In this document: piece by piece, positions 1-64,000 of the stretch | Layout of the letters: each line of letters begins with the position of its first letter | Numbering within the stretch: the first letter of the stretch is position 1 | From: Acidobacteriota bacterium | GTDB taxonomy: Bacteria; Acidobacteriota; Thermoanaerobaculia; Multivoradales; JAGPDF01 | NCBI GenBank assembly: GCA_014584695.1 | Contig: JACTMI010000032.1 | Coordinates: 105,265-169,264, forward strand | Length of the DNA: 64,000 bases | Direction of reading: 5' to 3' | Translations under genes and position numbers: made by a program | The notes under the pieces: model-generated | What the model was told of the DNA's origin: nothing | Seen by the model: only the letters and a program-made list of their open reading frames with translations | Databases searched by the model: none

Positions 1-2211
1 GCCGCGGCGTTCGGCGCGGCGGCGGCGGAGCTGCCCGACGTCGGCGAGTACCGCTTCCGCAAGGAGGGCCGGCCGCACTTCCACGCGCCCGCCGAAGTGC
101 GCGTGCTGCAGCGGGCGGCGGGCTTCGGCCGGTCGCGGGACGCGGGACGGTCTGGCGACGCCGAGGCTTACAGCGAGCACCGGCGCGCGGTGCGCTGCCG
201 GCCGCCGGCGACGCTGCTCGACCTGCTGGAGCCGCGCCCCGCGCAGTGCGCCCTGCCGCTCGAGCAGGTCGAGCCGGTGGAGGCGATCGCCTGGCGCTTC
301 TTCGCGCCCGGGATGAGCGAGGGGGCGCTCTCGGAGCCCGCCCACCGCGCGGTGGCGCGCGGCCTCAATCTGCTCCAGCGCTGGTGCCGGCGCCGCTTCC
401 ACCGCGCCGGGACGCCGCCGCCTCCGGGCCTGGGGCCGTTCGCCAACTCCGGCGAGGGGGGCTTCGCCAAGGCGCGGATCGGCCGCGCGGACGGCAACCG
501 GTCGGTGCAGTACGCCGGCGGGCGGTTCACCGTCACGCCGGAGACGGCCGCGCGCGCGGAGGAGGCCGAGGTCAAGTTCGCGCAAGGCGCGAAACCGGGC
601 AAGGGCGGGCAGCTGCCGGGGCGCAAAGTGTCGGCGCGGATCGCGAGTCAGCGCGGCTGCCTGCCCGGCTTCGAGCTGGTGTCACCGCCGGTCAACCACA
701 ATCTCTACTCGATCGAGGACGTCAAGCTGATGCTCGAGAGCTGGCGCCACCTGAATCCCGAGGTGCGCTGCGCGCTCAAGTACGTGGCGACGCACGGCAT
801 CGCCCTGGTCTGCCTCGGGGGCGTCAACGCCGGCGCCGAGCGGCTCCACTTGTCGGGCGGCTGCGGCGGCACCGGAGCGGCCAAGCGGGTGGACCAGAAG
901 CACGCCGGCGTCCCGGTCGAGGTGGTCCTGCCCAAGGTGCACGACCTGCTCGCCGAGGCGGCGGTGCGCGAGCGGGTCGAGCTCTCGGTCGACGGTGGCC
1001 TCGAGACCGGCGAGCAGGTGGTGGCTCTGGCGCTGCTCGGCGCCGATCGCTTCGGCTTCGGCACCTCGCTGCTGATCGCCCTCGGCTGCTCGATGATGCG
1101 CCAGTGCCACCTCGCCGGGCCGCAACCGGGCGACCCCTCCGGGCGGCGCCGGCTCGGCTGCACGCCGGGCGTCGCCACCCAGGATCCCCGCCTGGTCGCC
1201 AACTTCCGGGGGCGGGCGCGCTCGATCGCGAACTACCTCCTGCTGGTGGCGGCGGAGGCGCGAGAGCACCTGGCGCGGCTCGGGGCGCGGAGCCTGGGCG
1301 AGGTGGTCGGCCGCCGCGACCTGCTCGCGCGGCGCGCCGGGCTGGCGGGCAAGGCGGCGCGGATCGATCTCTCCCCGCTGCTCGGCGCGCCGCCGCTCCG
1401 GGTGCCGGCGCGCCGGCCCGAAGCGCAGCGCGAGCGGTTCGCGGTGGCGCCGCGCTGGGCGGAGATCGACGCCGCGCGCCGCGCCCTGGCGGGGGAGACG
1501 GTGACGGTCGAGGGCGCGCTCACGAACCGGGATCGCTGCGTCGGCGTCGGCGCCGCCGGGCTGGTGGCGCGAGCTCGGGGCGACGCGGGTCTGGGCGGCG
1601 GGGAGGTCCGATTCCGTCACCGCGGCGCGGCGGGGCACTTCTACGCCGCCTATGCCCTCGACGGCCTGGACTTCCGCCTCGACGGCGTCGCCGCCGACTC
1701 CTGTTTCACCGCCGCGCACGGCGGCCGACTGGTCATCCGGCCGGAGCACGGCGACGGCTCCCTGGCGGTGGTGGGCAACACCTTCGCCTACGGCGCGCGC
1801 GCGGGGCGCGCCTATCTCGCCGGCCGCGCCGGCAACCGCTTCGCGATCTGCTTGCGGTGCGGACCGGGCGGGGCCGGCCCGCGGCTGGTGGTCGAGGGGG
1901 TCGAGGCCAACGCCTTCCAGTACATGACCGGCGGCCTGGCCCTGGTGCTGGGCCCGATCGGTTTCAATCTCGGCGCCGGCATGACCGGCGGCACCGTCTA
2001 CCTGCTCGAGGCCCCGGAGAGCCGGCTCGATCGGCGCTACGTCCGGCGATTGCCGCTCGACCTCGAGGACGGCGGGATCGTGCGCGCGCTGCTTGCGGAG
2101 CACGTCGAGGCGACGGCGAGCCCGGCGGCGGCGCGACTGCTGGCCGCCTTCGAGCCCGCCCGTTTCTGGAAGGTCGTCACCCGCCTGGAGCCGGAACCGG
2201 TCGAGGAGTGA
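1..2211 (+). CDS. gltB: Glutamate synthase large subunit, C-terminal part (FMN-binding and GXGXG domains); 5' end lies outside the window
   Basis: Frame 1 is open from base 1. Motifs PPVNHNLYSIEDV...SGGCGGTGAA and the GXGXG-type C-terminus (GNTFAYGARAG...GPGGAGPRLVVEG) are typical of GltB. Confidence 0.85.
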   Translation, partial: AAAFGAAAAELPDVGEYRFRKEGRPHFHAPAEVRVLQRAAGFGRSRDAGRSGDAEAYSEHRRAVRCRPPATLLDLLEPRPAQCALPLEQVEPVEAIAWRFFAPGMSEGALSEPAHRAVARGLNLLQRWCRRRFHRAGTPPPPGLGPFANSGEGGFAKARIGRADGNRSVQYAGGRFTVTPETAARAEEAEVKFAQGAKPGKGGQLPGRKVSARIASQRGCLPGFELVSPPVNHNLYSIEDVKLMLESWRHLNPEVRCALKYVATHGIALVCLGGVNAGAERLHLSGGCGGTGAAKRVDQKHAGVPVEVVLPKVHDLLAEAAVRERVELSVDGGLETGEQVVALALLGADRFGFGTSLLIALGCSMMRQCHLAGPQPGDPSGRRRLGCTPGVATQDPRLVANFRGRARSIANYLLLVAAEAREHLARLGARSLGEVVGRRDLLARRAGLAGKAARIDLSPLLGAPPLRVPARRPEAQRERFAVAPRWAEIDAARRALAGETVTVEGALTNRDRCVGVGAAGLVARARGDAGLGGGEVRFRHRGAAGHFYAAYALDGLDFRLDGVAADSCFTAAHGGRLVIRPEHGDGSLAVVGNTFAYGARAGRAYLAGRAGNRFAICLRCGPGGAGPRLVVEGVEANAFQYMTGGLALVLGPIGFNLGAGMTGGTVYLLEAPESRLDRRYVRRLPLDLEDGGIVRALLAEHVEATASPAAARLLAAFEPARFWKVVTRLEPEPVEE

Positions 2212-2232
2212 CCGGAAGGGTCCCGCCGCGGC

Positions 2233-2820
2233 TCAGCTGCGGGGCGGGAAGCCCGATTCGGCGCAGGCACGCGCCAAGAGGTCGGCGACGCCGAGCTCGA
2301 CCGCCCAGCCGTCCATGTAGGCCCGATCGATGGTCGGCTTCTGGACCTTGAGCACGCCGAGCACGTCCAGCCACTGGCGCTCCGACAGCTCGCCGCCCTG
2401 GCGGTACCAGCGCAGCTTCTGCAAGACGAGATCCTCGGGCGAAGCGATCTCGAATCCCGCGCCCTCGATGCCCGGCGCGGCGATGCGCCGCCGCCGCGGA
2501 ATCTGCTGGCGCGCGAAGGGATCGGAGCCGAGCAGGTAGACATCCACTTTGAGCGCCCGCTCCAGGTGGATCATGTTGAACGAAGAGCGGCGCGCGACCG
2601 CGTGACGAATCCGCTCCTCGTCGAGGTAGAACTCTCCGCTCAGAGCCTCGACGAATGGAGCCACGTGCGGAGACCGCAGATCGGCGACGACATCCGCGTC
2701 CTGGGTGGTGCGATAGATGCCGAGAGCCGAGCTCGCGATCGACCCGCCGACCAGGTAGGGGACTCTCAACCGCTCGAGCGTGCTGGTGACCCGCAAGAGG
2801 ATCTGGAGATCGGGGAACAC
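2233..2820 (-). CDS. Pol-beta-superfamily nucleotidyltransferase-fold protein (AbiEii-like size)
   Basis: 195-aa ORF with a GGS...G...DADV (GS-X-DxD) nucleotidyltransferase motif near the N-terminus. Confidence 0.5.
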   Translation of the reverse strand: MFPDLQILLRVTSTLERLRVPYLVGGSIASSALGIYRTTQDADVVADLRSPHVAPFVEALSGEFYLDEERIRHAVARRSSFNMIHLERALKVDVYLLGSDPFARQQIPRRRRIAAPGIEGAGFEIASPEDLVLQKLRWYRQGGELSERQWLDVLGVLKVQKPTIDRAYMDGWAVELGVADLLARACAESGFPPRS

Positions 2821-2824
2821 GCGG

Positions 2825-3088
2825 TCACCAGCCTTCGCGTTCAGGGTCCCATCCGAAGGCCTTCACCATCAGCTCGCGTCCTAGATGGAGCGCGGCGAGC
2901 CGTAGCGTCACCTCCCGCTCCGCAGTCGCTGGTCCGTACTGCCGCCGGATCCGGTCGGCGGCCAGCGCGCGGGCCGACTCCGTCAGCTCGTACATTCGCC
3001 GCAGCCGATCCTCGTCGGAGAGCCGCCTCAGCATCGAGACGAGGATCTCCTCGACCTCGGCGGTGGTGTCGATGGACTGGGTGTTCAA
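2825..3088 (-). CDS. Small hypothetical protein, possible partner of the downstream nucleotidyltransferase
   Basis: 87-aa ORF, same strand, 4-nt gap to the nucleotidyltransferase ORF. No recognisable motif. Confidence 0.35.
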   Translation of the reverse strand: MNTQSIDTTAEVEEILVSMLRRLSDEDRLRRMYELTESARALAADRIRRQYGPATAEREVTLRLAALHLGRELMVKAFGWDPEREGW

Positions 3089-3151
3089 GGCAGCCTCGGG
3101 GGCGATCCTACTCTCCAGGCCGCCGTCGCGTGTACCTCCGGCCAGGGCCCC

Positions 3152-4810
<1,659 letters not shown>

Positions 4811-5028
4811 GCGGGCTCTACCCTCCTGGAGAACCTGGAAGTTTATCGCGCCGCTCGAGGGCGCCGGCCGGATCGGGGCCCGCGCGGGGGGCCCGTCCTC
4901 TCCTGCCGCGCCGCGGCGTGCGCCGCGACCGCCCAGGGGCCAGACTCACCGCCACGGAGCGGCGGCGGGGCTGGATGCCCGTCGAGGTTCCAGGCCGGCG
5001 TCGATCGAGTGCTGCGGGGGACCGAGGG

Positions 5029-5580
5029 ATGGAGCGAGGTCGAATCCTGGGGGGCATCCGGCTCGCGGCGCTGCTCACTGTGGTGGCGCTGCCCGCCGCG
5101 ACGGCGCAAGAGGCCACCCGCGAGGATCCACTCGCGGGCTTCGAGGTCTCCGCCAAGGAGATCGGCTGGGCGGGGATCCGGGTCGGGATGTCGTTCGTCC
5201 AGGCCGAGCGCCGGGCCAGCTCGACGCTGCCGTTGGTCCAACGCAAAGGGGCGCGCTGCGGCTCCTGGGCCTCCGCCGCCGAACGGGACGGCCTGACCCT
5301 CGAGCTCGGCTTCTCGGGTTCGAAGCCGGGGGCCAAGATCGAGACGATCTTCGTCCGCTTCGAGGGCTATCAGGTGGCGGCCAACACGGCCGATCTGGTC
5401 GCCGCGCTCCGGCGCCACGCGCCCGCCGCGAAGTACGTTCCCGACCCCGCCCTGCCGGACCAGACCGAAGCCGACGACTTGGCGCCGGTTTACGAGCTGC
5501 GCGGCGAACGCGAGCTCTGGGCGGTCCACATCCGCCCCCGCGACGGCCTGCTGATCGCCCGCCGGGACTGCCTACGGTGA
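5029..5580 (+). CDS. Hypothetical secreted protein
   Basis: In-frame ATG at 5029 followed by signal-peptide-like LAALLTVVALPAATAQE. No family recognised. Confidence 0.4.
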   Translation: MERGRILGGIRLAALLTVVALPAATAQEATREDPLAGFEVSAKEIGWAGIRVGMSFVQAERRASSTLPLVQRKGARCGSWASAAERDGLTLELGFSGSKPGAKIETIFVRFEGYQVAANTADLVAALRRHAPAAKYVPDPALPDQTEADDLAPVYELRGERELWAVHIRPRDGLLIARRDCLR

Positions 5581-5616
5581 CCTGAAAGGGGAGGGCACGC
5601 GGGGTTTCATCTAGAA

Positions 5617-5638
5617 GGGGAGGGCACGCGCCCTCCCC
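5617..5638. terminator. GC-rich hairpin (GGGGAGGGC-acgc-GCCCTCCCC) 37 nt after the stop of the + strand gene; no U-tract
   Basis: Perfect 9-bp inverted repeat with a 4-nt loop, read directly. Confidence 0.3.
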
Positions 5639-5650
5639 TCGGCCAGCGGA

Positions 5651-5801
5651 GTGAATCCGCTGGCCTCACCCCACCGCGGTCGCTCGCCTGGCGGCTCGCT
5701 CCGCTGGCTCCGTCTCACCTCTCCGCGGTCGCTCGCCTGGCGGCTCGCTCCGCTGGCTCCGTCTCACCCCTCCGCGGTCGCTCGCCTGGCGGCTCGCTCT
5801 T
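5651..5801. repeat. 49-bp direct tandem repeat, about 3 copies (CCGCGGTCGCTCGCCTGGCGGCTCGCTCCGCTGGCTCCGTCTCACC...)
   Basis: CCGCGGT recurs at 5674, 5723 and 5772 (period 49), with near-identical units between convergent genes. Confidence 0.7.
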
Positions 5802-5832
5802 TGGACTCTTCCATCGGGGAGAGCACTGGCGG

Positions 5833-8166
5833 TCAGAACCTCAGGCGGTAGCTGGTGGTGAGCTGGCGGCCGGGTTCGGGGCGGAAGAAGGTGGCGTTCG
5901 AGAACTCGGCGTAGAGCTCGTCGGTCAGGTTCTCGAGCTGCAGGGTCAGGGAGTGGCTCTGCCGCCCGCGCTCGAACAGCAGCACGCCGGCGCCCAGGGT
6001 GTGGACCGTGAAGGCCGGCAGGCGCGCGCCGATCGCCGGCGCCGGCTCGCCCTCGTCGAGCACCACGTCGTCGGCGCCGTTGTGCCGCACCCGGTACTCC
6101 GTCCACCACCGTCCGGAGGGGGCCTCGTAGCGCGCGTAGGCGGCGAGCTTGTCGGCGTATTGGTTCTCGACCGGCGCCGCCGAGGTGCCGATCCGCTCGT
6201 CCTGGAGGTGGGTGTAGTTCAGGCCGAGCGACAGGCCGAAGCGCGTCCGGTAGCCCGTTGCCACCTCGAGGCCCTCGTACCGGAGCTTGTCGAGATTGCG
6301 CTGCTGGACGACGAACTGGGCGCCGCTGCGGGAGATCGCGTCGCGGACCTCGGCCGGCAGCGCGGCCACTTCGGCCGGCGACAGGAAGTCCTGGACGATG
6401 CCGTCGCGGATCTCGGTGCGGAACCAGACCGCCTCGAAGAAGACGTTGCTGCGCCGGTACTTGAGCCCGAGGTCGACGTTGCCGCTGTTCTCCGAGGTCA
6501 GGTCCGGGTTGAGGATCTGGTAGCCGGCCCCTTCCGGCGTCGGGCCGTTGAACAGCCGCTCGATGATGTTGGGCGCCCGGAAGGCGGTGCCGTAGGAGAC
6601 CAGGAAGTTGAGGCTCGGCGTCGCCTGGAAGAGCAGGTTGGCGGTGCCGACGACCTCGTCGTCCTCGAAATCGAGGCCGCGCACGTCCCACTCCGGCGTC
6701 GGCCGCGCGCGCGTCTCGACCTTCTGATAGCGGGCGCCGACGGTCGCCTTGACGCGCTCGCCGAGCGGAATCTCGTCCTGCGCGAAGACGCCCCAGGAGG
6801 TGTTCTGCGCGTTCGGCGCGTTGGGCCGCGTGTTCGTCTGGGTGTCGGTGACGCGGAAGGGCGGGAAGGGGAAGCGGATCGTCGTCACCGTGAGCGAGGA
6901 GTCGGTGTTGGTCGAATCGTCCCGGTAGCCCTCGACGCCGTAGGTCAGCAGCTGGCGGGCGGGCAGCGCCTTGATCAGCTCCGCGCGCAGGCCGAAGGTC
7001 TCGAGCCGGCTCCGGTTCAGGGTGTCGGCCTCGACCGAGGAGGGCGGCGCGCCGGGGAAGATCGGACCGATGTCGATGTCGATGTCGTTGGCGAGCTGGC
7101 GGTCGTTGACCTGGCGGTAGGTCTGGATCTCGAGCGAATCGGCGAGCGCTCCGCCGACCGCGCTGGCGGCCCAGCCCAGCGTGGTGCGGTCGAACTCCTG
7201 GTAGGGATAGGTGATGCGGATCCGGAAGGTGTCGCTCTCGTCCAGGAGCGTCGGATCGACGAAACCGAAGCCGGTCTCGTCGGCGCGATAGCGGCGGTGC
7301 CGCAGCGTCAGGGTGTTGCGGTCGTCGAGGTCGTAGGCGGCGACGGCGAACAGGCTGTCGTCGTCGACGCCGGTGTCGTTGACCACCACCTCGTCGTCGA
7401 GGCGGACGTCACCGAAGCGGCCGGCGGCCGCCTCGTAGTCGTCCACCGAGCGGGTCGAGCCGGAGAGCGACGCGCGCAGCTTGCCGACCGCGAAACGGAC
7501 TCCGCCCTGGAAGCGGGTGAGGTCTCCCTGCGTCCCGTAGCGGGCCTCGGCGTCGACGCCCAGGCGGGCGCCGTCGGCGAAGGTCGGGCTCTGGGTGATC
7601 AGGTTGAGCACCCCGCCGACCGCGTCGGAACCGTAGAGGACCGACATCGGGCCGCGCACGACCTCGACCGTGCGCAGGTCGCCGACGTCGACCAGGCCGG
7701 TGATCTCGCCGAAGTCGGTCTGTCGGCGAGCGTTGTTGAGCCGCAGGCCATCCTCCAGGAAGAGGATCCGGAGGCCCCTCTGGCCGCGAATCACCGGCCG
7801 CGTCTGGTTGATGCCGACGCCGTTGACGTCGACGCCCGGCTCGTCGCGCAGCAGGTCGGCGGCGCTGTCGGGGAGCCTGCGCTCGACCACCAGGCGAGGG
7901 ATCACCGTGACCGGAGTCGTGACCTCGAACGCGTCGACTTCGCGGCCGAGCGCGGTGACGGTGGTGGCGGCGTAGAAGGAGGCCGCCGGCGCCTCGGGGG
8001 CCGGCGTGGACGAAGTCGTGGCGGAGTCGCTCTCCGCCCTCGAGTCGGCGGCCGCGGTCGTGGCCTCGGCGGTCGCCGGGGTGGCTTCGGGACGGCTCTC
8101 GGCCGCCACCAGGGCGGGCAGCGCCGCGATCGACAGGGCGAAGGACAGGGTAAAGAAGCGTCGCAT
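5833..8166 (-). CDS. TonB-dependent outer-membrane receptor
   Basis: Signal peptide MRRFFTLSFALSIAALPALVAA, plug and barrel-like sequence, C-terminal aromatic ...SYRLRF. Start set at the internal ATG at 8166. Confidence 0.85.
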   Translation of the reverse strand: MRRFFTLSFALSIAALPALVAAESRPEATPATAEATTAAADSRAESDSATTSSTPAPEAPAASFYAATTVTALGREVDAFEVTTPVTVIPRLVVERRLPDSAADLLRDEPGVDVNGVGINQTRPVIRGQRGLRILFLEDGLRLNNARRQTDFGEITGLVDVGDLRTVEVVRGPMSVLYGSDAVGGVLNLITQSPTFADGARLGVDAEARYGTQGDLTRFQGGVRFAVGKLRASLSGSTRSVDDYEAAAGRFGDVRLDDEVVVNDTGVDDDSLFAVAAYDLDDRNTLTLRHRRYRADETGFGFVDPTLLDESDTFRIRITYPYQEFDRTTLGWAASAVGGALADSLEIQTYRQVNDRQLANDIDIDIGPIFPGAPPSSVEADTLNRSRLETFGLRAELIKALPARQLLTYGVEGYRDDSTNTDSSLTVTTIRFPFPPFRVTDTQTNTRPNAPNAQNTSWGVFAQDEIPLGERVKATVGARYQKVETRARPTPEWDVRGLDFEDDEVVGTANLLFQATPSLNFLVSYGTAFRAPNIIERLFNGPTPEGAGYQILNPDLTSENSGNVDLGLKYRRSNVFFEAVWFRTEIRDGIVQDFLSPAEVAALPAEVRDAISRSGAQFVVQQRNLDKLRYEGLEVATGYRTRFGLSLGLNYTHLQDERIGTSAAPVENQYADKLAAYARYEAPSGRWWTEYRVRHNGADDVVLDEGEPAPAIGARLPAFTVHTLGAGVLLFERGRQSHSLTLQLENLTDELYAEFSNATFFRPEPGRQLTTSYRLRF

Positions 8167-8174
8167 GGTCTCTC

Positions 8175-8214
8175 CCGGATTCGAGCGTCGTGCTGGCGAG
8201 GCGCTCGAATCCGG
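8175..8214 (-). promoter_or_regulatory. Perfect 13-bp stem (CCGGATTCGAGCG/CGCTCGAATCCGG, 14-nt loop) ending 9 nt before the receptor start codon
   Basis: Inverted repeat read directly. Its 3' arm overlaps a GGGAGA Shine-Dalgarno-like sequence. Confidence 0.3.
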
Positions 8215-8248
8215 CGGCACACCCGCCGGCCTTGGAGGCCGTCACCAG

Positions 8249-8779
8249 TCAGGCGGTTGCGGGGAGAGCCGGAGGGGGGCGGGGAGAGAAGTGGCTGGGA
8301 CCGGCGCCGGGCGCCGGTGGCCGCCGCGGTAGGGCGCGCGCCCGGCGCACGCGCCGCGGCGGCAGGAGGCGGAATCGTGTCGCGCACCGGCGGCGGGCGA
8401 TCGAGAGCGACAGCGCGGCCGCCAGGCCGACCGGCAGGACGAGCAGGAGCTCCTGCGCGTGGACTCCGGCGACCACGACCGGCGAGGCGCCGACGTGGAG
8501 CAGCAGGACGAGCAGCCAGAAGACCAGGGCGGGCCGGCCGCGCGAGACCGACAGTCCGAACCGGCGCGCGGCGGCCATCGCCGCCAGCAAGCCGGCGCCC
8601 CCCAGCCAGCGGAGCAGGACCTCGGGCTCGCCGATCGTCGCGTCGAGCAGGCGGCGGCAGAGCAGCCAGCCGTGGAAGAGGGCGAGCGCGGTGACCGCTA
8701 CGCCGAGCGCGAAACGGGCGAGGCGGCCCGCGCGCGCCGGGAGCGCGCGCGGTGCTGTCGAGCGCTGCACCCGGTCCAT
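8249..8779 (-). CDS. Hypothetical integral membrane protein
   Basis: About 4 hydrophobic helices. Start chosen at the internal ATG (MDRVQ). The upstream part of the ORF is low-complexity. Confidence 0.4.
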   Translation of the reverse strand: MDRVQRSTAPRALPARAGRLARFALGVAVTALALFHGWLLCRRLLDATIGEPEVLLRWLGGAGLLAAMAAARRFGLSVSRGRPALVFWLLVLLLHVGASPVVVAGVHAQELLLVLPVGLAAALSLSIARRRCATRFRLLPPRRVRRARALPRRPPAPGAGPSHFSPRPPPALPATA

Positions 8780-8846
8780 GGCGCGGAAAGTATCAGCCTG
8801 GCCGGGAGCGCCCGCCACCCGGCCGGGCAGGTAGACTCCACCAGGA

Positions 8847-9782
8847 ATGCTCCACGTCACCAACGGCGACGCCGCGGTCGAGGGAATCGGGGCCGCTCAG
8901 ATCGGCGGCGATCTCCTCGCCTGGCGGGACGTGCTCCACGAGGGGCCGGTGCCGATGGGCGTCACCGCCGCCGAGCTGCGCACCGTGCGCGCCGGCTTCC
9001 TCGCCCGCTGCGGCTGGGCCGACGAGCGCGAAGTCCTGCGCCAGCTCGCGCGCCGCGACCAGCGGCTGGACAAGGCGATTGCCGCCGGCGAGGAGATCGT
9101 GCTCTGGTTCGAGCACGACCTCTACGATCAGCTCCAGCTCCTGCAGGTCCTGGATCGGCTCGCTTTCCAGCGCGGCGCGGCGCGCGTCTCGGCGGTTTTC
9201 TCCGGCGACTACCTCGCCGCCCAGTCGACCCCCGAGCTGGTCGCGCTGTTCGCCGCGGCGCGCGAGATCGGGCCGCTCGAGATCGAGCTCGGGCGGCGGG
9301 CCTGGGCGGCTTTCCGGTCGGAGGATCCGCGCCGCATCGAGGAGCTCCTCGCCGGCGACCTGTCGGCGCTGCCGTACCTGCGGCCGGCGCTCGCGCGCCA
9401 CCTGGAGCAGTTCCCGTCCACCACCGACGGGCTGTCGCGCAGCGAGCGCCAGGCGCTCGAGGAGCTGGCCGACGGTCCGCTGCCGGCGCTCGAGTTGTTC
9501 CGCGCCGCCCAGCGGCGGGAGCAGGCGCACTTCGTCGGCGACGCCGTCTTCGAGCTCTATCTCGCCGAGCTCGCGCGCGAGCCGAATCCGTTGGTCGAGC
9601 AGGCCGGGGAGGGCTACTGGCTGCTCACCGCGCTCGGCCGCGCAGTGCTCGCGGGCGAGGAGGACCGGGTCGCCGTGCGCGGGCTCGACCGGTGGCTCGG
9701 GGGGGTGCGGCTGCTCGCGCCCCGGCGCGTCTGGCGCTGGAATCCCACCGCCCGCCGACTGAAGCCGCCGCCCGGCGCCTGA
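8847..9782 (+). CDS. DUF1835-family protein
   Basis: N-terminus MLHVTNGDAAV matches the DUF1835 signature start. Confidence 0.55.
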   Translation: MLHVTNGDAAVEGIGAAQIGGDLLAWRDVLHEGPVPMGVTAAELRTVRAGFLARCGWADEREVLRQLARRDQRLDKAIAAGEEIVLWFEHDLYDQLQLLQVLDRLAFQRGAARVSAVFSGDYLAAQSTPELVALFAAAREIGPLEIELGRRAWAAFRSEDPRRIEELLAGDLSALPYLRPALARHLEQFPSTTDGLSRSERQALEELADGPLPALELFRAAQRREQAHFVGDAVFELYLAELAREPNPLVEQAGEGYWLLTALGRAVLAGEEDRVAVRGLDRWLGGVRLLAPRRVWRWNPTARRLKPPPGA

Positions 9783-9789
9783 GCTGGAG

Positions 9790-11565
9790 TCAGTCGCCCA
9801 GCGCGGCGTAGCGCAGCGAGCGGTAGCGCGGGCCGCCGGCGGCGCGCAGGCGCTCGGCGAGCGGCTCGTGGAGCTCGGGCGTCCAGGTGGTCCAGCGCTC
9901 GAAGAAGGCCTGGGCGCGGGCGGGATCTCCCGCCGTCTGCAGCCGCAGCACCTCCGCGAGCAGGGAACGGACCGCCTCGGAGTAGCGCTCGTAGCGGATC
10001 TCCAGCCGTCCCTCCGGGTCGGCGGCGATCAGGCCGCGGTCGAGGAACCAGTTGAACTGCGCCAGCTGCATCGTCTGGTAGGGCTGGTCGCGGCGCGGGC
10101 GCCGGTCCTGGAGCGTCCGCAGGATGCCGCTCGCCTCGACCGCGCGCAGCCGCTCGGCGCTGGCGATGCCGCGGGCGTGGAAGCTCTGCAGCGCGAACAG
10201 CGCGACCAGGTCCGACTTCATCTCCTCGACCGCGTCGGCCCAGCTCTCGAGCGCATCGCCCAGCGCGCCGCCGGCGGCGGTCGCGTCGGGCCCGAGGTAG
10301 TGGCCGATCTCGTGCCAGAGCGTGCGCTCGAGGCCACCCTCCGCGGCGGGCTCCTCGGCGTGGGCCGGCGCCACCGCGGCGCGCCACTTGCGGCGGGCGA
10401 TCTCCTCGAGCTCCGGGTGGCCCAGGATGTTGCCGCGCATCAGGATGATCCGGCCGTAGCGGCGCGCGAAGAGCGGGTCGTTGGGCAGGATGCTGGCGGT
10501 GTTGGTGCCACGGGCCTGGCCGAAGTCGGCGATCACCTGGTAGACGCCCACCGGCAGGTCGGAACGGACACGCTTGCGCGGCTCGTAGGGCAGCGCGTCC
10601 TCGACCTCCTGCAGGCCGCCCAGACCTTGCGCCAGCTCCTCGGTCGCGGCGTCGTCGCGCAGGAGGATGCTCATGCCGAAGAAGGCCTTGACCCCGAACA
10701 GGGCGTCGTCGTAGCTCTCGTAAGCGCCGATCTGGACGTTCAACCGGCCGAAGCGGCCGGTGACCCAGGAGGCGTCGCCGCTCTCGTAGTCGTTCGACAC
10801 CAGGTCGCGCCCCCGATTGCGCAGGTAGCGGGCGAGCTCCGGATCGTCCCCCTCGACCGCCTGCGCGGCGCGGGTGAGGCCGCGGAAGGCCGACTCGAGC
10901 TCGGCCGGCCAGGTCAGCGCGTAGGGGAGCGCGTAGAAGGCATCCGGATTCGGCCGGTCCGCCATGGCCCGGAGCCGCTCCATCAGGCCGGGCTGGAGCG
11001 CGCTCGCGATCGAGGAGCGCCCCGGTCGCAGCAGGTCGGCGCGCAAATTCTCGCGCGTTCCCCGCCGCACCACGGTGCGGGGGTCGAGGAGCCAGGGCCG
11101 CGCCTGCGGCTGGTCGGCGAGGAAGCGCTCCAGCTCGCCGCTCGCGAGGTCGACCGGATAGACGTTCTTGCCCGGCAGCTCGGGCGCGGCGGCGACGAAG
11201 GGCTCGCGGCGGTTGTCGGGCGTGGTCGCGATCGGCCCCTGGAAGATCCGGTAGAGCTCCGCCAGCTCGGGGTCGGCGCCGGGCGTGGCGAGGAGCCGGG
11301 CGCGCCATTCCGTGGCCTCCGGATGACGCTGCAGCTCGTAGAGGCGCTGCACGATCTCACCGACCTTGAGCAACTCGTCGACCGCGCGCCGCTCGCCCGC
11401 GGTGAGCGCGGACAGGTCGGGCGCCAGGCGGACGGTGAGGGTCGAGTCGAGGATCTCGCGGCGGCGCTCGGACGGCCAGTCGCCGTACGCGGCGGTCGCG
11501 AGGGTGAGGGCCACCACAGAGGTCGACGCGAGCTGGAGAAGAGTGTGGGCGCGGCGCTCAGTCAT
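9790..11565 (-). CDS. Putative zinc metallopeptidase with HEXXH motif and signal peptide
   Basis: LWHEIGHYLGP plus a downstream EE. N-terminal hydrophobic leader. Start at ATG 11565, overlapping the upstream gene's stop as ATGA. Confidence 0.55.
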   Translation of the reverse strand: MTERRAHTLLQLASTSVVALTLATAAYGDWPSERRREILDSTLTVRLAPDLSALTAGERRAVDELLKVGEIVQRLYELQRHPEATEWRARLLATPGADPELAELYRIFQGPIATTPDNRREPFVAAAPELPGKNVYPVDLASGELERFLADQPQARPWLLDPRTVVRRGTRENLRADLLRPGRSSIASALQPGLMERLRAMADRPNPDAFYALPYALTWPAELESAFRGLTRAAQAVEGDDPELARYLRNRGRDLVSNDYESGDASWVTGRFGRLNVQIGAYESYDDALFGVKAFFGMSILLRDDAATEELAQGLGGLQEVEDALPYEPRKRVRSDLPVGVYQVIADFGQARGTNTASILPNDPLFARRYGRIILMRGNILGHPELEEIARRKWRAAVAPAHAEEPAAEGGLERTLWHEIGHYLGPDATAAGGALGDALESWADAVEEMKSDLVALFALQSFHARGIASAERLRAVEASGILRTLQDRRPRRDQPYQTMQLAQFNWFLDRGLIAADPEGRLEIRYERYSEAVRSLLAEVLRLQTAGDPARAQAFFERWTTWTPELHEPLAERLRAAGGPRYRSLRYAALGD

Positions 11566-12768
11566 GAACCGGAGGCTAGCAGAGGCTCCGCCGCGGGCAG
11601 GCCGCGCCGGGTGACCAGGTAGGTCGCGAAGCTGCCCAGCCAATGGCCCCCTTCGTAGTGCTCGCCGGTGACCCGCGGCAGCGAAGCGGCGCGGTGGCGT
11701 TCGGCGGCGGCGACCAGCGCGCGCCGGCGCTCATCCTCGGCTGGCAGGCCCGCCGCGATCCCCTCGAGCATCCACGCCCGCGAGAGGTTGAGGCCGTCGA
11801 GATGGGCGAGCTTGGGGTCCGAGGGATCGGTGACGACGCCGGGCTCGAGCCAGTCGGCGCGGCCGTCGCGGGGCAGCTTGGGCAGGAAGCCGTCGAGCCA
11901 CGCGGCCAGCTCGCGCGGCGCGAGCACCCGGCGCAGCGCGTCGGCTTCGGCCAGGCAGGGGGAGAGGAAGTCGTGCCCCGACGGCTCGTAGCCGAGCGGG
12001 CAGGCGCGATCGGCCGCGTAGAAACGCCGCAGGCTCGCGACGATCACCGCTTCGGTAGCGCGGTCACCGGCGACGCGCGCCCAATCGAGCGCCAGGCCGA
12101 GCGCGAAGGCGGTCTGGTCGTGCTCGCCGCCACGGATCGGATGGGTGAGCTTGGGCAGCCAGTCGACCAGGCGTGCCGCCGCGGCCCGCTCGAGCGGGGC
12201 GAGCGCGCGCGCCCACGCCGCGGCCTCCGGATCGTGCCACTCGCGCAGCTCGGCGGCGAGCTGCAACAGCCAGGCGAGGCCGTAAGGGCGCTCGAAGGAG
12301 ACGCGCCCCTTGCCCTCGAAGTAACCGAGCTCGGCCGCGAGCCGCTCGGCGGTCAAGCTGACGCCCAGCGCGGCGCGGGCGCGCGAGGCGAACGGCGCCT
12401 CCGGATGGAGGCGGGCCAAGCGCGCCAGCAGCCAGTGGCCATGCACGGCCGAATGCCAGTCGTAGCAGCCATAGAAGGCCGGGGTGAGCTCCCGCGGTGG
12501 CCGCACGTCGGCGTCGCTCGCGAGCACGTGCGCGATCTTGTTGGGGTACTCCTGGTGGACGCAGGCGAGCGCCAGCGCGGCGAAGCTCTCGACCGCCGCC
12601 GCGGACAGCTCCTGCGCCGCCGCCGGTGGCGGCTCGATGGCCGCGCCATCGCCCGCGGCGTGGGCCGGCGAGGCCCAGCCCGCGGCGAGCCAAGCGGCCA
12701 CGAGCCAGCCGGCCACGAGCCAGCCGGCCGCGAGCAGCGCGCTCCCTCCTCGAATGGCATGGTTCACA
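11562..12768 (-). CDS. DUF2891-family protein
   Basis: YDWHSAVHGHWLL motif. The N-terminus is low-complexity, so the start is approximate (possible GTG). Confidence 0.55.
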
Positions 12769-12887
12769 ATCTCGACCTCCCCGGCGGCCGCGCGCCGTGG
12801 GCGGCGCGGGCGGTTCCGTTGGCGCCCGATCTTACCGGGGCGGCGAGGACGCGGCGGCCGCATCCGAATGCGGCGATCTGGCCGCGC

Positions 12888-13616
12888 TCAGAAGCTCGAG
12901 GTCAGCGCGACTCCCACCCAGGTGCGCGCCGGCTGGCGGGGCAGGACCTTCTGGTCGAGGGTGACGGTCGTGCCGGCGAGCAGCGCCAGGTCGACCGCGC
13001 CACCCCCAGCGCCCAGGGCGCGCTCGAGGCGCAGATCGAGGCCGGCGTCGTGCCAGCCGGCGTGCGGACCGATCGACATGCCGTCGTCGGCCCAGCCGAC
13101 GGAGCCCTCGAGCTCGAGGCTCCAGGCCCGCCGCAGCTCGCGCTCCCAGGTGAGGGCCAGCCGTGCGTAGGTCCCCTCGAGCTCGTCGATGTCGCGGTAG
13201 AGCTCGAGCTCGGGCGAGATCTGGGCGTCGACGCGCAGCCGCAGGAAGATCTCGCGCGTGCCCGGGAAGGGGGTGTTGGGAAAGAGGTACTCGACGGCGC
13301 CCACGGCGAGCTCGACGCGGCCGAGCCGCCGCGTGTAGTCGAGGGTCCAGCAGACCTCGTTCAGCTCCCAGGCGGTGTCGTTGTCGTCGCCCAGGTCGAC
13401 GTTGCCCCAGACCTCGAGCGACAGGCCGTTGGCGTGCGCGACGGTCACGCTCGGCTGGAAGACCGGATCGTCGGTGAGGGTGATGCCGCGCCAGACGTAG
13501 CTCGTGAGCAGCCGCGCCTCGTAGCGCACTTCGACCGCGGTGGCCGTGGCCGCCGGGAGGGCCAGCAGGGCGAGCGCCAGGATCACCGTGCGAGGGGAGC
13601 CGCCGCGCCGCGCCAT
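12888..13616 (-). CDS. Outer-membrane beta-barrel protein
   Basis: Signal peptide MARRGGSPRTVILALALLALPAATA, alternating beta-strand pattern, YVWRGITLTD motif, C-terminal F. Confidence 0.5.
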   Translation of the reverse strand: MARRGGSPRTVILALALLALPAATATAVEVRYEARLLTSYVWRGITLTDDPVFQPSVTVAHANGLSLEVWGNVDLGDDNDTAWELNEVCWTLDYTRRLGRVELAVGAVEYLFPNTPFPGTREIFLRLRVDAQISPELELYRDIDELEGTYARLALTWERELRRAWSLELEGSVGWADDGMSIGPHAGWHDAGLDLRLERALGAGGGAVDLALLAGTTVTLDQKVLPRQPARTWVGVALTSSF

Positions 13617-13718
13617 GCCCTCGGAATGTAGCAGGCCCGGGCGCCGCGCGGCCCGGCCACGCTCCGCGCTATCCTGTTGCGGGGGAATGGCCGCCGCGAA
13701 CCGGCGCGCCGATCGACG

Positions 13719-14825
13719 ATGCGCCCAGTCGCCCTCTCGACTCGACTCATTACGCTGCTCGCCGCACTCGCCGGCGGACCGGCGGGCCTCGCGGCCGCCG
13801 ACGGCTGCCCGTTCGGCGTCAACATCCACGCGCCCGAAAGCGAGCGGCTCGCGCCGCTGCTCGACCGGGTGGTCGAGGCCCACCTGGGTTGGGTGCGCAT
13901 CGATTTCGTCTGGGCCGCGGTCGAGCCGGAGCCGGGGGTCGAGCGCTGGCGCACGTACGACGCGATCGCCGCCGCCGCGCGTGAGCGCGGTCTCGCGGTG
14001 CTGGCGATCCTGGCCTACACCCCGGCCTGGGCGACCGATGGACCCGAGATCGCCGGCGTGCCGCGCGACGTCGCCGACTGGGCCGACTTCTGTCATCGCG
14101 CCGCCAGCCGCTACCGCGGCACCATCGACCATTGGGAGATCTGGAACGAGCCGAACCTCCCGCGGTTCTGGAGCGGCAGCCGCAGCGATTACATCGAGAA
14201 GATCCTGAGGCCGGCGGCGCGGGCGATTCGCGCCGCCAACCCGGACGCCAGGATCGGCGGCCCGGGGCTCGCCCACCACGTCGCCTCCGGCCGCGACTGG
14301 CCCGGCTGGCTGCGCGACGTGCTGGTCGAAGCGGGCGACGAGCTCGATTTCCTCAGCCACCACGCCTACGACCTCGAGGACCCTGCCGGCGTGCTGCGCC
14401 GGCTGACGGCGGTGACGCCGTTCGGCCGCGAGCCGGCGCGCTGGGGGGAGGTGGAGCCGTCGCTACGCGAGGTGCTCGACTGGACCGGTTTCGACCGCCC
14501 GGTCTGGCTCACGGAGACCGGCTGGGTGACGACGCGCCTGGACGAGAGCCGCCAGGCCGAGCTCTACGCCCGTTTCCTCGAGCTCTGGCTCGGCGCCGAG
14601 CCGCCGCTCTGGCCGGAGCGGGTCTTTTTCTACGAGCTCCAGGACGATCCCGACCCGAACGTGCCGAACTTCGGCCTGCTGCGGGTGAGCGGCCGGCGCA
14701 AGCCCGCCTTCTCGGTGCTGCGGGACTACGCCGCGGCCCACGGCGGAGCGGGGGAAGGGGCGGAGCCGCCGCTCGAGCCGGAAGACGAGGAGGAGCGGCC
14801 CCACGGACCGCTCCGGCCCGATTGA
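13719..14825 (+). CDS. Clan GH-A glycoside hydrolase (GH5/GH39-like)
   Basis: Signal peptide. WEIWNEPN (acid/base E) and WLTETGW (nucleophile E) motifs. Confidence 0.6.
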   Translation: MRPVALSTRLITLLAALAGGPAGLAAADGCPFGVNIHAPESERLAPLLDRVVEAHLGWVRIDFVWAAVEPEPGVERWRTYDAIAAAARERGLAVLAILAYTPAWATDGPEIAGVPRDVADWADFCHRAASRYRGTIDHWEIWNEPNLPRFWSGSRSDYIEKILRPAARAIRAANPDARIGGPGLAHHVASGRDWPGWLRDVLVEAGDELDFLSHHAYDLEDPAGVLRRLTAVTPFGREPARWGEVEPSLREVLDWTGFDRPVWLTETGWVTTRLDESRQAELYARFLELWLGAEPPLWPERVFFYELQDDPDPNVPNFGLLRVSGRRKPAFSVLRDYAAAHGGAGEGAEPPLEPEDEEERPHGPLRPD

Positions 14826-15042
14826 CCCGGCGGCCGACCGCGAGCGGCGCGCGGGTACCGCGTCAGGCGCTCCGGGCCGGCGCGCGCACCGTGCAGCGCC
14901 GGCACACCGAGCCGGGCGGTCGCGCCGCTGCGGCGAGGCAACTCGAAGGCCATGCGGCACGTACCAACGAAGCTGAAGCTCTCGCGCCGCCGGAGTGCGG
15001 GTCGGGGGCGGAACGGGCGGTGGCGCCCGGGGGAGGTTGGCG

Positions 15043-15675
15043 ATGCGGATCCTGATCGTCGGCGCGACGGGGGGCACGGGGCGCGAGCTGGTGCGCCAGG
15101 GGCTCGAGCGGGGCCACGAGGTGGCGGCGTTCGTGCGCGAGCCGAAGCGGCTCGGGCGCGAGCACGAGCGGCTCGAGGTGGTGCCAGGCAACGTGCTCGA
15201 CGCCGCCGCGGTGGAGCGCGCGGTCGCCGGCCGCGAAGCGGTCCTCTCGGCGCTCGGCCACAAGCGCTGGCTCTACCCGACGCGGATCCTCTCGGAGGGC
15301 ACGCGCAACGTCGTCCGCGCGATGGAGACGCACGGCGTGCGCCGCTTCGTCTGCGAGACCGCGCTCGGCATCGCCGACGCCTGGTGGCGCCTGGGCCTCT
15401 CGTACACGCTGTTCGTGCGGCCGGTGGTGCTGCCGTTCTATTTCCACGACAAGGTCCGACAGGAACGCATCGTCCGCTCGAGCGACCTCGACTGGATCCT
15501 CGTCCGCCCCGGCGTCCTCAACAACCGCCCAGCCCGCGGCCGCTACCGCCACGGCCCTCAGGTCGGCCACTGGCTCTGGGGCGCCCGCATCTCCCGCGCC
15601 GACGTCGCCACCTTCATGCTCGACCAACTCACCGACGACACCCACCTCCACCAATCCCCCGGCCTCGCCTGGTAG
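15043..15675 (+). CDS. NAD(P)H-binding NmrA/SDR-like oxidoreductase
   Basis: MRILIVGATGGTGRELV Rossmann motif. Confidence 0.7.
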   Translation: MRILIVGATGGTGRELVRQGLERGHEVAAFVREPKRLGREHERLEVVPGNVLDAAAVERAVAGREAVLSALGHKRWLYPTRILSEGTRNVVRAMETHGVRRFVCETALGIADAWWRLGLSYTLFVRPVVLPFYFHDKVRQERIVRSSDLDWILVRPGVLNNRPARGRYRHGPQVGHWLWGARISRADVATFMLDQLTDDTHLHQSPGLAW

Positions 15676-15773
15676 CCATGGAGCTGCCCCGATTCGATGG
15701 ACGGCATGCCTGCGGTGAGCTGCCAAAGCACCTGTTCCACGGAGGATCCTCGCTGCGTTCGTGCTGAATCGGT

Positions 15774-16511
15774 TCAGGGGCCCGAGCCGTTGCTCGAGTC
15801 GCGCCGATCGTCAGGGAGCGGCGGTCCTTCGGAGCTCTCCAAGAGGAGATCTACCTCCACATGCATGCCTTCTCCCAGAGAGATCTGTCGCTCCGCAAAC
15901 CTTTCCCGCTGTAAAGTACTCGCGACAATCCTCCAAGACCCTGGTGCCAGGCCAGGGATCTCGACAACGCCATCGAAGCCGGTCTCCGCTTTCATCGAAA
16001 CGATGCCCCGCCTCGGGGGGGCATCGCCCCCCAGCCGGACGCCGACATTGTCCAGGCCGACGAAGGCCCCTGCGATCGGACGACCAGTCTCGGTGACCTC
16101 TACTCGAACGAGGGTGTCGGGCAGCTCGATAACCTCCGGTCCTCGACAGAAGTTCGGATTCTCGCTCGCGTCGATGGGCGCGAGGACGAAGAGGCTCCAT
16201 CCGAGCCGCTCACTCCTCCGCTCGAGATATGGAGTGAGGGTGGTCAATCGGCTCTCGATCGGAACGGTCGCACGTCCCGAGAAGTCCGTGGTTGCTGCTT
16301 CATCGGCTCTGTGGACCGCGGGGGCTACACCTTCTGCCAGTAGAGAAACGAGAACACCCGCAACAGCTTGGCCGCGATGAACAACACGGATTTCGCAGGA
16401 GCGAGGCATCACCGACTGCTCGTCGCTCGGCCGCGCTGGCCCGGCGAGTGCGCCGATGGCGAGAATCGCTGGAACAGTTGCGAGCGCGAAACGAGCTGCT
16501 CCGCAGGCCAT
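15774..16511 (-). CDS. Hypothetical secreted protein in the lower-GC islet
   Basis: Signal peptide MACGAARFALATVPAILAIGALAG. The region is visibly more AT-rich than its flanks. Confidence 0.4.
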   Translation of the reverse strand: MACGAARFALATVPAILAIGALAGPARPSDEQSVMPRSCEIRVVHRGQAVAGVLVSLLAEGVAPAVHRADEAATTDFSGRATVPIESRLTTLTPYLERRSERLGWSLFVLAPIDASENPNFCRGPEVIELPDTLVRVEVTETGRPIAGAFVGLDNVGVRLGGDAPPRRGIVSMKAETGFDGVVEIPGLAPGSWRIVASTLQRERFAERQISLGEGMHVEVDLLLESSEGPPLPDDRRDSSNGSGP

Positions 16512-16787
16512 GTGCTTACCTCCCACTGCCGCCCCGGCTCATTGTCTTTGCTTGGTCCAGAGATCCCGACTTTCCAGCTCGACCCGGCCAGCAAGATGAT
16601 TGTCCTCCTTGGCGGTGACGGTGACCTTCCTGCGCGATCATCCCACCGTAGCGAAGCGGCTCAGCGATGAGATCCAAAGAGCTCAACCGCAATGACCGTC
16701 AGTTTAACCCTCCGCTGCGTCGGGCGGCCGCACCTCGCGCGTTCGCAGCTGGGCGTTCAATTCGCCAGCTCTTCGAAGGGAGCATCG

Positions 16788-17273
16788 ATGAATAGCAAGC
16801 TGAGGCTGCGAGTCGCGGCGGCCGCTGGATCCATAGTGGCTGTTGCTCCGCTTGCCGTCCTGGCTCGTCACGATCTGATCCATTCGAAGCCGTTTCGGGA
16901 GACGTTCCGGCCGCTCGCCGAATCCCTCTCAGCCCTCGGCCAGTGGATGCCGGTCCTGGTGTTCGGGGCAGCACTTCTCGTGGTGCTCGGCTCCCGCGGT
17001 CGCGCGCTCGTCGTCGCGCCAGTGGCGGCGGTGCTCATTGGTGCGAGTGTGGCGCTCGCCGCCTTTCAAGTTGCTTGCGGTCGCGTGCTCTGGAGTGACT
17101 CCGACTTTCCAGCAGGCCACGACCTCGGAGTGGGCACGGTCGCTGCTGCGTTCACCAGCCTGGTTCGAGAGCAGATGCTATGCGGCCTTCTGCCAGGCGT
17201 AGTGGCGGTCGCCGTGCTTGCGTACATGGTGTGGAAGGAGCATGCGGCGGCGGGCGCTACGCGCAGCCGCTGA
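16788..17273 (+). CDS. Hypothetical membrane protein
   Basis: ATG at 16788 followed by multiple hydrophobic helices. Confidence 0.4.
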   Translation: MNSKLRLRVAAAAGSIVAVAPLAVLARHDLIHSKPFRETFRPLAESLSALGQWMPVLVFGAALLVVLGSRGRALVVAPVAAVLIGASVALAAFQVACGRVLWSDSDFPAGHDLGVGTVAAAFTSLVREQMLCGLLPGVVAVAVLAYMVWKEHAAAGATRSR

Positions 17274-17699
17274 TGCTGAGCGTTGGGAGGCGATGTCGGC
17301 GCTCCCTCAGTGCGAGCTGTGCGCATGCTCTTCGTGAAGGCGATTCTCCTGTTGCTGTTCGTCGGGGGGTTCGTCGGTCGGTGGTACCTCTGCCATGTTC
17401 TTCGAGCACGCGGAGCGGCTCCGAGCCATCTCCAGGCCTCGACTTGCCCCTTGTCAAGCGCGCCGTTCCCGACGCCGTCGACATGTTGCCCTTCCTGCCC
17501 TGGAAGAGCGTGCGACCGGGTGTTGGGCCGATCGCGCGGGCACCTCTCCCACCTCTCCGCGACTTCGACGCGGACTCTTCGTCGCTCGCTGCTGTCGCTC
17601 CTGGCCCTCCCGACGGCCTGGCGATCGGGCTCCGGGGTCGGGCATGCCCCAGGCCGGGAAATCCAAGGTAGGCTCGGACCCCAACCCAAGGAGGACGTC

Positions 17700-18329
17700 A
17701 TGGAGAAGTGTCTCGGAGAGAGCCTCGTTCGCTGGCAACTCGCGGGCCTCGTCGCGCTCGCGCTGGTCGCCGCCCCGGCGGCCGGCCAGGAGGCGCAGGG
17801 AGAGCCGCAGATGAGCGCGGAGCAGCAGAAGATGATGGAGGTCTGGATGGCGGCCATGACCCCCGGCCCCCAGCACCAGCGCCTCGCCGAAGCGGCCGGC
17901 GCGTGGACCTTCGCCGGCAAGTTCTGGATGGATCCAGCGGCGCCGCCGCAAGAGACGGCCGGCACCGCCCAGCGCGAGATGGTGCTCGGCGGCCGCGTCC
18001 TGCACGAGACCGTCTCGAGCGAGATGTGGGGGATGCCGTTCCAGGGCGTCGGCACCACCGGTTACGACAACGTCACCAAGAAGTGGTGGTCGACCTGGAA
18101 CGACAACATGTCGACCGGTCTCATGACCTCGTGGGGGACCTGCGACGAGACCATGAAGAGGTGCGAGTTCGAAGGCTCCTACCCCGACGCCATGTCCGGG
18201 ACGATGAAGAGGACCCGCATGGTCTCGACCGCAGTCAGCGCCGACCAGGAGAAGTTCGAGAGCTTCGAGGCGGGGCCCGACGGCAAGGAAATGAAGACCA
18301 TGGAGCTCGTCTACACCCGCAAGAAATAG
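17700..18329 (+). CDS. DUF1579-family secreted protein
   Basis: AGGAGG 6 nt upstream of the ATG. Signal peptide. WSTWNDNMSTG-type DUF1579 core. Confidence 0.55.
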   Translation: MEKCLGESLVRWQLAGLVALALVAAPAAGQEAQGEPQMSAEQQKMMEVWMAAMTPGPQHQRLAEAAGAWTFAGKFWMDPAAPPQETAGTAQREMVLGGRVLHETVSSEMWGMPFQGVGTTGYDNVTKKWWSTWNDNMSTGLMTSWGTCDETMKRCEFEGSYPDAMSGTMKRTRMVSTAVSADQEKFESFEAGPDGKEMKTMELVYTRKK

Positions 18330-18537
18330 CGCGCCGGCAGACGAGCGCGCCCCCCGGACGTTGAGGGCCGGCAGCATGACTCGCTCGACGAGCCGTGCGT
18401 ACCCCGTTTTGGTCACACCTAGCGAGAACTCCCGCCGCAAACCCGCGGCGGCAGGCTCGAGCGTCACCGCTCCTTTCTGGCTCTCCCTTCCTGGCTGCCC
18501 CTCGCTGGCAACCGGGCCGCCGCTCGGTGGGTCGGGC

Positions 18538-20016
18538 TCAGAGGATCGGGCTCGACTGGGCGTAGATCTCGACCGAGTCGGCGCTGGTCAGGCCACCCCG
18601 ATCGGTGGCGCGGAGGGTGAGGCGGTAGAAGCCGTTGGCGTTGGGATGGAAGTGAAACTCCGGCGCGAGCGTGCCGGAGATCGGCGCGGGGTTGGGCACC
18701 GGTGGGGATGGGACCGGTCCGCCACCGGCGCCGGTGATCGCCACCAGCTCCCAGACGATGTCGAGGTCGGAAAGCGGATCCTCGACGTCGAATGCCGTGC
18801 CGAGGAAGCTCGCGGGCTGGAACGAGAAGTAGCCGGCGACCGGCGAGCCGGTGACGTGCAGGCGATCCGGTTGTCGGATCGCCACGACCGGCGGGGCGTT
18901 GCCGTCGCCCGCCACGACCTGGACGACCCGCTCCGCGAAGGCCGTCTGACCGGTCGAGTCGGCGGCGGTGAGGCGGATCCGCAGGGGATCGGTCGGGGTG
19001 GCGAAGCTGGTCCCGACCTCGTTGCCCGAACCGAGCGCCACGAACGGACCGCCGACCTCGAGCTGTGCCGTCCACTGCAGCGCGCTGCCGGTGAGGAACC
19101 CGGAGTCCGGGTCGAGAGCGTTGCCCGAGAGCAGGACCGGTGCGCCGGCCACCAGCGTCGCGCCCGCCGCCGGCAGGAAGATGAGCGGCGTTCCGGGCGG
19201 GCGATTGATCACCGTCAGGTTGGTGCTGGCCTGCCGCGTGAGCCCGCCGCTGTCGGTCACCGTGAAAGTAATCTCGTGGTTGCCCGGCTGCAGGGAGGAG
19301 ACGAAGAGCGTGCGACCGCCGCCGGCCCGATGCCCCGCCAGCACCCCCTGCCGGTCCGAGCGGAAGACCAGCCGCTCGACGGAAAAGCTCGTGTCCTCGT
19401 CGGTCACCTGGCCGACGATCTGGATCGAGCTGCCCAGCGGAAAGAGCGGGCCGCCGGTCGCCGCCACGCTCACCACCGGCGGGTTGTTGCCGCAGGCGTC
19501 CTTGCGCAGGGTGACCGAGCGGCCGTCGAGGAACGCGGTGAGCGCTACGCCGTTCGGCGACAGCGCGGCGAGCCCGCTGCGCTCGCCGAGACCGGTCGCG
19601 GCGGCGACGAGGCGCGCCCGGCCGAAAGCGGGGAGGAGGCCGAAGAGCGAGCTCGGACGGAGAACCGCGCCGGCCAGCGCCACTTCGCCCCGCTTGCCGT
19701 CGAGCACGAACGAGCCGCCGCCTTGCAGGAGTCCGCCGGAGCGCGTCGTCACATGGTCGAGATGGATCCGGGTGTCGCGCAGCGTGATGCAGGGGTCGGG
19801 CAGGATCGGCACCGACTTGCAGAACTTCTGCGGCTCCGGCTGGCAGAAGGTGCCGAAGAAGCGCGTGTCGATCGGGCCGGTGATGGCGGGCCGCAGCGGT
19901 TCGAGGACGAACGGAAAGTCGACCTCGAAGACGGCGCTGACCGGGGGCTGGGCCGCGCCAGGGACCGCGATCAGGAGCGTGAGGAGCGCGCCGCGCGCCG
20001 CCCCGAGCGCCGTCAC
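18538..20016 (-). CDS. Secreted protein with tandem Ig/PKD-like repeats
   Basis: GTG start overlapping the upstream stop (GTGA). Signal peptide TALGAARGALLTLLIAVPGAAQP. Repeated beta-rich segments (DPDSGFLTGS, VTDSGGLT). Confidence 0.5.
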   Translation of the reverse strand: MTALGAARGALLTLLIAVPGAAQPPVSAVFEVDFPFVLEPLRPAITGPIDTRFFGTFCQPEPQKFCKSVPILPDPCITLRDTRIHLDHVTTRSGGLLQGGGSFVLDGKRGEVALAGAVLRPSSLFGLLPAFGRARLVAAATGLGERSGLAALSPNGVALTAFLDGRSVTLRKDACGNNPPVVSVAATGGPLFPLGSSIQIVGQVTDEDTSFSVERLVFRSDRQGVLAGHRAGGGRTLFVSSLQPGNHEITFTVTDSGGLTRQASTNLTVINRPPGTPLIFLPAAGATLVAGAPVLLSGNALDPDSGFLTGSALQWTAQLEVGGPFVALGSGNEVGTSFATPTDPLRIRLTAADSTGQTAFAERVVQVVAGDGNAPPVVAIRQPDRLHVTGSPVAGYFSFQPASFLGTAFDVEDPLSDLDIVWELVAITGAGGGPVPSPPVPNPAPISGTLAPEFHFHPNANGFYRLTLRATDRGGLTSADSVEIYAQSSPIL

Positions 20017-20519
20017 GGCTCCCCTCCCGGGCCGAAGGGCACGACCATCCCCAGACTGGAGCAGGTGGCAGGTACCCCGCAGCGAGGCGCGCCCAGGACG
20101 CTGGTGAAGAGCGTCGAGCCGTCGGTCGTGACGTCGACGGTCACGGCGTTGCCCGTGGCGGGCTGGCGGAACACCCGCAGCGTCAAGGTCTCGCCGCCCG
20201 CCAGCATGCCGGTGAGGTTGGCCTCCTGATCGACGACGCAGCTCGCCTCGCCTGCCAGCGCCACGAACACCGGTCCGGAGACGAGCGACAGCTCGAGGCA
20301 GCCACCGAGGACGAAGGTACCCGGCTGGCCGGCGTTGTCGAGGATCAGCCGGAACTTGCCGCCGCCCGCCGGGTCCGTGATCTCCGCCTCGAAGCAGCCC
20401 TCGAACTGCGAGTTCTGCTGCGAAACACAGTCGGCGGCGCGCGGGGGGTTGTAGCTGCAGTTGGCGCCGAAGACGACGGCGGCGAGCACGGCCGCGGCGA
20501 AGAGCAGCCGCGGAATCAC
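20013..20519 (-). CDS. Small secreted protein
   Basis: 168 aa, signal peptide IPRLLFAAAVLAAVVFGANC. GTGA overlaps with both neighbours. Confidence 0.45.
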   Translation of the reverse strand: MIPRLLFAAAVLAAVVFGANCSYNPPRAADCVSQQNSQFEGCFEAEITDPAGGGKFRLILDNAGQPGTFVLGGCLELSLVSGPVFVALAGEASCVVDQEANLTGMLAGGETLTLRVFRQPATGNAVTVDVTTDGSTLFTSVLGAPRCGVPATCSSLGMVVPFGPGGEP

Positions 20520-21217
20520 GGGGCGCCTCGACGCAGGAGCACGATCGGCTCACCGAAACCTTCGACGACCAGCGACTTGCCGTCGCCGGAGAGCTCGGCA
20601 CGGAACGAGGTCTGGCTGCCGTCGAGGAAGGTCACGAAGCCCTGGGCCCGACGGGGCGCCGTGACCCGGCCGGTGATGCCGACCGGGTCGCCAGTGAGGA
20701 TGGCGAGGCCGGAGAGCAGGCCGCCGCCGTCGACCAAGGTCACCTCGGCGAGCGGCGCCCGCCCCTTCACGGCGCGGAAGCGACCAGAAAACGGCCCCGA
20801 GGACAGCGTCGTCGCCGGGCCCGCCTCTCGTTGCAGCACCAGGACCGGTTGGCCGAGGCGCTCGACGGCGAGCGTCTCGCCGTCGGCCGAGAGCGTGAGC
20901 GAGACGACTTCCGCCTCCGCGCCGCGCTGCAACGAGCCGACGCCCCGCCAACCCGCGGCGCCCGCCACCACCAGGGGCTCGCCGGCGAGGGTGCCTTCGC
21001 CGCGGAACGACTCCTGTGCTTCGCTGAAGCTCAAGACCACCGCTTCACCCGCCGCCGTGACCCCGGCGAAACGGCCGGCCAGGGTCTGCGGCTGGACCAC
21101 GAGCGACGGCACGCAGGCCGGTGCGGCGAGGCAGGCTCCCGCGAGGAGAGCTCCGAAAAGCCCTCGCGCGCGCCGACGAACCGTCGTGGGCTGAATCAAG
21201 GCGGGAACTCTAAGCAC
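20516..21217 (-). CDS. Putative lipoprotein
   Basis: Lipobox-like LLAGAC, internally repetitive, GTG start. Confidence 0.45.
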   Translation of the reverse strand: MLRVPALIQPTTVRRRARGLFGALLAGACLAAPACVPSLVVQPQTLAGRFAGVTAAGEAVVLSFSEAQESFRGEGTLAGEPLVVAGAAGWRGVGSLQRGAEAEVVSLTLSADGETLAVERLGQPVLVLQREAGPATTLSSGPFSGRFRAVKGRAPLAEVTLVDGGGLLSGLAILTGDPVGITGRVTAPRRAQGFVTFLDGSQTSFRAELSGDGKSLVVEGFGEPIVLLRRGAP

Positions 21218-21303
21218 AGGAAATCGAAGAGTGCAATCGGCTTTTCAATGCCTCCAGATCCCTTCGCGCGGAGAGGGCGCCCGCCGCCGTGGGCTTCTGG
21301 GAG

Positions 21304-22149
21304 TCAGGCTCGCGCGGAGGGGGGCGTCGAGGTCGAACGCAGCCGCCAACCGGCGACGAGGGAAACAGCGATCACCGCGAGGCTTACCCACTGGCTGGGC
21401 GTCGTCGTCAGCTCGCCTGGGCGCCAGCCCGGGGCGTCCGCCCGCAGGGCCTCGGCCAGGATCCGCCAGAGGCCGTAGCCGAGGCCGAAGGCGACCACGA
21501 GCTCCCCGCGGAAGCGGCGCCGCGGAAAGCGCGCCCAGAGCCAGCCGAAGAGAGCGAGCGCCACCGCGGCCTCGAAGAGCTGCACCGGCTCGATCGGCAG
21601 GCTGCGCTCGAACGGGGCGACCAGGCCGGCCTCGACCTGTCCGCGCTGCGGCAGGCTGCCGGGCGGGAACCGGACGGCCCAGGGCATGCCGCTGGGCACG
21701 CCGTAACAGCAGCCGTTGAGAAAGCAGCCGAGGCGCGTGATCGCCAGGCCGAGCGCGCCCAAGGGGGCGACGAAGTCGAGCAGGTCGAGATAGGGCACGC
21801 CGCGGCGGCGTCCCCAGATCCAGAGCACCGGGAAGGCGGCCGCCAGGCCACCGTAATAGACCAGCCCCGCTCCCGGGATGAGGGCCCGCTTCAGGCCGGC
21901 GCCGAGTCCCGCGGCAAAGTAGGTCTCGGGATAGTAGGCGACGTGGAGCAGGTGTGCCCCGACGAGCGCCGCGGCCAGCAGCCAGATGCCGAGATCGAAG
22001 GCGTCGCGGCGCCGGATCCGCAGCGCGCCACCGTGCCGGGCGGAGACCCAGGCGGCGGTCAGCATGCCGAGCGCGAGAAAGGTGCCGTAGGCGCCGAACG
22101 CGAGGTGTGCCCCGAAGGGGAGGGGCAGATCGAAGAGGATCGGCCGCAT
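21304..22149 (-). CDS. lgt: Prolipoprotein diacylglyceryl transferase
   Basis: 7-TM pattern with the Lgt signature region LGCFLNGCCYG. Confidence 0.8.
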   Translation of the reverse strand: MRPILFDLPLPFGAHLAFGAYGTFLALGMLTAAWVSARHGGALRIRRRDAFDLGIWLLAAALVGAHLLHVAYYPETYFAAGLGAGLKRALIPGAGLVYYGGLAAAFPVLWIWGRRRGVPYLDLLDFVAPLGALGLAITRLGCFLNGCCYGVPSGMPWAVRFPPGSLPQRGQVEAGLVAPFERSLPIEPVQLFEAAVALALFGWLWARFPRRRFRGELVVAFGLGYGLWRILAEALRADAPGWRPGELTTTPSQWVSLAVIAVSLVAGWRLRSTSTPPSARA

Positions 22150-22191
22150 CGTCCAGCCGGCGGGATGGCGAGCTCCGTGGAGCGACGCCCG

Positions 22192-22665
22192 CTAGGGGTG
22201 GCGGTAGAAGATCTTGCCGACGATCCTCCAGCCGTCCGCGAACTTGTAAAGGCTCAGGTAATCGGTGAAGACGAGCTTGCCGCCGCGGGTGAGCTCGACC
22301 TTGGCGACCGCCGCGCTGCCGGTGACCTCGACCGTCGGGAAAGCGGCGGAGGTCGCGCGCGGAGGGTTGTTGGGCAGCGGCTCCTTGACGTTCTGCGCCT
22401 CGATCCGCTCGATCCACTGGGCGATCGGCAGCTTCTCGACCTTGCCGTCCGAGAGGATCAACATCTCGAAGTCGGGGTGAAACCCCTTCCGGATCGCCGC
22501 CGGGTCACGGAAGTTGTGGATGCCGTCGACGTAGGCCGCGGTCACCACGTCGACCACCGCCTGCTGTTCGGCCGAGAGCGTCGCGCCCGCCGCCGGCACC
22601 CCGCCCACGAGCGCCACGAAGATCAGACTGCCCGCCATCGACCAACGAAGTCGCGAAGTGCGCAT
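22192..22665 (-). CDS. NTF2-like (SnoaL-like) small secreted protein
   Basis: 157 aa, signal peptide, NTF2-fold-like sequence. Confidence 0.5.
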   Translation of the reverse strand: MRTSRLRWSMAGSLIFVALVGGVPAAGATLSAEQQAVVDVVTAAYVDGIHNFRDPAAIRKGFHPDFEMLILSDGKVEKLPIAQWIERIEAQNVKEPLPNNPPRATSAAFPTVEVTGSAAVAKVELTRGGKLVFTDYLSLYKFADGWRIVGKIFYRHP

Positions 22666-23217
22666 GTCGAACCTCCGGCCCGATCCTAACCGCCCGCGCA
22701 GGTGAAGTGGATCGTCGTGTCGGAGAATCGCTGCTCGCCCGCCTGCTGAATCCGGTCGAATGGGGTCTATTCGGCGAGGATTCGGGCCGAGGCGAGCACC
22801 TCCTCGCGGTCGAGGAAGTCAGAATGGACCGAAGCGACTTCGCTCGCGGTCTCGAGAACCAGCACCATCATCGCCGCTGGGGACTTGCCACGCGTCAACG
22901 CGGCCCGCCCGGTTCCTCGAGCTGGAGAAGGTGCCAGCCGCTTGACAATACATTGATTTGCAATGAGTTGCGAGGCGGCAGGCACCTCTGCACACCCCTT
23001 CGGGTCCGGAAATTCGGCGGGCACCAATCCCACGACCCGATCTTCGGCCGCTCGGTGAGCGTCCGCGCCACGAGCGGCGACTGGATCCAGTTCTGCGCGA
23101 TCGGCCGGCAGGCAACCTGTAGCCGAGCCGAGTACGAATCCTCGACGAGATTCGAACACCCTCGGGACCTGGCTCGAGGAGGTCGCGAAGCAGTGCCAGG
23201 CAGAGCTCCGTTTCGGA

Positions 23218-23439
23218 TCAGGCCTCGAAGAGGGAACGATCCAGCTTCGATTGGCGAATCACGGAGAGCAGGGTCCCGATGCGAAGCTCGCCGTGGAGGG
23301 GCACGACGACCGTCGTCGTCGTGCCCGCCTCCCGGCGCTGGAGGACGACATGGCTGCCGCGCTGGCGGGTTCGAGCGAAACCGTGATGCTCGAGAAGGAC
23401 TGCGACGTCCTCTCCAGAGAGGACTCGGAGCTTAGCCAA
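23218..23439 (-). CDS. hicA: HicA-family toxin (mRNA interferase)
   Basis: LSGEDVAVLLEHHGF...RQRGSHVVL...VVVPLHGELRIGTLLSVIRQ matches HicA. The TTG start overlaps the hicB stop. Confidence 0.65.
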   Translation of the reverse strand: MAKLRVLSGEDVAVLLEHHGFARTRQRGSHVVLQRREAGTTTTVVVPLHGELRIGTLLSVIRQSKLDRSLFEA

Positions 23440-23659
23440 ACCCGACCTCGAGGCGGGTGACGAAGACCTCTCGGTGGAGCCGGCCCTCGATCTCGGAGGC
23501 GTCGGCGGTCTCCAGGAAGAGCTCGATCGCCTCGGCGAGATGGACTCGGGCCTCTTCGACCGAGCTCCCCTGGCTTGCGACGTCGAGCTCCGGGCAGAGC
23601 GCGACGTAGCCGTCGCCCTCGCGCTCGATGATCGCCGTGAAGGGAAGGGTCTTGCGCAT
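23432..23659 (-). CDS. hicB: HicB-family antitoxin
   Basis: MRKTLPFTAIIEREGDGYVALCPELDVASQGSSVEEARVHLAEAIELFLE matches the HicB/UPF0150 fold. Confidence 0.7.
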   Translation of the reverse strand: MRKTLPFTAIIEREGDGYVALCPELDVASQGSSVEEARVHLAEAIELFLETADASEIEGRLHREVFVTRLEVGFG

Positions 23660-24142
23660 GGCGGGCTCCTGCGGCGGAGGTTAGCATCTTCCCCGGTCTC
23701 GATCCGCCACTGGCCGGAGTGCCCGCGGAGGGTGCCGTCCGCCGCCAGGGCGGCTTCGGCGAGCGTGTGCATCGCCAGCCGCCAGGGGATCGGGCCGCGG
23801 CTGATGCCGGCGGCGCCCAGCTTCGCTCGGCGAACGAGCGAGGGACCAGCCGGCCAGACGAAGAGCTTGACCGGGAGCGGCGAGGCGGCTGGCACCTCTT
23901 CGCCCGTGGCTTCAACGCGCACTACCTCGGCGTCGTGTTCATCGGCCTGCTAGCGCTCGCCGGCGCGTTCCTCGCGCGGAAAGCGGCGCCCGAGAGGTCG
24001 TGACCCGATGCCGAGCCCCTCGAGCCTGGACTCCTCCCGCGAGTCGCCGCTCGTGGTCTCCGGGTGCTGCCTGGTCTAGGATGGCCGGAGAAGGGAGCAG
24101 CGCTCGCCCGTGCTCTCTTCAGGTCACGATGGGAGGTCGCCG

Positions 24143-24490
24143 ATGAGCCGAGTGTCTCGAGTCCGATCGCTCGCCCTCGTGTTCGCTGGAGTCCTGATCG
24201 CGTGGAGCGCGCTCGCGCTCTTCGGCCTCGTCGCCGAGAACCCCTTTCGCGTGGCGACGGACGCCGCCGCTACCGCTGGGGGCTGGAGCGCCGACCCGGT
24301 GCGCTTCGACAGAGGCTCGTACCGTTTCCGGTTCGTCGACTCCGTCTCCGCGGCCGAGGTCATCGCCAGCACCGAAGCCGGTGAGGTCGTCGCGCACGTC
24401 GAGCTGATTCACGTTCCACTCGAGGGGTGGTCGGTGCGCCGCTTCGAGGCCTCTCCTCCGCGCCGCGCCGCGGCCTCCCACCACTCCTGA
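24143..24490 (+). CDS. Hypothetical membrane-anchored protein
   Basis: GGGAGG then ATG. N-terminal transmembrane segment. Confidence 0.4.
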   Translation: MSRVSRVRSLALVFAGVLIAWSALALFGLVAENPFRVATDAAATAGGWSADPVRFDRGSYRFRFVDSVSAAEVIASTEAGEVVAHVELIHVPLEGWSVRRFEASPPRRAAASHHS

Positions 24491-24504
24491 CCTGTCGCGA
24501 GGCC

Positions 24505-25104
24505 ATGCCCGTGACGGCCGCCAAGTCTCGCGTGACGATCCACATGGCGGCGAGCCTCGATGGTTTCGTCGCTCGAAAGGACGGCGGCGTCGACTGGCTC
24601 GAGACCACGGACGAGTTCGCGGGCGGCGACACCATGGATCCGGCGTTCGTCGAGGCGTTTCTCGAGACGATCGACTGCTACATCATGGGATCGCGAACCT
24701 ACGAGACCGCGCTTCGTTTCGAGGCCCGGGGGTTGGGGTGGGCCTATGGCGACAAGCCCACCTTCGTCCTGACCAGCCGGGAGCTCAGGCGGGTCCGGGA
24801 TTCCGTCCAGTTCTACTCGGGCGACCTCGAGCAACTCGTGAACGGCCAGCTGAGGCCGCGGTTCCGCTCCATTTGGATCGTCGGCGGCGGTGTCGTTTGC
24901 GGCGCGTGCCTGCGCCTCGGGCTGGTCGACGAATTGCGCTACTCGATCCTGCCGGTCCTGATCGGCGATGGGATCCCGTTCTTCGACGAGCTCGACAGAG
25001 AGATCGCCCTCCATCTCGCGGAGGTCAAGGCCTACAAGAGCGGCATGGTGGAGCTGCGCTACGAGGTGGGAGGTCATCGTGGCGCGTCACGGAACGATGG
25101 CTGA
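24505..25104 (+). CDS. Dihydrofolate-reductase-family protein (RibD C-terminal-like)
   Basis: VTIHMAASLDGF...YIMGSRTY...IWIVGGG motifs. Confidence 0.7.
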   Translation: MPVTAAKSRVTIHMAASLDGFVARKDGGVDWLETTDEFAGGDTMDPAFVEAFLETIDCYIMGSRTYETALRFEARGLGWAYGDKPTFVLTSRELRRVRDSVQFYSGDLEQLVNGQLRPRFRSIWIVGGGVVCGACLRLGLVDELRYSILPVLIGDGIPFFDELDREIALHLAEVKAYKSGMVELRYEVGGHRGASRNDG

Positions 25105-25196
25105 TGCCCTCGTCACCTCTGGCGCAACGAAAGTGGCGACGTCGAAGAACAGCGAAGCGACTTCAGCCGGAGCGTAGGACCGTACGGCGGACACGG

Positions 25197-25760
25197 ATGC
25201 CGACGCCACGGTTCTTCGAAACGGCGAGCGCCTTCCGGGCCTGGCTCGAGGTGAACGCCGCGAGCGAAAGTGAGCTGCTGGTGGGCTTTCACAAGGTCGC
25301 CAGCGGGCGTCCGTGCATGTCGTGGTCGGAGTCGGTCGACGAGGCGCTCTGCTTCGGCTGGATCGACGGCGTGCGCAGACGGGTCGACGACCAAACCTAC
25401 TCCATTCGCTTCACCCCCCGGCAGGCGACCTCGATCTGGAGCGCCGTCAACATCGCCAAGTTCGAGCGGCTGCGAGCGGAGGGCCGGGCGACGCCGGCGG
25501 GGGAGAGCGCCTTCGCGAGTCGGGCCGAGGCCAAGTCCGTGGTCTACTCGTACGAGCAGCATTCGACCGCCGAGCTCTCGCCCGCGGAACTGCGCGCCTT
25601 CGAGCGTGACCAGGCCGCTTGGCGGTTCTTCGAGGCCACGCCGCCCAGCTACAAGAAGGTCGTGCTCCACTGGGTCACCACGGCCAAGCGGCCCGAGACC
25701 CGGGCCGCGCGCCTCGCCAAGCTCGTGGCCGCCTGCGCCGCGGGCCAGCGCCTTCGTTGA
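25197..25760 (+). CDS. YdeI/OmpD-associated family protein
   Basis: Sequence pattern and adjacency to a DUF1801 gene. Confidence 0.55.
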   Translation: MPTPRFFETASAFRAWLEVNAASESELLVGFHKVASGRPCMSWSESVDEALCFGWIDGVRRRVDDQTYSIRFTPRQATSIWSAVNIAKFERLRAEGRATPAGESAFASRAEAKSVVYSYEQHSTAELSPAELRAFERDQAAWRFFEATPPSYKKVVLHWVTTAKRPETRAARLAKLVAACAAGQRLR

Positions 25761-25907
25761 TCGTCCAACGCGGACGCACCCTGCGCGGCCGCGACTCGCG
25801 GCGATCAGGGGCTTGGCCGGCGAGGCTCTCTGCTCTATCGTCCGCCTCGCGGGCCGGGCGCCGGGTCGGAGCTCGCCGGAGCGCGAGCGTCGAACCGCAC
25901 AGATCAC

Positions 25908-26342
25908 GTGATCACGGAGTCTCCAGTGGCCGAGAACAAGACGAAGGCAACCGACGCGAGCGTGGACGGCTACATCGCCTCGAGAGCCAGCGAGCAGCAG
26001 AGCGCCGACTGTCGCGAGCTGATGAGCTTGCTCGGGCGAATCACCCGGCAACCGCCGAAGATGTGGGGGCCCAGCATCGTCGGATACGACAGCTACCGCT
26101 ACACCTACGACAGCGGGCACTCCGGCGAGGCCCCGGTGGTGGGTTTCGCCATCCGGGGTCGAGAGATCGTCGTCTACGTCTCGGTGGAAGGAGAGAGGCA
26201 GCAGGCGCTGCTGGCCAAGCTCGGCAAGCACAAGATGGGGAAGGTCTGCTTGTACTTCAAGCGGCTGTCCGATCTCGACTTCGCGGTGCTCGAGCAGCTC
26301 GTGACCAACTCGGTCGCCGAAGTGAAGCGGCGCCATGGCTAG
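25908..26342 (+). CDS. DUF1801 domain protein
   Basis: YdhG-like sequence. Confidence 0.55.
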   Translation: MITESPVAENKTKATDASVDGYIASRASEQQSADCRELMSLLGRITRQPPKMWGPSIVGYDSYRYTYDSGHSGEAPVVGFAIRGREIVVYVSVEGERQQALLAKLGKHKMGKVCLYFKRLSDLDFAVLEQLVTNSVAEVKRRHG

Positions 26343-26456
26343 AGAGTGCCGCTGGCTCGGCATCGGTCTAGTGGCCGACTCGGACCCGGGGCGTGGCGTC
26401 CACGGCTTGATGGCAGGGCATGCCTTTGGGATCGGAATCCGTCGGAGCGAGAGGTC

Positions 26457-26816
26457 ATGATCTGTCCGGCGTGTGGGGAGGACTTCGAGCCGCAGGTCAC
26501 GTGCTGTCCGTATTGCGGCGCGCCGAGTCCATTCGGCGTGCAGGTCGACGCGGACACCGGTGGTGGAGAGGACCTCGGGCCCTTGGTGCCGCTGGTCGAG
26601 CTCTGGGATCCGGCGATCATCTCGAAGGTCACCGGCGCGCTGGAGGAGCGCGGCATCCCCGTCTTCGTTCAGGGGCAGAGCGCCTTTCGGAGCCTCGGAG
26701 TGTCGGGCCTCCTGCGCGGCGAAGATGCCAGGACCGAAGCGCACCAGATCTACGTTCCCGAGGCGCTCGTTCAGGAGGCCTCCGCGATCCTCGAGCAAGC
26801 GATGGCGGAGTCGTAG
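26457..26816 (+). CDS. Zinc-ribbon plus DUF2007-like small protein
   Basis: CPACG...CCPYCG pair and a DUF2007-like C-terminus (IPVFVQG). Confidence 0.45.
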   Translation: MICPACGEDFEPQVTCCPYCGAPSPFGVQVDADTGGGEDLGPLVPLVELWDPAIISKVTGALEERGIPVFVQGQSAFRSLGVSGLLRGEDARTEAHQIYVPEALVQEASAILEQAMAES

Positions 26817-26883
26817 GTGGTCAGCCTTCCATGCTGACACTCGAGCGGGCGATGGGGCTACGCCGAGTCTCCGCTCGGCTCAT

Positions 26884-27108
26884 TCACTCGTCCCGTCCGG
26901 TCGTATTCTGGGCCATGTTCGAGAGCGCCGGCCAGCGCGCGAAGGCCAGAAAGTAGAGCAGCGCCAGGTTGGCGACCGGCAAGAGAACCCAGGCCGCCAG
27001 CCAGGGCGAATAGCCGGCGCGCCGACAGATGCGAGCGACCGGAATCACCACCAGGATCGCGACGGCGAGAATCACCACGAGCTCTTCGACAGCGATGCGT
27101 CCGGTCAT
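26884..27108 (-). CDS. Small hydrophobic membrane protein
   Basis: 74 aa, two transmembrane helices. Confidence 0.4.
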   Translation of the reverse strand: MTGRIAVEELVVILAVAILVVIPVARICRRAGYSPWLAAWVLLPVANLALLYFLAFARWPALSNMAQNTTGRDE

Positions 27109-27368
27109 TCGTCCTCCTCGGAATCGTGCCGCTGGGGGCCAGTGGGGATTGGAAGATCGAGCCGCCGGACTCGAATCCGGCTCGAGTCTCCAGGAACAGT
27201 CCTCCGCGAGCGAAACACGAACAGTCTCGACGCCTTCTCGTCCGCCTCAGGATAGCGGACACGTCGCCGGCCGGAATGGGCGAGGGTGTCGGAATCCGGG
27301 GCGTCTGAAAAAGACCGGGTAAGGGAAAGGGCGCTTCACCGGTCGGAGTGGGTAGCGCCGTCGGCAGG

Positions 27369-27650
27369 TGGGGGCTTGAGAAGAAGACCAAAGAGGGGAA
27401 AAGACCTGCCAGACAAGGCCTTGGAGCGCACTGTGGCGACCGGTCCAGCGCCCGTACCAGGTGCGCACACTCCCATCTATGGTCTTCTTCTTCCGATTGA
27501 CCCACACCAACCGGCGAAGCCCCAGGGAAAGAAGCCTGACAGTCAGGGCCCCGGCTGCCGTGGTGGCGGCCGGTTCAGCGTGAGGTCCAGGTGCACTCAC
27601 CCCCTTCTATAAGTGGTTCCTTCTTTCCCCAGTGGCCCACACCGACTGGT
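27369..27650. repeat. Two tandem, diverged ~135-bp copies of a structured element, each closed by a ~10-bp stem (GAAGAAGACC...GGTCTTCTTC; GGGAAAGAAG...CTTCTTTCCC); candidate paired sRNAs
   Basis: Colinear blocks shared between 27378-27516 and 27517-27650 (CCAGGTGCGCACACTCCC/CCAGGTGCACTCACCCCC; CCCACACCAACCGGCGAAGCCCC/CCCACACCGACTGGTGAAGTCCC) in an 830-bp gap with no credible ORF. Confidence 0.4.
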
Positions 27651-27939
27651 GAAGTCCCGAAGGACGGAGCTTTCATGCCCACGGGCGTTCCCTGAAGGAG
27701 AGAGGCTCGTCGCGGCGGGTCTCTCGCGGCACTCTGGTGCTCGAGTTCGGGCCGGGCAGGGTGCCGGAGCTTTCGGCTGAGGTGCCTGGGCCGTGCGTCT
27801 CGGCGGTGGGTGCTCGCTGGTGCCGGAACGGACGCGGGGCGCGGGTCGGCCGGACCCGGTAAGATACGTGCTCGTGGAACCCTCGCCCGGAGGTCGCGGG
27901 CGGCTCGATTTCCGTTTTCGTTTCGGCTGGCGGTAGACC

Positions 27940-28662
27940 ATGGGACGCATCTTCGAAACTCGCAAGCACACGATGTTCGCGCGCTGGGACCGGATGTCCA
28001 AGCAGTTCGCGCGCATCGGCAAAGAGATCACGATGGCGGTCAAGTCGGGGGGGCCGAACCCGGAGGCCAACCCGGCGCTGCGGCGCGCGGTCCAGAACGC
28101 GCGCGCCGTGAACATGCCGAAGGACAAAGTCGAGTCGGCGATCAAGAAGGCGTCGGGACAGGACGCCGCGGTCTACGAAGAGGTCCTCTACGAAGGCTAC
28201 GCGCCCCACGGCATCGCGGTCGTGGTCGAGGCCGCCACCGACAACCCGGCCCGCACCGTCGCCAGCCTGCGCACCCACTTCAACAAGGGCGGTGGCAACC
28301 TCGCCACCAACGGCAGCGTCACCTTCCTGTTTCAGCGCATGGGGGCCTTCCGCCTCGACCCCAAAGGGCTCGACCAGGAGGCGCTCGAGCTCGAGCTGAT
28401 CGACTTCGGCCTCGAAGAGATGGGCGAGTCGATCGGCGAAAAGGGCGAGCCGCAGGTGCTGGTCCGGTGCGCGTTCGCGGAGTTCGGCAATCTCCAGAAA
28501 GCGCTCGAGGACCACGGCATCGATCCGGTCTCGGCCGAGTCCGTCTTCGTCCCGTCGAGCCCGATCGAGCTGCCCGAAGCCCAGGCCACCGAAGTCCTGC
28601 GCCTGATCGACCGCCTCGAGCAGGACGACGACGTCCAGCGCGTCTTCCACAATCTGGCCTGA
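27940..28662 (+). CDS. yebC: YebC/PmpR-family transcriptional regulator
   Basis: Full-length family signature: [30 protein letters not shown]... Confidence 0.9.
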
Positions 28663-28770
28663 CGCCGTCCGCCTCGGCCGTCCGCCCGCGCCGGCGCCTC
28701 GACGCGCCACGAAAGGCGCTCGCGTCGCGCCGCCTCGGACTGCCCCCCTGGTTCCCCGCGCGAGGCGCGC

Positions 28771-30012
28771 TCACCTGGCGTCGGTGTCTGTAGGGGGAAG
28801 CGACTCCTCGGGTGGACGGATGCCGCGGAAAGCGCTCCAGAGGGCGAAGTCGTAGGCGATCTTGAGCGTGGCGGCGATGAGCAGCGGCGCGGCGAGGCCG
28901 AAGCGGGTCGTGGCCCAGCCGGCGGCCGCCGGGCCCAGGGCCCAGCCGAGCGTGCGCACGAGGTGCGTGGCGCCGGAAGCGAAGGTGCGCTCCTCCGGGC
29001 GCACCACGGCGAGGACGTAGGACTGCCGGGTCGGCACGTCCATCTCGACTAGGCCTTCGCGCAGCAGGAAGAGCGCCGCCGCGACGCCGAAGCTGGGCGC
29101 GAACGGCACCGTCGCCAGCAGCAGGCTGGACGGCACGTGGGTGAAGACCATCGTCGCCACCAGCCCGATCCGCCGCGCCAGCCAGGCGGCGCCGAGATGC
29201 GAGATCGCATTGGCGACGCGCGCCGCGGCGAAGAGCAGGCCGACCGCCGCCGGACCGGCGCCGAAGCGTTCGAAGAAGAACCAGGCGAGCAGCGCCGAGG
29301 TCAGGAAGCCACCGGCGAAGCTGTCGACCCCGAACAGCGCGCAGATCTTGGCCAGGCGGGCACGGGAGGTGGGGGAGAGGGTCCAGGGCGAGCCGATCGA
29401 AGTCTCCTCGACCCGCTTGGAGAGCGTCGCGGCGAGGCCGACGGTGGGCAGCAGGAGGAGGGCATAGACGAGGAATCCGGCATTGCCCTCGGCGCTCGCC
29501 GGCGCCGCGCTGGCGAGACCGAGCGGCAGCAGGGCCACGAGCAGCGCGCCGAGGGCATGGCCGCCGTCGCCGACGACGTTGTAGACGGCGAGCGCGAGAG
29601 TTCGCCGCTCGGCGGCGACGAGCCTGGGGACGGCCGCCTGCTCGAGCACCAGCGCCGGCCCGCGGTCGCGACCCATGCCATTGAGCAGGCCCAGGAATGC
29701 GACCAGGAGAAGCGCCGCCGCGTCCTCGACCCGCCAGGCGGCGATGCCACCGACGACCGAGAGCAATGCCAGTGCCGCGAGGGCGACACGGCGTCCCAGC
29801 CGATCGGCGCCGAGCGTGACCGCGAAGCTGGCGGCGGTCTGGCCGGCGAGGCCGGCGGCGACGACCAGGCCCGCCGTCTCGGGGTCGAGGCCGCGACGCG
29901 CCAGCTCGAAGCCGAGGTAGACGCCGGCGAAGCCCGCCGCCACCGCGCGCGCCAACGCCGCGGCGTAGATTCGCGTCAGATCGCGATCGAGCAGCTCGGT
30001 GAGCGCGCGCAC
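28771..30012 (-). CDS. MFS transporter
   Basis: 12-TM-like organisation typical of MFS. Confidence 0.75.
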   Translation of the reverse strand: MRALTELLDRDLTRIYAAALARAVAAGFAGVYLGFELARRGLDPETAGLVVAAGLAGQTAASFAVTLGADRLGRRVALAALALLSVVGGIAAWRVEDAAALLLVAFLGLLNGMGRDRGPALVLEQAAVPRLVAAERRTLALAVYNVVGDGGHALGALLVALLPLGLASAAPASAEGNAGFLVYALLLLPTVGLAATLSKRVEETSIGSPWTLSPTSRARLAKICALFGVDSFAGGFLTSALLAWFFFERFGAGPAAVGLLFAAARVANAISHLGAAWLARRIGLVATMVFTHVPSSLLLATVPFAPSFGVAAALFLLREGLVEMDVPTRQSYVLAVVRPEERTFASGATHLVRTLGWALGPAAAGWATTRFGLAAPLLIAATLKIAYDFALWSAFRGIRPPEESLPPTDTDAR

Positions 30013-30075
30013 GTCCGGTGGCCTCGACGGTCGCCGTCGCCCGCGGGCCGGCCCGTCGGCACCGACCCTAGCGCC

Positions 30076-31467
30076 TCAGCGCGCCGCCGCGAAGAGGTAG
30101 TCGGCGGCGAGGTGGGCGAGGGCGCGCACGCCGGTGGGTAGCGCGGCCTCGTCGACGTAGAAGCGCGGGGAGTGGTTCCCGGCGGCGCTCTCGAGCTCGG
30201 CGGGCGGCGTCACCCCGAGCTGGACGAACAGCCCGGGGACGCGCGCGGCGAAGTAGGAGAAGTCCTCCGCCGCGGTGATCTTCTGCACCTGCGCGACTCT
30301 CCCAGCCGAGACGCGCGCGAGGGTGGGCAGCATCCTCTCGACCAACGCCGGATCGTTGACCGTCGCGGGCACCTGCGGGTCGATGCGCACGGTCGCGCGC
30401 GCGCCGTGCGCCGCGGCCACCTGCTCGGCGAGCCAGACGAGATCGGCGTGGATCTCCTCCTGCATCGCCGGATCGTAGGTACGGATCGTGCCCGCGAGCC
30501 GAGCACGATCCGGGATGATGTTGTTGCGCACACCGGCCTCGAACTGTCCGACGGTGACGACCGCCGGCTCGCGCGTCAGATCGATCGACCGCGAGACGAT
30601 CGTCTGCAGGCTGGTTACGATGACGCTCGCGGCGACGATCGGATCGACGCCCAGCCACGGCTGCGAGCCGTGCGCCTGACGTCCCTCGACCACGATCTCG
30701 AAGCGGTCGGCGGCGGCGAGCATCGGCCCGCTGCGGTAGCCGAGATGGCCGCTGGGGTACTTGGCGAAGACGTGCAGCCCGAAGATGGCGTCGACCTTCG
30801 GCTGGTCGAGCACCCCCGCGGCGACCATCGCCTCCGCGCCCGCCGGACGCTCTTCTTCCGGCACTCCCTCTTCGGCGGGCTGGAAGAGCAGGACGACGCG
30901 GCCGGGGAGCTGGTCGCGCAGACCGGTGAGCACCTCCGCGGCGGCGAGCAGCATCGCGGTGTGGGCGTCGTGCCCGCAGGCGTGCATGACCGGCACCGGT
31001 TTCCCCTCGTAGTCCGAGGTCGCGCGGCTCGCGAACGGCAGGTCCACCTCCTCGCGCACCGGCAAGGCGTCCAGGTCGGCGCGCAGCGCGACCGTGGCGC
31101 CCGGCAGCGCGCCTTCGATCACCGCGACCACGCCGTGGCGCGCGATGCCGGTGCGCGGCGCGAGCCCTAGCGCGCGCAACCGCTCGGCGACGAAGCGGGA
31201 GGTCTCGACCTCGCGGTTCGACAGCTCCGGGTGCTGGTGGAGGTGCCGGCGCCACTCGATCATCCGGGTCTCGGCGGCGGCGGCCCGGCGGTCGATCTCC
31301 GCGGCGAGCGGAGAGGGCTCGAGCGCGGTCGCGGGCGCGGCGAGGGGAGCGAGACCGACACCGAGGGTGAGCAGGAGAGCTGCGAGCGGCGGGCGGGGAT
31401 CGATCAAGGGCGACTCCGGGGGCGGTCGGACATCGAGGCGCGGGACGAGGAGCGGTGTTGGCCTCAC
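30076..31467 (-). CDS. M20D-family amidohydrolase with signal peptide
   Basis: HACGHDAH metal-binding motif with M20 architecture. Confidence 0.8.
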   Translation of the reverse strand: MRPTPLLVPRLDVRPPPESPLIDPRPPLAALLLTLGVGLAPLAAPATALEPSPLAAEIDRRAAAAETRMIEWRRHLHQHPELSNREVETSRFVAERLRALGLAPRTGIARHGVVAVIEGALPGATVALRADLDALPVREEVDLPFASRATSDYEGKPVPVMHACGHDAHTAMLLAAAEVLTGLRDQLPGRVVLLFQPAEEGVPEEERPAGAEAMVAAGVLDQPKVDAIFGLHVFAKYPSGHLGYRSGPMLAAADRFEIVVEGRQAHGSQPWLGVDPIVAASVIVTSLQTIVSRSIDLTREPAVVTVGQFEAGVRNNIIPDRARLAGTIRTYDPAMQEEIHADLVWLAEQVAAAHGARATVRIDPQVPATVNDPALVERMLPTLARVSAGRVAQVQKITAAEDFSYFAARVPGLFVQLGVTPPAELESAAGNHSPRFYVDEAALPTGVRALAHLAADYLFAAAR

Positions 31468-31712
31468 GGCTCCTTCGGCGTGACGTTCTTCTCCGGTGGC
31501 TTGCCGGCCGGCGGGGCGGCGCGGGTCGTCACCTTCTCGCGCCAGAGGCCGAACAGCGCCGCGCCGAGCCCGAGCAGGATCTCGTCGATGAACGGGATGA
31601 AGTCGGGGATCAGCAGATCCAGCACGAAGAGCGCCAGGAAGACGGCGAAGGCCTGGGGGAACTTCAGGCGCGAGACGACCCGCTCGACGGCTTCGGAACC
31701 GAGCCCGGACAT
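31464..31712 (-). CDS. Small membrane protein, translationally coupled to the M20 gene
   Basis: 82 aa with a hydrophobic core. ATGA overlap with the downstream start. Confidence 0.45.
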   Translation of the reverse strand: MSGLGSEAVERVVSRLKFPQAFAVFLALFVLDLLIPDFIPFIDEILLGLGAALFGLWREKVTTRAAPPAGKPPEKNVTPKEP

Positions 31713-31721
31713 GGCAGCAGT

Positions 31722-32588
31722 CTAGTCGATGCCGGCCGCCGGGGGTGACGGCAGCAGGCCGCGGCGCGTCAGGAACTCCGCCATGCGGGTCCAGAGCTCG
31801 CCCTTACGGGCGAGCAGGCGGTGGTCGCCGTCCGGCCAGAGCACGAGCTCGACCAGGCCCGGCGCCGCGCTCTCGACGAACGCCACGACGTCGCGGGCGT
31901 CGACGCTCGCGTCCCGGCCCCCCTGGAGAATCAGCGTCGGGGTCGCGAGCTCGCGCGCGACGCGGGTGAAGTCGTGGCGGCGCAGGTCTTCGATCAGCTC
32001 CCAGCCGAGCTCGGCGTCGACCAGCTCGCTGGTGAAACGAATGCGGCCGTCGCGGCGCCAGGTTGCCATCCCGTCGGGACCGGCCCAGCGCTCGAGCGCG
32101 CCCCCCATGCCGACCGCCGGGGCGATCAGCAGACAGGCGACGACGTCGCCCGCGGCGCGGCGCCGATAGGCATGCGCGAGCGCGGTGGCGCCCCCCATCG
32201 AGGAGCCGAGTAGGACGACGCGCGAGTGGCCGCGCCCGGCCAGGAAAGCGTGGACGCGGGCGACGTCCTCGAGGTTGCGCGTGAAGGTGAGCGCGCCGAG
32301 ATCGCCGTCGGAGCCGCCGTGCCCGCGAAAGTCGAAGGAGCAGAACGGAATGCCGCGCGCCAGCGCCCGGCCACGGAAGTGCGTCGCCTTCTCGCCCGAG
32401 TGACTCGAGCCGAAGCCGTGCAGGTAGAGCAGCGCCCAATCGCTGACCACCCCGCCAACCGGCTCGCTCCACCGAACCTCGAGCGCGGGCCCCGACGCCG
32501 ATCCAGCCCTGGACCCAGATCCAGTTCCGGACCCAGTCCCAGCCCCTCCCGCCTCGAGCGGCAGCCGCAGCAGCGTCACAGGCCGCAA
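31722..32588 (-). CDS. Alpha/beta-fold hydrolase
   Basis: GSSMGG nucleophile-elbow motif. Confidence 0.7.
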
Positions 32589-32820
32589 TCTACTAGCGGA
32601 GCCGCACCATCGCAGCGTCCCCCTGCGCAGCCGCGCCCATCGCAGCCCTGACCGCGCCTCCCGAAGGAAGCCGCCCGAGAAGGAGAAAGAAGCGGAGGGC
32701 CAGGAAGCTGGAGAAGCAGGGAAGGCGAAGAAGGGCCAGGGAGAAGAAGCAGAAAAGCAGCAAAGCAGAAAAGCAGAAAACCTCCATAGAATGGGGTCGA
32801 GGCGACCGGGTCGCTCGCTG

Positions 32821-33147
32821 CTAGCCCGCGTCGCCGCTCGGCCGAGTCACCGCCGCCGCATCCTCGAGGACATCCCCTTCAATGGGCAGTTGCTTTTCGA
32901 ACCCGGCCCGCGCCGCCGCTCGGCCGAATCACCGCCGCCGCATCCTCGAGGACATCCCCTTCAATGGGCAGTTGCTTTCCGAACCCAGCTCGCGCCACCG
33001 CTTCGCCGAGCTACCGGCGCCGAGCCTTCCGAGCCATCCCCTTCTATGGGCAGTTGCCTTTCGGGCTCATCCCGCGCCAGCGCCTCGGCGAGTCACCGGC
33101 GCCGGACTTTCCGAGCCATCCCCTTCTATGGGCAGTTGCTTTTTGCA
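32821..33147. repeat. 82-bp direct tandem repeat, 4 copies (...TCACCGCCGCCGCATCCTCGAGGACATCCCCTTCAATGGGCAGTTGCTTT...)
   Basis: ATGGGCAG recurs at 32882, 32964, 33046 and 33128 (period exactly 82). Copies 1-2 are nearly identical, copies 3-4 diverged. Confidence 0.7.
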
Positions 33148-33203
33148 AGCTTGCCTTCACTCTCCGCCCCACAGAAGCTCCGCTCGCGCGGCCGCGAGGG
33201 GAG

Positions 33204-35804
33204 TCAGTGGCGGAGCTGGTCGTGGGGGCGCGGGTCGACTTCGGGGCCGTCGACGACGTCGAGTCCCGGGGCTTCCGCGGTGACGGTGGTCTCGCCACCG
33301 GGGGGGAAGGAGAGTCGCCCCTCGCGGTACCGCGCGCCGCGCAGGGCGAGCGCCAGGACCTCGCCGAGGTCCTCGACCGGATGGGTGGTGAGCCGCTCGC
33401 GCACCTCCGCCGGCAGGTCCTCGAGGTCGGCTTCGTTCTCCTTGGGCAGCACGATCTCCGAGATGCCGGCGCGCACGGCCCCCAGGACCTTCTCCTTGAG
33501 GCCGCCGATCGGCAGCACCCGCCCGGTGAGCGTGATCTCGCCGGTCATCGCGAGGTCGAAGCGCACCGGGCGCCGCGACAGCACCGAGACCACGGCAGTC
33601 GCCATCGTCACCCCGGCCGAAGGGCCGTCCTTGGGAATCGCGCCCGCCGGGACGTGGAGGTGGAGGTCCTGCTCGAACGCCTCCGGCGGGACCCCCAGCG
33701 CTTCGGAGTGGGCGCGCGCGTACGTCCAGGCGGCGCGCGCCGACTCCTTCATCACGTCGCCCAGCTGGCCGGTCAGCACCAGCTCGCCCTTGCCCTTCAT
33801 CACCGAGGCCTCGACGAACAGGATGTCGCCGCCGACCGGGGTGTAGAACATGCCGGTGGCGACGCCGACCTGATCGGCGCGCGCCGCCCGCTCGGGGTGG
33901 ACCCGCGGGCGACCGAGCAGATCGCGGGCGGTCGGCGGGTCGACCTCGATCCGCTCCACCTCCCGCGTGGCGATCTTGCGCGCCACCTTGCGCGCCAGCT
34001 TGCCCAGCTCGCGCTCGAGCTGCCGCACGCCGGCCTCGCGGGTGTAGCCCGAGATCAGCTCCGACAGCGCCGCGTCGGGGAGCTCGAGCTGCCCGGCCGA
34101 CAGGCCGTTCTCCTCGAGCTGGCGCGGGAGCAGGAAGCGACGCGCGATCTGGAGCTTCTCGGCCTCCGTGTAGCCCGAGAACTCGACCGTCTCCATCCGG
34201 TCGAGCAACGGCGCCGGGATGCTCTGGGGGTAGTTCGCGGTGGCCACGAAGAGCACCTCCGAGAGGTCGAACGGTACGCCGAGGTAGTGGTCGACGAAGC
34301 TGTCGTTCTGCGCCGGGTCGAGCACCTCGAGCAGCGCCGCCGCGGGGTCGCCCTGGAACGACACGCCCAGCTTGTCGACCTCGTCGAGCAGGAAGACCGG
34401 GTTGCGGGTGCCGGCCTGCTTCATGCCCTGCAGGATGCGGCCGGGCATGGCGCCGACATAGGTCCGCCGGTGGCCGCGGATGTCGGCCTCGTCGCGCGCG
34501 CCGCCGAGCGAGATGCGCACGTACTCGCGCCCCATCGAGCGGGCGATCGACTTGGCGATCGAGGTCTTGCCGACACCGGGCGGGCCGACGAAGAGGAGAA
34601 TCGGTCCCTTCGCCTGCCGCTTCGAGTCCGCCGCACCGGGCGCGGGTGGCGCGGGGGTCGGGGCGGCGGCGGGCTCCGTCTGGTTCGCCGCCGGCGCGCT
34701 CGCGGGCTCGGCATCGTCCGGCGCCGTCGCTGCCGGCGCCGCCTCCGCGGCCGGGTGGGTCGCCGCCTCCGCCCGGCTGGTGCGCAGCTGGCGGACGGCG
34801 AGGAACTCGAGCACGCGGTCCTTGACCTCCTCGAGGCCGAAGTGGTCCTCGGCCAGGATCCGCGCCGCCTCCTGGATGTCCAGCTTCTCTTCGCTGCGGG
34901 CGTTCCAGGGCAGCTCCGCGACCGTCTCGAGATAGGTGCGGATCACCTGCGACTCCATCGACTCGCGACCGATCCGGCGCAGCCGGCCGAGCTCGCGATC
35001 GACCTCCTTGCGCGCGGCGGCGGGCAGCTCGAGCGCCGCCAGCCGATCGGCCAGCTCGTCGGTCTCCTTGCCTTCGTCGCCCTCGCCGAGCTCCTTTTGG
35101 ATGGCGCGCATCTGCTCGCGCAGGATCGCCTCGCGCTGCCGGTCGCCCAGCTCCTCGCGGACCTTGCTCTTGATCTCCTCCTGGGCGTCGAGCACCGAGA
35201 TCTGCCGCTGGACGTGGAGCAGCACCTGCCGCAGCCGCTCCTCGACCGAGAGGGTCTCGAGCAGCCGCTGCCGCTCGGCGGTCGGCAGCTCGGCGTAAGC
35301 GGCGACGAGATCGGCGAAGCGCGCCGGATCGGTCGCGGTCGCGATCACCTGTTGGACCAGCTCCTCGGGCAGGCCGGCCCGCTTGGCGAGCTCGATCGCG
35401 CGCTCGCGGGCCTCGCGGAAGAGGGCGACGAACGCCGGGTCGCGGCTGTCGATCGGGCCGAGGTCGGCGGCGCCGACGGCGGTGGCGCGCAGGTAGCCGT
35501 CCCGCTCCTCGAGCCGCACGGCGATGCCGCGCCGCTCGCCGTGCAGCACCAGCTGCATGCCCGACAGGCTCCGTTGAACCTGGCCGAGCCGGGCGATGGT
35601 GCCGACCTGGTAGAGGCCCTCGGAGGCGACGTCGTCGACGTTCTGGCGCTGGGTGAGGACGAGCACCAGCGGATCCTGCTGGCGCAGCGCCGACTCGATG
35701 GCGCGCAGCGTGCCGGGGCGCCCCGCGCCGATCGGCATCGCGATACCGGGAAAGAGAACGGCGTCGCGCAAGGGCAACACCGGGAGGTGCAGCTGCTCGG
35801 TCAT
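33204..35804 (-). CDS. lon: ATP-dependent Lon protease
   Basis: 866 aa with Lon N-domain, Walker A (GPPGVGKTS) and C-terminal protease domain (KDGPSAGV). Confidence 0.95.
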
Positions 35805-35913
35805 GGCTTCTCCCGGCGGTCGGCTCCGGCGCCGAGGATCGACGTGGGCCTGCCGCCGCCCGTGAGAACCGGTGCCTCGCGGTGGAAATTCCGCGAACCT
35901 GAGCGCGCGAGGC

Positions 35914-36687
35914 TCAGAACTGCTGCACGAACAGCGCGACGGTCAGGCCGAGCCCGATCAGGACGACCGCCGCGCGTGCCCCCTGCTGCCCGATGAAGCG
36001 GCCGAAGCGCGCTCCCAGGTAGCCGCCCGCCACCGCACCCACCACCATCACCAGAGCCGCGGCGGCGTCGACCTTGCCGCCGGCGACGAAGATCGCCGCC
36101 GCCACGCCGTTGATGCAGATGCCGAAGAAGTTCTTGAGCCCGTTCATGGCGTGGATGTCGCGCAGGCCGAGCGCGCCCAGGATGGTGAGCATCAGGATGC
36201 CGATGCCGGCGCCGAAATAGCCGCCGTAGACGGCCACCCCGAGCTGCGAGGTCCAGGCGGCGCCGGAGCGCCGGGGCAGGGGGGGCGGGCCGGGCCGCTC
36301 CCGCGCGGCGACGCCGCGGCCGGAGCGGTACCACTGCGCCAGGAAGAGCAGGGTGGCGAACAGGACCAGCCAGGGCGCGAGCCGGGCGAACAGCCGATCC
36401 GGCGTCGCCAGCAGCAGGAGCGAGCCGGCGGTGCCGCCCAGCAGGCTCGGCAGCAGGAGCGTGCGCAGCCAGGCGCGGTGGGAGGCCACCTCGGCGCGGT
36501 AGCCCGCCATGCTCGCCGCGGCTCCCGGCAGCAGCGCCACCGTCGAGGTGGCGTTGGCGACGGTCGCGGGGAAGCCGAGGAAGAGCAGGGTCGGGAAGCT
36601 CAGCAGGGTACCGCCGCCGGCCAGGGCGTTCATCGCGCCGGCGCCGGCACCGGAGGCGAGCAGCGCGAGGACGTCGAGCGTGCGCAC
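35914..36687 (-). CDS. TauE/SafE (DUF81) sulfite-exporter-family membrane protein
   Basis: Duplicated 4-TM halves with Gly-rich motifs. Confidence 0.7.
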
Positions 36688-36719
36688 GGGCCGGGCAACG
36701 CTATCATCGCGCCGACGCG

Positions 36720-38393
36720 ATGCCCTTCCTCGTCTTCCGCAACGGAGCCCGCAAAGGGGAGCGATTCTGGTTCGAGCGCGGCGTGCTGCTCGGCCGCGGT
36801 CCGCTGGCCGATCTCGAGCTCAAGGACCCGGCGGTGTCGCGCCGCCACGCGCTGGTCTCGTGGGCGGAGAAGCGCTGCTTCGTCTCCGACCTGCAGAGCG
36901 GCAACGGCACCTACGTCAACGGCCAGCGGGTGCGGGATCCGGTGCCGATCGACGAAGGCGACGAGATCCGGGTCGGCGCCAGCATCCTCGAGTTCCGGCA
37001 GAACGTCGAGCGGGTGCGCGACCTGTCGATGATCTCGCGCATCCTGCTCGAGGACTCGAAGCCCGATCTCGCCAAGGTCACGATCTCGCGCTCGGTCGTG
37101 ATCCCGATGTCGGGCAAGCGGACGACCACCGGCAGGACCTCGCTCGCCGCCGAGCTCAAGGCGCTCCAGCAGCGGCTGGAGTTCGTCAACGAGGTCGGCA
37201 AGGCGATGGCGCGCACGATCGACGAGACGGCGCTGCTCGCCGAGGTGCTGCGCCAGGTGCTCGACATCCTGCCGCAGGCGGACCGCGCCTTCGTGGTCCT
37301 CTACGAGGAGGACACCCAGACCTTCGTGCCGCGCGTGGCCCGCACCCGCTCCGGGACGGCGACCGAGATCCCGGCCAGCCGGACGCTGCTCGAGGAAGTG
37401 GTCCGCAAGCGCCATGCGCTGCTGTCGACCGACATCGGCAAGGAGGGCGCGTTCGAGGCGGCGATGTCGGTGCGGGCGCTCGATCTGCGCTCGGTCGCCT
37501 GCGTGCCGCTGATCGCCGAGGACCGGGTCTACGGCGTGCTCCAGGTCGACAATTCGGAGCGCAGCCGGAAGTTCTCCGAAGCGGACCTGAACATCCTGGT
37601 CGGCGTCGCCGGTCCGATCGCCCTGTCGCTCGCCAATGCCCGCCTCCACCGACAGCTGCTCGACCGCGAGCTGCTCGAGCACGATCTGGCGTTGGCGCGC
37701 CGGATCCAGCTGCGCTTCCTGCCCAAGGAGCTGCCGAAGCTGCCCGGATATCGTTTCGCGGTCGAATATTCGCCCGCGCTGGCGGTCGGCGGCGACCTCT
37801 ACGACCTCGTGCCGCTGCCCGACGGACGGCTCGCCATCGCGCTGGGGGACGTCTCCGGCAAGGGCGTGTCGGGCGCGCTCATGATGGCCCGGCTGACCAG
37901 CGAGTTGCGCGCGGCGGCGGTGCGGCGGGCCTCGGCCGCGGCGGTGCTCGAGGAGCTCAACGAGGTGGTCCACGCCGAGGGCGCCGAGGGGATGTTCGTG
38001 ACCCTCCTCTTCGGCATTCTCGACCCTTCGACCGGCCGGATCGAGCTCGCCAACGCCGGACACCTGCGGCCGGTCCTGCGCCACCCCGACGGCCGCTGCG
38101 GCGAGCTGTCGATCGCGACCGGCGCCGCGCTCGGCTTCAAGCGCCCGCTCGGGGCGGCCGCCTACGCCGTGCAGCTGGGCCCAGGCGACCTGCTGGCGAC
38201 CTTCTCGGATGGCTTGACCGAGGCCGCCAATGGCGCCGGCGAGCGCTTCGAGAGCGCGCGGGTCGTCGCGGCGATGCGGGGCGCGGCGGGCTGCGACGAG
38301 GCGCTCACCGGCATTCTTCAGTCGGTGCGCCAGTTCCTGGGCGACAGCGCGGTCGACGACGACCTGACCCTGCTCTGCGTCGGCCGCAGCTGA
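36720..38393 (+). CDS. FHA-GAF-PP2C (SpoIIE-type) serine phosphatase
   Basis: N-terminal FHA (VSRRHALVSW...GNGTYVNG), central GAF-like region, C-terminal PP2C/SpoIIE (AVGGDLYD...GDVSGKGVSGA). Confidence 0.8.
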   Translation: MPFLVFRNGARKGERFWFERGVLLGRGPLADLELKDPAVSRRHALVSWAEKRCFVSDLQSGNGTYVNGQRVRDPVPIDEGDEIRVGASILEFRQNVERVRDLSMISRILLEDSKPDLAKVTISRSVVIPMSGKRTTTGRTSLAAELKALQQRLEFVNEVGKAMARTIDETALLAEVLRQVLDILPQADRAFVVLYEEDTQTFVPRVARTRSGTATEIPASRTLLEEVVRKRHALLSTDIGKEGAFEAAMSVRALDLRSVACVPLIAEDRVYGVLQVDNSERSRKFSEADLNILVGVAGPIALSLANARLHRQLLDRELLEHDLALARRIQLRFLPKELPKLPGYRFAVEYSPALAVGGDLYDLVPLPDGRLAIALGDVSGKGVSGALMMARLTSELRAAAVRRASAAAVLEELNEVVHAEGAEGMFVTLLFGILDPSTGRIELANAGHLRPVLRHPDGRCGELSIATGAALGFKRPLGAAAYAVQLGPGDLLATFSDGLTEAANGAGERFESARVVAAMRGAAGCDEALTGILQSVRQFLGDSAVDDDLTLLCVGRS

Positions 38394-38409
38394 GCCGACT
38401 GGAGGGCGG

Positions 38410-38922
38410 TCAGCGCTTCGGCCGGCCGGGATCGGGGCGGAACTTGATCAGCGCCGCCGCCAGGGCGGCACGCTCCGAGGAGCTGCCGCCGCCGATCGGC
38501 GCGCGGATCTCCTTGCGCACGCCGTCGCGGCGCGACAGCAGGTCGTCCGCCAGATGGGAGACCTTGGCCGCCTTGACGTTGGTGGCCAGCCACTCGAGCG
38601 CCGGTTCGCGCGCCGGCAGGATCGGGAACAACGCCGCGAACCCCGAGATGTCGAAGACCTCCTTGACGCTCGGGTTGAGGGCGCAGAGGGCGAGCCGGCC
38701 GCCGACGCTGGCCAGGCGCTTGCCGGTCATCAGCAGGACGCGCAGGCCGGCGCTGGTGACGAAGTCGAGCCGTCCACAGTCGACCAGGAGCTCGGTCTTG
38801 CCCCCGGCCAACGCGGCTTCGAGCGCCTTCTCGAGCTGGGGCGCGGAGCGGGTGTCGAGCTGGCCCTGGAGCGCGGCGACCAGCACTCTGCCGGCCTCCT
38901 TGACCTGGACTTCGAAGGGCAT
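38410..38922 (-). CDS. STAS-domain protein (anti-sigma-factor antagonist-like) with C-terminal extension
   Basis: MPFEVQVKEAGRVLVAALQGQLDTRSAPQLE...SAGLRVLL matches the SpoIIAA/RsbV fold. Confidence 0.65.
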   Translation of the reverse strand: MPFEVQVKEAGRVLVAALQGQLDTRSAPQLEKALEAALAGGKTELLVDCGRLDFVTSAGLRVLLMTGKRLASVGGRLALCALNPSVKEVFDISGFAALFPILPAREPALEWLATNVKAAKVSHLADDLLSRRDGVRKEIRAPIGGGSSSERAALAAALIKFRPDPGRPKR

Positions 38923-38930
38923 CGGCGGAC

Positions 38931-39749
38931 CTACTCGGCGTGGAAGACGAAGTCGACCAGCCCGAAACGGAGCCGCGCGCCGCTGGTGAGCGGGCGCTCG
39001 ACCCCGGTCGCCAGCCGATCGCCCTCGACGAAGGTGCCGTTGGCGGTGCCGACCTCCTCGCGCAGCAGGAAGGCGCCGTCGCGGTAGACGATTCGCGCGT
39101 GCCGGCGCGACAAGGAGCGCTGGGGGTCGAGCGCCGTCAGGTCGATCTCGGGCGCCTGCTGGGTGACCGGGTCGAGGCGGCCGATGACCGCGTCGCGGTC
39201 GAACGGCAGCGGCAGCTCCGCGCCGGAGGGGACGTGCACGAGGCGCGGCCGGGCGGCGGTCGCGGCCGCGGGGGCGGCCGCCGCGGGCGGCGCCACCGGC
39301 TGCAGCGTCGCCAGCTCGTGCCGGGGCGCTCCCCCCAGCACCTCCTGCGCCACCCGGTTGGCGGCCAGCGCCTCCTCCTCGTAGCGGCGCAGTCGCTGCC
39401 CGAGCCCGCGCAGCATGCGCACGGCGACTTCCGGGTACTCGCGCAGCATCTGATCGAAGGTCGAGGCGTCGACCGGCAGCAGCCGCGCATCCTTGAGGAC
39501 GCGCGCCGACGCCGAGCGCGGGCGGCTCTCGAGCATCGCCATCTCGCCGAAGAAGTCGCCGGCCTCGAGCGCCATCAGCCGCTTCTCCTCGGGACCGAAC
39601 TGCTTGACCAGCTCGACCTCGCCCTCCTGGATGATGTACATCTCCTCGCCGCGCTCGCCTTCGCGGAAGACGAAGCTGCCGGCCGGGATCGAGATCAGCA
39701 GCTTCGACTGGGTGTCGTCGCCGCCGGCGCCTGGGCGTTCGTTGACCAT
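38931..39749 (-). CDS. Cyclic-nucleotide-binding domain plus FHA domain protein
   Basis: N-terminal cNMP-binding (FGEMAML) and C-terminal FHA (SRRHARIVY...GTANGTFVEG). Confidence 0.75.
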   Translation of the reverse strand: MVNERPGAGGDDTQSKLLISIPAGSFVFREGERGEEMYIIQEGEVELVKQFGPEEKRLMALEAGDFFGEMAMLESRPRSASARVLKDARLLPVDASTFDQMLREYPEVAVRMLRGLGQRLRRYEEEALAANRVAQEVLGGAPRHELATLQPVAPPAAAAPAAATAARPRLVHVPSGAELPLPFDRDAVIGRLDPVTQQAPEIDLTALDPQRSLSRRHARIVYRDGAFLLREEVGTANGTFVEGDRLATGVERPLTSGARLRFGLVDFVFHAE

Positions 39750-39865
39750 CGGGAGTGCGCATTGTAGATTCGACGCGGAAGCGAGTAAAGCCGTCCCGTC
39801 CGCCCTGGCCGATTCGCCGCCGGGCGGGGCGGAGTCCCGCCAGGGCAGGACCCGGACGCCCGATC

Positions 39866-41005
39866 ATGCGCGCACGCACCCTCGACGCCCCCTCCGAAGT
39901 GTCTCCCTCCGGCCCGCTCTGCCCGGTGGCGGAGCGGGTACGAGCCGAATCGGTCCGCCTCTGGGGGGCCGACCGGATGGTGACGATCGTGGGGCAGTCG
40001 CGCGCCATCGAGGAGCCGCTGGAGCGGCTGCTCAAGGTGGCGCGCTTTCACGAGCCGGTCCTGCTGCTGGGCGAGAGCGGTGTCGGCAAGGAGTCGTTCG
40101 CGGCGGCCTTGCACGCGCTCGGCCCCCGCTCCGACAAGCCGTTCGTGTCGGTCAACTGCCCGCAGTATCAGGAGGGCAATCTCACCGTCTCGGAGCTCTT
40201 CGGCCACAAGCGCGGCAGCTTCACCGGCGCCACCAACGATCGCCGGGGCTGCTTCGAGACCGCCGACGGGGGCTCGATCTTCCTCGACGAGGTCGCCGAC
40301 CTGCACATGTCCGCGCAGACCATGCTGCTGCGGGCGCTGGCTAACGGCGAGTTCCAGCCACTCGGCTCGGAGGTGACGCGCAAGGTGAGCGTCCGGGTCG
40401 TCTCGGCGACCAATCGAGACCTGAACAGCCTCGCCGCCGACGAGCGCTTCCGGCGCGACCTGCTGTTCCGGCTCCGCTACTTCCAGGTCGAGATTCCGCC
40501 GCTGCGGTCGCGCGGCGACGACTGGCTGCTGCTGGCGGAGTACTTCCTGGCGCGGCTGGCTCGCCGCTACGGCGTGCGCAAGTGCCTGTCGGGGGACTCG
40601 ATCCGGCTGCTGGAGCGCTACGACTGGCCGGGCAACGTGCGCGAGCTGATCTCGGTGGCGACCGCCGGCTACGCCCTCTCGGACGGCGACCGGATCGAAC
40701 CGCGCGATTTCGTCGATCACCTCGAGCAGGAGAACCGGCCGCGCGGTTCCGAGGTCGACGACCTCTACCGCCGGCTCTGCCGCGAGAGCGGCGATTTCTG
40801 GCAGCTGGTGCAGGAGCCCTTCCTCGACCGCGAGCTGTCGCGGCGCGAGGTGCGGACGCTGGTCGCCCGCGGCCTGCGCGAGTCGCGCGGCAGCTATCGC
40901 CGGCTGCTCGAGGTCTGGAAGATCCCCGCCGAGACCTACCAGAAGTTCATGGACTTCCTGCGCCACCATCGCCTCAAGCCGAGCAACCTGGAAGACGAGA
41001 ACTGA
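39866..41005 (+). CDS. Sigma-54-dependent transcriptional activator with no receiver or sensory domain (PspF-like)
   Basis: GESGVGKE Walker A, ELFGHKRGSFTGA (GAFTGA variant), RELISV. Only ~35 aa precede the AAA+ core. Confidence 0.8.
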   Translation: MRARTLDAPSEVSPSGPLCPVAERVRAESVRLWGADRMVTIVGQSRAIEEPLERLLKVARFHEPVLLLGESGVGKESFAAALHALGPRSDKPFVSVNCPQYQEGNLTVSELFGHKRGSFTGATNDRRGCFETADGGSIFLDEVADLHMSAQTMLLRALANGEFQPLGSEVTRKVSVRVVSATNRDLNSLAADERFRRDLLFRLRYFQVEIPPLRSRGDDWLLLAEYFLARLARRYGVRKCLSGDSIRLLERYDWPGNVRELISVATAGYALSDGDRIEPRDFVDHLEQENRPRGSEVDDLYRRLCRESGDFWQLVQEPFLDRELSRREVRTLVARGLRESRGSYRRLLEVWKIPAETYQKFMDFLRHHRLKPSNLEDEN

Positions 41006-41032
41006 CCCTCCCGGTCGGGTAGAGTCCGGGCC

Positions 41033-42532
41033 GTGACCCGGACCCGCGCGGTGGTCTTCGACCTCTACGGGACCCTGCTCGAGATCGGGCGGCCCGTCTT
41101 CCAGGAGCGACTGCCCCGCATCGAGGGGATCTCCCGTCGCCAGTGGGTGGAGTTCCAGCGCGAGGACCTGCTGGTGCGCCCGTACGTCTCCCGCGAGGCG
41201 TTCGTCGACGCCATCGTCGCGCGGTTCGGCGGCGGCGCCGACGGCCACCGGGCGACGCTGCTCGACTTGCTCGAGGTCGAGCTCGCCTCCGTCCACGCCG
41301 TCGAGGGCGCAGGGTCCCTGCTCGCCTTCCTGCGCCGGCGCGGCCTCAGGCTCGGCCTGATCACCAACTCCGCCTCGCCCTACCGGGAGCCGCTCGAGCG
41401 GCTGGGGCTCGCGGAGCTGTTCGATGCGGTGCTCTTCTCGTGCGACGCCGGCGCGCGCAAGCCCGAGGAGCGGCTCTACCGCGACACGCTGGCGCGCCTC
41501 GGGGAGGCGCTGACTGCCGATCCGGCGGCGGCGCTGATGGTCGGCGACTCGCTCGGCAATGACGTCCGGGCGCCCGGACGCGCCGGCATGCGGGGGCTGC
41601 TGATCGGCGCCAGTGGCACCGCCCGCGCGGTGCCGCGGCTGGCCGACCTCGGCTGGCTGGATCTCGACACCCTCGAGCCCCTGCTGCCCGAGGGCGCCGA
41701 GATGGTGCTCGCCGGCGAGCGCCTGTCGGTCGAGCGGCGCGAGTCGCTCGACGACGCCGACCAGGGGCGCTACAACCTGGTCGCTCGCTTGCGCCTGCGC
41801 ACCGCGCGGGGGCTCGAGAAAGTGGCCTACGTCAAGCGCTTCCTGCTGCCGGAGTCGATCGAGGTCGAGCGCCTGATGGCGCGGCTGCTCGACGAGATCC
41901 ACGTCGGTTCCTGTCCCAACGTTCTGGTGGGTACCGGACTGGAGCCCCTGCTGGTGGTCGCCGAGGCGCCGGGGGTCAAGCTCGAGGCCGCGCGCGGCGA
42001 GCCGGCATACGCCCGCGAGGTGGGCCGCCACGCCGCCGCGGCCTACCTGTTCGCCAACGCCGACCTGCGGCCGCGCAATGCCTTTCTCGACGGCGAGGGG
42101 GCGGGTCTGCGGATGACCATGGTCGACTACGAGCACTGCCTGCTCAACCTGGCGATCGACCTCGAGGGCATCCCCGATCCGCTCGACCGCGACGCGCTCG
42201 AGGCGCTCGGCCGCGTCGAGCTCGAGCGCCGCGTGGCGCGCCGCGTACTCGCCGACGCCCACATGCGGCGCGCCTACCGCGCCTTCTTGGGCCCCCACGC
42301 CAAGGACGCCGGACTCGCCCGCGCCTTCCGCGCCGGCTGGATGGAGGTGCACGGCAAGGCGCGGGTCCTGCGTCAGGTCGTCGTCGACCTGCTCGAAGCC
42401 AGGCTGGCGGCCGATCCCCCGCTGGTCGTCGGCACCCATGCCTATCGCCGCGCATTCCTCCGTCTCGACCTCGAGGACGTCCTCTCCCGGCTGGACGAGG
42501 ACCCCGATCGCGCCTGCGACCGCTGCTTCTGA
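41033..42532 (+). CDS. HAD-superfamily hydrolase fused to a C-terminal domain of unknown function
   Basis: VVFDLYGTLL (DxD motif I) and MVGDSLGNDV (motif IV), then ~300 aa of unrecognised sequence. Confidence 0.6.
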   Translation: MTRTRAVVFDLYGTLLEIGRPVFQERLPRIEGISRRQWVEFQREDLLVRPYVSREAFVDAIVARFGGGADGHRATLLDLLEVELASVHAVEGAGSLLAFLRRRGLRLGLITNSASPYREPLERLGLAELFDAVLFSCDAGARKPEERLYRDTLARLGEALTADPAAALMVGDSLGNDVRAPGRAGMRGLLIGASGTARAVPRLADLGWLDLDTLEPLLPEGAEMVLAGERLSVERRESLDDADQGRYNLVARLRLRTARGLEKVAYVKRFLLPESIEVERLMARLLDEIHVGSCPNVLVGTGLEPLLVVAEAPGVKLEAARGEPAYAREVGRHAAAAYLFANADLRPRNAFLDGEGAGLRMTMVDYEHCLLNLAIDLEGIPDPLDRDALEALGRVELERRVARRVLADAHMRRAYRAFLGPHAKDAGLARAFRAGWMEVHGKARVLRQVVVDLLEARLAADPPLVVGTHAYRRAFLRLDLEDVLSRLDEDPDRACDRCF

Positions 42533-42565
42533 ACCGCGATACTCCTGTCGGTCCTGTCCGCGATG

Positions 42566-42626
42566 GAGCCACGGCTCCAGAAGTTCGGGTCCCGGCTCCG
42601 TCCGGCTCCGTGCAGGATCCGGCTCG
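42566..42626. promoter_or_regulatory. Candidate enhancer: palindrome GGAGCC-N2-GGCTCC plus direct repeats CCGGCTCCG, TCCGGCTCCG and ATCCGGCTCG, 50-110 bp upstream of a sigma-54 promoter
   Basis: Read directly. The same TCCGGCTCCGG motif recurs, inverted, upstream of the second precursor gene (44341-44353). Confidence 0.3.
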
Positions 42627-42674
42627 ATTTCCATAACTGCTTTGAAGTGAGTTGTTTGTCGCGTTCGATGCGGT

Positions 42675-42689
42675 TGGCACCGGGGTTGC
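42675..42689 (+). promoter_or_regulatory. Sigma-54 (-24/-12) promoter TGGCAC-cgggg-TTGC
   Basis: Perfect consensus spacing, 83 nt upstream of the precursor A start codon. Confidence 0.65.
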
Positions 42690-42771
42690 CATAGGAAGAG
42701 GCAGAACGGCGAAACCCGCCGGGGCACCTCCGGATGAACCGGCTGGCGCCACACAACGAGGAGCAACGAAA

Positions 42772-43079
42772 ATGGAGATGTCGCGCGGTGAGATGCAGGA
42801 CCTGCTGAACAAGTTCGCGGCCCAGAACCCGAAGTACCGCGAGGCCCTGCTGTCGGACCCGAAGTCGGTGGTCCAGAAGCAGTTCGCCCTCAGCCTGGAG
42901 GGGGTCACGGTCAAGGCGGTCGAGGAGAGCCCGAACACCTTGTACGTCATCGTTCCGCGCGCGGCGGCGGCCGGTGAGCTCGACGACTCCGACCTCGAGA
43001 AGGTCGCGGGCGGCGGCGACATCAACGTCAAGCTGGGCGGCGAGGTCAGCTGCTCGCAGGGCAGATCAACCTCGGCTGA
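42772..43079 (+). CDS. RiPP precursor peptide A with NHLP-type leader and GG site; 3' end uncertain (-1 frameshift against a conserved TGA at 43077-43079)
   Basis: GAGGAG RBS. Leader ...LLSDPKSVVQKQFALSLEGVTVKAVEESPNTLYVIVPRAAAAGELDDSDLEKVAGGG, then DINVKLGGEVSCSQG. Frame 0 has no stop until 43596, running antisense through the aminopeptidase gene. The end is set at the conserved TGA. Confidence 0.55.
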
Positions 43080-43181
43080 GCCGGGCGCAGACATCAGGGG
43101 CCGCGGCGGGCGACCGAAAGGTCCCCGCCGCGGCTCTTTCCCTTTCGAGCGGCTGGCAGGTCGGCGCAGGTTGCGCCGGGC

Positions 43182-44309
43182 TCAGCCTTCGCCGGCGAGC
43201 AGGCGCTCCGGATTGAGCCCCTCGAGATCGGGCACCACGAAGCGGCCGTCCTTGCGGATCAGGACGTCATCGAACCAGATCTCGCCGCCGCCGTCGGCCG
43301 CTTCCATCCGCAGCACCAGGTCCCAGTGGACCTGCGAACGGTTGCCGTTGTCCGCGGCGGCGTACGCCTGGCCCGGCGTGAAGTGGATCGAGCCGGCGAT
43401 CTTCTCGTCGAACAGGATGTCCTTCATCGGTGCGGTGATGTGGGGGTTGAAGCCGAGCGCGAACTCGCCGACATGGCGCGCGCCGTCGTCGGTGTCGAGC
43501 AGGCGGTCGAGCGCCTCGCCGGCGCTGCTCGAGGCCTCGACGATGCGGCCGCCGCGAAAGACGAAGCGGACGTTCTCGTGCGTCACCCCGCGGTAGAGCG
43601 ACGGCGTGTTGTAACGGATGGTCCCCTCCACGCTATCGCGCACCGGCGCGGTGTAGACCTCGCCGTCCGGCAGGTTGCGCCGACCGTCGCAGGCCACCGC
43701 GCCGATACCCCTGACGCTGAAGGAGAGGTCGGTGCCCGGAGCGGTGATGCGAACGCGGTCGGCCGCCTCGAGGCGCGCCTTGAGCGGCGCCATGGCGCGC
43801 GACATCCGGGCGTAGTCGAGCGTGCAGACCCGGAAGTAGAGCTCTTCGAAGGCCGCGGTCGAGGTGCCGGCCAGCTGGGCCATCGAGGGACCCGGCCAGC
43901 GGGTCACCACCCAGCGCGTGCGCGGGACGCGAAGGTCCAGGTGGACGCGCTTCCAGAGCAGCGCCTCGAACAGCGCCATCCGCTCGCTCGGCACGTCGGC
44001 GAGCTCCGAGACGTTGTCGCCGCCGCGCAGGCCGATGTAGGCGTCCACCTGGCGCATCACGGCTTCCTCGCCGTCGGCGATCAGCGTCCACTGCTCGGTG
44101 GTCCCGGCCCGCAGCAGCTCGCGGGTCACCGGCGCGCTCTTCAGCAGCACCGCCGGCAGCGCCCCGGCGGCCGCCGCCGCGCGCACCAGGGTGGTCACGA
44201 ACGAGGTCGGCACGTCGATCGCCTCGATCAGCAGCTTGTCGCCCGGAACGAGGGCGCAGGAGTAGCGGACGAGCGTTTCGGCGAGCTTCTGGTGGCGGAG
44301 GTCGGTCAT
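43182..44309 (-). CDS. M29-family aminopeptidase (AmpS/PepS-like)
   Basis: 376 aa from the ATG at 44309; M29-like organisation (HVGEFALG...). It is divergent from and sandwiched between the two precursor genes. Confidence 0.65.
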   Translation of the reverse strand: MTDLRHQKLAETLVRYSCALVPGDKLLIEAIDVPTSFVTTLVRAAAAAGALPAVLLKSAPVTRELLRAGTTEQWTLIADGEEAVMRQVDAYIGLRGGDNVSELADVPSERMALFEALLWKRVHLDLRVPRTRWVVTRWPGPSMAQLAGTSTAAFEELYFRVCTLDYARMSRAMAPLKARLEAADRVRITAPGTDLSFSVRGIGAVACDGRRNLPDGEVYTAPVRDSVEGTIRYNTPSLYRGVTHENVRFVFRGGRIVEASSSAGEALDRLLDTDDGARHVGEFALGFNPHITAPMKDILFDEKIAGSIHFTPGQAYAAADNGNRSQVHWDLVLRMEAADGGGEIWFDDVLIRKDGRFVVPDLEGLNPERLLAGEG

Positions 44310-44522
44310 CGGAGGAGGTCCCGGTGGGGTCGTGCGGCGCCCGGAGCCGGAGCGCGCCGCGGGTTCTCGAAGCAACTCTAGCCGCGATTCGAGCGGCTGG
44401 CTCTTCCGGCATGGAGCGCTCGCTCCATCGATTCGAGCGAGGGCTCCGCTCAGCGCGGCGCCGGCAGGACCGCGGAGCGATGCGCGCGTTGAAAGCATTG
44501 AACTTACGCATTCGAGGCCGAT

Positions 44523-44537
44523 TGGCATCGGGGTTGC
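44523..44537 (+). promoter_or_regulatory. Sigma-54 (-24/-12) promoter TGGCAT-cgggg-TTGC
   Basis: Same architecture and spacing as the 42675 promoter, 82 nt upstream of the precursor B start. Confidence 0.6.
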
Positions 44538-44618
44538 GATAGGGAGAATCGTTCGGCGCACGACGCCGAGCCCGGGCGGGATGAACTCGCCGGGCACGAG
44601 ACCAGAGGAGCAACGCCA

Positions 44619-44928
44619 GTGGAGATGTCACGCGGTGAGATGCAGGACCTGCTGAACAAGTTCGCGTCCCAGAACCCGCAGTATCGCGATGCGCTGATCA
44701 AGGACCCGAAGTCGGTGGTGGAGAAGCAGTTCAACATCAGCCTCTCCGGCGTCACCGTCAAGGCCGTGACCGAGGCCCCCGACACGCTGTACGTGATCGT
44801 TCCGCGTGCTGCGGCGGCCGGTGAGCTCGACGACTCCGACCTCGAGAAGGTCGCGGGCGGCGGCGACATCAACGTCAAGCTGGGCGGCGAGGTCAGCTGC
44901 TCGCAGGGCCCAGATCAACCTCGGCTGA
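44619..44928 (+). CDS. RiPP precursor peptide B (paralog of A, GTG/ATG start); 3' end uncertain (+1 frameshift against the same conserved TGA at 44926-44928)
   Basis: Leader about 85% identical to A and an identical core start DINVKLGGEVSCSQG. Frame 0 would read 345 nt into lanM, which is implausible. Confidence 0.55.
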
Positions 44929-45040
44929 GCCGAGGCGGATCCACGAAGCCCGATTCCGGGGGCCCGTGGACGGGCTGCAAGGCCCGCCACGCGGCCCCCG
45001 GTTGTTTCGTGGGCCCCTGCTCGGAGAACCCAAGCTGGCC

Positions 45041-48000
45041 ATGTCGACGATCGCCACTGCGTGCCTGCGTGCCGAGACGCTGTTCGAGCGGCTCGCGCGG
45101 CTGGCCCGCGCTTTCGACGCTCCTCCGGCCTTGGAGGATGCCGCGGTGGCCGCGGCGCTCGAGCCGTGGCGGCGGGCGGTCGCGCGCGGCGACGGCGAGG
45201 CCTTCGCGCGCCGGCTCGCCTGGGACGGCATCGACCCGCGCGTGGCGGCGCTCGCGTTCGTGGAACCGGTAGGAGCGCCCGACGGCCCATGGTGCGTGAA
45301 CATGGAGCGCTGGCTCCATGCCGTGGCGACAAGGGGTCTCGCGAGCTCCGGCAGCGAGCTCGCCGCCGGGCTGCCGTTCGGAGAGTGGGTCGCCAGCTGG
45401 GTCGCAGAAGCGGCCTCCCGCGCCCGGCAGAAGCTGCCGGCGCTCGACGACCTGCTGACGCCGGCGGCGTGGCTGCAGTGGCAGCGGGCCCTCGGCGGGC
45501 GGCTCGCCTGGATCGCCGCGCTGCCGCTCTACGAGCGCTTCGACCTCGAGCGATCGGCGCGGGGCGAAGCGGGTGCGCTAGCCCGATTTCTCGCGGCGCT
45601 CGGCGCCAGCCCGACGGCGTCCGGCCTCGAGCTGCCGGGACTGGTCCGGCAGCTCGCCGGCCGGGCCGAGGACTGGATCGATGCCGGTGTGGAGTGGATC
45701 GGTCGCTTGGCCGCCGATCGCGCCGGCTTCGCACTCGCCTTCGAGGGGGACGCCGATCCCGGTCGGGTCGTGGCGGTGGAGGCCGGGCTCTCCGATCCTC
45801 ACGCCCGTGGCCGCCGTGTCCTGGCGCTCACCTTCGAGTCGGGGCTCGAGGTGATCTACAAGCCCCGGCCGGTCGACCTGGAGTCGGCCTGGTGGCAGCT
45901 CGCGAGCGAGCTCGCCGAGGCCGGTTTCGAGGCCGCCCCGCTGGCGGCGCGGACGCTCGCCCGGCCGGGCTACGGCTGGATGGAAAGGGTGGCCGCCGGC
46001 GGGGTCGACAGCGCGAGCGAGGCCGAGTCCTGGTTCCGCCGCGCGGGCGCGCTGGTCGCGCTGGCATGGGTGCTCGGCGGCCGCGACCTCCACGCCGAGA
46101 ACCTGATCGCCGACCGGCGCGGACCGGTCCTGGTGGACGCGGAGATGCTGCTCGCTCCGGAGCCGGGCGCGCTGCTGCGCAGCGGCCCCGACTCCGTGCT
46201 GGCGACCGGCCTGGTGGCCGATCCCGCGGCCACGGCGGGGCCCGGAGCCTGGGGCTACGCCGGCCTCGACCTGCCGGAGCCGGGCGAGCTGCCCGAAGCC
46301 GACCGGCACTGGGAGAACCTCGGCACCGACCGGCTTCGGCTGGCCTGGCGACGTTTCCCCAGGGCCCTCAAGACCAACGTTCTGAGGTGGCGCGGGCGGC
46401 CCCAGCGTCCCGAGGCCTGGCGGGAGGCCGTGTTGGAGGGCTTCGACCTCGGCATGGCGGCGATTGGCGAGCAGCGGGAGCGGATCGAGCGCTGGTTGGC
46501 GGCGCGCGGCGACACGCCGACGCGCGTTCTGTTCCGTCCGAGCGCCCAGTACGCGACCACGGTCGCCCTGTCGGTCCGTCCCCGCTACGCCAACGACGGG
46601 CTGGCCGGCAGCCTGCTGCGCGAAGCGCTCCTGCAGCCGCTCGTCGGCCTCGCCGAGCGGCCGGCGCTCTGGCCCCTGATCGCCGACGAGCGGGCCGCGC
46701 TCGAAGCGCTCGACCTGCCGGTCTTCCACCTGCCGGCCGGTGCGACGGCGCTCACCAACTCGGCGGGAGAAAGGATCGAGGGCCTGTTCGAGCAGAGCGG
46801 GATCGCGGCCGCTCGCGCGCGGCTCGCCGAGCTCGACGCGGAGAGAATCGAGCGCGAACGCCGCCACCTCGCGGCCGCGCTCGAGCCGCGCCGGCTCGGG
46901 CGCGCGGAGGAGGAGTCCCGGCTCGCGGCCGCGGCGGCCGAGATCGCCGGCGCGCTGGCGATGTCGAAGGCCTTCGCCGCCGTGCCCGCGCCCGGCGCGT
47001 CGCTGCGCGAGCTCGCCCTCTACGGCGGCGCCGCCGGGCGCGCGCTGTTCGCGGCGGGGGCTTGGCGGGCCACCGGCGGAGCGGCCTGGGCATCGATTGC
47101 CGGAGAGATCGCGTCCGGCCTCGTGCGCGCTCTCGCGGCGGTGCCGGCGGAGGCGGAGGGACAGCCATCACGGCCTGGGGGCACCGACGGCTGGGGCTCG
47201 ATTCTCTGGACCTTGGTCACCCTCGCGGAACTGCTCGAGCAGCCGGAGCTGCTCGCGGGCGCGGCGGCGGCCGGCGAGCGTCTCGAAGCCACGCCACGGC
47301 GGCCGGATCTCTGGGGATTCGACCTCGCCGCGGGCGAGGCGGGGGCGTTGCTCGGCTGGCTGGCCCTGGCGCAGGCGAGCGGGGAGGCCGCGGCGCTCGA
47401 GCGCGCGCGCGACAGTGGGCAGCGGCTGCTGTCGAGCCAGCTCCGGTCGGGTCCGGATGCCGGAGGCTGGCCGGCGCCCGGGGGCTCGCCGCCGCTCGCG
47501 GGCTTCGCGCACGGCGCCTCGGGCATCGCCCGTGCCCTCGATGCGCTGGCGGCCGCGACCGGCGAGGGGGAGTATCGCGACGCGGCCGGCGCGGCGCTGC
47601 GCTTCGAGAGCTCGTTGTTCGATCGCCAGCGCGGGGACTGGCCAGCGCGGATCGCCGGCGGCGGTCGCCGGTTCCTGTGCAGCTGGTGCCACGGAGCGCC
47701 GGGGGTGGCGATCGCCCGCGCGCTCCGGCTGGCGGCAGGGGGCGAGGATCGGGCGGCGGCTACGGAGCTCGCGACGGCGCTCGCCACGCTCGCTGGGGCG
47801 CCGCTGCCCGAAGTCGACCACCTCTGCTGCGGCACGGCGGGACGCCTGGCGGCGCAGACGGTCGCCGGGCGGTGGGGCGGCGGCGAGGAAGCGCTGGCGG
47901 CGGGACGGCGGCTGGCGCGCCGGGCCCTGGCGCGCGCTGAAGGCAGCGGCGGCTGGCGGATTCCGGCCGAGCCGCCGGCGGAGCGTCCGGATCTCGGGCT

Positions 48001-48121
48001 GTTCCGAGGCTACCCGGGCCTCGCCTGGAGCCTGATCTCGCTCACCGACGCGGGCGGACCGCTGCCGCTGGTGGCGGCGCTCGAGCTGCCGGCGGAGCGC
48101 CGCCGGAGGAGCCAGCAATGA
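45041..48121 (+). CDS. lanM: Class II lanthipeptide synthetase LanM (dehydratase plus LanC-like cyclase)
   Basis: Kinase-like dehydratase motifs (DLHAENLIA...VLVDAEM). C-terminal LanC zinc-ligand motifs GFAHGASG, SWCHGAPG and CCGTAG. An alternative GTG start at 44966 is possible. Confidence 0.85.
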   Translation: MSTIATACLRAETLFERLARLARAFDAPPALEDAAVAAALEPWRRAVARGDGEAFARRLAWDGIDPRVAALAFVEPVGAPDGPWCVNMERWLHAVATRGLASSGSELAAGLPFGEWVASWVAEAASRARQKLPALDDLLTPAAWLQWQRALGGRLAWIAALPLYERFDLERSARGEAGALARFLAALGASPTASGLELPGLVRQLAGRAEDWIDAGVEWIGRLAADRAGFALAFEGDADPGRVVAVEAGLSDPHARGRRVLALTFESGLEVIYKPRPVDLESAWWQLASELAEAGFEAAPLAARTLARPGYGWMERVAAGGVDSASEAESWFRRAGALVALAWVLGGRDLHAENLIADRRGPVLVDAEMLLAPEPGALLRSGPDSVLATGLVADPAATAGPGAWGYAGLDLPEPGELPEADRHWENLGTDRLRLAWRRFPRALKTNVLRWRGRPQRPEAWREAVLEGFDLGMAAIGEQRERIERWLAARGDTPTRVLFRPSAQYATTVALSVRPRYANDGLAGSLLREALLQPLVGLAERPALWPLIADERAALEALDLPVFHLPAGATALTNSAGERIEGLFEQSGIAAARARLAELDAERIERERRHLAAALEPRRLGRAEEESRLAAAAAEIAGALAMSKAFAAVPAPGASLRELALYGGAAGRALFAAGAWRATGGAAWASIAGEIASGLVRALAAVPAEAEGQPSRPGGTDGWGSILWTLVTLAELLEQPELLAGAAAAGERLEATPRRPDLWGFDLAAGEAGALLGWLALAQASGEAAALERARDSGQRLLSSQLRSGPDAGGWPAPGGSPPLAGFAHGASGIARALDALAAATGEGEYRDAAGAALRFESSLFDRQRGDWPARIAGGGRRFLCSWCHGAPGVAIARALRLAAGGEDRAAATELATALATLAGAPLPEVDHLCCGTAGRLAAQTVAGRWGGGEEALAAGRRLARRALARAEGSGGWRIPAEPPAERPDLGLFRGYPGLAWSLISLTDAGGPLPLVAALELPAERRRRSQQ

Positions 48122-49092
48122 CGACGCCGCAATTCGAGGTCCGCCGGCTCGCATCGCCGGTCGATCCCGCCTTCAGCGCCATGACCTTTCCGCTCTATCG
48201 CCGCCTGCTTTCGCTCGAGCCGACGGTGCGCCACCCCGAGCAGGGCGACCCGCGGCGGATCCAGCCGGTCGCCATCGGCGCCTTCGAGGCGGAGCGGCCG
48301 GTCGGCCTGATCGTGGCCGAGCAGCCCCTCGGGGACAGCGAGCCGGCGGAGCTGCTCTCCCTGTTCGTGGCCGAGGGCGAGCGCGGCCGGGGGGTCGGAG
48401 GCGCCCTGGTCGCCGCGGCCGAGCAGGCCCTCGCGGCCGCGGGGGTCGCGGAGGTGCGCGCGGTGTGGACGGCCGGCAAGCCGGCGATCGAGGCGCTGGA
48501 GCGGATTCTCGCCCGCCACGGCTGGACGCCGCCGGCGGCCCGCACGGTTTCGGCCCGCTTCCGGCCCGAGAAGATGCTCACCCTGCCGCTGTTCTCTCCT
48601 CGTCACCTGGCGTCCCTGGATCCGGGATTCGAGATCTTCCCCTGGGCGGAGCTGCCGGCCGAGGAGCTCGCCGCCCTGCGCGCCTCGAACGAGGCCCGGC
48701 ACTGGATTTCCGACGGTCTCGAGCCCTGGAGCTACCGCGGCGGCGCCGGCTACGACCCGGCGACCAGCGTCGGCGCGCGCCACCAGGGGCGGCTGGTCGG
48801 CTGGGTGCTGACCGAGCGAATCGACGACCGCCTGCTGCGCTGGACCGTGAGCTTCCTGGACAAGCGTCTGTCCCGGCGCGGCCGCATCGTGCCGCTCTAC
48901 AAGTCGTCGCTCGAGCGGGCGGTGGCGGCGGGCTACGAGCTCTGCCTGTTCGTGACCCCCGTCCGGTTCCCCAACATGGTGCGCTTCATCCACAAGTGGA
49001 TCGCCCGCCGGGCGGAGTTCATCGGCGAGACTCGCTCCGCCGGGCGCCGGCTCACCCCGTCGGGCGCCGGCGCGCCCCGCCTTGAATCCTGA
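48118..49092 (+). CDS. GNAT-family N-acetyltransferase, translationally coupled to lanM (ATGA)
   Basis: GERGRGVGGALV acetyl-CoA-binding motif. The start overlaps the lanM stop. Confidence 0.65.
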   Translation: MTTPQFEVRRLASPVDPAFSAMTFPLYRRLLSLEPTVRHPEQGDPRRIQPVAIGAFEAERPVGLIVAEQPLGDSEPAELLSLFVAEGERGRGVGGALVAAAEQALAAAGVAEVRAVWTAGKPAIEALERILARHGWTPPAARTVSARFRPEKMLTLPLFSPRHLASLDPGFEIFPWAELPAEELAALRASNEARHWISDGLEPWSYRGGAGYDPATSVGARHQGRLVGWVLTERIDDRLLRWTVSFLDKRLSRRGRIVPLYKSSLERAVAAGYELCLFVTPVRFPNMVRFIHKWIARRAEFIGETRSAGRRLTPSGAGAPRLES

Positions 49093-49212
49093 GAGCGGGG
49101 TCGCTAGGATCGCCTCGTCCGAGAACCAGAGCGTTCGAGCCATAGCGGCGGGAGGAGAGGTGGACGTGCTACCGCTTGCGTCAGAGACCCGGGTCCCGAC
49201 AAGGAGGGGCAG

Positions 49213-51276
49213 ATGAGAGCCGTGTGCCCGCGTAGGTCCAGTGCATGGGTACGGGCGGCGATGGCCGCCACGTGGATGACGATGGCCGCATCGCTCGCCG
49301 GCGCGCAGGCGCGCGAGCCGATCACCTACGAGCCGCCGACTTTCCAGTACGGCGAGGGCCGGATCTCGCTCCTGGAGTCGGTTCGATTGACGCTGCAGAA
49401 CGACCCCAAGCTCCTGCTCAAGGACGCCGACGCGCGGCTGCGCGAGGGCGTGGCGCAGGAGCTGCGCGGCGCTTTCGACTGGGTGCTCAAGGGCGAGATC
49501 GCCTGGGATCACCGGGAGCAGGAGCTGACCGACACGGCCCGCAAGACCGAGGTCGACAAGCGGCGCAAGGCCGAGGTCAACGAGCGCGACACCTGCAACG
49601 AGCGCGACCGTCAGCGCGAGATCCTGCAGACCCTGCGCGACGAGCTGGCCGGTGTCGACGACGGCGTCACGCTGGCGCCGCCGGACACTTCGCTCGCCAA
49701 GCAGCTCCAGTTCTTCGACATCCTGATCGCCCAGGCCCAGGATCCGGTGCTGCGCGACTCGATCATCGGCCAGAAGGTGAGCTTCCTGCAGACCGAAGTC
49801 GCGGCGCGCGAGGCCGTGGTCGCCAACCTGGAGCGCGGTTGCGTCCAGGCCGGAATCGACCGGGAGCGGCTGGGCCGGGCTCCCGAGTTCGAGTACTTCG
49901 AGCAAGCCAAGCTCGACCTGCGGGCGAGCCGGACCTTCCGCTCCGGCGTCGTGCTGACGCCGTTCTTGACCGGCCAGTACGACAAGACCCAGTTCGATGG
50001 CAAGCGCAACGGTCCCGAGGAGCAGATCTTCATCCTCGAGCGCAACGACGCGGGCCAACTGGTGGACGTGCCGCTCGAGACCAGCCTCGGGCCGGTGACT
50101 CGGACCATCGACTTCGGCGGCAAGGGGGTCAAGGACCTCTACCAGGCCTCGGTCGGCTTCGAGGTCAACGTGCCGATGCTGCGCGGTCGCGGCGCCGACG
50201 CGGTGGCCGCGCGCGAAGAGGCGGCGCTGCGCGACGCCGAGGCCGCGGGCCTGGCGGTCAAGCACACCGCGGCCGAGTCGGTGCTGCGGACCGCGACCGC
50301 GTACTGGACGCTGCTCGCGAGCCAGGAAAGGGTCCGGGTCCTCGCCAACGCGGTCGCGCTCGAGCAGCGCCTGGTCGAGATGACCCAGGCGCTGATCGAC
50401 GGCCAGGAGATGCCGCGCGCCGAGCTGCCCCGCGCCCTCGCGGCCGAGGCGAACGCCCGCTCGCAGCTCGAATCGGCCCGCCGCGAGCTGGTCAAAGCCC
50501 GCCTCGAGCTGGCGCTCGCGATGGGGGTCGGAGTGGAGTCGGAAGCCAACGCTCCCCTCGCCGAGGGCCCCTTCCCGATGGTCCCCAAGCCGGATGAGAT
50601 CTCGGCGCTGTCCGACCGGGGGCTCGCCCTCGCCGCGGTCGACCGGCGCTTCGATCGCCGCTCGGCCCTGGTGTCGAGCGAGGCGCGGCGGATCGAGACG
50701 CGCGGCGCGCTGCTCGACCAGAAGAGCAAGCTGGACCTCGGGATCACGGTGTCGAGCCGGGCGATCGGCGAGGACAGCCTGTCGAACGCCACCGACACCT
50801 GGGCCAATCCGAGCTGGCGGCTGAAGCTCACTACCGAGCACCCCTTCCGCAACAACGAGCGCGCCGGCCGCTATGCCCAGTCGGTGGCCCGGTTCGACCA
50901 GCAGACGATCCAGACCGGCGACCTGGACCGCAACATCAAGCTCAACGTGGTGCTCGCCCGCCGGTCGCTCGAAGAGGCGATCGCCCGCCACGACGCGGCG
51001 GTCGAGGCCGCCGAGCTCTTCCACCAGACGGTCGAGGCGGAGCTCGAGAAGCTCCGGCTCGGCTCCTCGACGCTGGTCGACGCCATCGTCACCGAGCAGC
51101 AGCAGACGCAGGCCAACCTCAGTCTCATCGCGGCCCAGCAGGAGGTCGCCACCCTGCTCGCCCGGCTCCGCTTCGAGACCGGGACGCTGGTCGACGACAC
51201 CGACGCGGGCTTCTACGTCGACGAGCCGCGGCTGATCTCGCTGCCGGTCGAAGCGGCGGCTGGAGGCGCCCTGTGA
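49213..51276 (+). CDS. TolC-family outer-membrane efflux protein 1
   Basis: AGGAGG RBS, signal peptide, two coiled-coil/beta-barrel repeats typical of the outer-membrane efflux family. Confidence 0.7.
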   Translation: MRAVCPRRSSAWVRAAMAATWMTMAASLAGAQAREPITYEPPTFQYGEGRISLLESVRLTLQNDPKLLLKDADARLREGVAQELRGAFDWVLKGEIAWDHREQELTDTARKTEVDKRRKAEVNERDTCNERDRQREILQTLRDELAGVDDGVTLAPPDTSLAKQLQFFDILIAQAQDPVLRDSIIGQKVSFLQTEVAAREAVVANLERGCVQAGIDRERLGRAPEFEYFEQAKLDLRASRTFRSGVVLTPFLTGQYDKTQFDGKRNGPEEQIFILERNDAGQLVDVPLETSLGPVTRTIDFGGKGVKDLYQASVGFEVNVPMLRGRGADAVAAREEAALRDAEAAGLAVKHTAAESVLRTATAYWTLLASQERVRVLANAVALEQRLVEMTQALIDGQEMPRAELPRALAAEANARSQLESARRELVKARLELALAMGVGVESEANAPLAEGPFPMVPKPDEISALSDRGLALAAVDRRFDRRSALVSSEARRIETRGALLDQKSKLDLGITVSSRAIGEDSLSNATDTWANPSWRLKLTTEHPFRNNERAGRYAQSVARFDQQTIQTGDLDRNIKLNVVLARRSLEEAIARHDAAVEAAELFHQTVEAELEKLRLGSSTLVDAIVTEQQQTQANLSLIAAQQEVATLLARLRFETGTLVDDTDAGFYVDEPRLISLPVEAAAGGAL

Positions 51277-53324
51277 GATCCCTTGCCGCCAACTTCCTGG
51301 CGGCGGGGGCGCTGCTCTTCGCGATCGAGCCGGCGCGAGCCCAGGTGCTCTCGGCGGCCGATGCGGTGAGCGAGACGCTCGCCCACGACCCCAGGGTCGC
51401 CCTCGCGCTGGCCCAGGTCGCGGAGCGCCGCGGCCAGTACCAGGAGTTCACCGGGACCTTCGACGGCGCCGTGTTCTTCAACAGCCAGGTCGACTACACG
51501 CGCCAGGGACTCGCCGGCGAGGTGCTCAAGGAGGAGACCAAGCGACGGGTGCAGCTCGAGCTCGTCGACCGCTTCTTCACCAACGCGGCGAACTCGATCA
51601 ACTCGATTCTCGATGGTGGCGATATCGACGAGACCAGCCTGCTGTTCATCGACACGGCGCAGCGCAATCTCAACGGCTGCTCGCCCACTCAGACCAAGGT
51701 GGAGATCGACCTCGGCCTGGACCTCGAGGGCAACGACCAGGGCACGGTCTTCCTCTGCCTGAACGCGGCCGAGAACTTCGGCGCGGTGCAGGCGATCGGC
51801 CTCGACCTGGCGAACCAGGGGACTCTGTCCACGGATTCGCTCCGCACGCTCTACTTCTTCAGCAAGCTGACCGGGCTCACCGGGCCGCTCGAGGACTTCC
51901 GGCGCGAGACCACGGCGCTGCTCAACGATCAGGGGCGGATCGCGCTGCGCATCGTCCGCCAGGTCGCCGACGGCGCGCGCTTCGCGCGCGCCCGGCTGGG
52001 CGACATGCCGGAGGAGCACGAGCTGATCGACTTCCAGAATCAGCTCGGCTACCGCCATCGCCTGCGCAACGGCATCGGCATCACGCCGACGCTCGAGCTG
52101 CGGGCCACCGAGGAGAACTTCGCCGGCAAGCTGCGCATCGTGCAGTTCGGCGATTCCACCAAGGCCAACCTGTTCACCGCCACGGCGCGCATCGCTTTCG
52201 ACATGCCGCTGGCGCGCAACCGCGGCGAGGCCGCGGTGCGGGCGTCGGAGCTGGCGGCGCAGGCGAACCTGCGGGCCGCCGAAGCGCTCGCGGTGCAGAC
52301 CGCTTCGGACCAGGCGCTCGAGACGCTCACCGCTTACTGGGAGCTGGCGGCGGCCGAGGAGCGGGTCGCCGTGCTCGAGCGTTCGCTGGCGCTCAAGACG
52401 GAGATCGACGGCGCGGTGCGCGACCTGATCGAAGGCCAGGAGCTGCCGGGGGTCGAGCGGCTCCGCAGCTCGGCGCGGGTCGCGGAGGCGCGCGGTCAGT
52501 TGGCGGCGGCGCGGCAGCAGGCCGCGACGGCACGGGTCGAGCTGGCGCGCGCGATGGGCGCCCGCGACGATCCGGGGGCGGAGGCCGGCTTGCGGACCGA
52601 GGGTCTCGCCGACTACGCGGCGCTGCCGCTGGTCGGCGGCGATGACGCGCGGCCGCTGGTGGCGGCCGCGATCGCGAGGCGCGCCGACATCGCCGCCAAC
52701 GACCGCTTCGTCGAAGCCAACCAGATTCTCGAGAAGGCGGCCCGGCTCAACCTGAAGCCGGACGTGACGCTGGCGCTGAACATCTCCTACTCCGGGTTCG
52801 AGGAGACGTTCGAAGAGCGCTACTACGACGTCGAGGGATTCTGGAAGGCCGCGTCGGGCAAGGTCGCGGGGCCGAGCTACGGCCTGGCGCTCCGGTTCAC
52901 CATACCGGTCGGCAACCACGAGGCCCGCGGGCGGCTGATGCAGGCGGAGTCGAAGACGGGGACGGCGCGCATCGATCGCGCCGACCTCGAACGGACCATC
53001 GCGCTCAAGGTCAACGAGGCGGCCGCGTCGCTCGACCGCTCGGCGCGCGAGCTCGAGGCGCGGCTCGCCCACCTGACGCACCAGCAGCGGACGGTGGACG
53101 ACAGCCTCGAGCGGCTGCGCGGCGGGGACCTCTCGGTGCTCGACGTGCTGACCAGCGAGGACCAGCTGACCGAAGCGAAGCTGGGCTGGATCGAGGCGGC
53201 GCGGGCCTACGCCGAGCTGCAGACCCGGTTGCGCTACGAGACCAACACGCTGCTCGCCGATTCGCCATTGGACGCGGATCCGCGGTCGCTGTCGCTGCGG
53301 CCGTTCACGGAGCCGGCGCTCTAG
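51273..53324 (+). CDS. TolC-family outer-membrane efflux protein 2
   Basis: Signal peptide and the same bipartite architecture. ATGA-coupled to TolC 1. Confidence 0.7.
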   Translation: MRSLAANFLAAGALLFAIEPARAQVLSAADAVSETLAHDPRVALALAQVAERRGQYQEFTGTFDGAVFFNSQVDYTRQGLAGEVLKEETKRRVQLELVDRFFTNAANSINSILDGGDIDETSLLFIDTAQRNLNGCSPTQTKVEIDLGLDLEGNDQGTVFLCLNAAENFGAVQAIGLDLANQGTLSTDSLRTLYFFSKLTGLTGPLEDFRRETTALLNDQGRIALRIVRQVADGARFARARLGDMPEEHELIDFQNQLGYRHRLRNGIGITPTLELRATEENFAGKLRIVQFGDSTKANLFTATARIAFDMPLARNRGEAAVRASELAAQANLRAAEALAVQTASDQALETLTAYWELAAAEERVAVLERSLALKTEIDGAVRDLIEGQELPGVERLRSSARVAEARGQLAAARQQAATARVELARAMGARDDPGAEAGLRTEGLADYAALPLVGGDDARPLVAAAIARRADIAANDRFVEANQILEKAARLNLKPDVTLALNISYSGFEETFEERYYDVEGFWKAASGKVAGPSYGLALRFTIPVGNHEARGRLMQAESKTGTARIDRADLERTIALKVNEAAASLDRSARELEARLAHLTHQQRTVDDSLERLRGGDLSVLDVLTSEDQLTEAKLGWIEAARAYAELQTRLRYETNTLLADSPLDADPRSLSLRPFTEPAL

Positions 53325-53354
53325 CGCGCCGGCGGCGGGGGAGGAGGCACGGTC

Positions 53355-54512
53355 ATGTTCGGCGGAGGTCCCGAGAAGCTGCTGCGCAAGGCGGCGATCG
53401 AGAAGATGTCGTCGCCGGAGCAGCTCGACATGGCGATGCGGGTGACCTCGCCGATGGGCTGGGTGGCGCTGTCGGCGATCGGGGTGGCCCTGGTCGCCGG
53501 CATCGTCTGGAGCATCGTCGGCCGCATTCCCGAGCAGGTCGACGCGCAGGGGGAGCTGCTGCGCGGGGATCGTGTCGGCGCGGTGACGGCGATCGCCTCG
53601 GGCCGGCTCAAGGACGTGGTCGTCCGCATGGGAGACAACATCGAGGTCGGCGATCTCGTGGCCCGGCTCGCGCTGCCGGACATCGAGGCGCAGATCGAGA
53701 AGGTGAAGGCGGACATCCAGGACCTGGAGGCCCGGCAGCGGGTGCAAAGCGGCGAGACCAGCGCCGTGGTCGCCGGCTACCGGTCCAAGCTCTCCGGGCT
53801 CTACGCGCAGCGCCGCAACATGCAGCAGCTGGTGGAGAAGGGGCTGCGCACGCAGAAGGACCTGCTGCAGATCGACGCCCAGATCGCCGACACGCAGGCC
53901 CAGATCGCCCAGACCCAGGGCGGCAGCGACCAGCGCGACCTCCAGGTCGACGACAAGCGGCGGGAGCTGATCCGGCTCGAGTCCCAGCTGGCCGCGACCT
54001 CGGAGCTGCGCTCCTCGGTACCCGGCAGGGTGGTCCAGATCCAGGTCGCGGCGGGGCAGCCGGTGCAAGCAGGAGATTCGGTCGTGCTGATCGAGGACGA
54101 GAGCCTGCCGCTGCACGCGCTGATCCTGATCCCGGGCGTGCAGGGCAAGCGGGTCGTTCCCGGCATGGAGGTCAAGGTCTCGCCGACCGACGTCAAGTCG
54201 GAAGACCACGGCTTCATGCTCGGCAAGGTGACTTCGGTCTCGGACAACGCCGTGGCGCCGCAGGAGCTCGACCGGATTCTCAACAACCAGGCGAAGACCC
54301 AGAAGTACATGGAGCAGGCCCCTTTCATCGCCTTCGCGGACCTGATTCCGGATCCGGCCCCCGGCAACGTCTCCGGCTTCAAGTGGACCTCCGCTCTCGG
54401 CCCGCCGAAGCGAATCACCAGCGGCACGCCCTGCGTCTTCCAGGTGATCGTCGACGAGCGCCGGCCGATCTCCTACGTCGTCCCGATGGTCAAGAAGACG
54501 CTGGGAATCTGA
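53355..54512 (+). CDS. HlyD-family periplasmic adaptor (NHLP-bacteriocin secretion type)
   Basis: GGAGGAGG RBS, N-terminal transmembrane anchor, long coiled-coil, C-terminal beta-domain. Confidence 0.8.
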   Translation: MFGGGPEKLLRKAAIEKMSSPEQLDMAMRVTSPMGWVALSAIGVALVAGIVWSIVGRIPEQVDAQGELLRGDRVGAVTAIASGRLKDVVVRMGDNIEVGDLVARLALPDIEAQIEKVKADIQDLEARQRVQSGETSAVVAGYRSKLSGLYAQRRNMQQLVEKGLRTQKDLLQIDAQIADTQAQIAQTQGGSDQRDLQVDDKRRELIRLESQLAATSELRSSVPGRVVQIQVAAGQPVQAGDSVVLIEDESLPLHALILIPGVQGKRVVPGMEVKVSPTDVKSEDHGFMLGKVTSVSDNAVAPQELDRILNNQAKTQKYMEQAPFIAFADLIPDPAPGNVSGFKWTSALGPPKRITSGTPCVFQVIVDERRPISYVVPMVKKTLGI

Positions 54513-54525
54513 GCCCGCGCCGCGC

Positions 54526-56736
54526 GTGAGCAACCCCGCCGCCCCGCCCGCCGCCGAGAGCGAGGCCCAGCCCAAGCCGAGCGGTCCGCCCAGCCGGCGG
54601 GTCAAGGTCCCGACCGTCATCCAGATGGAGGGCGTCGAGTGCGGCGCCGCTTCGCTGGCGATGATCCTCGCCTACTTCGGCCGCATCGCGCCGCTGGAGG
54701 AGCTGCGGGTCGAGTGCGGCGTTTCGCGCGACGGCTCCAAGGCTTCCAACCTCCTGAAGGCGGCGCGCAAGTACGGCCTGGAGTCGAAGGGCTTTAAGTA
54801 CGAGATCGAGCAGCTCTTCCCGCTCAAGTTCCCCTGCATCCTGTTCTGGAACGCCAACCACTTCCTGGTGCTCGAGGGCTTCCGGGGTGGCAAGGTCTAT
54901 CTGAACGACCCGGCGCAGGGGCCGCGCGTCATCACCATGGAGGAGTTCGACGCCGGCTTTTCGGGCGTCGTGCTGACTTTCGAGAAGGGGGCGGACTTCC
55001 AGCCCGGCGGCGACAAGCCGAGCATGTACCACGCGCTCCGGCGGCGCCTGGTCGGTTCCGAGGTGGCGCTGCTGTTCGTCCTGCTCTGCGGCCTGTTCCT
55101 GGTCGTGCCCGGACTGGTCATCCCGACGTTCTCGCGCATCTTCGTCGACGAGTATCTCGGCGCCGGCCGTGATTCGATCATCCGCCCGCTGCTGCTGGGC
55201 ATGGGGATCACCGCGCTCCTGAACATGGCGCTGACCGGGCTGCAGCAGCACTCCCTGCTGCGGCTGGAGACCCGTCTGGCGCTCAAGACCTCGGCGCAGT
55301 TCTTCACCCACGTGCTGCGCCTGCCGATCAACTACTTCGCGCAGCGCTTCGCCGGCGAGATCGGCTCGCGCGTGGCGATCAACGACAAGGTGGCGACGAT
55401 GGTCGGCGGCAAGCTCGCCACCACCGTCATCGACTGCATCCTGGTCGTCTTCTACGGCGCGTTGATGTTCCTGTACGACGGCATCCTGACCTCGGTCGTG
55501 ATCGCCCTGGCGTTGGCCAACATCGTGGCGATGAAGCTGGTCCAACGGGTCCGCACCGACGCTTCCCGGAGGCTGCAGGCGGACAAGGGCAAGCTGGTCG
55601 GCACCGCGATGTACGGCTTGAGGATGATCGAGACGCTCAAGGCGACCGGCTCCGAGCCCGAGTTCTTCGCCCGCTGGTCCGGCTACCAGGCCAAGTCGCT
55701 GCGCGCGCAGCAGGAGCTGCAACTCCTCTCCGAGATGATCAATGTGGTGCCGCAGCTGGTGACGACGCTGATCTCGGCGGTGGTCCTGCTGCTGGGCGGC
55801 CTGCGGGTGATGGACGGCGCGCTCACGGTCGGCATGCTGGTGGCCTACCAGACCCTGTCGGGGAACTTCACCAAGCCGCTCTCGAACCTGGTCAACTTCG
55901 GCGGTTCCTTGCAGGAGCTCGAAGCGGACATGAACCGCCTCGACGACGTGCTTCGCTACCCGCAGGACAAGACCTACGAGCGGGAGGACGTCGGCCGCGA
56001 GGACCGCCGGCTCAAGCTGCAGGGCAAGGTCGAGCTGCGCAACGTGACCTTCGGCTACAGCCCGCTCGAGAAGCCGCTGATCGAGGACTTCAACCTGGTC
56101 ATCCAGCCCGGCCAGCGGGTGGCGCTGGTCGGCGCCTCGGGCAGCGGCAAGTCGACGGTGGCCAAGGTCGTCTCCGGCCTCTACGAACCCTGGCGTGGCG
56201 AGGTGCTGTTCGACGACGTGGCCAGGACTCAGCTGCCGCGCCGCCTGCTCACCAACTCCCTGGGCATGGTCGACCAGGACATCTTCATGTTCGACGGCAC
56301 CATCCAGGAGAACGTGACGATGTGGGACGGCACCATCCCGCTCACCGCGGTGTCGACGGCGGCGCGCGACGCCGCCATCGACGAGGTGATCGAGACCCGC
56401 GAGGGGGCGTATGGCGCCAACGTGACCGAAGGCGGCTCGAACTTCAGCGGCGGGCAGCGCCAGCGGCTCGAGATCGCCCGCGCGCTGGTCGGCGGGCCGA
56501 CGGTGCTGATCCTCGACGAGGCGACGAGCGCGCTCGATCCGGCGACCGAGGTGGTGATCGACGACTCGACGCGGCGACGCGGCTGCACCACGATCATCAT
56601 CGCGCACCGCCTGTCGACGATCCGCGACTCCGACGAGATCATCGTCCTCGAGCGCGGCAAGATCGTCCAGCGCGGCACCCACGAAGAGATGAAGGACCAG
56701 GATGGCCCCTATGCCCGGCTCATCGGCGCCCACTAG
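54526..56736 (+). CDS. ABC exporter with N-terminal C39 bacteriocin-processing peptidase domain
   Basis: C39 catalytic Cys in VPTVIQMEGVECGAASLAMILAYFG, 6-TM domain, Walker A GASGSGKST, signature FSGGQRQRL. Confidence 0.85.
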   Translation: MSNPAAPPAAESEAQPKPSGPPSRRVKVPTVIQMEGVECGAASLAMILAYFGRIAPLEELRVECGVSRDGSKASNLLKAARKYGLESKGFKYEIEQLFPLKFPCILFWNANHFLVLEGFRGGKVYLNDPAQGPRVITMEEFDAGFSGVVLTFEKGADFQPGGDKPSMYHALRRRLVGSEVALLFVLLCGLFLVVPGLVIPTFSRIFVDEYLGAGRDSIIRPLLLGMGITALLNMALTGLQQHSLLRLETRLALKTSAQFFTHVLRLPINYFAQRFAGEIGSRVAINDKVATMVGGKLATTVIDCILVVFYGALMFLYDGILTSVVIALALANIVAMKLVQRVRTDASRRLQADKGKLVGTAMYGLRMIETLKATGSEPEFFARWSGYQAKSLRAQQELQLLSEMINVVPQLVTTLISAVVLLLGGLRVMDGALTVGMLVAYQTLSGNFTKPLSNLVNFGGSLQELEADMNRLDDVLRYPQDKTYEREDVGREDRRLKLQGKVELRNVTFGYSPLEKPLIEDFNLVIQPGQRVALVGASGSGKSTVAKVVSGLYEPWRGEVLFDDVARTQLPRRLLTNSLGMVDQDIFMFDGTIQENVTMWDGTIPLTAVSTAARDAAIDEVIETREGAYGANVTEGGSNFSGGQRQRLEIARALVGGPTVLILDEATSALDPATEVVIDDSTRRRGCTTIIIAHRLSTIRDSDEIIVLERGKIVQRGTHEEMKDQDGPYARLIGAH

Positions 56737-59700
56737 CGCGCGCGGCGCGCTCAAGCTGCGCGTCGTCGCGTCGTCGCTCGCCGAGCTGATCGGTCGCGAG
56801 ATCGCCGTCGACCGCGCACCGATGGTGCTGGGCCGGGCCGACGACTGCGACGTGGTGATCGCGGTGCCGAGCGTCTCCCGGCGGCACGCGCAGATCGAGC
56901 GCGTGGGCGAGGATTTCGTCGTCCGCGATGCCGGCAGCGCCAACGGCCTGGTGGTGGCCGGGCAGCGGGTGATGGAGGCGCGCCTGGAGCCGGGCGTCTC
57001 CTTCGCGCTCGGGGACACACACTTCGAGGTCTTCGCCGAGATGCCGCCGGTGCCGCAAGTGCCGGACGTGCCGGCGGCGGCGCTGCCTTTCGCCGTCGAC
57101 CGCACCGCGGCGATCGCTAATCTGTCGGAGATCATCGCCCAGATCGAGCGGCCGCAGCCGCTCGAGGAGCTGGGCGAGCGCATCGTCACCGCCGCCAACA
57201 AGCCGTTCGTGCTCGACGACCCGGAGGTCGCCTGGATCGTCGAGTCGGGCAAGCTCGAGATCTTCACCGTCTCGATCGAGAAGGGCCAGCCGGTCGGTGC
57301 CCGCGACCATTTCCTGACCGTCGAGCCCGGCCAGGCGCTGTTCGGTTTCGACACCGAGCGCTACGGCATGGGGTCGGGCTTCCTGGTGGTCGGCAAGGCC
57401 GGCTCGGTGCTCCGGCGCTTCGATCTGGCACGACTGCTCGACCTGGCCTCGGTGCCCGCGCACGGGCAGCGGATCGGCAAGCTCCTCGACACCTGGATCG
57501 AGGGGCTGTCGCGACGGCTGACGCACGATCTCCCGCGGGTGCCGACGGCCGACCTGATTCTGGAGCGGGGCGCGTCGATGCCCTGGCAGGCCGGACAGAA
57601 GGCCTCGCCGGGGCACGTGGTGCTGTGGGTCGAGCTGCCGGCGGAGCGGTTGCTGTTCGACGGCATGGCGAGCCTCGGTCGCGACCTCGAGGGAGTGCTC
57701 TTTCCGCTCGGACCGACCTGTTGGCTGGAGCTGTTGTCGAGCGAGCACGAGCTCGCGGTGACGCCGCGCGGCGCCGGTGAGTCGGCCGCGGATCCGCGGT
57801 TGTGGGCGGGTCTCGACGTCTTCCACCGCGTGCTCTGCGAGTGCGAGTTCGTCAACAAGAAGCTCGCCTTCGTCGACGAGTTCCAGCGCCTGCAGCGCAA
57901 GGCCGAGCAGGTCGAGCAGGCGCAGGAGAGCGCCTACGCGGCGATCGGCTCGGTGCTCGGCGGTACCGGAGTCTGGATGCGGCCGAGCTCGCTCGGCGTC
58001 GACTCCGGCCCCATCCTCAAGGCCTGCGCGGTGGTCGGCGATGCGCTCGGCATCCAGGTCCGCCCCCATCCCGACGCGCGCGACGAACAGAGCTTCGAGG
58101 ACGCCCTCGGCGGCATCGCCGCCGCGTCACGGTTCAGGACGCGGCGGGTGACGCTGCTCGACGACTGGTGGAATCACGACCAGGGCCCCTTCCTCGGCCA
58201 GCGGGCGGAGACGAAGACTCCGGTGGCGATCGTCCCGACCAGTCCCCGCTCCTACATGCTGGTCGATCCGATCTCGGGCGAACGGGTGCCGATCGACGAG
58301 GAGGTCGCGCGCGGCCTCGAGCCGTTCGCGTGGACGTTCTACCGCTCGTTCCCGCCGGGCGCCCTCAAGGCGCTGGACCTGGTCAAGTTCGGCGCCCGCG
58401 GCCTCAAGGCGGAGTTCCGGACCATCGCGATCATGGGCGCGGCCGTGGGCATGCTGGGCACGCTGACGCCGATGATCTCGGGCAAGGTCTTCGACATCGC
58501 GATCCCGCAGGCGGAGCGGGGGCTGCTCTGGCAGTTCACTCTCGGCCTGGCGCTTTCGGCCTTCTGCTCGGCGGCGTTCAAGATCACGCAGAACATCTCG
58601 TTGATGCGCGTCCAGGGCAAGATGGACTACTCGATCCAGTCGGCGGTCTGGGACCGGCTGATCGACCTGCCGATGGATTTCTTCCGCAAGTACAACTCGG
58701 GCGACCTCGCCGACCGCGCCGCCGGCGTCGACCAGATCCGGTCGATCGTCTCCGGCGCGGGCGTGGCCGCGGTCCTGGGATCGCTGTCGTCGCTGTTCAA
58801 CGCCGCCCAGATGGTGACCTACAGCTTCCAGCTGGCGCTGACGGCGATGGCGCTGACGCTCGTCTACGTCGGGGTCTCCTGGCTGGTCAACTACCTGCAG
58901 TTACGCCACCAGCGCAAGGAGTTCGCGCTGCGCGGCAAGATCAGCGGGCTCGTCCTGCAGCTGATCGGCGGCGTGGCGAAGCTGCGCGTGGCCGGCGCCG
59001 AGGGACACGCCTTCAAGATGTGGGCGACGCGCTTCGCCGAGCAGCGGCGGATCAGCTTCAAGATCGGCGGCATCCAGAACGTCCATCAGATCTTCACCTC
59101 CGGCTACCCGGTGTTGTCGAACATGGCGATCTTCTTCGTCATGTTCACCCTGCGCCAGGGCGCGCTGGAGCGCGGCGAGCAGTTCGACATGACCACCGGC
59201 GACTTCCTGGCCTTCTCGGCGGCGTTCGGCATCTTCACCTCGGCGATGCAAGGGCTGGGCGACGCCTCGCTGTCGATGCTGCGGATCGTGCCGGTGTTCG
59301 AGCGCTTGAAGCCGATTTTGACCACCGAGCCCGAGGTGGACCCCTCGAAGTCCTACCCCGGCCAGCTCAAGGGCGAGATCGAGCTGTCGCACATCTGGTT
59401 CCGCTACTCGGAGGACTCGCCCTGGATCGTCCGCGACCTGTCGCTCAAGATCAAGCCCGGCCAGATGGTGGCCTTCGTCGGCGGTTCGGGCTGCGGCAAG
59501 TCGACGCTGCTCAAGATCATGCTGGGCTTCGAGAAGCCGCAGAAGGGCTCGGCCTACTTCGATGGGCAGGACCTCGCGACGCTCGACTTGCGCATGGTCC
59601 GGCAGCAGCTGGGCGTCGTGCTGCAGGATTCCCGGCTGCTGCCGGCGGACATCTTCCGCAACATCGCCGGCGCCACCTCGCGGACCGTCGACGATGCCTG

Positions 59701-60088
59701 GGCGGCGGCGCAGAAGGCCTCGATCGCGGAGGACATCAAGGCGATGCCGATGGGCATGCACACCGTCGTGTCCGAAGGCGGCGGAGCGTTCTCGGGTGGC
59801 CAGAAGCAGCGTCTGATGATCGCCCGCGCGCTGGTCAACAACCCGAAGATCATCTTCCTCGACGAAGCCACCAGCGCGCTCGACAACCGGGCGCAGGCGA
59901 TCGTGACCGAGAGCATGAATCGGCTGCAGGCGACGCGCATCGTCATCGCTCACCGGCTGTCGACGATCGAGGACGCGGACGTCATCTGCTACCTCGATGC
60001 CGGGCAGATCGTCGAGCAGGGCACCTACGCCGAGTTGATGGCCCTGGACGGCAAGTTCGCGGCCCTGGCGAAACGGCAGCTGGCATGA
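56702..60088 (+). CDS. ABC exporter with N-terminal FHA and cNMP-binding-like domains instead of a peptidase
   Basis: FHA (VLGRADDCDVVIAVPSVSRRHAQIERVGEDFVVRDAGSANGLVV). Beta-barrel-like FVLDDPEVAWIVESGKLEIF...VEPGQALFG. TMD, Walker A GGSGCGKST, signature FSGGQKQRL. Confidence 0.8.
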   Translation: MAPMPGSSAPTSARGALKLRVVASSLAELIGREIAVDRAPMVLGRADDCDVVIAVPSVSRRHAQIERVGEDFVVRDAGSANGLVVAGQRVMEARLEPGVSFALGDTHFEVFAEMPPVPQVPDVPAAALPFAVDRTAAIANLSEIIAQIERPQPLEELGERIVTAANKPFVLDDPEVAWIVESGKLEIFTVSIEKGQPVGARDHFLTVEPGQALFGFDTERYGMGSGFLVVGKAGSVLRRFDLARLLDLASVPAHGQRIGKLLDTWIEGLSRRLTHDLPRVPTADLILERGASMPWQAGQKASPGHVVLWVELPAERLLFDGMASLGRDLEGVLFPLGPTCWLELLSSEHELAVTPRGAGESAADPRLWAGLDVFHRVLCECEFVNKKLAFVDEFQRLQRKAEQVEQAQESAYAAIGSVLGGTGVWMRPSSLGVDSGPILKACAVVGDALGIQVRPHPDARDEQSFEDALGGIAAASRFRTRRVTLLDDWWNHDQGPFLGQRAETKTPVAIVPTSPRSYMLVDPISGERVPIDEEVARGLEPFAWTFYRSFPPGALKALDLVKFGARGLKAEFRTIAIMGAAVGMLGTLTPMISGKVFDIAIPQAERGLLWQFTLGLALSAFCSAAFKITQNISLMRVQGKMDYSIQSAVWDRLIDLPMDFFRKYNSGDLADRAAGVDQIRSIVSGAGVAAVLGSLSSLFNAAQMVTYSFQLALTAMALTLVYVGVSWLVNYLQLRHQRKEFALRGKISGLVLQLIGGVAKLRVAGAEGHAFKMWATRFAEQRRISFKIGGIQNVHQIFTSGYPVLSNMAIFFVMFTLRQGALERGEQFDMTTGDFLAFSAAFGIFTSAMQGLGDASLSMLRIVPVFERLKPILTTEPEVDPSKSYPGQLKGEIELSHIWFRYSEDSPWIVRDLSLKIKPGQMVAFVGGSGCGKSTLLKIMLGFEKPQKGSAYFDGQDLATLDLRMVRQQLGVVLQDSRLLPADIFRNIAGATSRTVDDAWAAAQKASIAEDIKAMPMGMHTVVSEGGGAFSGGQKQRLMIARALVNNPKIIFLDEATSALDNRAQAIVTESMNRLQATRIVIAHRLSTIEDADVICYLDAGQIVEQGTYAELMALDGKFAALAKRQLA

Positions 60089-61272
60089 GTGGGGAGCCTT
60101 CCTCTTCGGTCGATGGGCTCGCCGCCCGGCGCGAGCTTCTGCGCGGCCTGGGCGCCAGCGAGGAGCTGCTCGCCGAGCTGCTCGCCTACACCGAGAACCC
60201 CTACCGCCACCTGGAGCTGCCGGCCGGCACGCCGCCGCTGCCGGCCGAACCCCAGGTCGCGGCCTGGCGGCACGCGGCGGCGGAGGCGGCCGAGTTCGGG
60301 GCGGCGGCGGCGCTGGCGCGGCGCTTCCCGCAGCTCGGCTTCCCGATTCGGGAGGGAATGTCGGAGGATGCGGCCTATCGGGCCGCCACGCGGCGCGGCG
60401 AGTTCGAGCGCCAGCCGGCGCGGCTCCGGCTCGAGCTCGAGCGGCCCGAGCGGCTGGAGCTGTCGATTGCCGAGCTGCCCGCGGGGCCGGTGCCGATCCT
60501 GGTGGCGCCGGCGCGGGCCGATTTCGAGGCGCTGGTGCGCGCTCTGACCTCGCGCAACGAGCCGGTCGAGGTGCCGGCCGCGATGGGCGCCTGCCTGATC
60601 AAGGGCTTGGCGGACTGGGAACGGGTGGCCGAGCACCGGCGCCGGTTCGAGGAGCGGCTCGGCCGCCCCGCCGACGAGCTCGAATGGCAGGCCGAGATGG
60701 CCTCGCTCGCCCAGATCAAGGAGGCGTGGCAGGACCGTCTGATCCTGCTGTCGACCGGCCCTTACAGCGCGGTTCCGGCCGAGGAGGTCGGTCTCGAGCC
60801 GGCCGACTGGAGCGACGCGTCGGTGCGGATCCGCATGGCGCACGAGGGTTTCCACTACCTCACGCTGCGGCTCTGCGGGCGCATCCGGAGCAATCTCCTG
60901 GACGAGCTGATCGCCGATTTCGCCGGCATGTTGGCCGCGTTCGGCGACTACCGGCCGGCGCTCGCACGCCGGTTCCTCGGCGTCGATCGCCTGCCGGCGC
61001 TGCGCGGCGGGGGCCGGATCGAGGTCTATCGCGGGGATCCTGCGCTCTCGGACGCGGCCCTCGCGGTGGTGGCCCGTCTGGCCGCGGCGGCGACCGAGAA
61101 CCTGGCGGCGATCGAGGTCAGCCCGGCCGAGCGCAAGTCGCCGGCGGCGTTGGCCACGCTGCTGTTGGCCCTCGCCAAGCTCGATCTCGAGTGCTTCGCG
61201 AGCCGGGAGTTCCCGCGCCAGTTCGAAGCGGCGCGGGCGGCGGGAACTGGTGGCCAGGAGGCGCGACGATGA
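60085..61272 (+). CDS. Conserved hypothetical protein (395 aa), ATGA-coupled on both sides
   Basis: The ORF is embedded in the operon with start and stop overlaps. No family motif recognised apart from HEGFHY. Confidence 0.5.
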   Translation: MSGEPSSSVDGLAARRELLRGLGASEELLAELLAYTENPYRHLELPAGTPPLPAEPQVAAWRHAAAEAAEFGAAAALARRFPQLGFPIREGMSEDAAYRAATRRGEFERQPARLRLELERPERLELSIAELPAGPVPILVAPARADFEALVRALTSRNEPVEVPAAMGACLIKGLADWERVAEHRRRFEERLGRPADELEWQAEMASLAQIKEAWQDRLILLSTGPYSAVPAEEVGLEPADWSDASVRIRMAHEGFHYLTLRLCGRIRSNLLDELIADFAGMLAAFGDYRPALARRFLGVDRLPALRGGGRIEVYRGDPALSDAALAVVARLAAAATENLAAIEVSPAERKSPAALATLLLALAKLDLECFASREFPRQFEAARAAGTGGQEARR

Positions 61273-61697
61273 CCGAGCTGTTTCGGGGATCCCTCGATCG
61301 TCCCACCCTCGCCGGGCTCGGCCGTTTGCTGGACCGGCTGGCGGAGGCGATGGCGCGGGCCGGTGTCACCACCCGCAGCGCGCAGTCGATCTCGATCGCG
61401 GCCGACGAGCTGGCGAGCAACGTGCTGAATCACCGCGAAGGGCGTGACAAGCCTCACCTCGACCTGGTGCTGCGGCGCCGGGAGGACGGCGCGATCGAGC
61501 TCGAGCTGATCGACGACGGGCCGGAGTTCGATCCGTTCGCGGTCGCCGCGCCGGACGTCACTCTCGGCCTCGAGGAGCGCCCGATCGGCGGGCTCGGCAT
61601 CCACCTCGCCCGCCGCCTCGCTTCCGGCGCGAGCTACCGGCGCGGCGACGACCGCAACCGCGTCGAGCTCCGCTTCGACCCGCCGGCCGCCGGCTGA
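61269..61697 (+). CDS. RsbW/SpoIIAB-like anti-sigma serine kinase (HATPase_c)
   Basis: N-box ADELASNVLNH, G1 DDGPEFD, G2 GGLGIHL, 142 aa. Confidence 0.65.
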   Translation: MTELFRGSLDRPTLAGLGRLLDRLAEAMARAGVTTRSAQSISIAADELASNVLNHREGRDKPHLDLVLRRREDGAIELELIDDGPEFDPFAVAAPDVTLGLEERPIGGLGIHLARRLASGASYRRGDDRNRVELRFDPPAAG

Positions 61698-62795
61698 TCA
61701 GCCGGCGCGAAAGACGAAGCGAACGGTGCCGATCTGGACCCGGTCGCCGTCGCCGAGCTGCCGCTCCTTCACCTTCTCGCCGTTGACGTAGGTGCCGTTC
61801 TCCGAGTTCAGGTCGCGCAGCACGTAGCCACTTTCGGACTGCGCGATCTGGGCGTGGCGACGAGACACCGCCGGCTTGTTGAGCCGGATCTGGTTCTCGG
61901 GCGTGCGTCCGATGAAGGTGAGCGGCTCGAGCGCGAACTCGGTCGCTCCCAGGTCGGTGTCGATCGCGATCAGCTTGCCCTTGACCAGGACGACGGTCTT
62001 GCCGGCGGCCGGGGACGCGCTCGGCGCGGCGGGCGGGGGGACGTCGATCAGGGCCGTCGCTCCGGCCGCGGCGGCCGGCGGCGGCGGTGGCGCCTCGGCC
62101 GCCAGGATCACCGTGCCGTCCGGCTCGCCGGTGGCGTTGGCCGGGGTGGCCGCCGGTGCGGGCGGCGCGACGGCGACCTCGGCGGTGATGCCCAGCGGCT
62201 GGATGACCGGCTGCGGCGCGGTGATGCCGGCATCGACCAGAGGCGGTGGCGGCGGGGTGGCGACCGCGGGCGCGGTGACCGAAGGGGCCGCGACCTCCGG
62301 GACGATCGGAACCGGTGCCGGCGGTAGAGCCGGCGCGGGCGTGGCGAGCTCGGCCTCGGAGTCGAACGCACCGAGGAACTGCTCACGCACCGCCTGCGTC
62401 TCCTCGAGCTGCCGGGTCTGCTCGTCGAGCTTGTCGTCGAGCTCGGAGGCCCGCTTCTTGAACTCACCGTCCTCGAACTCACCGAGGCGATGGCGGAAGT
62501 CGATCTCCTCGCGGTCGAGCTTGGTCGCCTGGTGCTGCGCCTCGATCTTGTCGAGCAGGACCTTGAGCTTGGCGTACTCCTGCCGCGCCTTGTCCTTGAG
62601 CGGGGAGGCCTTGCGCTCTAGGGCGGAGACCCTCGACTCGTAGTCGCGCTTGACCCGGCGGAAGACGACGTCGGTGACCTTGCTCTGGTCTTCGGCCATC
62701 TTGGCCAGCCGGGTCGCGATCGTCTCCCGTTCTCCCTTGATCTCCATCAGCTCGTCGATGACCGAGGTATCGACCTGCTGTAGCTGCTCGAGCAT
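61698..62795 (-). CDS. FHA-domain protein with N-terminal coiled-coil and Pro/Ala-rich linker
   Basis: C-terminal FHA (SRRHAQIAQSESGYVLRDLNSENGTYVNG). Confidence 0.7.
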   Translation of the reverse strand: MLEQLQQVDTSVIDELMEIKGERETIATRLAKMAEDQSKVTDVVFRRVKRDYESRVSALERKASPLKDKARQEYAKLKVLLDKIEAQHQATKLDREEIDFRHRLGEFEDGEFKKRASELDDKLDEQTRQLEETQAVREQFLGAFDSEAELATPAPALPPAPVPIVPEVAAPSVTAPAVATPPPPPLVDAGITAPQPVIQPLGITAEVAVAPPAPAATPANATGEPDGTVILAAEAPPPPPAAAAGATALIDVPPPAAPSASPAAGKTVVLVKGKLIAIDTDLGATEFALEPLTFIGRTPENQIRLNKPAVSRRHAQIAQSESGYVLRDLNSENGTYVNGEKVKERQLGDGDRVQIGTVRFVFRAG

Positions 62796-62846
62796 GGCGC
62801 AAGCTCCTCGAAAGGCCGTGGGGCGGCCATTGTAGCCCGGCTGCGG

Positions 62847-63281
62847 TCAGGGGAGGAAACGCCCGCTCAGCCGGGCCGGCGGCGATGGACAGCGCGGGTA
62901 GCGACCGAACCAGCGCTCGCGCCGCCGGGCGACGAAATCATAGGCCGCGTCGCGCAGCCGGCGCGGCAGCAGGCGAACGACGCGCGCCGCCGCGCGGGCG
63001 CCCCAGCCGACCAGCTCGAGCGCCGCGAGCACGGCCTCGGAGCGCTCGAAAGGAGGGTGGCCCGCCGCATCGCTGGCAGCGGCGACGAAGAGCAGGCTGT
63101 CCGGACGCTCCGCCGCGGCGCAGGCCAGTCCGAGGCGCCGGGCCGTCTCCCCGGCGAGCGGCGCGAAGCGGAGCCGTCCGCGCCGATCGAGCCGGGCCAG
63201 CAGCCGGACGGCGCGGTGGCAGAACGGGCAGTCCCCGTCGAACAAGACGAGGCCGGCGACGCGGGCCGAGAGTGGAGCCAT
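62847..63281 (-). CDS. DCC-family thiol-disulfide oxidoreductase (DUF393)
   Basis: FDGDCPFC motif. Confidence 0.7.
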   Translation of the reverse strand: MAPLSARVAGLVLFDGDCPFCHRAVRLLARLDRRGRLRFAPLAGETARRLGLACAAAERPDSLLFVAAASDAAGHPPFERSEAVLAALELVGWGARAAARVVRLLPRRLRDAAYDFVARRRERWFGRYPRCPSPPARLSGRFLP

Positions 63282-63288
63282 GGGCCAC

Positions 63289-63825
63289 TCATCCGGCCGA
63301 CCTGCGCCCGCCGTGGATCTCTTCTGGAGGGAAGACCATCAGCGTCGAGGTGGCGTGGGCGGCCAGCTTGCCGTCCGCGGTCAGCAGCTGGGCCTGCGAA
63401 AGCGCGGAACGCCGGCCCAGGTGGAGCACCGTGCCCACGGCGGAGAGCCGCGGCGAGCCGGCGGTGATCGAGCGGATGTAGTTGATCTTGAGCTCGAGCG
63501 TCGCGCAGGTGATGCCGAACGGCAGCAGCGAGGTGACCGCGCAGCCGGCCGTGGTGTCGAGCAGCGCGGCGGCGACGCCGCCGTGCAGCACGCCATTGGG
63601 GTTGTCGTGGAACTCCTCGGGCGCGAGGCCGAAAACCACCCGGCCTTCCTCGATCGACTCGATCGTGAACCCGAGCAGCGACGCCACCGGCGGGGGAGGC
63701 AGTTCCCCGGTCTGCATCGCCCGCAACAGCTCGAGGCCGGAGAGGCGCCGCTCGGTCGCGGCGCGAATCGCGATGATCGGGTCCTGCCAGAGGACCCGTC
63801 GCTCCCGCGTGCTCGCCGGTGTCAT
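63289..63825 (-). CDS. PaaI-family hotdog-fold thioesterase
   Basis: NPNGVLHGGVAAALLDTTAG motif. The start may be GTG at 63840 instead. Confidence 0.65.
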   Translation of the reverse strand: MTPASTRERRVLWQDPIIAIRAATERRLSGLELLRAMQTGELPPPPVASLLGFTIESIEEGRVVFGLAPEEFHDNPNGVLHGGVAAALLDTTAGCAVTSLLPFGITCATLELKINYIRSITAGSPRLSAVGTVLHLGRRSALSQAQLLTADGKLAAHATSTLMVFPPEEIHGGRRSAG

Positions 63826-63827
63826 CA

Positions 63828-64000
63828 CTCGCGCGTCCACTCCGGGACGCGGCCTGGCGTCCAGGGTGCGCCCGCGGCCTCGAGCTCGCGCTCCAGGCTG
63901 GCGAGGTCTCCGGTGACCAGAGTGCGCAGGGCCGCGAGCTGGTTCTCGAAGGCGGCGCCGGCGATGCGGTAAGCGTCCTGCTGCGTCTGCGTCGGCGCGG
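63828..64000 (-). CDS. 3' end of an unidentified gene whose stop overlaps the PaaI start
   Basis: Open frame ending ...PEWTRE* with a GTGATG junction. Too short to classify. Confidence 0.3.

Follow-up and report, generated by a model that had tools for sequence, protein, structure and literature searches.

A Predicted Sigma-54 Activator and Partner-Switch Genes Accompany a Class II Lanthipeptide Cluster with NHLP Export in an Acidobacteriota Bacterium

The window, that is, the whole 64,000-nucleotide stretch of DNA analysed here, harbors four regulatory genes near a class II lanthipeptide cluster. The first encodes an FHA-GAF-PP2C phosphatase of the SpoIIE type (36720..38393, forward strand; 557 aa; Pfam FHA 2.8e-19, GAF_2 2.9e-16, SpoIIE 4.2e-48), in which the acidic PP2C motifs GGDLYD, GDVSGKG, FSDGLTE and DDDLTLL can be read. 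Two genes follow on the reverse strand. One encodes a STAS anti-sigma-antagonist-like protein (38410..38922; 170 aa, about 60 of them in a tail; Pfam STAS 1e-17, TIGR00377 1.4e-22), whose start (MPFEVQ at 38922) agrees with an independent 170-aa gene call; the other (38931..39749; 272 aa) encodes a protein with cNMP_binding (PF00027, 4.3e-21) and FHA (2.1e-10) domains. The fourth gene encodes a sigma-54 enhancer-binding protein (39977..41005, forward strand, in an ORF open from 39755; Sigma54_activat, PF00158, 4.1e-57; AAA_lid_14, 3e-17). Pfam bears out the positions and domains that the preliminary description gave for these four genes, and all four recur in an independent gene call from a different assembly. 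The cNMP-FHA protein is predicted to bind cNMP, given its cNMP_binding domain and the phosphate-binding cassette motif FGEMAML..RSA read from its sequence. It matches weakly to TIGR03896, the bacteriocin-transport-associated cNMP protein, and homologues are present in 15 related loci.

The region between the cNMP-FHA and activator genes contains back-to-back sigma-70-like promoters (39742..39789, both strands), recognised purely by consensus match: TTGACC-17-TAGATT on the forward strand and TTTACT-17-TACAAT on the reverse strand. Three such sites occur between 35.8 and 45.2 kb, versus 0.2 expected, and these are two of the three. No intergenic sigma-54 promoter was found before the signalling genes, which would therefore not be co-regulated with the precursors through the same element.

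The placing of this island immediately upstream of the RiPP locus was slightly loose, as the activator is separated from the first precursor by a conserved gene (41033..42532, forward strand). This gene, found after the activator in several relatives, encodes a fusion of a HAD phosphatase (Pfam 1.2e-20) with a conserved domain of 285 aa that bears kinase-like motifs; residues K268, E279, NADxRPRN (342–349) and DxE (365–367) of the fusion protein are invariant, and its AF2 model has a pLDDT of 95.6. When the C-terminal domain was considered as a kinase, none of PDB phmmer, a PDB profile search and Pfam at E≤10 gave a match. In hhalign against PknB the region from hinge to catalytic loop is in register, at a probability of <1%, and Foldseek matches are confined to the HAD half.

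The cluster itself is a class II lanthipeptide cluster, with NHLP-leader precursors, a LanM [DUF4135 and LANC_like domains], a GNAT protein and NHLP export. Precursor A1 (42772..43089, forward strand) scores 52.2 bits for TIGR03793 against a cut-off of 50.9, and precursor A2 (44621..44927, forward strand) was recognised by alignment with A1 and comparison with relatives. The models TIGR03793, TIGR03794, TIGR03796 and TIGR03797 (NHLP precursor and HlyD/C39-ABC/ABC2) are all matched above their curated cut-offs. The second NHLP export ABC subunit (56702..60088, forward strand; TIGR03797 893 bits versus a cut-off of 709) carries an N-terminal FHA domain (9.6e-15). It is followed by a gene for a DUF7005 protein (60085..61272, forward strand; PF22541, 8e-108), which overlaps by 4 nt with the gene for an RsbW-like serine kinase/anti-sigma-type protein (61269..61697, forward strand). 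A protein with a C-terminal FHA domain (2.8e-20) is encoded at 61698..62795 on the reverse strand. Five FHA domains had been claimed in the preliminary description; a six-frame HMM search covering the full 64 kb gives exactly four and rules out a fifth. The carriers are the phosphatase, the cNMP protein, the second ABC export subunit and the C-terminal-FHA protein, the latter two confirmed as real, and the FHA binding residues GR..SRRHA..NG are kept in all four domains. No Hanks kinase was detected in the window, either by Pfam on all plausible genes or by tblastn with the kinase of related locus L011. Such a kinase is present in L006, L007, L008, L011, L015, L016, L017 and L084, and in distant versions of the cluster it adjoins the cNMP-FHA gene.

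The activator has an AAA+ domain with Walker A and B motifs and a GAFTGA loop, the latter in the variant form GSFTGA. The motifs GESGVGKE, ELFGHxxGSFTGA and IFLDE show no variation across 16 orthologues. Activator orthologues with 56–81% identity, from three phyla as labelled in the records themselves, adjoin precursor, LanM or exporter genes in every locus with enough flank. Because the orthologue alignments start at M75 (coordinate 39977), the activator probably has no N-terminal regulatory domain. Its C-terminal tail contains a conserved Fis-like, helix-turn-helix-like pattern (GSYRxLL..YQKFMDFLRHH) that was spotted by eye and has no match to Pfam HTH_8 even at E≤10. This layout, in which no N-terminal sensor precedes the AAA+ sigma-54 domain and a short, putatively DNA-binding tail comes after it, resembles that of the phage-shock activator PspF, and the PspF model PRK11608 aligns to the activator over nearly its full length and up to the end. 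Sensor-less activators of the PspF type are controlled in trans. However, the activator is not a PspF equivalog, scoring far below the cut-offs (TIGR02974, 231 bits versus 443.55; PRK11608, 198 bits versus 529); unlike in the PspF system, no PspA was noticed in the locus, and the targets would be peptide precursor genes.

Both precursor genes are preceded by a sigma-54 promoter of the −24/−12 type, with the GG and GC elements of such targets. That of A1 (TGGCAC-N5-TTGC, 42675..42689, forward strand) is a perfect match starting 97 nt upstream of the ATG, and that of A2 (TGGCAT-N5-TTGC, 44523..44537, forward strand) has one mismatch. Each is accompanied by a palindrome of the form ATGGAGC-N4-GCTCCAT, a candidate activator-binding site: ATGGAGCCACGGCTCCAG (42563..42580, forward strand) precedes the −24 element of A1 by 112 bp, and ATGGAGCGCTCGCTCCAT (44411..44428, forward strand) precedes the A2 promoter by the same distance. 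A third perfect palindrome is found inside the 5′ part of lanM (45302..45319, forward strand), and locus L081 has a matching site in the same place. The number of sigma-54 matches is not in itself significant (3 versus 2.27 expected at ≤1 mismatch); the case for the promoters is built instead on position, the paired palindrome and conservation. As to position, there are only two intergenic sigma-54 sites between 33 and 64 kb, one ahead of each precursor, and in 10 of 11 orthologous loci the first precursor is preceded by such a site at 83–129 nt, against a background of 0.011 expected per 60 bp. The composite of palindrome and sigma-54 site occurs twice in the window versus 0.00 expected. Among 92 loci the exact composite occurs in 10, all of them orthologous clusters. 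In 13 loci the palindrome is situated 91–116 bp upstream of a sigma-54 site, and a relaxed search adds the pair in L006, L090 and L092. Control loci totalling 974 kb gave only 3 palindrome matches. The composite recurs ahead of the first precursor in most orthologous clusters, in Acidobacteriota, Verrucomicrobiota and one MAG labelled Pseudomonadota, and no recognisable palindrome was found in six loci with an activator orthologue (L003, L007, L008, L014, L082 and L084). The proposal that a sigma-54 activator controls precursor transcription is, as a sequence-based prediction, well supported by the conserved promoter and upstream palindrome.

The window also encodes partner-switch components, namely a PP2C/SpoIIE phosphatase, a STAS protein with a phosphorylatable Ser and an RsbW-type kinase. 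The RsbW-like kinase, which had been noted at 61269 before, is borne out by its HATPase_c_2 domain (1.3e-17). Its suggested pairing with the STAS protein is supported by the adjacency of the two genes in relatives L013 and L085 and by an invariant phospho-Ser column: the STAS Ser aligned with RsbV S56 and SpoIIAA S58 is invariant in nine orthologues. In L013 the STAS, RsbW and PP2C genes are contiguous, and in L085 they are clustered. The HExxH motif and E274 of the DUF7005 protein are invariant, Foldseek against the PDB gave no match for its fold at E<1, and many DUF7005 homologues are fused to HATPase_c_2. No sigma factor domain that might serve as a target of the switch turned up in the genes of the window annotated with Pfam.

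A mechanism joining these parts would begin at the precursors, where the sensor-less activator would bind ATGGAGC-N4-GCTCCAT some 110 bp upstream of each sigma-54 promoter and spend ATP to open that promoter. Judging by families and neighbourhood, the phosphatase and the STAS protein could form a partner switch with the distant RsbW-like kinase, which is translationally coupled to DUF7005 here and fused to it elsewhere; in this switch PP2C would remove the phosphate from STAS-Ser-P, leaving STAS free to capture the kinase. The four FHA domains would tie their carrier proteins to phospho-threonine marks, and small-ligand input would come in through the GAF and cNMP domains. Our best guess is that the exporter, rather than a sigma factor, is where this signal arm acts, with feedback to the supply of precursor. 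In a more far-reaching version, the output of the switch would be a checkpoint on peptide export and supply, with the RsbW-like kinase acting via the coupled DUF7005, the FHA domains docking the phosphatase, the cNMP sensor and the ABC exporter on phospho-Thr marks from an unrecognised kinase-like domain fused to HAD, and the state of the complex setting activator activity at the precursor promoters. This version is tentative, and we rate it as rather unlikely.

The partner switch could instead act directly on the activator, the RsbW-like/DUF7005 pair silencing it and dephosphorylated STAS releasing it, with transcription as the only output; PspF is silenced by bound PspA. An activator that lacks a regulatory domain needs control in trans, which favors such an arrangement, as do the immediate adjacency of DUF7005 and the activator in L012 and L013, the adjacent or divergent PP2C and activator genes in the window's clade and L092, and the divergent promoter region common to the activator and the cNMP-FHA/STAS operon. 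However, L085, L086 and L091 have the PP2C, DUF7005 and other signalling genes next to the exporter and lack a complete sensor-less activator gene in the surrounding 10 kb, and in the window itself 19 kb separate the activator from the DUF7005 and RsbW-like genes, which come after the ABC genes. Direct control of the activator is a real possibility, though not a probable one.

The preliminary description held that the island is dedicated to the RiPP locus, and the PP2C homologues, down to 39% identity, do stay by the cluster or exporter despite changed flanks and order. Ten of 11 homologues sampled (39–84% identity) adjoin the cluster or an NHLP exporter, in at least four gene orders, accompanied by STAS, cNMP-FHA, the DUF7005/RsbW-like kinase pair and the FHA-bearing ABC subunit; stand-alone FHA proteins adjoin STAS or DUF7005 in L085, L086, L091 and L092. 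No cluster was found near the homologue in L087 (39% identity). The refuting condition set in the preliminary description, an island syntenic and conserved in related genomes that lack the RiPP locus, is thus not borne out by the homologues sampled. In the closest clade the entire order from Lon-TauE-PP2C to LanM is inherited, and these loci alone do not prove function, since the order is simply inherited there. This inheritance, the widespread FHA-GAF-PP2C architecture (more than 650 homologues at E≤1e-30, the best 120 of which are nearly all of the same architecture), the lone L087 homologue and the missing sigma-54 promoter of the PP2C/STAS/FHA genes would also fit a general stress or envelope unit that is merely a neighbour by inherited order, leaving the activator as the only cluster-specific regulator. 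That is very unlikely, as the association holds where the left flank has changed (L084), after an inversion (L092) and after a move beside the exporter (L085, L086 and L091), the exporter itself bears an FHA domain, and in a Chthoniobacter MAG the trio is duplicated, with the other copy 8 kb away from the cluster. Gene neighbourhood suggests that the PP2C, STAS and FHA genes are linked to the cluster across distant bacteria. Taking the best explanation as a whole, we judge it somewhat probable that the four regulatory genes are part of the regulatory system of this lanthipeptide cluster.

It is most improbable that the FHA domains and the HAD fusion act on the peptide, a phospho-Thr/Ser intermediate being written by LanM or the kinase-like domain, read by FHA for hand-over to the exporter and erased by HAD or PP2C: LanM enzymes phosphorylate Ser/Thr ahead of elimination, an ABC subunit is headed by an FHA domain, and the HAD fusion accompanies the cluster and shows invariant residues of a kinase-like kind, but no database match backs the kinase-like assignment, STAS and RsbW are classic parts of a protein-protein switch, and the HAD fusion is missing from many versions of the cluster.

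The wiring of these known parts is real, conserved and apparently undescribed; no description of it was found in the literature searched. Like RsbU-RsbV-RsbW and SpoIIE-SpoIIAA-SpoIIAB, the locus pairs a PP2C phosphatase with a STAS protein bearing a phosphorylatable Ser and a HATPase_c_2 kinase. Unlike in those switches, there is no sigma factor among the window's annotated genes, the kinase comes with DUF7005, either coupled to it or as a fusion, FHA and GAF domains supply the phosphatase with inputs, and the parts bracket a biosynthetic cluster. Precedents for such control beside a secretion machine, gating it after translation, are PpkA-PppA-Fha1 in Pseudomonas aeruginosa, where an FHA protein, a PP2C and a Ser/Thr kinase provide threonine-phosphorylation control of type VI secretion, and BtrU/V/W in Bordetella, a partner switch of type III secretion. 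Here too, as far as the genes alone tell, FHA, PP2C and partner-switch genes are found beside a secretion machine; however, the machine is an ABC peptide exporter with an FHA domain on its own subunit, and no Hanks kinase is encoded in the window. In the LanR/LanK autoinduction of nisin and subtilin, as predicted here, the precursor promoter is driven by a cluster-encoded regulator. Nisin-type systems rely on sigma-70 promoters and on a histidine kinase with its response regulator, in contrast to the sigma-54 promoters, sensor-less AAA+ activator and separate Ser/Thr-phosphorylation parts of this locus. The three transport proteins and the leader of the precursors are those of the NHLP export cassette (TIGR03794/03796/03797). 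For that cassette, a term search of the text of Haft et al. 2010 (PMC2887384) gives no mention of sigma-54, FHA or cyclic nucleotides; the only remark of this sort concerns a large Ser/Thr kinase beside Burkholderia clusters.

For lanthipeptide clusters of uncultured soil phyla, most of which are silent or untested, knowledge of regulation is rare. The activator, its candidate binding site and the sigma-54 promoter could provide a portable handle on one NHLP/LanM cluster family of Acidobacteriota and Verrucomicrobiota, in that such clusters could be activated by expressing the activator in a sigma-54-bearing host. With its ABC exporter in the conserved company of partner-switch genes, four FHA readers and sensors of the cNMP and GAF types, the locus may also represent phosphorylation-gated peptide secretion with no sigma factor target, which, if true, would extend the known range of partner-switching control.

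Both precursor genes in the window look broken. Relative to the conserved ..QINLG* ending, the core is out of frame by −1 in A1, with no in-frame stop nearby, and by +1 in A2; the break falls at the same core site in both genes, and neither has an intact reading frame through the core to the stop. Both are also without 18 nt encoding ALQTMI. Metagenome contigs scanned for the exact pattern of the precursor 3′ end, with a view to the C-run length, gave no match. The structures after the precursors are called simply hairpins because a terminator scan found no intrinsic terminators. A strong hairpin lies 3′ of each precursor, and the one after A1 (43096..43137, forward strand) is GC-rich, with a folding energy of −44.4 kcal/mol and a z of −4.4.

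Because the G+C content of the window is about 72%, raw ORF lists are crowded with spurious frames, and genes were therefore defined by domain searches (Pfam, NCBIfam) together with conservation. Both databases bear out the four regulatory genes of the preliminary description and their domains: an FHA-GAF-SpoIIE/PP2C phosphatase gene (36720-38393, forward strand), a STAS gene (38410-38922, reverse; its start, taken from a match to MPFEVQ, agrees with an independent 170-aa gene call), a cNMP_binding-FHA gene (38931-39749, reverse) and a sigma-54 activator ORF (39755-41005, forward). Downstream of this island lies a complete class II lanthipeptide cluster. A HAD-fusion gene (41033-42532, forward) is followed by the NHLP-leader precursor gene A1 (from 42772, forward), an M29 aminopeptidase gene (43182-44309, reverse) and the second precursor gene, A2 (from 44621, forward), after which come LanM, a GNAT gene (48118-49092) and two OEP genes. 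All three NHLP export proteins exceed the NCBIfam cut-offs, and the third has an N-terminal FHA domain. The export genes are followed by a DUF7005 gene (60085-61272, forward), an RsbW-like gene (61269-61697, forward) and a gene for a C-terminal-FHA protein (61698-62795, reverse). Housekeeping genes make up the first 33 kb of the window, where domain annotation found no protein kinase. Five FHA domains had been claimed; a six-frame HMM search of the whole window gives four, all of which keep the phospho-threonine-binding residues.

The best-supported part of the finding, on computational evidence, is that transcription of the precursors is probably controlled by sigma-54 and the activator. A perfect promoter match, TGGCAC-N5-TTGC (42675, forward), starts 97 nt before the A1 start codon, and TGGCAT-N5-TTGC (44523, forward) precedes A2; these are the only intergenic sigma-54-like sites within 33-64 kb. 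The sigma-54-like matches are not significant in number alone (3 against 2.27 expected); the case is built on the accompanying elements. The palindrome ATGGAGC-N4-GCTCCAT lies 112 bp upstream of each promoter, and the composite of palindrome and promoter occurs twice in the window against 0.00 expected from shuffles.

For comparison, 80 loci with relatives of the activator were fetched, comprising 18 full-length orthologues (56-81% identity) and 62 AAA+-only relatives that served as controls. The orthologues come mostly from Acidobacteriota (Thermoanaerobaculia, Vicinamibacterales), with two from Chthoniobacter-type Verrucomicrobiota and one from a MAG labelled Pseudomonadota. Wherever an orthologous locus has enough flank, the activator is next to NHLP precursors, LanM and/or the NHLP exporter. 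In 10 of 11 loci, the first precursor gene is preceded by a sigma-54 site at a distance of 83-129 nt (background rate, 0.011 expected per 60 bp). Thirteen further loci have the palindrome, frequently as two tandem copies, 91-116 bp upstream of a sigma-54 site, and a relaxed search also recovered the palindrome/sigma-54 pair in L006, L090 and L092; no recognisable palindrome was found in six loci (L003, L007, L008, L014, L082 and L084). Control loci contain just 3 palindromes in 974 kb, and the exact composite is present in 10 of the 92 fetched loci, all 10 being orthologous clusters. The proposed sigma-54 control of the precursors is supported by the promoters, the paired palindrome and their recurrence in related loci.

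The palindrome has a third perfect copy, ATGGAGCGCTGGCTCCAT (45302-45319), about 260 bp inside lanM, with a near-identical copy at the matching place in the related locus L081 (16731); it could reflect coding constraint or a downstream enhancer. Very stable, GC-rich hairpins occur 3′ of both precursors, at 43096-43137 (−44 kcal/mol, z-score −4.4; A1) and 44956-45001 (−57 kcal/mol, z-score −6.5; A2), neither of which was called by a terminator scan. The second of them, between A2 and lanM, is placed like a read-through attenuator in other lantibiotic operons.

The AAA+ domain of the activator begins at residue 78 of its ORF, and all orthologues align from M75 (coordinate 39977), so the protein probably consists of an AAA+ domain plus a C-terminal tail, without an N-terminal sensor. 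PspF has the same layout; the activator scores far under the PspF cut-offs. The tail is conserved across orthologues, which fits a binding site common to them. The region separating the cNMP-FHA gene from the activator gene holds two sigma-70-like promoters in back-to-back arrangement, which suggests that the two operons are under shared control.

The island had been described as dedicated to the RiPP locus, a claim that its conservation in genomes without that locus would refute; this was examined with a sample of 11 FHA-GAF-PP2C homologues, all encoded on long contigs. Ten of the 11 keep the cluster or exporter nearby; the only one found alone is L087 (39% identity), on a Planctomycetes contig with a short flank. 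At 84, 73 (L001), 59 and 56% identity the gene order, Lon-TauE-PP2C-STAS-cNMP-FHA-activator-HAD-precursor-LanM-GNAT, is simply inherited. The block is retained in L084 (49%) beside another left flank and in L090 (41%) without the HAD and GNAT genes, while in L092 (39%) the cluster is inverted and the activator and PP2C genes are divergent neighbours. The PP2C, DUF7005 and FHA genes are directly next to the two ABC export genes in L086 (45%), L085 (41%) and L091 (39%), some of which also have a STAS or RsbW-like gene. That the genes stay together across at least four gene orders speaks for a functional tie between island and lanthipeptide cluster, as proposed, and against accidental synteny. 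In the Chthoniobacter locus L013, a separate trio of STAS, RsbW and PP2C genes lies 8 kb away from the cluster. In Vicinamibacterales-type versions, LanM, an uncharacterised 465-aa protein, cNMP-FHA and a Hanks Ser/Thr kinase are encoded consecutively. Distant versions of the cluster, in L011 (15342-20575) and likewise in L007, L008, L015 and L017, have directly after LanM a conserved protein of about 465 aa without a Pfam match, cNMP-FHA and a Hanks Ser/Thr kinase of about 1000 aa, in that order.

Judged by their sequences, the three parts of the partner switch look competent. The phosphatase has the PP2C acidic motifs, the RsbW-like protein matches HATPase_c_2, and the STAS Ser aligned with S56 of Bacillus RsbV and S58 of SpoIIAA is invariant. 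The locus yielded no sigma factor gene. The RsbW-like and DUF7005 genes overlap by 4 nt, and roughly one in four of the best DUF7005 homologues carries a fused HATPase_c_2 domain. DUF7005 may be zincin-like; it has an invariant HExxH plus a downstream E274, and its confidently predicted fold (pLDDT 93.5) gave no significant PDB match in Foldseek. Its gene always follows the second ABC gene, or an activator gene that itself follows the second ABC gene. Given this position and the FHA domain on the ABC subunit, we lean to a reading in which the switch and the FHA proteins would meet at the exporter, with feedback to the supply of precursor. In a rival reading that is nearly as likely, the RsbW-like/DUF7005 pair would instead act on the activator, holding it silent in the way that PspA does with PspF.

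The STAS protein extends about 60 aa past its domain (38410-38600). The sampled orthologues share this tail, at differing lengths, apart from that of L013; it might be a docking or phosphorylation segment. Residues 120-436 of the ABC subunit (57060-58010), a stretch of about 315 residues that separates the FHA domain from the transporter core, have no Pfam match. Part of this region resembles a cyclic-nucleotide-binding barrel by eye; a BLASTP alignment of the subunit with the cNMP-FHA protein covers the FHA parts only.

No Hanks kinase was found in the window. The conserved 285-aa C-terminal domain (41666-42532) of the HAD-fusion protein, whose gene neighbours that of the activator, has invariant residues (K268, E279, N-A-D-x-R-P-R-N at 342-349 and D-x-E at 365-367) that resemble a kinase active site. 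The AF2 model of the protein is confident, and the predicted order of strands and helices fits a two-lobed kinase. None of the database searches backs this assignment, and the domain has no Pfam or PDB sequence match; purely as a lead, it may represent a kinase family not yet recognised and supply the missing phospho-donor.

All parts of the system belong to known families. Nearest in layout are RsbU/V/W for the switch and PspF for the activator; phosphorylation parts are likewise placed at a secretion machine in type VI secretion (PpkA-PppA-Fha1) and in type III secretion (the Bordetella Btr switch). Also among the closest is the NHLP export cassette (Haft et al. 2010, PMC2887384). A term search of that paper gave no mention of sigma-54, FHA or cyclic nucleotides; it mentions no more than a large Ser/Thr kinase adjacent to Burkholderia clusters. 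Our literature searches found no paper that connects NHLP lanthipeptides with sigma-54, with FHA domains or with partner switching.

Both precursors are out of frame in the core at the same spot (43040-43090 in A1, 44885-44930 in A2). Precursors of the related loci L001 and L081 end in ..GGKVECSQGALQTMIQINLG*, from which that of L083 differs at a few core positions. A1 and A2 both lack the 18 nt encoding ALQTMI in relatives, and their last 110 nt are identical except for a C-run of one in A1 (CAGGG-C-AGATC) and three in A2 (CAGGG-CCC-AGATC); two Cs would restore ..SCSQGQINLG* in both. The frame loss could stem from faulty assembly or consensus calling where the sequence is repeated, given that a short-read contig from this organism ends its match within A1 by breaking there, or it could be decay of the structural genes that left two broken precursors. 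The core has a conserved Lys (GDINVKLGG), which, with the GNAT acyltransferase directly after LanM, points to an acylated lanthipeptide similar in kind to the nostolysamides and selidamides. The combination of NHLP, LanM and GNAT matches acylated lanthipeptides such as the nostolysamides (PMC13060382). The position of the M29 aminopeptidase gene between the precursors is also conserved in L001, and the enzyme may trim residues remaining after leader cleavage.

Follow-up and report, generated by a model that had tools for sequence, protein, structure and literature searches.

The locus presented here shares its design with the selidamides, which arise from systems combining an NHLP or Nif11 precursor, a LanM synthetase and a GNAT enzyme, and which carry a single methyllanthionine (MeLan) ring (PMC8784127). 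In phaeornamide, this ring links Cys4 to Thr7, the Cys being on the N-terminal side (PMC8784127). In the nostolysamides, NpuN, a Lys-acylating tandem GNAT, modifies Lys1 of NpuA using acyl-CoA (PMC13060382).

The 64-kb stretch of DNA analysed here (hereafter the window) comes from an uncultured acidobacterium and contains a genuine gene cluster for the production and export of a small peptide with a ring. The locus likely belongs to the selidamide-type (lipo)lanthipeptide systems as a representative from the acidobacteria, assembled on an NHLP precursor and export chassis, and its peptide product probably bears a fatty acid. It falls in a recently described class, its regulation is unusually elaborate, and the family is limited to Acidobacteriota. 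An earlier note, made from the DNA letters, had called a class II lanthipeptide locus of the NHLP type at 42560-61700. HMM searches uphold this assignment and all the individual gene calls, at the same positions. As for the extent of the locus, the genes are where the note placed them, but the conserved unit is larger: it begins near 36.7 kb and includes an upstream regulatory block. The note also regarded sigma-54 control, an FHA-ABC exporter and GNAT tailoring as a combination not recognised from characterized loci. This is not supported, since GNAT, LanM and NHLP components together define the selidamide design (PMC8784127) and the GNAT is collinear with NpuN.

Two genes with NHLP leaders are found by HMM. 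P1 (42772..43079, + strand; TIGR03793 52.1 bits, with support from orthologue alignment) encodes the leader, VAGG and the core GDINVKLGGEVSCSQG. P2 (44619..44928, + strand) starts with GTG and has the same core; with 45.9 bits in the NCBIfam search, it lies under the curated TIGR03793 cut-off of 50.9 bits, which P1 passes. The leader had been described as ending in VAGGG. VAGG is indeed the cleavage motif throughout the family, but the third G is the first residue of the core and is variable. Relatives of the precursors are all 108 aa long, with the core DINVKLGGxVxCxQGALQTMIQINLG. The family cores share a single Cys, a Lys preceding it and a conserved Thr/Ser: of 48 distinct cores, 47 contain one Cys and no more, 45 have a Lys, and all have a Thr/Ser in the tail G-A-x-N-T-x-h-Q/E-h-N-h. 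The core hardly varies from genus to genus, and 38 copies have it in identical form. An intact precursor of 108 aa would consist of a leader of about 81 residues ending in VAGG, followed by the core GDINVKLGGEVSCSQGALQTMIQINLG.

The twin precursors of the earlier note are present as genes, but neither is intact in the window. Compared with the 108-aa orthologues, P1 is short of 19 nt after 43062 and P2 is short of 17 nt, GCGCTGCAGACGATGAT, after 44909, the codons for ALQTMI being lost from both; the complete stretch at these sites is GCGCTGCAGACGATGATCC. Because of the missing nucleotides, the ancestral stops, a TGA at 43077-79 after QINLG in P1 and a TGA at 44926-28 in P2, are out of frame. 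The P1 reading frame extends to 43596, over the antisense M29 gene, and that of P2 to 45272, over lanM. As the sequence stands, the window encodes neither precursor in intact form, and the Thr presumed to form the ring falls in the deleted stretch. We lean towards an assembly error at a repeat shared by the two genes as the cause of both the missing codons and the frameshifts. It is somewhat less likely that the truncations are real and that both precursor genes were recently inactivated, leaving a freshly silenced cluster with no product. Such a loss could have come about by one deletion that gene conversion then copied into the paralogue, followed by a 2-nt change. The same site is affected in both copies, though 19 nt are missing from one and 17 nt from the other, and P1 and P2 are 100% identical over the 100 nt upstream, which fits gene conversion between them. 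Moreover, general sloppiness of the assembly is ruled out as a cause because, apart from these sites, independent contigs match the window with 100.000% identity across 13,916 nt, with 0 mismatches or gaps. Simple gene conversion, however, does not predict two frameshifts of differing length, and the junctions fall within the one long exact repeat that the locus has, a setting in which assemblers break down. In addition, L012, a metagenomic contig assembled from other, independent reads, carries an intact 108-aa gene and, save for the 17 nt of P2, matches the window without a difference across 2,370 nt. The intact protein (P0008) is present in three sequencing runs, a 217-aa read-through ORF is not on record anywhere, and every gene downstream is intact.

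LanM (44966/45041-48121, + strand) matches TIGR03897 with 468.5 bits (cut-off 304). The dehydratase and LanC parts reported earlier are recovered by Pfam (DUF4135 255.5 bits, LANC_like 113.6 bits), and its cyclase motifs GFAHG, SWCHG and HLCCG are of the ProcM-like “CCG” type. The enzyme is predicted to dehydrate the conserved Thr20 and to close one methyllanthionine ring onto the sole Cys, Cys13. The next gene (48118..49092, + strand) overlaps lanM by ATGA and is translationally coupled to it, as had been noticed. Its product aligns with NpuN over its full length (collinear over 295 aa, 29% identity, E 5e-40), and its structure model is a tandem GNAT. With this homologue of NpuN, the locus displays the known selidamide design of NHLP precursor, LanM and GNAT. 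By analogy with NpuN, the enzyme may transfer a fatty acyl group from acyl-CoA to the epsilon-amino group of the conserved Lys6.

That the product is an ordinary lanthipeptide bacteriocin with no lipid, and that the GNAT only acetylates the peptide or gives self-protection, appears unlikely. Pfam detects just a generic acetyltransferase domain in the GNAT (42.8 bits), NpuN can use acetyl-CoA as well in vitro, and nostolysamide activity is unchanged by acylation (PMC13060382). Several related LanM loci, too, have no GNAT within 6-7 kb, and their cores still keep the Lys. Against this stand the full-length collinear homology to a long-chain Lys acyltransferase, with the tandem-GNAT fold in common, and the translational coupling of the GNAT to lanM. 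Lys precedes Cys in every core of the LanM loci holding a GNAT (22/22), and only two cores are devoid of Lys, both from loci without GNAT. Finally, the near-invariance of the core is unlike the behaviour of diversifying bacteriocins.

Downstream of these genes, the (lipo)lanthipeptide locus carries a complete NHLP export set, as the earlier note had proposed, each component scoring above its curated cut-off. It comprises a HlyD-type periplasmic adaptor (53355..54512, + strand; TIGR03794 248.6 bits, cut-off 156.2), the ABC transporter ABC1 with an N-terminal C39 peptidase (54526..56736, + strand; TIGR03796 1090.4 bits, cut-off 853.3) and the FHA-bearing subunit ABC2 (56702..60088, + strand; TIGR03797 893.4 bits, cut-off 709.4, over residues 437-1127). 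The C39 domain of ABC1 (Pfam, 120.9 bits) has the ECG (Cys), HFLVL (His) and NDP (Asp) motifs and would cleave after VAGG. Two TolC-like outer-membrane factors precede the adaptor, of 687 aa (49213..51276, + strand; Pfam OEP 78.7 bits) and 683 aa (51273..53324, + strand; 90.4 bits), the start of the second overlapping the stop of the first. The first has a signal peptide and a long N-terminal half without assignment. Both pass the Pfam cut-off, in agreement with the tandem TolC call, but fall below that of TIGR01844 (45.6 and 55.3 bits vs 225); they are kept as a pair in relatives. ABC1 and ABC2, together with HlyD and the two TolC-like proteins, may move the product across both membranes.

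The extra N-terminal part of ABC2, about 436 aa, consists of an FHA domain (residues 42-104, 55.2 bits) and about 330 unassigned residues. This architecture also occurs in loci L017-L020, L102 and L038, and an FHA-bearing ABC exporter has a precedent, though outside RiPP systems, in Rv1747 of M. tuberculosis, whose FHA structure was recovered as a match. The unknown protein and the RsbW-like kinase that had been described as coupled to the export genes are a DUF7005 protein (60085..61272, + strand; Pfam 361 bits) and an RsbW/SpoIIAB-like anti-sigma-type kinase (61269..61697, + strand; HATPase_c_2 64.5 bits), and ATGA overlaps join ABC2 to DUF7005 and DUF7005 to rsbW. DUF7005 has invariant HExxH and DExxAD motifs and is predicted to be a zincin-like metallohydrolase. 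In many relatives, it is fused to HATPase_c_2 as a single protein. Convergent with the operon end is a gene for a 365-aa FHA protein (61698..62795, - strand; 72.9 bits), found at the same position in L017, L020, L102 and L103.

The upstream block contains a PP2C/STAS partner-switching pair, a cNMP-FHA protein, a sensor-less sigma-54 activator and a HAD fusion. The RsbU-like arm of the pair is an FHA-GAF-PP2C phosphatase of the SpoIIE type (36189..38393, + strand; Pfam SpoIIE 163.5, FHA 68.9, GAF_2 59.9 bits). Judging from relatives of about 559 aa, the gene probably begins only near 36.7 kb, and it is syntenic in L002, L003, L011, L021, L025-L028 and others. The STAS anti-anti-sigma-like protein (38410..38928, - strand; 64.4 bits) has a Ser at the usual phosphorylation position, in ...DFVTSAGL..., and its gene is syntenic in L002, L003 and L011. 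The cyclic-nucleotide-binding and FHA protein (38931..39863, - strand; cNMP_binding 74.8, FHA 41 bits) is encoded next to the activator gene in relatives too. The activator (39755..41005, + strand; Sigma54_activat 193 bits over residues 78-245) is an enhancer-binding protein (EBP) made of an AAA+ core, with a GSFTGA loop, and a C-terminal tail. It has no receiver or sensor domain, residues 1-78 have no Pfam match, and its start is uncertain (relatives have 378-391 aa); the gene adjoins the precursor locus, a synteny kept in relatives. The HAD-hydrolase fusion (41033..42532, + strand; Hydrolase 75.1 bits) has a C-terminal half of about 300 aa with the motifs DLRPRN...VDYE and no Pfam or PDB match; its gene is co-transcribed with that of the activator in relatives, the two overlapping stop to start in L002 and L003.

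That FHA-ABC2, DUF7005 and the RsbW-like, PP2C, STAS and cNMP-FHA genes form an unrelated signalling or secretion system, merely adjacent, is very improbable: no role in RiPP biosynthesis has been demonstrated for any of these proteins and the DUF7005 family has at least 586 members, but ABC2 matches the NHLP export subunit at equivalog level, stop/start overlaps link ABC2, DUF7005 and rsbW, synteny across Thermoanaerobaculia loci covers the entire block, FHA-ABC2 and DUF7005 turn up again in L102 and in the Vicinamibacterales locus L038, and DUF7005 is also found in a Chloroflexota cluster with a Nif11 precursor. As part of the lanthipeptide locus, these proteins could gate its output through phospho-signalling involving four FHA proteins, ABC2 among them, and further through the PP2C/STAS/RsbW-like partner switch, the cNMP-binding protein and the HExxH protein DUF7005. 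No protein kinase to feed the FHA domains was found by any HMM, and no sigma-factor gene lies nearby.

Control of the precursors by sigma-54, already suggested in the earlier note, is strongly supported by promoter motifs and an upstream palindrome conserved in relatives. Strict matches to TGGCAY-N5-TTGC occur only twice on both strands of the window, as predicted -24/-12 promoters in front of P1 (TGGCACcggggTTGC, 42675..42689, + strand) and P2 (TGGCATcggggTTGC, 44523..44537, + strand). Among 112 upstream regions from relatives, 59 have the motif at -90 to -110, against a background of 0.006 per 250 nt. Each promoter is preceded by a palindrome TGGAGC-N4-GCTCCA, a probable activator-binding site (UAS). 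That of P1 (TGGAGCcacgGCTCCA, 42564..42579) is an exact match; that of P2 is TGGAGCgctcGCTCCA (44412..44427). In both cases, 95 nt separate the 3' end of the palindrome from the -24 element downstream (111 nt from start to start). With at most one mismatch allowed, 0.34 palindromes are expected by chance; the palindrome is kept in 59/111 upstream regions of relatives, about 90-110 nt upstream of the promoter motif. The sensor-less activator would bind there, about 95 nt from the promoter, and drive transcription of each precursor gene.

Terminator-like hairpins lie directly 3' of the ancestral stops of P1 and P2. Just past that of P1, a GC-rich hairpin followed by CUCUUUCCCUUUC (43096..43138, + strand) folds with -52.5 kcal/mol (z -4.9), none of 200 shuffled sequences being equally stable. 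Between P2 and lanM, an attenuator- or terminator-like GC-rich hairpin followed by GGUUGUUU (44956..45001, + strand) folds with -65.9 kcal/mol (z -6.8). A simple terminator scan found no terminator. Read-through of the hairpin could give an operon of roughly 17 kb, lanM-GNAT-OEP-OEP-hlyD-ABC1-ABC2-DUF7005-rsbW. The M29 aminopeptidase reported between the precursors is present (43182..44312; Pfam Peptidase_M29 170 bits), but is encoded on the minus strand and converges on P1. Its gene is confined to the closest clade (L005, L021, L024), is missing from most related loci, and probably encodes a passenger, not a pathway enzyme.

On its sequence, the locus is a selidamide-type lipolanthipeptide locus on an NHLP chassis, with acylation predicted. 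Since the window is ~71% GC, genes were called by third-position GC first and HMM tests were made afterwards. All the genes named in the earlier note are present according to Pfam and NCBIfam HMMs. Its reading of the region as a lanthipeptide-type RiPP cluster was right: LanM, the HlyD adaptor, the C39-peptidase NHLP exporter (ABC1), the NHLP export subunit with an N-terminal FHA domain (ABC2) and the leader of the first precursor all exceed curated NCBIfam cut-offs. LanM (45041-48121) matches Pfam DUF4135 (255.5 bits) and LANC_like (113.6 bits), scores 468.5 bits against TIGR03897 (cut-off 304) and displays the zinc-ligand cyclase motifs GFAHG, SWCHG and HLCCG, the last being ProcM-like. Of the twin precursor genes, P1 (42772-43079) and P2 (44619-44928), both on the plus strand and both credited with an NHLP leader, the first stands at 52.1 bits against the TIGR03793 cut-off of 50.9. 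P2, at 45.9 bits, falls under this cut-off and is a clear paralogue of P1 (88% nucleotide identity). A gene for an M29 peptidase (43182-44312, minus strand; Pfam 170 bits) lies between them. A part for it in the pathway is rejected, given its opposite strand, the lack of an evident signal peptide and its absence from most related loci.

The NHLP export trio is contiguous at 53355-60088 and in canonical order, its three subunits all scoring above equivalog cut-offs. It consists of the HlyD adaptor (53355-54512, also matched by Pfam; TIGR03794, 248.6 bits, cut-off 156.2), ABC1 (54526-56736; TIGR03796, 1090.4 bits, cut-off 853.3) and ABC2 (56702-60088; TIGR03797, 893.4 bits, cut-off 709.4, the match spanning residues 437-1127 only). 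ABC1 has a Peptidase_C39 domain (120.9 bits) in which the catalytic motifs ECGAAS, NHFLVL and NDP can be read. The order and the subunits are thus those of the three-gene NHLP/Nif11 export system (TIGR03794, TIGR03796, TIGR03797), from which the window differs by its FHA-extended ABC2, two OEP genes, and a DUF7005 gene (60085-61272; Pfam 361 bits) plus an RsbW-like HATPase_c_2 kinase gene (61269-61697; 64.5 bits) coupled after ABC2. Stop and start codons overlap as ATGA at the lanM/GNAT, ABC2/DUF7005 and DUF7005/kinase boundaries. The two proteins described as TolC-like, OEP 1 (49213-51276) and OEP 2 (51273-53324), do belong to the OEP superfamily (Pfam OEP, 78.7 and 90.4 bits, cut-off 22), yet they are not typical TolC, with 45.6 and 55.3 bits against a TIGR01844 cut-off of 225.15. 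Both are ~685 aa long, ~200 aa more than a typical TolC, and the pair is conserved in relatives; their N-terminal 300 aa have no Pfam match at E up to 1.

The earlier note did not recognise sigma-54 control, an FHA-ABC exporter and GNAT tailoring together as a combination from characterised lanthipeptide loci. A GNAT with a LanM and an NHLP precursor is already the selidamide design: selidamides were defined by an NHLP or Nif11 precursor, a LanM and a GNAT that fatty-acylates a Lys or Orn side chain, in a peptide with a single MeLan ring, and the GNAT clade then described already took in Acidobacteria (Hubrich et al. 2022, PMC8784127). The window GNAT (48118-49092; Pfam 42.8 bits) is a homologue of the selidamide GNAT NpuN, with an end-to-end alignment at 29% identity over 295 aa (E 5e-40) to an NpuN sequence that was rebuilt from the supplement to the nostolysamide preprint (Fig. 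S19; PMC13060382) and may lack one residue. Its predicted structure is a tandem GNAT (pLDDT 94.6) with a P-loop-like RGRGVG in the N-terminal half; the C-terminal half has no Pfam match at E up to 1, and a PDB sequence search with the protein found no match. Kamptornamide (ksp), phaeornamide (pha) and the nostolysamides (npu) share with the window the NHLP/Nif11 precursor, the ProcM-type LanM and the tandem GNAT (PMC8784127; PMC13060382), as well as an acceptor Lys near the core N-terminus and ABC/C39 export. The window locus differs from them in having no arginase or hydroxylase, and adds two TolC-like proteins, the FHA domain on ABC2, DUF7005 and a partner-switching module. What is new here is a conserved regulon of sigma-54 activator, upstream activator-binding site (UAS) and promoter, an FHA-bearing exporter, a DUF7005-kinase pair and a near-invariant core.

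This core was delineated in relatives. When a precursor alignment was run against 185,579 species-representative genomes, 97 precursor relatives emerged in 79 loci, essentially all in Acidobacteriota MAGs (Thermoanaerobaculia, Vicinamibacterales and two odd bins); in the genome-contig scan, the best match was 91%. Among 48 distinct cores, 47 have exactly one Cys and 45 have a Lys, and all 48 have a Thr or Ser within a G-A-x-N-T-x-h-Q/E-h-N-h tail, placed 6-12 residues C-terminal to the Cys in the family core. In Vicinamibacterales, one identical core, KQDITANCLVLGGTAVSNTVMQLNL, is common to 38 precursor copies. Lys6 of the GDINVK segment is present in both P1 and P2. A Lys N-terminal to the Cys is found in every core of the loci having LanM and GNAT (22/22), and where a core beside a LanM lacks the Lys, as two do, the locus has no GNAT. 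Because the Cys, Lys and Thr/Ser are conserved, the Lys together with GNAT loci, the predicted product would be acylated at Lys6 and would carry a MeLan ring from Cys13 to Thr20; the single core Cys suggests that there is only one such ring. Placing the Cys on the N-terminal side of the Thr follows phaeornamide, whose ring is Cys4-Thr7 (PMC8784127).

The precursors are also found without a synthetase. In Vicinamibacterales, many orphan precursors have no LanM within 10 kb (L056, L059, L062, L068, L069 and L073 among the relatives' loci); a 20-kb locus can hold as many as four of them, and a genome six or more. Twin precursors around an M29 gene are limited to the closest clade (loci L005, L021 and L024). 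In prochlorosin systems, one CCG-type LanM, ProcM, serves several Nif11/NHLP-leader precursors, some of them far from the synthetase; export is by a C39-type ABC transporter and the cores are hypervariable, with several rings. The acidobacterial family likewise combines a CCG-type LanM, several precursors, some distant, and C39-type ABC export. In contrast to prochlorosins, its cores are conserved, have one Cys and go with a GNAT, and its regulation differs. It also departs from known selidamides by a core that is nearly invariant across genera, by the multiplied orphan copies in Vicinamibacterales and by the dedicated sigma-54 activator, UAS and promoter of its precursors. Since the core hardly varies across genera, a signalling or structural role is suggested rather than an antibiotic arms race. 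Literature searches turned up no paper describing the precursor family and returned nothing specific on sigma-54/RpoN with RiPPs or on acidobacterial LanM systems. The locus defines an uncharacterised selidamide-like lanthipeptide family, with an unusually conserved core of one Cys, one Lys and one Thr, in an abundant, mostly uncultured soil and sediment phylum.

In the window itself, both precursor genes are interrupted. The VAGG cleavage motif is kept, and neither ORF meets a stop near the core: P1 runs on to 43596 over the antisense M29 gene, and P2 to 45272 over the start of lanM. By contrast, each of the 26 closest homologues has 108 aa and ends in VAGGGDINVKLGGxVxCxQGALQTMIQINLG, and the short core with its stop is also found in L012, an otherwise identical contig. 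Alignment with the 108-aa homologues reveals a gap of 19 nt after 43062 in P1 and one of 17 nt after 44909 in P2; the absent stretch, GCGCTGCAGACGATGAT(CC), encodes ALQTMI, and past the gap the conserved CAGATCAACCTCGGCTGA is present, out of frame. The conserved Thr falls in the deleted stretch, so that only Ser12 and Ser14, flanking Cys13, are left in the window cores.

We lean towards an assembly artefact as the origin of the two gaps. Their junctions sit within the sole long exact repeat common to P1 and P2. L012, an independent contig from run SRR14793171, matches window positions 44586-46955 with 0 mismatches over 2,370 nt, bar the 17 nt, and the intact precursor protein occurs in three sequencing runs; a look-up of the 217-aa read-through P2 ORF found no record anywhere. 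A real and very recent inactivation of both genes comes second, at somewhat below even probability. Elsewhere the assembly is accurate: four further contigs of independent origin agree with the window at 100.000% identity, over stretches of up to 13,916 nt. When JGI metagenome contigs were scanned for exact patterns, the deletion junctions did not turn up and neither did the intact allele, which makes this test uninformative. Programmed frameshifting, or long read-through cores as genuine products, can be dismissed: the frames are Arg-rich, wrong-frame and laid over the antisense M29 and lanM genes, and strong hairpins with U-rich tails, resembling terminators, fold just 3' of the ancestral stops (43096-43138, z -4.9; 44956-45001, z -6.8), in spite of a simple terminator scan giving 0 hits. 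The case also calls for caution in genome mining, as both short precursor genes of this assembly are corrupted exactly at a repeat, and automated tools would miss them or give a false long core. Contigs L103-L106 are 100.000% identical to window positions 50085-64000 and, with L012, come from at least five sequencing runs; the exact DUF7005 protein of the window is indexed in 79 blocks of the collection. The source organism is an uncultured acidobacterium that is either clonal and widespread or has been sequenced repeatedly.

Sigma-54 control, put forward in the earlier note, is borne out at the sequence level by promoters before both precursors that are conserved in relatives, by an adjoining activator gene and by a palindrome ~95 nt further upstream. 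The strict motif TGGCAY-N5-TTGC occurs at only two sites on both strands of the 64-kb window, 42675 and 44523, in each case with a precursor start 97 nt further on. Of 112 unique upstream regions in relatives, 59 have it at -90 to -110, the background rate being 0.006 per 250 nt. The exact palindrome TGGAGC-N4-GCTCCA, a probable activator-binding site, lies at 42564 and 44412, 95 nt upstream of each promoter, with 0.34 occurrences at up to one mismatch expected by chance; 59 of 111 upstream regions in relatives have it at the same distance, orphan precursors included, most of which possess their own sigma-54 promoter and palindrome. A third exact copy, at 45303-45318, falls within the 5' end of lanM at ~260 nt from its start; it has no strict sigma-54 motif after it and could be a downstream or looping activator site. 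A one-mismatch copy, TGGAGCGGCTGCTCAA, at 40020-40035 in the 5' end of the activator gene faces the divergent cNMP-FHA gene and may serve activator autoregulation. The activator (39755-41005) is reduced to an AAA+ core (Sigma54_activat, 193 bits) with a GSFTGA loop; it has no sensor domain, and its N-terminus has no Pfam match at E up to 1. Activator, predicted binding site, promoter and a set of orphan precursors with the same elements together offer a rare complete view of RiPP regulation.

In relatives, the activator gene overlaps a downstream gene for a HAD fusion protein (41033-42532, plus strand, in the window). The C-terminal half of this fusion (41633-42532) contains ANADLRPRNAFLD...TMVDYEHC, resembling the catalytic-loop and DFG-like motifs of kinase-fold proteins, and has no Pfam or PDB match. 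It is a sequence-based candidate either for the source of phospho-threonines for four FHA proteins or for an anti-activator partner of the sensor-less activator. Upstream of the activator/HAD pair, synteny is conserved for a cNMP-FHA protein, a STAS protein and an FHA-GAF-PP2C phosphatase adjoining Lon. The PP2C phosphatase (SpoIIE, 163.5 bits in Pfam), the STAS protein (64.4 bits) and the RsbW-like kinase at the operon end (HATPase_c_2, 64.5 bits) make up a complete partner-switching set without a sigma factor, no sigma-factor gene being found in the annotated stretch 33-64 kb. These three kinds of protein, the STAS one with its conserved Ser, are also those of RsbU/RsbV/RsbW and SpoIIE/SpoIIAA/SpoIIAB. 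The set differs from those modules by the missing sigma-factor gene, by a kinase coupled or fused to DUF7005 and by a phosphatase with FHA and GAF inputs. Its likely output is either the exporter or the sigma-54 activator rather than a factor of the sigma-70 family, and the DUF7005 fusion partner is a candidate target of the kinase.

As to the exporter, ABC2 carries ~436 extra N-terminal residues with an FHA domain (Pfam, 55.2 bits), an arrangement that recurs in the relatives' loci L017-L020, L102, L038 and others. Residues 102-437 have no Pfam match at E up to 1, and a PDB sequence search with the N-terminus returned FHA hits only, among them 6cah and 6ccd, the FHA domain of the Mycobacterium tuberculosis ABC exporter Rv1747, which is the sole solved precedent matched. 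Rv1747 is likewise an ABC exporter with N-terminal FHA domain(s), and L038 has two FHA-like segments as Rv1747 does; an N-terminal FHA on an ABC exporter implies control by Ser/Thr phosphorylation. The cognate kinase of Rv1747 is known; no HMM picked one out here. ABC2, however, belongs to a different ABC family and has a different substrate, and Rv1747 has no RiPP context.

The DUF7005 family has at least 586 members, many of which have a C-terminal fusion to an RsbW-like kinase. In 40 of 40 homologues the motifs H253-E254-x-x-H257 and D273-E274-x-x-A-D278 do not vary; they lie on adjacent helices (239-264 and 271-286) of a predicted model (pLDDT 93.8), and from motif and model we predict a zincin-like metallohydrolase. 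Literature searches for DUF7005 returned nothing specific, and we flag it as a candidate for a new metallopeptidase with ties to NHLP/Nif11 systems. A Chloroflexota MAG contig (L100, 1-10256 of JBAIGM010002800.1) has DUF7005 closing a different RiPP-like cluster, with two Nif11-leader precursors, two JmjC-type hydroxylases, two unknown proteins and a FAD halogenase-like enzyme; this 10-kb contig carries no LanM and no ABC transporter. A wider proposal, which we hold to be doubtful, is that Acidobacteriota secrete the peptide not as an antibiotic but as a dedicated lipopeptide that acts as a signal or surface-active factor and is made by a sigma-54 regulon of identical scattered precursor genes. 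At the exporter, phospho-threonine signalling through the FHA domain of ABC2, together with the partner switch, would control its release, and DUF7005 would represent an HExxH peptidase family that is new and has no structural precedent, serving NHLP/Nif11 RiPPs by leader disposal or regulatory proteolysis.

The rest of the window consists of ordinary chromosomal genes, and Rfam at gathering thresholds gives 0 hits in the whole window. From ~15700 to 28000, the GC content is 0.66-0.70 against ~0.72, and few ORFs have the strong third-position GC bias typical elsewhere; DUF1579, Lgt, lumazine-binding, RibD_C, DUF1801 and YebC genes are recognised there. At 62847-63840 (minus strand), after an FHA protein, a DCC1-like thiol-disulfide oxidoreductase and a 4HBT acyl-CoA thioesterase are encoded, the gene order being shared with L017, L020 and L103, contigs of the same species; a role of the thioesterase in acyl-donor supply is conceivable.

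What the first reader, a model, noticed from the sequence alone, without database searches (positions are those of the whole stretch)
42566..42689. Textbook sigma-54 promoters in front of both precursor genes, with a shared GGCTCC-repeat upstream element and a PspF-like activator 1.7 kb away
TGGCAC-N5-TTGC (42675-42689) and TGGCAT-N5-TTGC (44523-44537) sit 82-83 nt upstream of the two precursor start codons with identical spacing. Upstream of A there is GGAGCC-N2-GGCTCC plus CCGGCTCCG tandem repeats (42566-42626). Upstream of B the same TCCGGCTCCGG motif occurs inverted (44341-44353). The nearest sigma-54 activator (39866-41005) has only the AAA+ core and no receiver or sensor domain, so its activity would have to be gated by a protein partner. 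Its neighbours encode FHA, PP2C and STAS proteins. Sigma-54 control of a RiPP precursor is uncommon.
Basis: seen in the sequence. Interest (0 to 1): 0.75.

Follow-up and report, generated by a model that had tools for sequence, protein, structure and literature searches.

The report
Sigma-54 promoters driving lanthipeptide precursor genes
Two peptide-antibiotic precursor genes in an Acidobacteriota gene cluster each carry a complete sigma-54 promoter with activator-binding sites, and the same arrangement sits in front of about 70 related precursor genes in other genomes, so one dedicated activator protein probably switches these peptides on.

Summary
TGGCACcggggTTGC (42675-42689) and TGGCATcggggTTGC (44523-44537) are the only two exact TGGCAY-N5-TTGC matches in 64 kb (0.14 expected). 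They lie 83 and 82 nt before two NHLP-leader precursor genes of a LanM lanthipeptide cluster.

Comparative evidence supports the sigma-54 reading. Of 78 homologous precursor loci, all Acidobacteriota, 67 have the motif within 300 nt upstream (about 0.08 expected per locus). Five of the 11 exceptions are downstream genes of tandem arrays.

The enhancer is a tandem pair of GGAGC-N4-GCTCC palindromes centred 103 and 82 bp upstream of the -24 element. An AT-rich spacer follows.

The 379-aa activator has a short N-terminus, an AAA+ core with a GSFTGA loop and an 84-aa helical C-terminal domain. It is syntenic in about 40 loci. Its last helix changes together with the palindrome sequence.

No publication describing this was found. 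I file it as a new member of a known kind: a PspF-like enhancer-binding protein with sigma-54 promoters, here on RiPP precursors. Gating by the conserved cNMP-FHA, STAS and PP2C neighbours is unproven.

Both precursor genes are frameshifted in this window (19 and 17 nt missing). Independent assemblies, otherwise identical, have them intact.

The parts
36720..38393 (+). FHA-GAF-PP2C (SpoIIE-type) phosphatase; candidate upstream signalling component
   Evidence: Pfam hits FHA, GAF_2 and SpoIIE. Syntenic about 6 kb upstream of the precursor in Thermoanaerobaculia-type loci.
38410..38922 (-). STAS-domain protein (170 aa, anti-sigma-antagonist type), immediately downstream of the cNMP-FHA gene
   Evidence: Translation seen. 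The gene call carries PF01740 STAS on the identical Logan contig L086. Syntenic in 12 related loci.
38931..39749 (-). Cyclic-nucleotide-binding + FHA protein, divergently transcribed from the activator; candidate gating partner
   Evidence: Pfam cNMP_binding and FHA. It stays linked to the cluster in both Thermoanaerobaculia-type and Vicinamibacterales loci, even where it has moved downstream of lanM.
39866..41005 (+). Sensor-less sigma-54 enhancer-binding protein (379 aa): about 40-aa N-terminal segment, AAA+ core with a GSFTGA loop, AAA lid, and an 84-aa five-helix C-terminal domain (putative DNA-binding domain)
   Evidence: Sigma54_activat 193 bits and AAA_lid_14. Below the cut-off of every named NCBIfam equivalog. 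The same 379-aa gene call exists in a public record, P0082. Orthologues at 52-77% identity lie next to precursors in about 40 loci. C-terminal model pLDDT 88.
41033..42532 (+). HAD-family hydrolase with a 300-aa C-terminal region of unknown family; lies between the activator and promoter A
   Evidence: Pfam Hydrolase and HAD_2. No family found for the C-terminal half. Syntenic.
42564..42579 (.). Enhancer site 1 of promoter A: perfect palindrome TGGAGCC-ac-GGCTCCA, centred 103 bp upstream of the T of TGGCAC
   Evidence: The same position and sequence type recur in related loci.
42586..42629 (.). Enhancer site 2 of promoter A (degenerate: right half-site GGCTCC, centred at about -82) plus two further CCGGCTCC/G half-site repeats
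   Evidence: The second site is phased 21 bp from the first across the family.
42620..42660 (.). AT-rich spacer between enhancer and promoter A (GC 0.43 in a 71% GC genome); possible bend or IHF-type site
   Evidence: Composition profile. A conserved dip to a mean GC of 0.42 at -30 to -21 from the -24 element in 68 promoters.
42675..42689 (+). Sigma-54 promoter A: TGGCAC-N5-TTGC; predicted transcription start at about 42700
   Evidence: Identical sequence in the independent contig L086.
42700..42771 (+). Predicted 5' UTR of precursor A with two hairpins (42707-42721, 42723-42750). The second carries the conserved GGAUGAACC, followed by the ribosome-binding sequence GAGGAG
42772..43078 (+). Precursor A (NHLP leader, VAGG cleavage site, core GDINVKLGGEVSCSQG...). 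Frameshifted in this window by a 19-nt gap after 43061
   Evidence: TIGR03793 52.4 bits against a cut-off of 50.9. Intact 108-aa form in L001 and L002. Homologues.
43096..43148 (+). Strong hairpin followed by UCUUUCCCUUU after precursor A (terminator-like)
   Evidence: -43 kcal/mol, z -3.4. The simple terminator scan missed it because the T run is interrupted.
43182..44309 (-). M29 aminopeptidase between the two precursor genes
   Evidence: Pfam Peptidase_M29 171 bits. Present only in the closest relatives.
44341..44353 (.). It lies about 175 bp upstream of promoter B's -24 element and about 35 nt upstream of the M29 start; role unresolved
   Evidence: It is outside the two conserved enhancer positions.
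44412..44447 (.). Enhancer of promoter B: site 1 ATGGAGCG-ct-CGCTCCAT (44412-44429, perfect palindrome) and site 2 CGAGCGAGGGCTCC (44434-44447, 1 mismatch), centred at -103 and -82
44480..44520 (.). AT-rich spacer upstream of promoter B (GC 0.53)
44523..44537 (+). Sigma-54 promoter B: TGGCAT-N5-TTGC; predicted transcription start at about 44548
44619..44927 (+). Precursor B (NHLP leader; the sequence from the leader's end through the surviving core matches A). Frameshifted in this window by a 17-nt gap at about 44906
   Evidence: TIGR03793 46.2 bits, just under the 50.9 cut-off. Intact form in L087 and L089.
44956..45010 (+). Very stable hairpin followed by GGUUGUUUCGU between precursor B and lanM (attenuator or terminator-like)
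   Evidence: -58.5 kcal/mol, z -5.2.
45041..48121 (+). LanM class II lanthipeptide synthetase, probably co-transcribed with precursor B by read-through. Followed by GNAT, two OEP genes, NHLM HlyD, ABC1 and FHA-ABC2
   Evidence: TIGR03897 468.6 bits. Pfam DUF4135 and LANC_like. Export genes.

Best explanation
Each precursor gene has its own enhancer-dependent sigma-54 promoter.

Proposed mechanism:
1. RNA polymerase carrying sigma-54 binds TGGCAC/T-N5-TTGC as a closed complex.
2. The 379-aa sensor-less enhancer-binding protein encoded 1.7 kb upstream (39866-41005) binds, through its C-terminal helical domain, to two GGAGC-N4-GCTCC palindromes. These are centred about 103 and 82 bp upstream of the -24 element, roughly -129 and -108 from the predicted transcription start, and they lie on the same face of the helix.
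3. The AT-rich spacer allows the DNA to loop.
4. ATP hydrolysis by the AAA+ ring, through its GSFTGA loop, opens the promoter.
5. Transcription starts near 42700 and 44548 and gives a roughly 70-nt structured leader followed by the precursor. A strong hairpin ends transcript A. A second hairpin after precursor B attenuates read-through into lanM, the GNAT gene and the export genes.

Shown here: the motifs, their conservation and phasing, the synteny of the activator, and the co-variation of its last helix with the palindrome sequence.

Inferred: binding, the transcription start, dependence on sigma-54, and any gating. The activator has no sensor, so its activity is most likely set in trans, by analogy with PspA acting on PspF or HrpV on HrpS. 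The conserved cNMP-FHA, STAS and FHA-GAF-PP2C neighbours are the best candidates, but control through activator abundance is not excluded.
For: - The two sites are the only exact matches in 64 kb (0.14 expected).
- Of 78 homologous precursor loci, 27 have a perfect, 33 a one-mismatch and 7 a two-mismatch GG/GC-anchored motif within 300 nt upstream, a median of 91 nt before the start codon. Only 41 perfect matches exist in 2.13 Mb of strand searched.
- Five of the 11 loci without a motif are second or third genes of tandem arrays, with the motif before the first gene. Three others have TGGCAC or CGGCAC with a deviant -12 element.
- Conservation is position-specific: high at -24/-12 and at the unsearched T after TTGC (79%), low in the spacer and flanks.
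- GGAGC-N4-GCTCC (up to 1 mismatch) occurs in 50 of 68 promoters, against 0.04 expected per 200 nt. The centres cluster at -103 and -82.
- The composite of enhancer plus promoter occurs 68 times in the loci and the window, and 62 of those lie directly upstream of a precursor.
- The AT-rich dip is conserved.
- An activator orthologue (52-77% identity over about 360 aa) lies within 1.2-4.9 kb of the precursor in about 40 loci. The GSFTGA loop and the C-terminal Y-Q/K-K/R-F-M-D-F-L-R-H-H-x-L-K-P are conserved.
- Activators ending YKRFMGFL[RH][HN]HRLQP go with GTCGCGC-type palindromes instead of TGGAGC-type ones. Two other helix variants go with two other palindromes.
- The C-terminal domain is confidently predicted as a helical bundle (pLDDT 88).
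- The promoter A region is 100% identical in an independent assembly.
Against: - No transcription start, rpoN dependence or DNA binding has been measured.
- The presence of rpoN in this genome could not be checked, because only the window is held.
- The window's two promoters have C or G rather than the family-typical T after TTGC.
- Many loci are paralogues or orthologues, so the counts are not independent events.
- Promoter B also fits a weak sigma-70 pattern (TTGGCA-16-GAGAAT, 9 of 12).
- In this window both precursor reading frames are broken, so as written the promoters would drive defective genes.
Confidence: 0.8

Rival explanations
1. The promoters are sigma-54-dependent, but the neighbouring activator is not their cognate partner. 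Another enhancer-binding protein, or another transcription factor, recognises the palindromes, and the neighbouring activator controls something else.
For: No binding data exist. The C-terminal domain cannot be assigned to a known DNA-binding fold. Many orphan precursor copies in Vicinamibacterales have the enhancer with no activator gene within 8 kb. A second, 41%-identical enhancer-binding protein lies near some orphans (L054, L057, L069).
Against: The activator is linked to the precursor in about 40 loci across two classes despite rearrangement. In Vicinamibacterales its stop codon lies directly upstream of the enhancer. Its last helix changes together with the palindrome sequence in four distinct combinations. 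The composite motif is nearly exclusive to precursor genes.
Confidence: 0.1
2. The activator is constitutively active, as truncated enhancer-binding proteins are. Control would then lie in its own expression or stability. The cNMP-FHA, STAS and PP2C genes would serve export or another process rather than gating transcription.
For: A sigma-70-like pair of divergent promoters lies between the cNMP-FHA and activator genes (39742-39789). The ABC2 exporter itself carries an FHA domain, so phospho-threonine signalling may act on secretion. No RsbW-type kinase or Ser/Thr kinase was found in the ORFs scanned. A Lon protease gene lies nearby.
Against: cNMP-FHA remains linked to the cluster in both classes, and STAS and PP2C in one class. 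This is expected for a dedicated regulatory module. The known sensor-less activators (PspF, HrpR/S) are controlled by protein partners (established knowledge).
Confidence: 0.3
3. The conserved upstream block is not a sigma-54 promoter. It would be a sigma-70-type promoter, or part of a transcribed RNA leader, and would be conserved only because the precursor genes were duplicated together with their flanks.
For: Promoter B fits TTGGCA-16-GAGAAT (9 of 12). A and B are clearly duplicates (84% identity over 716 columns). Orphan copies within one genome are paralogues.
Against: Promoter A has no sigma-70 match. Across the family only the GG-N10-GC framework and its sigma-54-specific flanks are conserved, while the spacer and surrounding bases vary freely; this is selection on the motif, not recent copying. 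The motif is found in two classes with precursors only 45-60% identical. Rfam finds no RNA family here. A sigma-54 activator is encoded alongside.
Confidence: 0.04

Closest known systems
PspF / psp promoter of Escherichia coli, and the HrpR/HrpS - hrpL system of Pseudomonas syringae (sensor-less enhancer-binding proteins)
   Same: The activator consists of an AAA+ sigma-54 interaction domain plus a small C-terminal domain and has no N-terminal sensor. There are tandem upstream binding sites about 80-130 bp from the promoter, and a bendable spacer. Control is expected to come from a separate protein.
   Different: It is not an orthologue: it scores 231 bits against the PspF equivalog cut-off of 443. 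The loop reads GSFTGA. The C-terminal domain is not recognised as HTH_8. No PspA or HrpV homologue lies nearby; the linked candidates are cNMP-FHA, STAS and PP2C proteins. The target is a RiPP precursor gene, not a stress or secretion operon.
Sigma-54 / enhancer-binding-protein control of natural-product genes in Myxococcus xanthus (Sci Rep 2021, PMC7910581; Stevens et al. 2013, PMC3665592)
   Same: Sigma-54 promoters and enhancer-binding proteins act directly on secondary-metabolite genes.
   Different: Those cases concern polyketide and non-ribosomal peptide clusters, and regulators with sensory domains encoded elsewhere in the genome. Here a dedicated, cluster-encoded, sensor-less activator serves the short precursor gene of a ribosomal peptide, and the arrangement is conserved across Acidobacteriota.
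NHLP-leader / LanM lanthipeptide systems with NHLM export (TIGR03793, TIGR03794/6/7; prochlorosin-type clusters)
   Same: NHLP leader with a GG cleavage site, LanM, a C39-ABC exporter, a second ABC and HlyD. Multiple precursor copies occur, some far from the synthetase.
   Different: No sigma-54 control was found described for these systems in the literature searches made here. This cluster adds GNAT, M29, HAD and FHA-rich signalling genes.
Partner-switching modules (SpoIIAA/SpoIIE, RsbV/RsbU; SypA/SypE beside the sigma-54 activator SypG in Vibrio fischeri)
   Same: A STAS protein with a TS phosphorylation-type motif and a SpoIIE-type PP2C phosphatase are encoded together, next to a sigma-54 activator.
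   Different: No RsbW/SpoIIAB-type kinase was found in the ORFs scanned, and FHA and cyclic-nucleotide-binding domains are added. Any link to the activator is conjecture.

Membership tests
Sigma-54 (-24/-12) promoter | GG and GC dinucleotides exactly 10 bp apart within TGGCAC-N5-TTGC(W) | tested here: met
   A matches 10 of 10 specified bases and B 9 of 10. The W after TTGC is C or G in the window but T in 79% of family members.
Sigma-54 (-24/-12) promoter | Correct strand and a plausible distance upstream of a gene, conserved among orthologues | tested here: met
   83 and 82 nt before the start codons. 67 of 78 homologous loci have the motif, a median of 91 nt upstream.
Sigma-54 (-24/-12) promoter | Upstream activator sequences about 80-150 bp away and a cognate enhancer-binding protein | tested here: met
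   Phased palindromes at -103 and -82 from the -24 element. Activator synteny. Helix and site co-variation.
Sigma-54 (-24/-12) promoter | Transcription start about 12 nt downstream of GC, and dependence on rpoN | not testable with these tools
   No expression data. rpoN is not in the ORFs of the window that were scanned, and the rest of the genome is not held.
Bacterial enhancer-binding protein, sensor-less (PspF-like) group | AAA+ sigma-54 interaction domain (PF00158) with Walker A and a GAFTGA-type loop | tested here: met
   PF00158 193 bits. GESGVGKE and GSFTGA are present and conserved in all 32 orthologues aligned. The second loop residue is S instead of A.
Bacterial enhancer-binding protein, sensor-less (PspF-like) group | No N-terminal receiver, GAF, PAS or V4R sensory domain | tested here: met
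   Only about 40 residues precede the AAA+ domain and no Pfam hit falls there. The same is true of the orthologues.
Bacterial enhancer-binding protein, sensor-less (PspF-like) group | C-terminal Fis-type helix-turn-helix (HTH_8) DNA-binding domain | tested here: inconclusive
Bacterial enhancer-binding protein, sensor-less (PspF-like) group | Orthology to PspF (NCBIfam TIGR02974 / NF008622) | tested here: not met
   231.6 bits against a cut-off of 443.55, and 198.6 against 529. It works like PspF but is not PspF.
NHLP-leader RiPP precursor (TIGR03793) | Leader matches the model and ends in a GG-type cleavage site; NHLM export genes nearby | tested here: met
   A scores 52.4 bits (cut-off 50.9). 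B scores 46.2 bits, just below. Both have VAGG. NHLM HlyD, ABC1 and ABC2 are above their cut-offs.
NHLP-leader RiPP precursor (TIGR03793) | Intact reading frame through the core peptide | tested here: not met
   In the window both frames run on, to 43596 and 45272, because 19 and 17 nt are missing. The intact 108-aa form is present in independent, otherwise identical contigs and in all homologues.
Class II lanthipeptide cluster | LanM synthetase (dehydratase plus LanC-like cyclase) beside a Cys- and Ser/Thr-containing core | tested here: met
   TIGR03897 468.6 bits against a cut-off of 304. The core GDINVKLGGEVSCSQGALQTMIQINLG has one Cys plus Ser and Thr residues.
Partner-switching module | STAS antagonist, PP2C phosphatase and an RsbW/SpoIIAB-type kinase | tested here: inconclusive
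   STAS and PP2C are present. No HATPase-type kinase was found in the ORFs scanned. Not every ORF of the window was scanned.

The most novel reading that the evidence does not exclude
A lineage-wide regulon in Acidobacteriota in which one cluster-encoded, sensor-less sigma-54 activator with a previously unclassified DNA-binding domain switches on all lanthipeptide precursor genes, including many orphan copies scattered around the genome. The activator would itself be held in check by a cyclic-nucleotide- and phospho-threonine-responsive module (cNMP-FHA, STAS, FHA-GAF-PP2C). Peptide production would then be a signal-gated, all-or-none decision coupled to an FHA-bearing exporter.
Probability: 0.3. 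Interest if true: 0.7.

Novelty: new member of a known kind. Interest (0 to 1): 0.55.

Why it matters
Acidobacteriota are abundant in soil and rich in biosynthetic gene clusters, but few are cultured and their clusters are hard to express.

These results define a complete control element for one widespread lanthipeptide family: the activator, its binding site, the spacer and the sigma-54 promoter. That gives a direct handle for switching the clusters on, either by expressing the activator or by replacing the promoter. It also explains why ordinary sigma-70 hosts would keep them silent.

The results further provide a natural set of activator-helix and binding-site pairs for studying DNA recognition by an unclassified enhancer-binding-protein domain. 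They also extend direct sigma-54 control from polyketide and non-ribosomal systems to a ribosomal peptide precursor.

Tried and rejected
- Rfam scan of 42400-45100 at a permissive E-value found nothing credible, so the leader is not a known RNA family.
- The simple terminator scan found nothing. Folding nevertheless shows very stable hairpins after both precursors.
- I looked by eye for an IHF consensus (WATCAANNNNTTR) in the AT-rich spacers and in the conserved CCTGATTTCATTGAC of Vicinamibacterales. There was no convincing match, so I call the region AT-rich only.
- The small upstream ORF starting at the conserved AUG of GGAUGAAC is not kept in frame or length among relatives (read from the sequences), so a leader peptide was rejected.
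- Literature searches for sigma-54 together with lanthipeptide, RiPP, NHLP, Acidobacteria or Thermoanaerobaculia found no prior description. They did find sigma-54 control of myxobacterial natural-product genes, and a statistical enrichment of sigma-54 regulators in Acidobacteriota clusters.
- The source organism could not be named. The identical activator is recorded on a 190,587-bp NCBI contig without a name.
Full report
**What is in the sequence**

The window is 71% G+C. The region 36.7-60 kb holds a class II lanthipeptide cluster. Its genes, in order:

| Coordinates | Strand | Product |
|---|---|---|
| 36720-38393 | + | FHA-GAF-PP2C phosphatase |
| 38410-38922 | - | STAS protein |
| 38931-39749 | - | cNMP-binding-FHA protein |
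| 39866-41005 | + | sigma-54 enhancer-binding protein |
| 41033-42532 | + | HAD-family protein |
| from 42772 | + | precursor A |
| 43182-44309 | - | M29 peptidase |
| from 44619 | + | precursor B |
| 45041-48121 | + | LanM |
| 48118-49092 | + | GNAT |
| 49213-53324 | + | two outer-membrane efflux proteins |
| 53325-60088 | + | NHLM-type HlyD, C39-ABC1 and an ABC2 with an N-terminal FHA domain |

Both precursors carry the NHLP leader. TIGR03793 scores are 52.4 and 46.2 bits against a cut-off of 50.9.

**Checking the observation**

TGGCACCGGGGTTGC (42675-42689) and TGGCATCGGGGTTGC (44523-44537) are present. They are the only exact TGGCAY-N5-TTGC matches on either strand of the 64 kb, where shuffles give 0.14. 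They are also the two best GG/GC-anchored matches. They end 83 and 82 nt before the start codons.

Aligning the two upstream regions shows a shared block ATTCGAnGnCGnTTGGCAyCGGGGTTGCnATAGGnAGA. Further upstream there is a palindrome at the same distance in both copies: TGGAGCC-ac-GGCTCCA at 42564-42579 and ATGGAGCG-ct-CGCTCCAT at 44412-44429.

That inverted copy is not the positional equivalent of A's enhancer.

**Is it more than two good matches?**

I collected homologues of the precursor. I then fetched 79 loci from species-representative genomes. All are Acidobacteriota, mostly Thermoanaerobaculia and Vicinamibacterales.

- Of 78 loci with enough upstream sequence, 27 have a perfect, 33 a one-mismatch and 7 a two-mismatch TGGCAC-N5-TTGC within 300 nt upstream. 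The median distance to the start codon is 91 nt.
- The whole 2.13 Mb of strand searched holds only 41 perfect matches.
- Five of the 11 loci without a motif are later genes of tandem precursor arrays, with the motif ahead of the first gene. Three have a good -24 element with a deviant -12 element.
- Conservation is confined to the functional positions. It extends to bases that were not part of the search: T after TTGC in 79% of promoters, and another T two bases later in 78%. The spacer and flanks are variable.

This pattern is what selection on a sigma-54 promoter predicts. It is not what recent copying of flanks predicts.

**The enhancer**

GGAGC-N4-GCTCC with at most one mismatch occurs in 50 of 68 anchored promoters, against 0.04 expected per 200 nt. 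Its centres fall in two sharp classes, about 103 and 82 bp upstream of the T of TGGCAC. That is 21 bp apart, or two helical turns. With the transcription start assumed 26 nt after that T, the centres lie at about -129 and -108.

Between the enhancer and the promoter the mean G+C falls to 0.42. In the window it is 0.43 at 42620-42659 and 0.53 at 44480-44519.

The composite of enhancer and promoter occurs 68 times in all loci plus the window. Of these, 62 lie directly upstream of a precursor gene. Within the sequence held, the regulon is therefore essentially the precursor genes.

**The activator**

The 379-aa protein has a Sigma54_activat domain (193 bits) and an AAA lid. Its Walker A motif is GESGVGKE and its loop reads GSFTGA. 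About 40 residues precede the AAA+ domain, and 84 residues follow the lid.

It falls below the cut-off of every named NCBIfam equivalog, including PspF. The same 379-aa gene call exists in a public record.

Orthologues at 52-77% identity lie 1.2-4.9 kb from the precursor in about 40 loci, in both classes and in different gene orders. In Vicinamibacterales the activator's stop codon lies immediately upstream of the enhancer.

The best evidence that it binds DNA is co-variation between the last helix and the palindrome:

| C-terminal helix | Palindrome upstream of the precursor |
|---|---|
| ...FMDFLRHHxLKP | TGGAGC-N4-GCTCCA |
| ...YKRFMGFL[RH][HN]HRLQP | GTCGCGC-type |
| YKRFMDFLRHHRLQP (L064) | TCGAGCC...GGCTCGA |
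| YQKFRDFLRHHRLKP (L014) | GCGAGCG...CGCTCGC |

**How it most likely works**

The polymerase-sigma-54 closed complex sits at -24/-12. The activator assembles on the two palindromes. The AT-rich spacer lets the DNA loop. ATP hydrolysis then opens the promoter.

The roughly 70-nt leader has two hairpins. The second carries a conserved GGAUGAACC and has two compensatory pairs among six sequences. A GAGGAG ribosome-binding sequence follows.

A -43 kcal/mol hairpin with a U-rich tail follows precursor A. A -58.5 kcal/mol hairpin lies between precursor B and lanM. This is the usual lantibiotic arrangement, with an abundant precursor transcript and attenuated read-through into the enzyme genes.

These steps rest on established knowledge of sigma-54 systems. 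None was measured here.

**Gating**

The activator has no sensor domain, so control in trans is likely, by analogy with PspA acting on PspF or HrpV on HrpS. The cNMP-FHA gene stays with the cluster in both classes. STAS and FHA-GAF-PP2C stay with it in the Thermoanaerobaculia-type loci.

Several points weaken this. No RsbW-type or Ser/Thr kinase was found in the ORFs scanned. The exporter ABC2 and a further protein (61698-62846, minus strand) also carry FHA domains, so this signalling could act on secretion instead. Sigma-70-like divergent promoters lie between the cNMP-FHA and activator genes, so control through activator abundance is possible. I give partner gating by these proteins roughly one chance in three.

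**Comparison with what is known**

Sigma-54 promoters with tandem upstream sites and sensor-less activators are textbook, as in PspF and HrpR/S. Direct sigma-54 control of natural-product genes is documented in Myxococcus for polyketide and non-ribosomal clusters (PMC7910581, PMC3665592). A 2026 peatland study reports that Acidobacteriota clusters are statistically enriched in sigma-54-dependent regulators, with an odds ratio of 2.25 (PMC13642348).

I found no paper describing a sigma-54 promoter on an NHLP or lanthipeptide precursor, this activator subfamily, or its binding site. The mechanism is therefore of a known kind. The target class, the activator subfamily and the lineage-wide conservation appear to be new.

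**A caution about this window**

Both precursor reading frames are broken here. Compared with independent short-read contigs from several sequencing projects, the window lacks 19 nt (GCGCTGCAGACGATGATCC) in A and 17 nt in B, within the core peptide. Those contigs are otherwise 100% identical over 1.5-1.6 kb.

The intact genes encode 108 residues ending ...SCSQGALQTMIQINLG, as do all homologues. This looks like a defect of the source assembly, or possibly a strain lesion. It does not affect the promoters: promoter A is identical in the independent contig L086.

**Verdict**

The finding is real and its interpretation is supported. It is a well-defined new example of a known regulatory design, with practical value for activating Acidobacteriota RiPP clusters. 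The open question is how the activator is controlled.

Noticed in passing
window 43055-43070 and 44900-44912: Both precursor genes are frameshifted in this window. Independent Logan contigs lack these gaps and are otherwise 100% identical: 19 nt (GCGCTGCAGACGATGATCC) are missing from A and 17 nt from B, inside the core peptide. The contigs encode an intact 108-aa precursor ending SCSQGALQTMIQINLG. This is probably an assembly or consensus error of the source contig, or a strain lesion.
   Followed up: yes
window 42723-42750 and 44570-44596; L007-L010 equivalents: The predicted 5' UTR has a conserved hairpin carrying GGGAUGAACCC, with two compensatory base-pair changes among six sequences. A GGA in or near a loop plus a GGA in the ribosome-binding sequence resembles CsrA-type binding sites. 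The small ORF starting at its AUG is not conserved.
   Followed up: partly
window 48118-49092: A GNAT acetyltransferase gene overlaps the lanM stop codon and is syntenic in most related clusters. GNAT enzymes fatty-acylate lysine or ornithine in NHLP-derived selidamides (PMC8784127), and this core has a lysine (GDINVK), so the product may be a lipidated lanthipeptide.
   Followed up: no
window 36720-38393, 38931-39749, 56693-57100, 61698-62846: Four FHA-domain proteins lie in one cluster, including an FHA domain fused to the N-terminus of the NHLM ABC2 exporter. No Ser/Thr kinase or RsbW-type kinase was seen in the ORFs scanned.
   Followed up: partly
window 41633-42532: The 300-residue C-terminal half of the HAD-family protein between the activator and promoter A matches no Pfam family. 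The whole gene is nevertheless conserved in this position in Thermoanaerobaculia-type clusters.
   Followed up: no
L042-L057, L061-L077 and others (for example the six copies from MAG MFD04651.bin.2.36: L044, L050, L051, L065, L069, L085): Vicinamibacterales genomes hold many orphan precursor genes with no lanM or activator within 8 kb. Each has its own enhancer pair, a conserved CCTGATTTCATTGAC spacer element and a sigma-54 promoter, which suggests a dispersed regulon.
   Followed up: partly
window 45304-45317: A third exact GGAGC-N4-GCTCC palindrome (GGAGCGCTGGCTCC) lies inside the 5' part of lanM. It may be chance or an internal binding site.
   Followed up: no
window 39742-39789: Back-to-back sigma-70-like promoters (TTGACC-17-TAGATT on the plus strand, TTTACT-17-TACAAT on the minus strand) lie in the 116-nt gap between the cNMP-FHA and activator genes. 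None of the enhancer palindromes is found there.
   Followed up: no
L005 and L006, ends at window 43123-43128: Two Logan contigs end, with a poly-C run (L005) or adaptor sequence (L006) attached, within the 3' arm of the hairpin after precursor A. This may be a fragment end or may mean nothing. The type of sequencing library is unknown.
   Followed up: no

Follow-up and report, generated by a model that had tools for sequence, protein, structure and literature searches.

The two precursor genes of a putative class II lanthipeptide cluster in an Acidobacteriota genome, here called copies A and B, are both frameshifted as written in the assembly, and we consider it probable that these frameshifts are an assembly artefact and that both genes are, in the organism itself, intact precursors of 108 codons with an NHLP-type leader. 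In the window, that is, the whole stretch of 64,000 nt that was analysed, copy A lacks 19 nt and copy B lacks 17 nt (Table 1), and these gaps would remove the codons for ALQTMI and shift the reading frame by -1 in A and by +1 in B.

As assembled, the leaders of A and B are ~88% identical, and towards the ends of the genes two blocks are shared without any mismatch: a left block of 98 nt (100% identical; 42964-43061 in A and 44811-44908 in B), which ends in CTCGCAGGG, and a right block of 22 nt (43062-43083 in A and 44911-44932 in B), which is identical from CAGATCAACCTCGGCTGAGCCG onwards. No nucleotide separates the two blocks in A and the dinucleotide CC separates them in B, the sequence across the gap site being GGGCAGATC in copy A and GGGCCCAGATC in copy B. 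The identity ceases 4 nt past a shared TGA, located at 43077-43079 in A (-1 frame) and at 44926-44928 in B (+1 frame), whereas frame 0 remains open up to 43596 in A, antisense through the gene of an M29 aminopeptidase, and up to 45272 in B, into lanM. An earlier note on this DNA had described copies that are identical over their last ~100 nt and then diverge, that are both out of frame with the common TGA and that run on antisense through the aminopeptidase gene (A) or into lanM (B), and direct comparison confirmed it in all these points, the shared stretch extending over ~120 nt apart from the gap site. The gap in A can be placed at 43061/43062 or at 43062/43063, given that one C is ambiguous. 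The lost pieces correspond to positions 99-117 (A) and 100-116 (B) of an exact repeat of 139 nt in the intact form; the left junction thus falls 98 nt (A) or 99 nt (B) into this repeat, the right pieces measure 22 and 23 nt, the microhomology at the junctions is 0-1 nt, and the gap lengths differ by 2 nt between the copies. When compared with the TIGR03793 model (leader_NHLP, cutoff 50.9 bits), repaired copy A scored 52.4 bits over residues 8-81, and copy B as written scored 44.4 bits, under the cutoff, over the same span.

Table 1. Features of the precursor region and of the surrounding gene cluster (positions refer to the window).
Feature	Position	Strand	Remarks
HAD-like gene (499 aa), upstream of copy A	41033..42532	+	beside the precursor family in 11 orthologous loci
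Sigma-54-type -24/-12 element TGGCACCGGGGTTGCC, upstream of copy A	42675..42690	+	TGGCAC-N5-TTGC
Precursor gene A (NHLP-type leader and core)	42772..43079	+	ATG start; interrupted by the 19-nt gap
Copy A arm of the exact A/B repeat	42964..43083	+	139 nt intact, 120 nt here
Reported site in copy A, CTCGCAGGG joined to CAGATCAACCTCGGCTGA	43053..43079	+	19 nt CGCGCTGCAGACGATGATC (ALQTMI codons plus 1 nt) absent
GC-rich hairpin followed by CUCUUUCCCUUUC	43096..43138	+	17 nt past the copy A stop; -57 kcal/mol, z = -3.8
M29 aminopeptidase gene, between the precursors	43182..44309	-	Pfam PF02073, 171 bits; exact protein on 31 contigs
Sigma-54-type -24/-12 element TGGCATCGGGGTTGCG, upstream of copy B	44523..44538	+	TGGCAT form
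Precursor gene B	44619..44928	+	GTG start; interrupted by the 17-nt gap (GCGCTGCAGACGATGAT) at 44909/44910
Copy B arm of the exact A/B repeat	44811..44932	+	139 nt intact, 122 nt here
GC-rich hairpin followed by GGUUGUUUCG	44956..45001	+	between copy B and lanM; -75 kcal/mol, z = -6.4
LanM, class II lanthipeptide synthetase	45041..48121	+	intact; TIGR03897, 468.6 bits (cutoff 304)
GNAT acyltransferase (324 aa)	48118..49092	+	PF00583; start overlaps the lanM stop
Two outer-membrane efflux (OEP/TolC-like) genes	49213-51276, 51273-53324	+	PF02321
HlyD-type membrane-fusion protein	53355..54512	+	domain match
Peptidase-C39 ABC transporter	54526..56736	+	Peptidase_C39, ABC_membrane and ABC_tran on the identical Logan gene

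The intact form of the precursor was recognized from its homologues. A search of the protein collection recovered 81 relatives, comprising 26 close homologues (72-87% identity) and 55 more distant ones, many of which carry PF02979. All 26 close homologues are exactly 108 aa long and end in SQGALQTMIQINLG or close variants, with the tail pattern GGxVxCxQG-ALQTMI-QINLG; among the 108-aa proteins there is one (P0008) that combines the exact leader of copy B with an intact core. Likewise, the precursor is uninterrupted in 39 of 39 orthologous loci from GTDB genomes across Acidobacteriota, and the end of the leader, DLEKVAGG, with its Gly-Gly, is invariant in 23 aligned homologues. The intact sequence at the site is GGGCGCGCTGCAGACGATGATCCAGATC, which contains no homopolymer. 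Relative to the homologues, then, the defect is best described as the loss of the ALQTMI codons (19 nt in A and 17 nt in B) and not as a single-C error. The TGA is the true stop in both copies, since the homologues end QINLG-stop and so does the intact allele of the same strain; the earlier note had already taken it as the genuine stop, in agreement with the QINLG ending of 26 out of 26 close homologues and with the strong hairpin that follows each TGA. Its explanation of the frameshift fared otherwise: what had been read as a miscounted homopolymer, with runs of one and three C, corresponds to the scars of the 19- and 17-nt gaps.

Independent assemblies of the same strain gave the same intact form. 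Logan contigs from many unrelated SRA runs, which were found by exact-protein look-ups and aligned to the window by BLAST, cover positions 40619-42813 and 43009-64000 (~23 kb) with 0 mismatches, and the sole indels are the two gaps. With respect to the window, a 17-nt gap was found against L001 (2387 nt), L015 and L016 (7328 nt) and L066 (11285 nt), and a 19-nt gap at ~43061/43062 against L005 (1671 nt), otherwise with 0 mismatches. Those Logan contigs that reach the site carry the intact CAGGGCGCGCTGCAGACGATGATCCAGATC at both loci (L001, L015, L016, L019 and L066 at B, L005 and L006 at A), the same strain having 20 nt between CAGGG and AGATC. In six others (L007, L008, L017, L018, L020 and L064) the first letters are CGATGAT, a stretch that belongs to the missing piece, and 14 further LanM contigs have neighbouring genes in common with L015. 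The deleted junctions, CTCGCAGGGCAGATC in A and CTCGCAGGGCCCAGATC in B, were present in no Logan contig reaching the site (six distinct LanM-carrying places plus 14 inferred from common neighbours, and four M29-carrying contigs), nor in the scans of JGI metagenomes. Among these, a gap-tolerant scan with a strain-specific anchor gave no match, and one with a looser anchor recovered two relatives, both intact, besides one chance match. An exact 50-mer scan of GTDB species genomes gave no match, the source genome not being among those searchable.

At the protein level, the frameshifted ORFs (274, 272, 217 and 215 aa, considering two start choices for each copy) were absent from a collection of ~15 billion proteins, an absence that weighs little, as gene-calling programs may leave frameshifted ORFs uncalled, and the repaired A and B proteins were both present in the same collection. 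No precursor ORF that was searched for, in either its frameshifted or its repaired form, is listed under NCBI in it. One protein, P0100, with the exact leader of copy A and an intact core, was considered as a witness of copy A and discarded, since its gene occupies the copy-B position on a contig of a related strain (94% identity); it is L005 and L006 that attest copy A of this strain.

Two other observations came from these contigs. This strain recurs, without a single mismatch over ~23 kb, in dozens of SRA runs with widely spaced accessions, and its HlyD protein appears in 93 blocks of the protein collection; the organism is an unusually clonal and widespread uncultured Acidobacteriota. In addition, four contigs from related strains with 94-98% identity (L002, L003, L004 and L067), compared with window regions 42417-43406 and 44298-45658, combine A-type flanks with B-type coding sequence or the reverse, and one related-strain contig has the exact leader of A in the copy-B position, which suggests that the paralogues undergo gene conversion or else that these Logan contigs are k=31 chimeras.

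Over ~23 kb the window departs from the independent assemblies at two places only, and the one long exact repeat of the region (139 nt when intact) contains both; their position within it, 98-99 nt from its start, leads us to favour an artefact over real strain-specific deletions. A left junction at 98/99 nt corresponds to k-1 if k is 99 or 100, or to the distance that a 100-nt read can span, and the same place would be affected in both copies because they have the same sequence and repeat structure, as expected of an error of k-mer assembly, read length, gap closing or polishing. A single k value for both junctions was considered and abandoned, given that the left one fits k = 99/100 and the right pieces of 22 and 23 nt do not. 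The present case resembles the repeat-associated misassemblies of draft or metagenome-assembled genomes, in which a short collapse or deletion arises inside near-identical paralogues, in that the discrepancies fall within near-identical paralogues, beside GC hairpins where Illumina contigs break, and it differs from them in its outcome, a small deletion, since such a repeat typically breaks the contig, as happened in all the Logan assemblies. Six Logan contigs from different runs (L009-L014) break at the GC hairpin 45-50 nt downstream (window positions 43123-43128), their ends running on into poly-C or Illumina adapter, which indicates that the hairpin after copy A is a short-read coverage break and a spot that is hard to sequence.

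The competing explanation, which we regard as unlikely, is that the sampled strain does carry the deletions, both precursors having been recently knocked out at the same site and the enzymes left without substrate, either by two independent small end-joining deletions at a break-prone or nuclease-targeted site or by a single deletion that gene conversion spread to the other copy, with a 2-nt indel thereafter. It gains from the fact that the window is otherwise perfect, with no general indel noise over 23 kb, so that an assembly error would need to be confined to the repeat, which may be called special pleading; moreover, a microhomology of 0-1 nt and slightly unequal lengths resemble end-joining scars, and the paralogues appear to exchange sequence, judging by the four mixed contigs described above. 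On the other hand, two or three rare events would have to fall on one site with nothing else changed in 23 kb, no independent-run contig reaching the site and no JGI scan contains the deleted junction, and the 98/99-nt figure has a technical meaning and no biological one. Nothing that would make the site a deletion hotspot, such as a repeat or a hairpin, is present, and the predicted folding of its DNA in the intact form was not unusual (z = -0.69). A donor copy of the missing 18-mer, allowing up to 3 mismatches, was not found within the window, which therefore holds no conversion cassette. A particular form of this explanation, in which both gaps are the scars of a sequence-specific double-strand break with end joining, or the outcome of strong selection for silencing the peptide with the enzymes kept, seems to us quite doubtful. 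In favour of an artefact, too, the cluster encodes LanM, the GNAT and the transport proteins in genes that are all intact.

The explanations put forward before the homologues were at hand attribute the frameshift to the sequence as written, and to these we give very little credence. As an assembly gap in a paralogous repeat, the anomaly is probably not a biological frameshift device. That a true GGGCC form, with a 20-aa core containing SCSQGQINLG, was hit by +/-1 homopolymer errors or by phase-variable slippage is highly improbable: the underlying arithmetic is right, since a version with two C reads SQGQINLG-stop and brings the TGA in frame in both copies, but such a form (GGGCCAGATC) amounts to a six-codon deletion (ALQTMI) that was absent among the 26 close and 55 distant proteins, the 39 orthologous loci and the matching Logan and JGI contigs. 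Inspection of the C-run length in the orthologous loci, as the earlier note had proposed, was carried out, and it yielded only uninterrupted precursors and no two-C form. In addition, the intact sequence has no C-run, the same strain having 20 nt there, and runs of one to three C are far below the lengths that are prone to slip; the proposal of phase variation fails in the same way, the runs being of 1 and 3 C and the independent assemblies differing by 17 and 19 nt. Among the causes that the earlier note had listed, a sequencing or assembly error came nearest to the truth, and slippage of a C-run as its route did not hold, again because the independent assemblies differ by 17/19 nt and not by single nucleotides.

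Programmed recoding, in which ribosomes would shift by -1 in A and by +1 in B so as to reach the TGA and make one peptide, has an almost negligible probability. A slip at GGC would indeed yield SQGQINLG-stop from both copies, but neither an X XXY YYZ heptamer nor a +1 shift-prone site is present (CAG GGC AGA in one copy and CAG GGC CCA in the other), one and the same sequence would need opposite shifts, and the product would lack the conserved Thr. Furthermore, a single frame encodes the peptide in the orthologues as well as in the same strain, and with no slippery heptamer and no conservation of the two-frame arrangement we discarded this earlier suggestion. Equally remote is the idea that the frame-0 extensions are real, longer cores. 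The open frames are long (274 and 217 aa), and the B extension is Cys-rich (GGSTKPDSGGPWTGCKARHAAPGCFVGPCSENPSWPC), with several Cys, Ser and Thr. Nevertheless, long frames free of stops are expected by chance at 71% GC, the extensions cross the hairpins and run antisense through the M29 gene (A) or into the beginning of lanM (B), and those of A and B are wholly different from each other and absent from homologues and protein collection; without conservation in the homologues, the alternative of longer cores was not sustained.

With the missing codons restored, the predicted true core is the 27-aa peptide GDINVKLGGEVSCSQGALQTMIQINLG (G1 to G27), cleaved after VAGG, a boundary that follows from the alignment position of VAGG shared with other subfamilies. 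The 20-aa core of the earlier note is not upheld, as it equals the unseen six-codon loss. The intact core contains Cys13, Ser12, Ser14 and a conserved Thr20, which in the close homologues lies inside the piece that is missing here, so that the window as written has no Thr20 and the frame is lost. Exactly one Cys is present in 73 of the 74 distinct cores of the family. The scarcity of Cys and Ser had been pointed out as an oddity for a LanM substrate; the single Cys is indeed there, but it is a family trait (73/74 cores) and the Thr lies in the missing piece. In most cores, including those of all close homologues, [N/Q]-[T/S] is found a few residues downstream of the Cys, and the conserved Thr20 is the likely ring partner of the single Cys. 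Of the 73 cores with exactly one Cys, 69 have a Lys or Arg ahead of it, an arrangement with which acylation would be compatible.

The genes around the precursors define what is, from its domain content, a class II lanthipeptide cluster with NHLP-type precursors. LanM combines a DUF4135 (PF13575) dehydratase domain with a LANC_like (PF05147) cyclase domain, the composition of a class II enzyme, and contains the motifs GFAHGASG, SWCHG and HLCCG, the CCG motif being typical of ProcM-type enzymes. The GNAT gene is syntenic with LanM in 16 orthologous loci, where the order precursor-LanM-GNAT recurs. The exact protein of the C39-ABC transporter is present in the protein collection. The HAD-like protein has an N-terminal HAD hydrolase domain followed by ~300 aa with no domain match, and its gene may be part of the cluster. 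Downstream, the 56711-64000 region encodes a second ABC transporter (1125 aa, with an N-terminal FHA / Yop-YscD domain), a DUF7005 protein, a HATPase_c_2 protein and a separate FHA protein, and a regulatory or immunity module of the cluster is a possible role for these genes. Elsewhere in the window there are tandem repeats with a unit of 82 nt (32823-33143; 3.9 copies, 81% matches, the period not being a multiple of 3), preceded by 4.8 copies of AGAAAAGC at 32742-32780, and with a unit of 49 nt (5665-5799; 2.8 copies, 96% matches). A Rfam scan of the whole window gave no match.

An element TGGCA[C/T]-N5-TTGC is kept upstream of both precursors while the flanking DNA diverges. In 17 of the 39 orthologous loci the same element precedes the precursor by ~95-160 nt, and it occurs almost nowhere else within those 12-kb loci, which suggests that the precursors may be under sigma-54 control. 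As for the GC-rich hairpins, the predicted fold after copy A looks like a terminator and the one after copy B like a terminator or an attenuator; a simple terminator scan made no call at the hairpins, despite their strong predicted folding.

From what is known of related families, the following pathway can be proposed for the intact system. Sigma-54-type promoters would drive each precursor, and the hairpin past each stop would limit read-through. LanM would dehydrate Thr20 and join it to Cys13, forming one methyllanthionine ring, and the GNAT would acylate a side chain, probably that of Lys6, as in selidamides. The C39-ABC transporter would then cut after VAGG and export the peptide via the HlyD and OEP proteins, and the M29 aminopeptidase may trim the new N-terminus.

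The case carries a caution, namely that a short precursor gene located in a paralogous repeat can be corrupted by assembly, and that a corrupted precursor makes its cluster look substrate-less or invites ideas of recoding or phase variation. Here, comparison with independent assemblies of the same strain resolved the case and gave the true product, as predicted above. The family is large in Acidobacteriota, with 74 distinct single-Cys, Lys-bearing cores accompanied by a GNAT as candidate lipidated peptides, and these acidobacterial single-Cys lanthipeptides are worth following up as natural products. A characterised member of this acidobacterial lanthipeptide family was not found in the literature.

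On its gene content, the locus would represent an uncharacterised NHLP-leader / LanM / GNAT lanthipeptide of Acidobacteriota, closest to the selidamides. The selidamides, to which kamptornamide, phaeornamide and the nostolysamides belong, are class II lanthipeptides made with an NHLP or Nif11 leader, in which a GNAT encoded in the cluster attaches fatty acids to side chains of Lys or Orn (PMC8784127; PMC13060382), and GNATs of Acidobacteria have been placed in the RiPP-associated GNAT clade, subclade b (PMC8784127). The present locus has in common with them an NHLP-type Gly-Gly leader, a LanM followed directly by a GNAT gene, a Lys near the N-terminus of the core and a C39-ABC exporter; its LanM carries the CCG motif, and the nostolysamide enzyme NpuM belongs to the ProcM clade (PMC13060382). 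A homologue search with the GNAT returned only acidobacterial and metagenome relatives, the selidamide GNATs KspN, PhaN and NpuN not being among them, and an arginase gene was not found in the cluster. Unlike the nostolysamides, which have four rings (PMC13060382), the core described here has a single Cys with the Thr C-terminal of it, allowing at most one 'reverse' ring. It also differs from the selidamides in its conserved hydrophobic tail x-Q-I-N-L, in an extra conserved HAD-like gene, in the M29 peptidase gene present in close relatives and in the sigma-54-type promoters. With the prochlorosins (ProcA/ProcM) the system shares a long structured leader (Nif11/NHLP) to be cleaved at Gly-Gly by a C39-ABC transporter, several paralogous precursors whose leaders are conserved at the end, and the CCG motif of LanM, whereas its cores are nearly invariant instead of hypervariable, only two copies of the precursor are present, and the cluster includes a GNAT.
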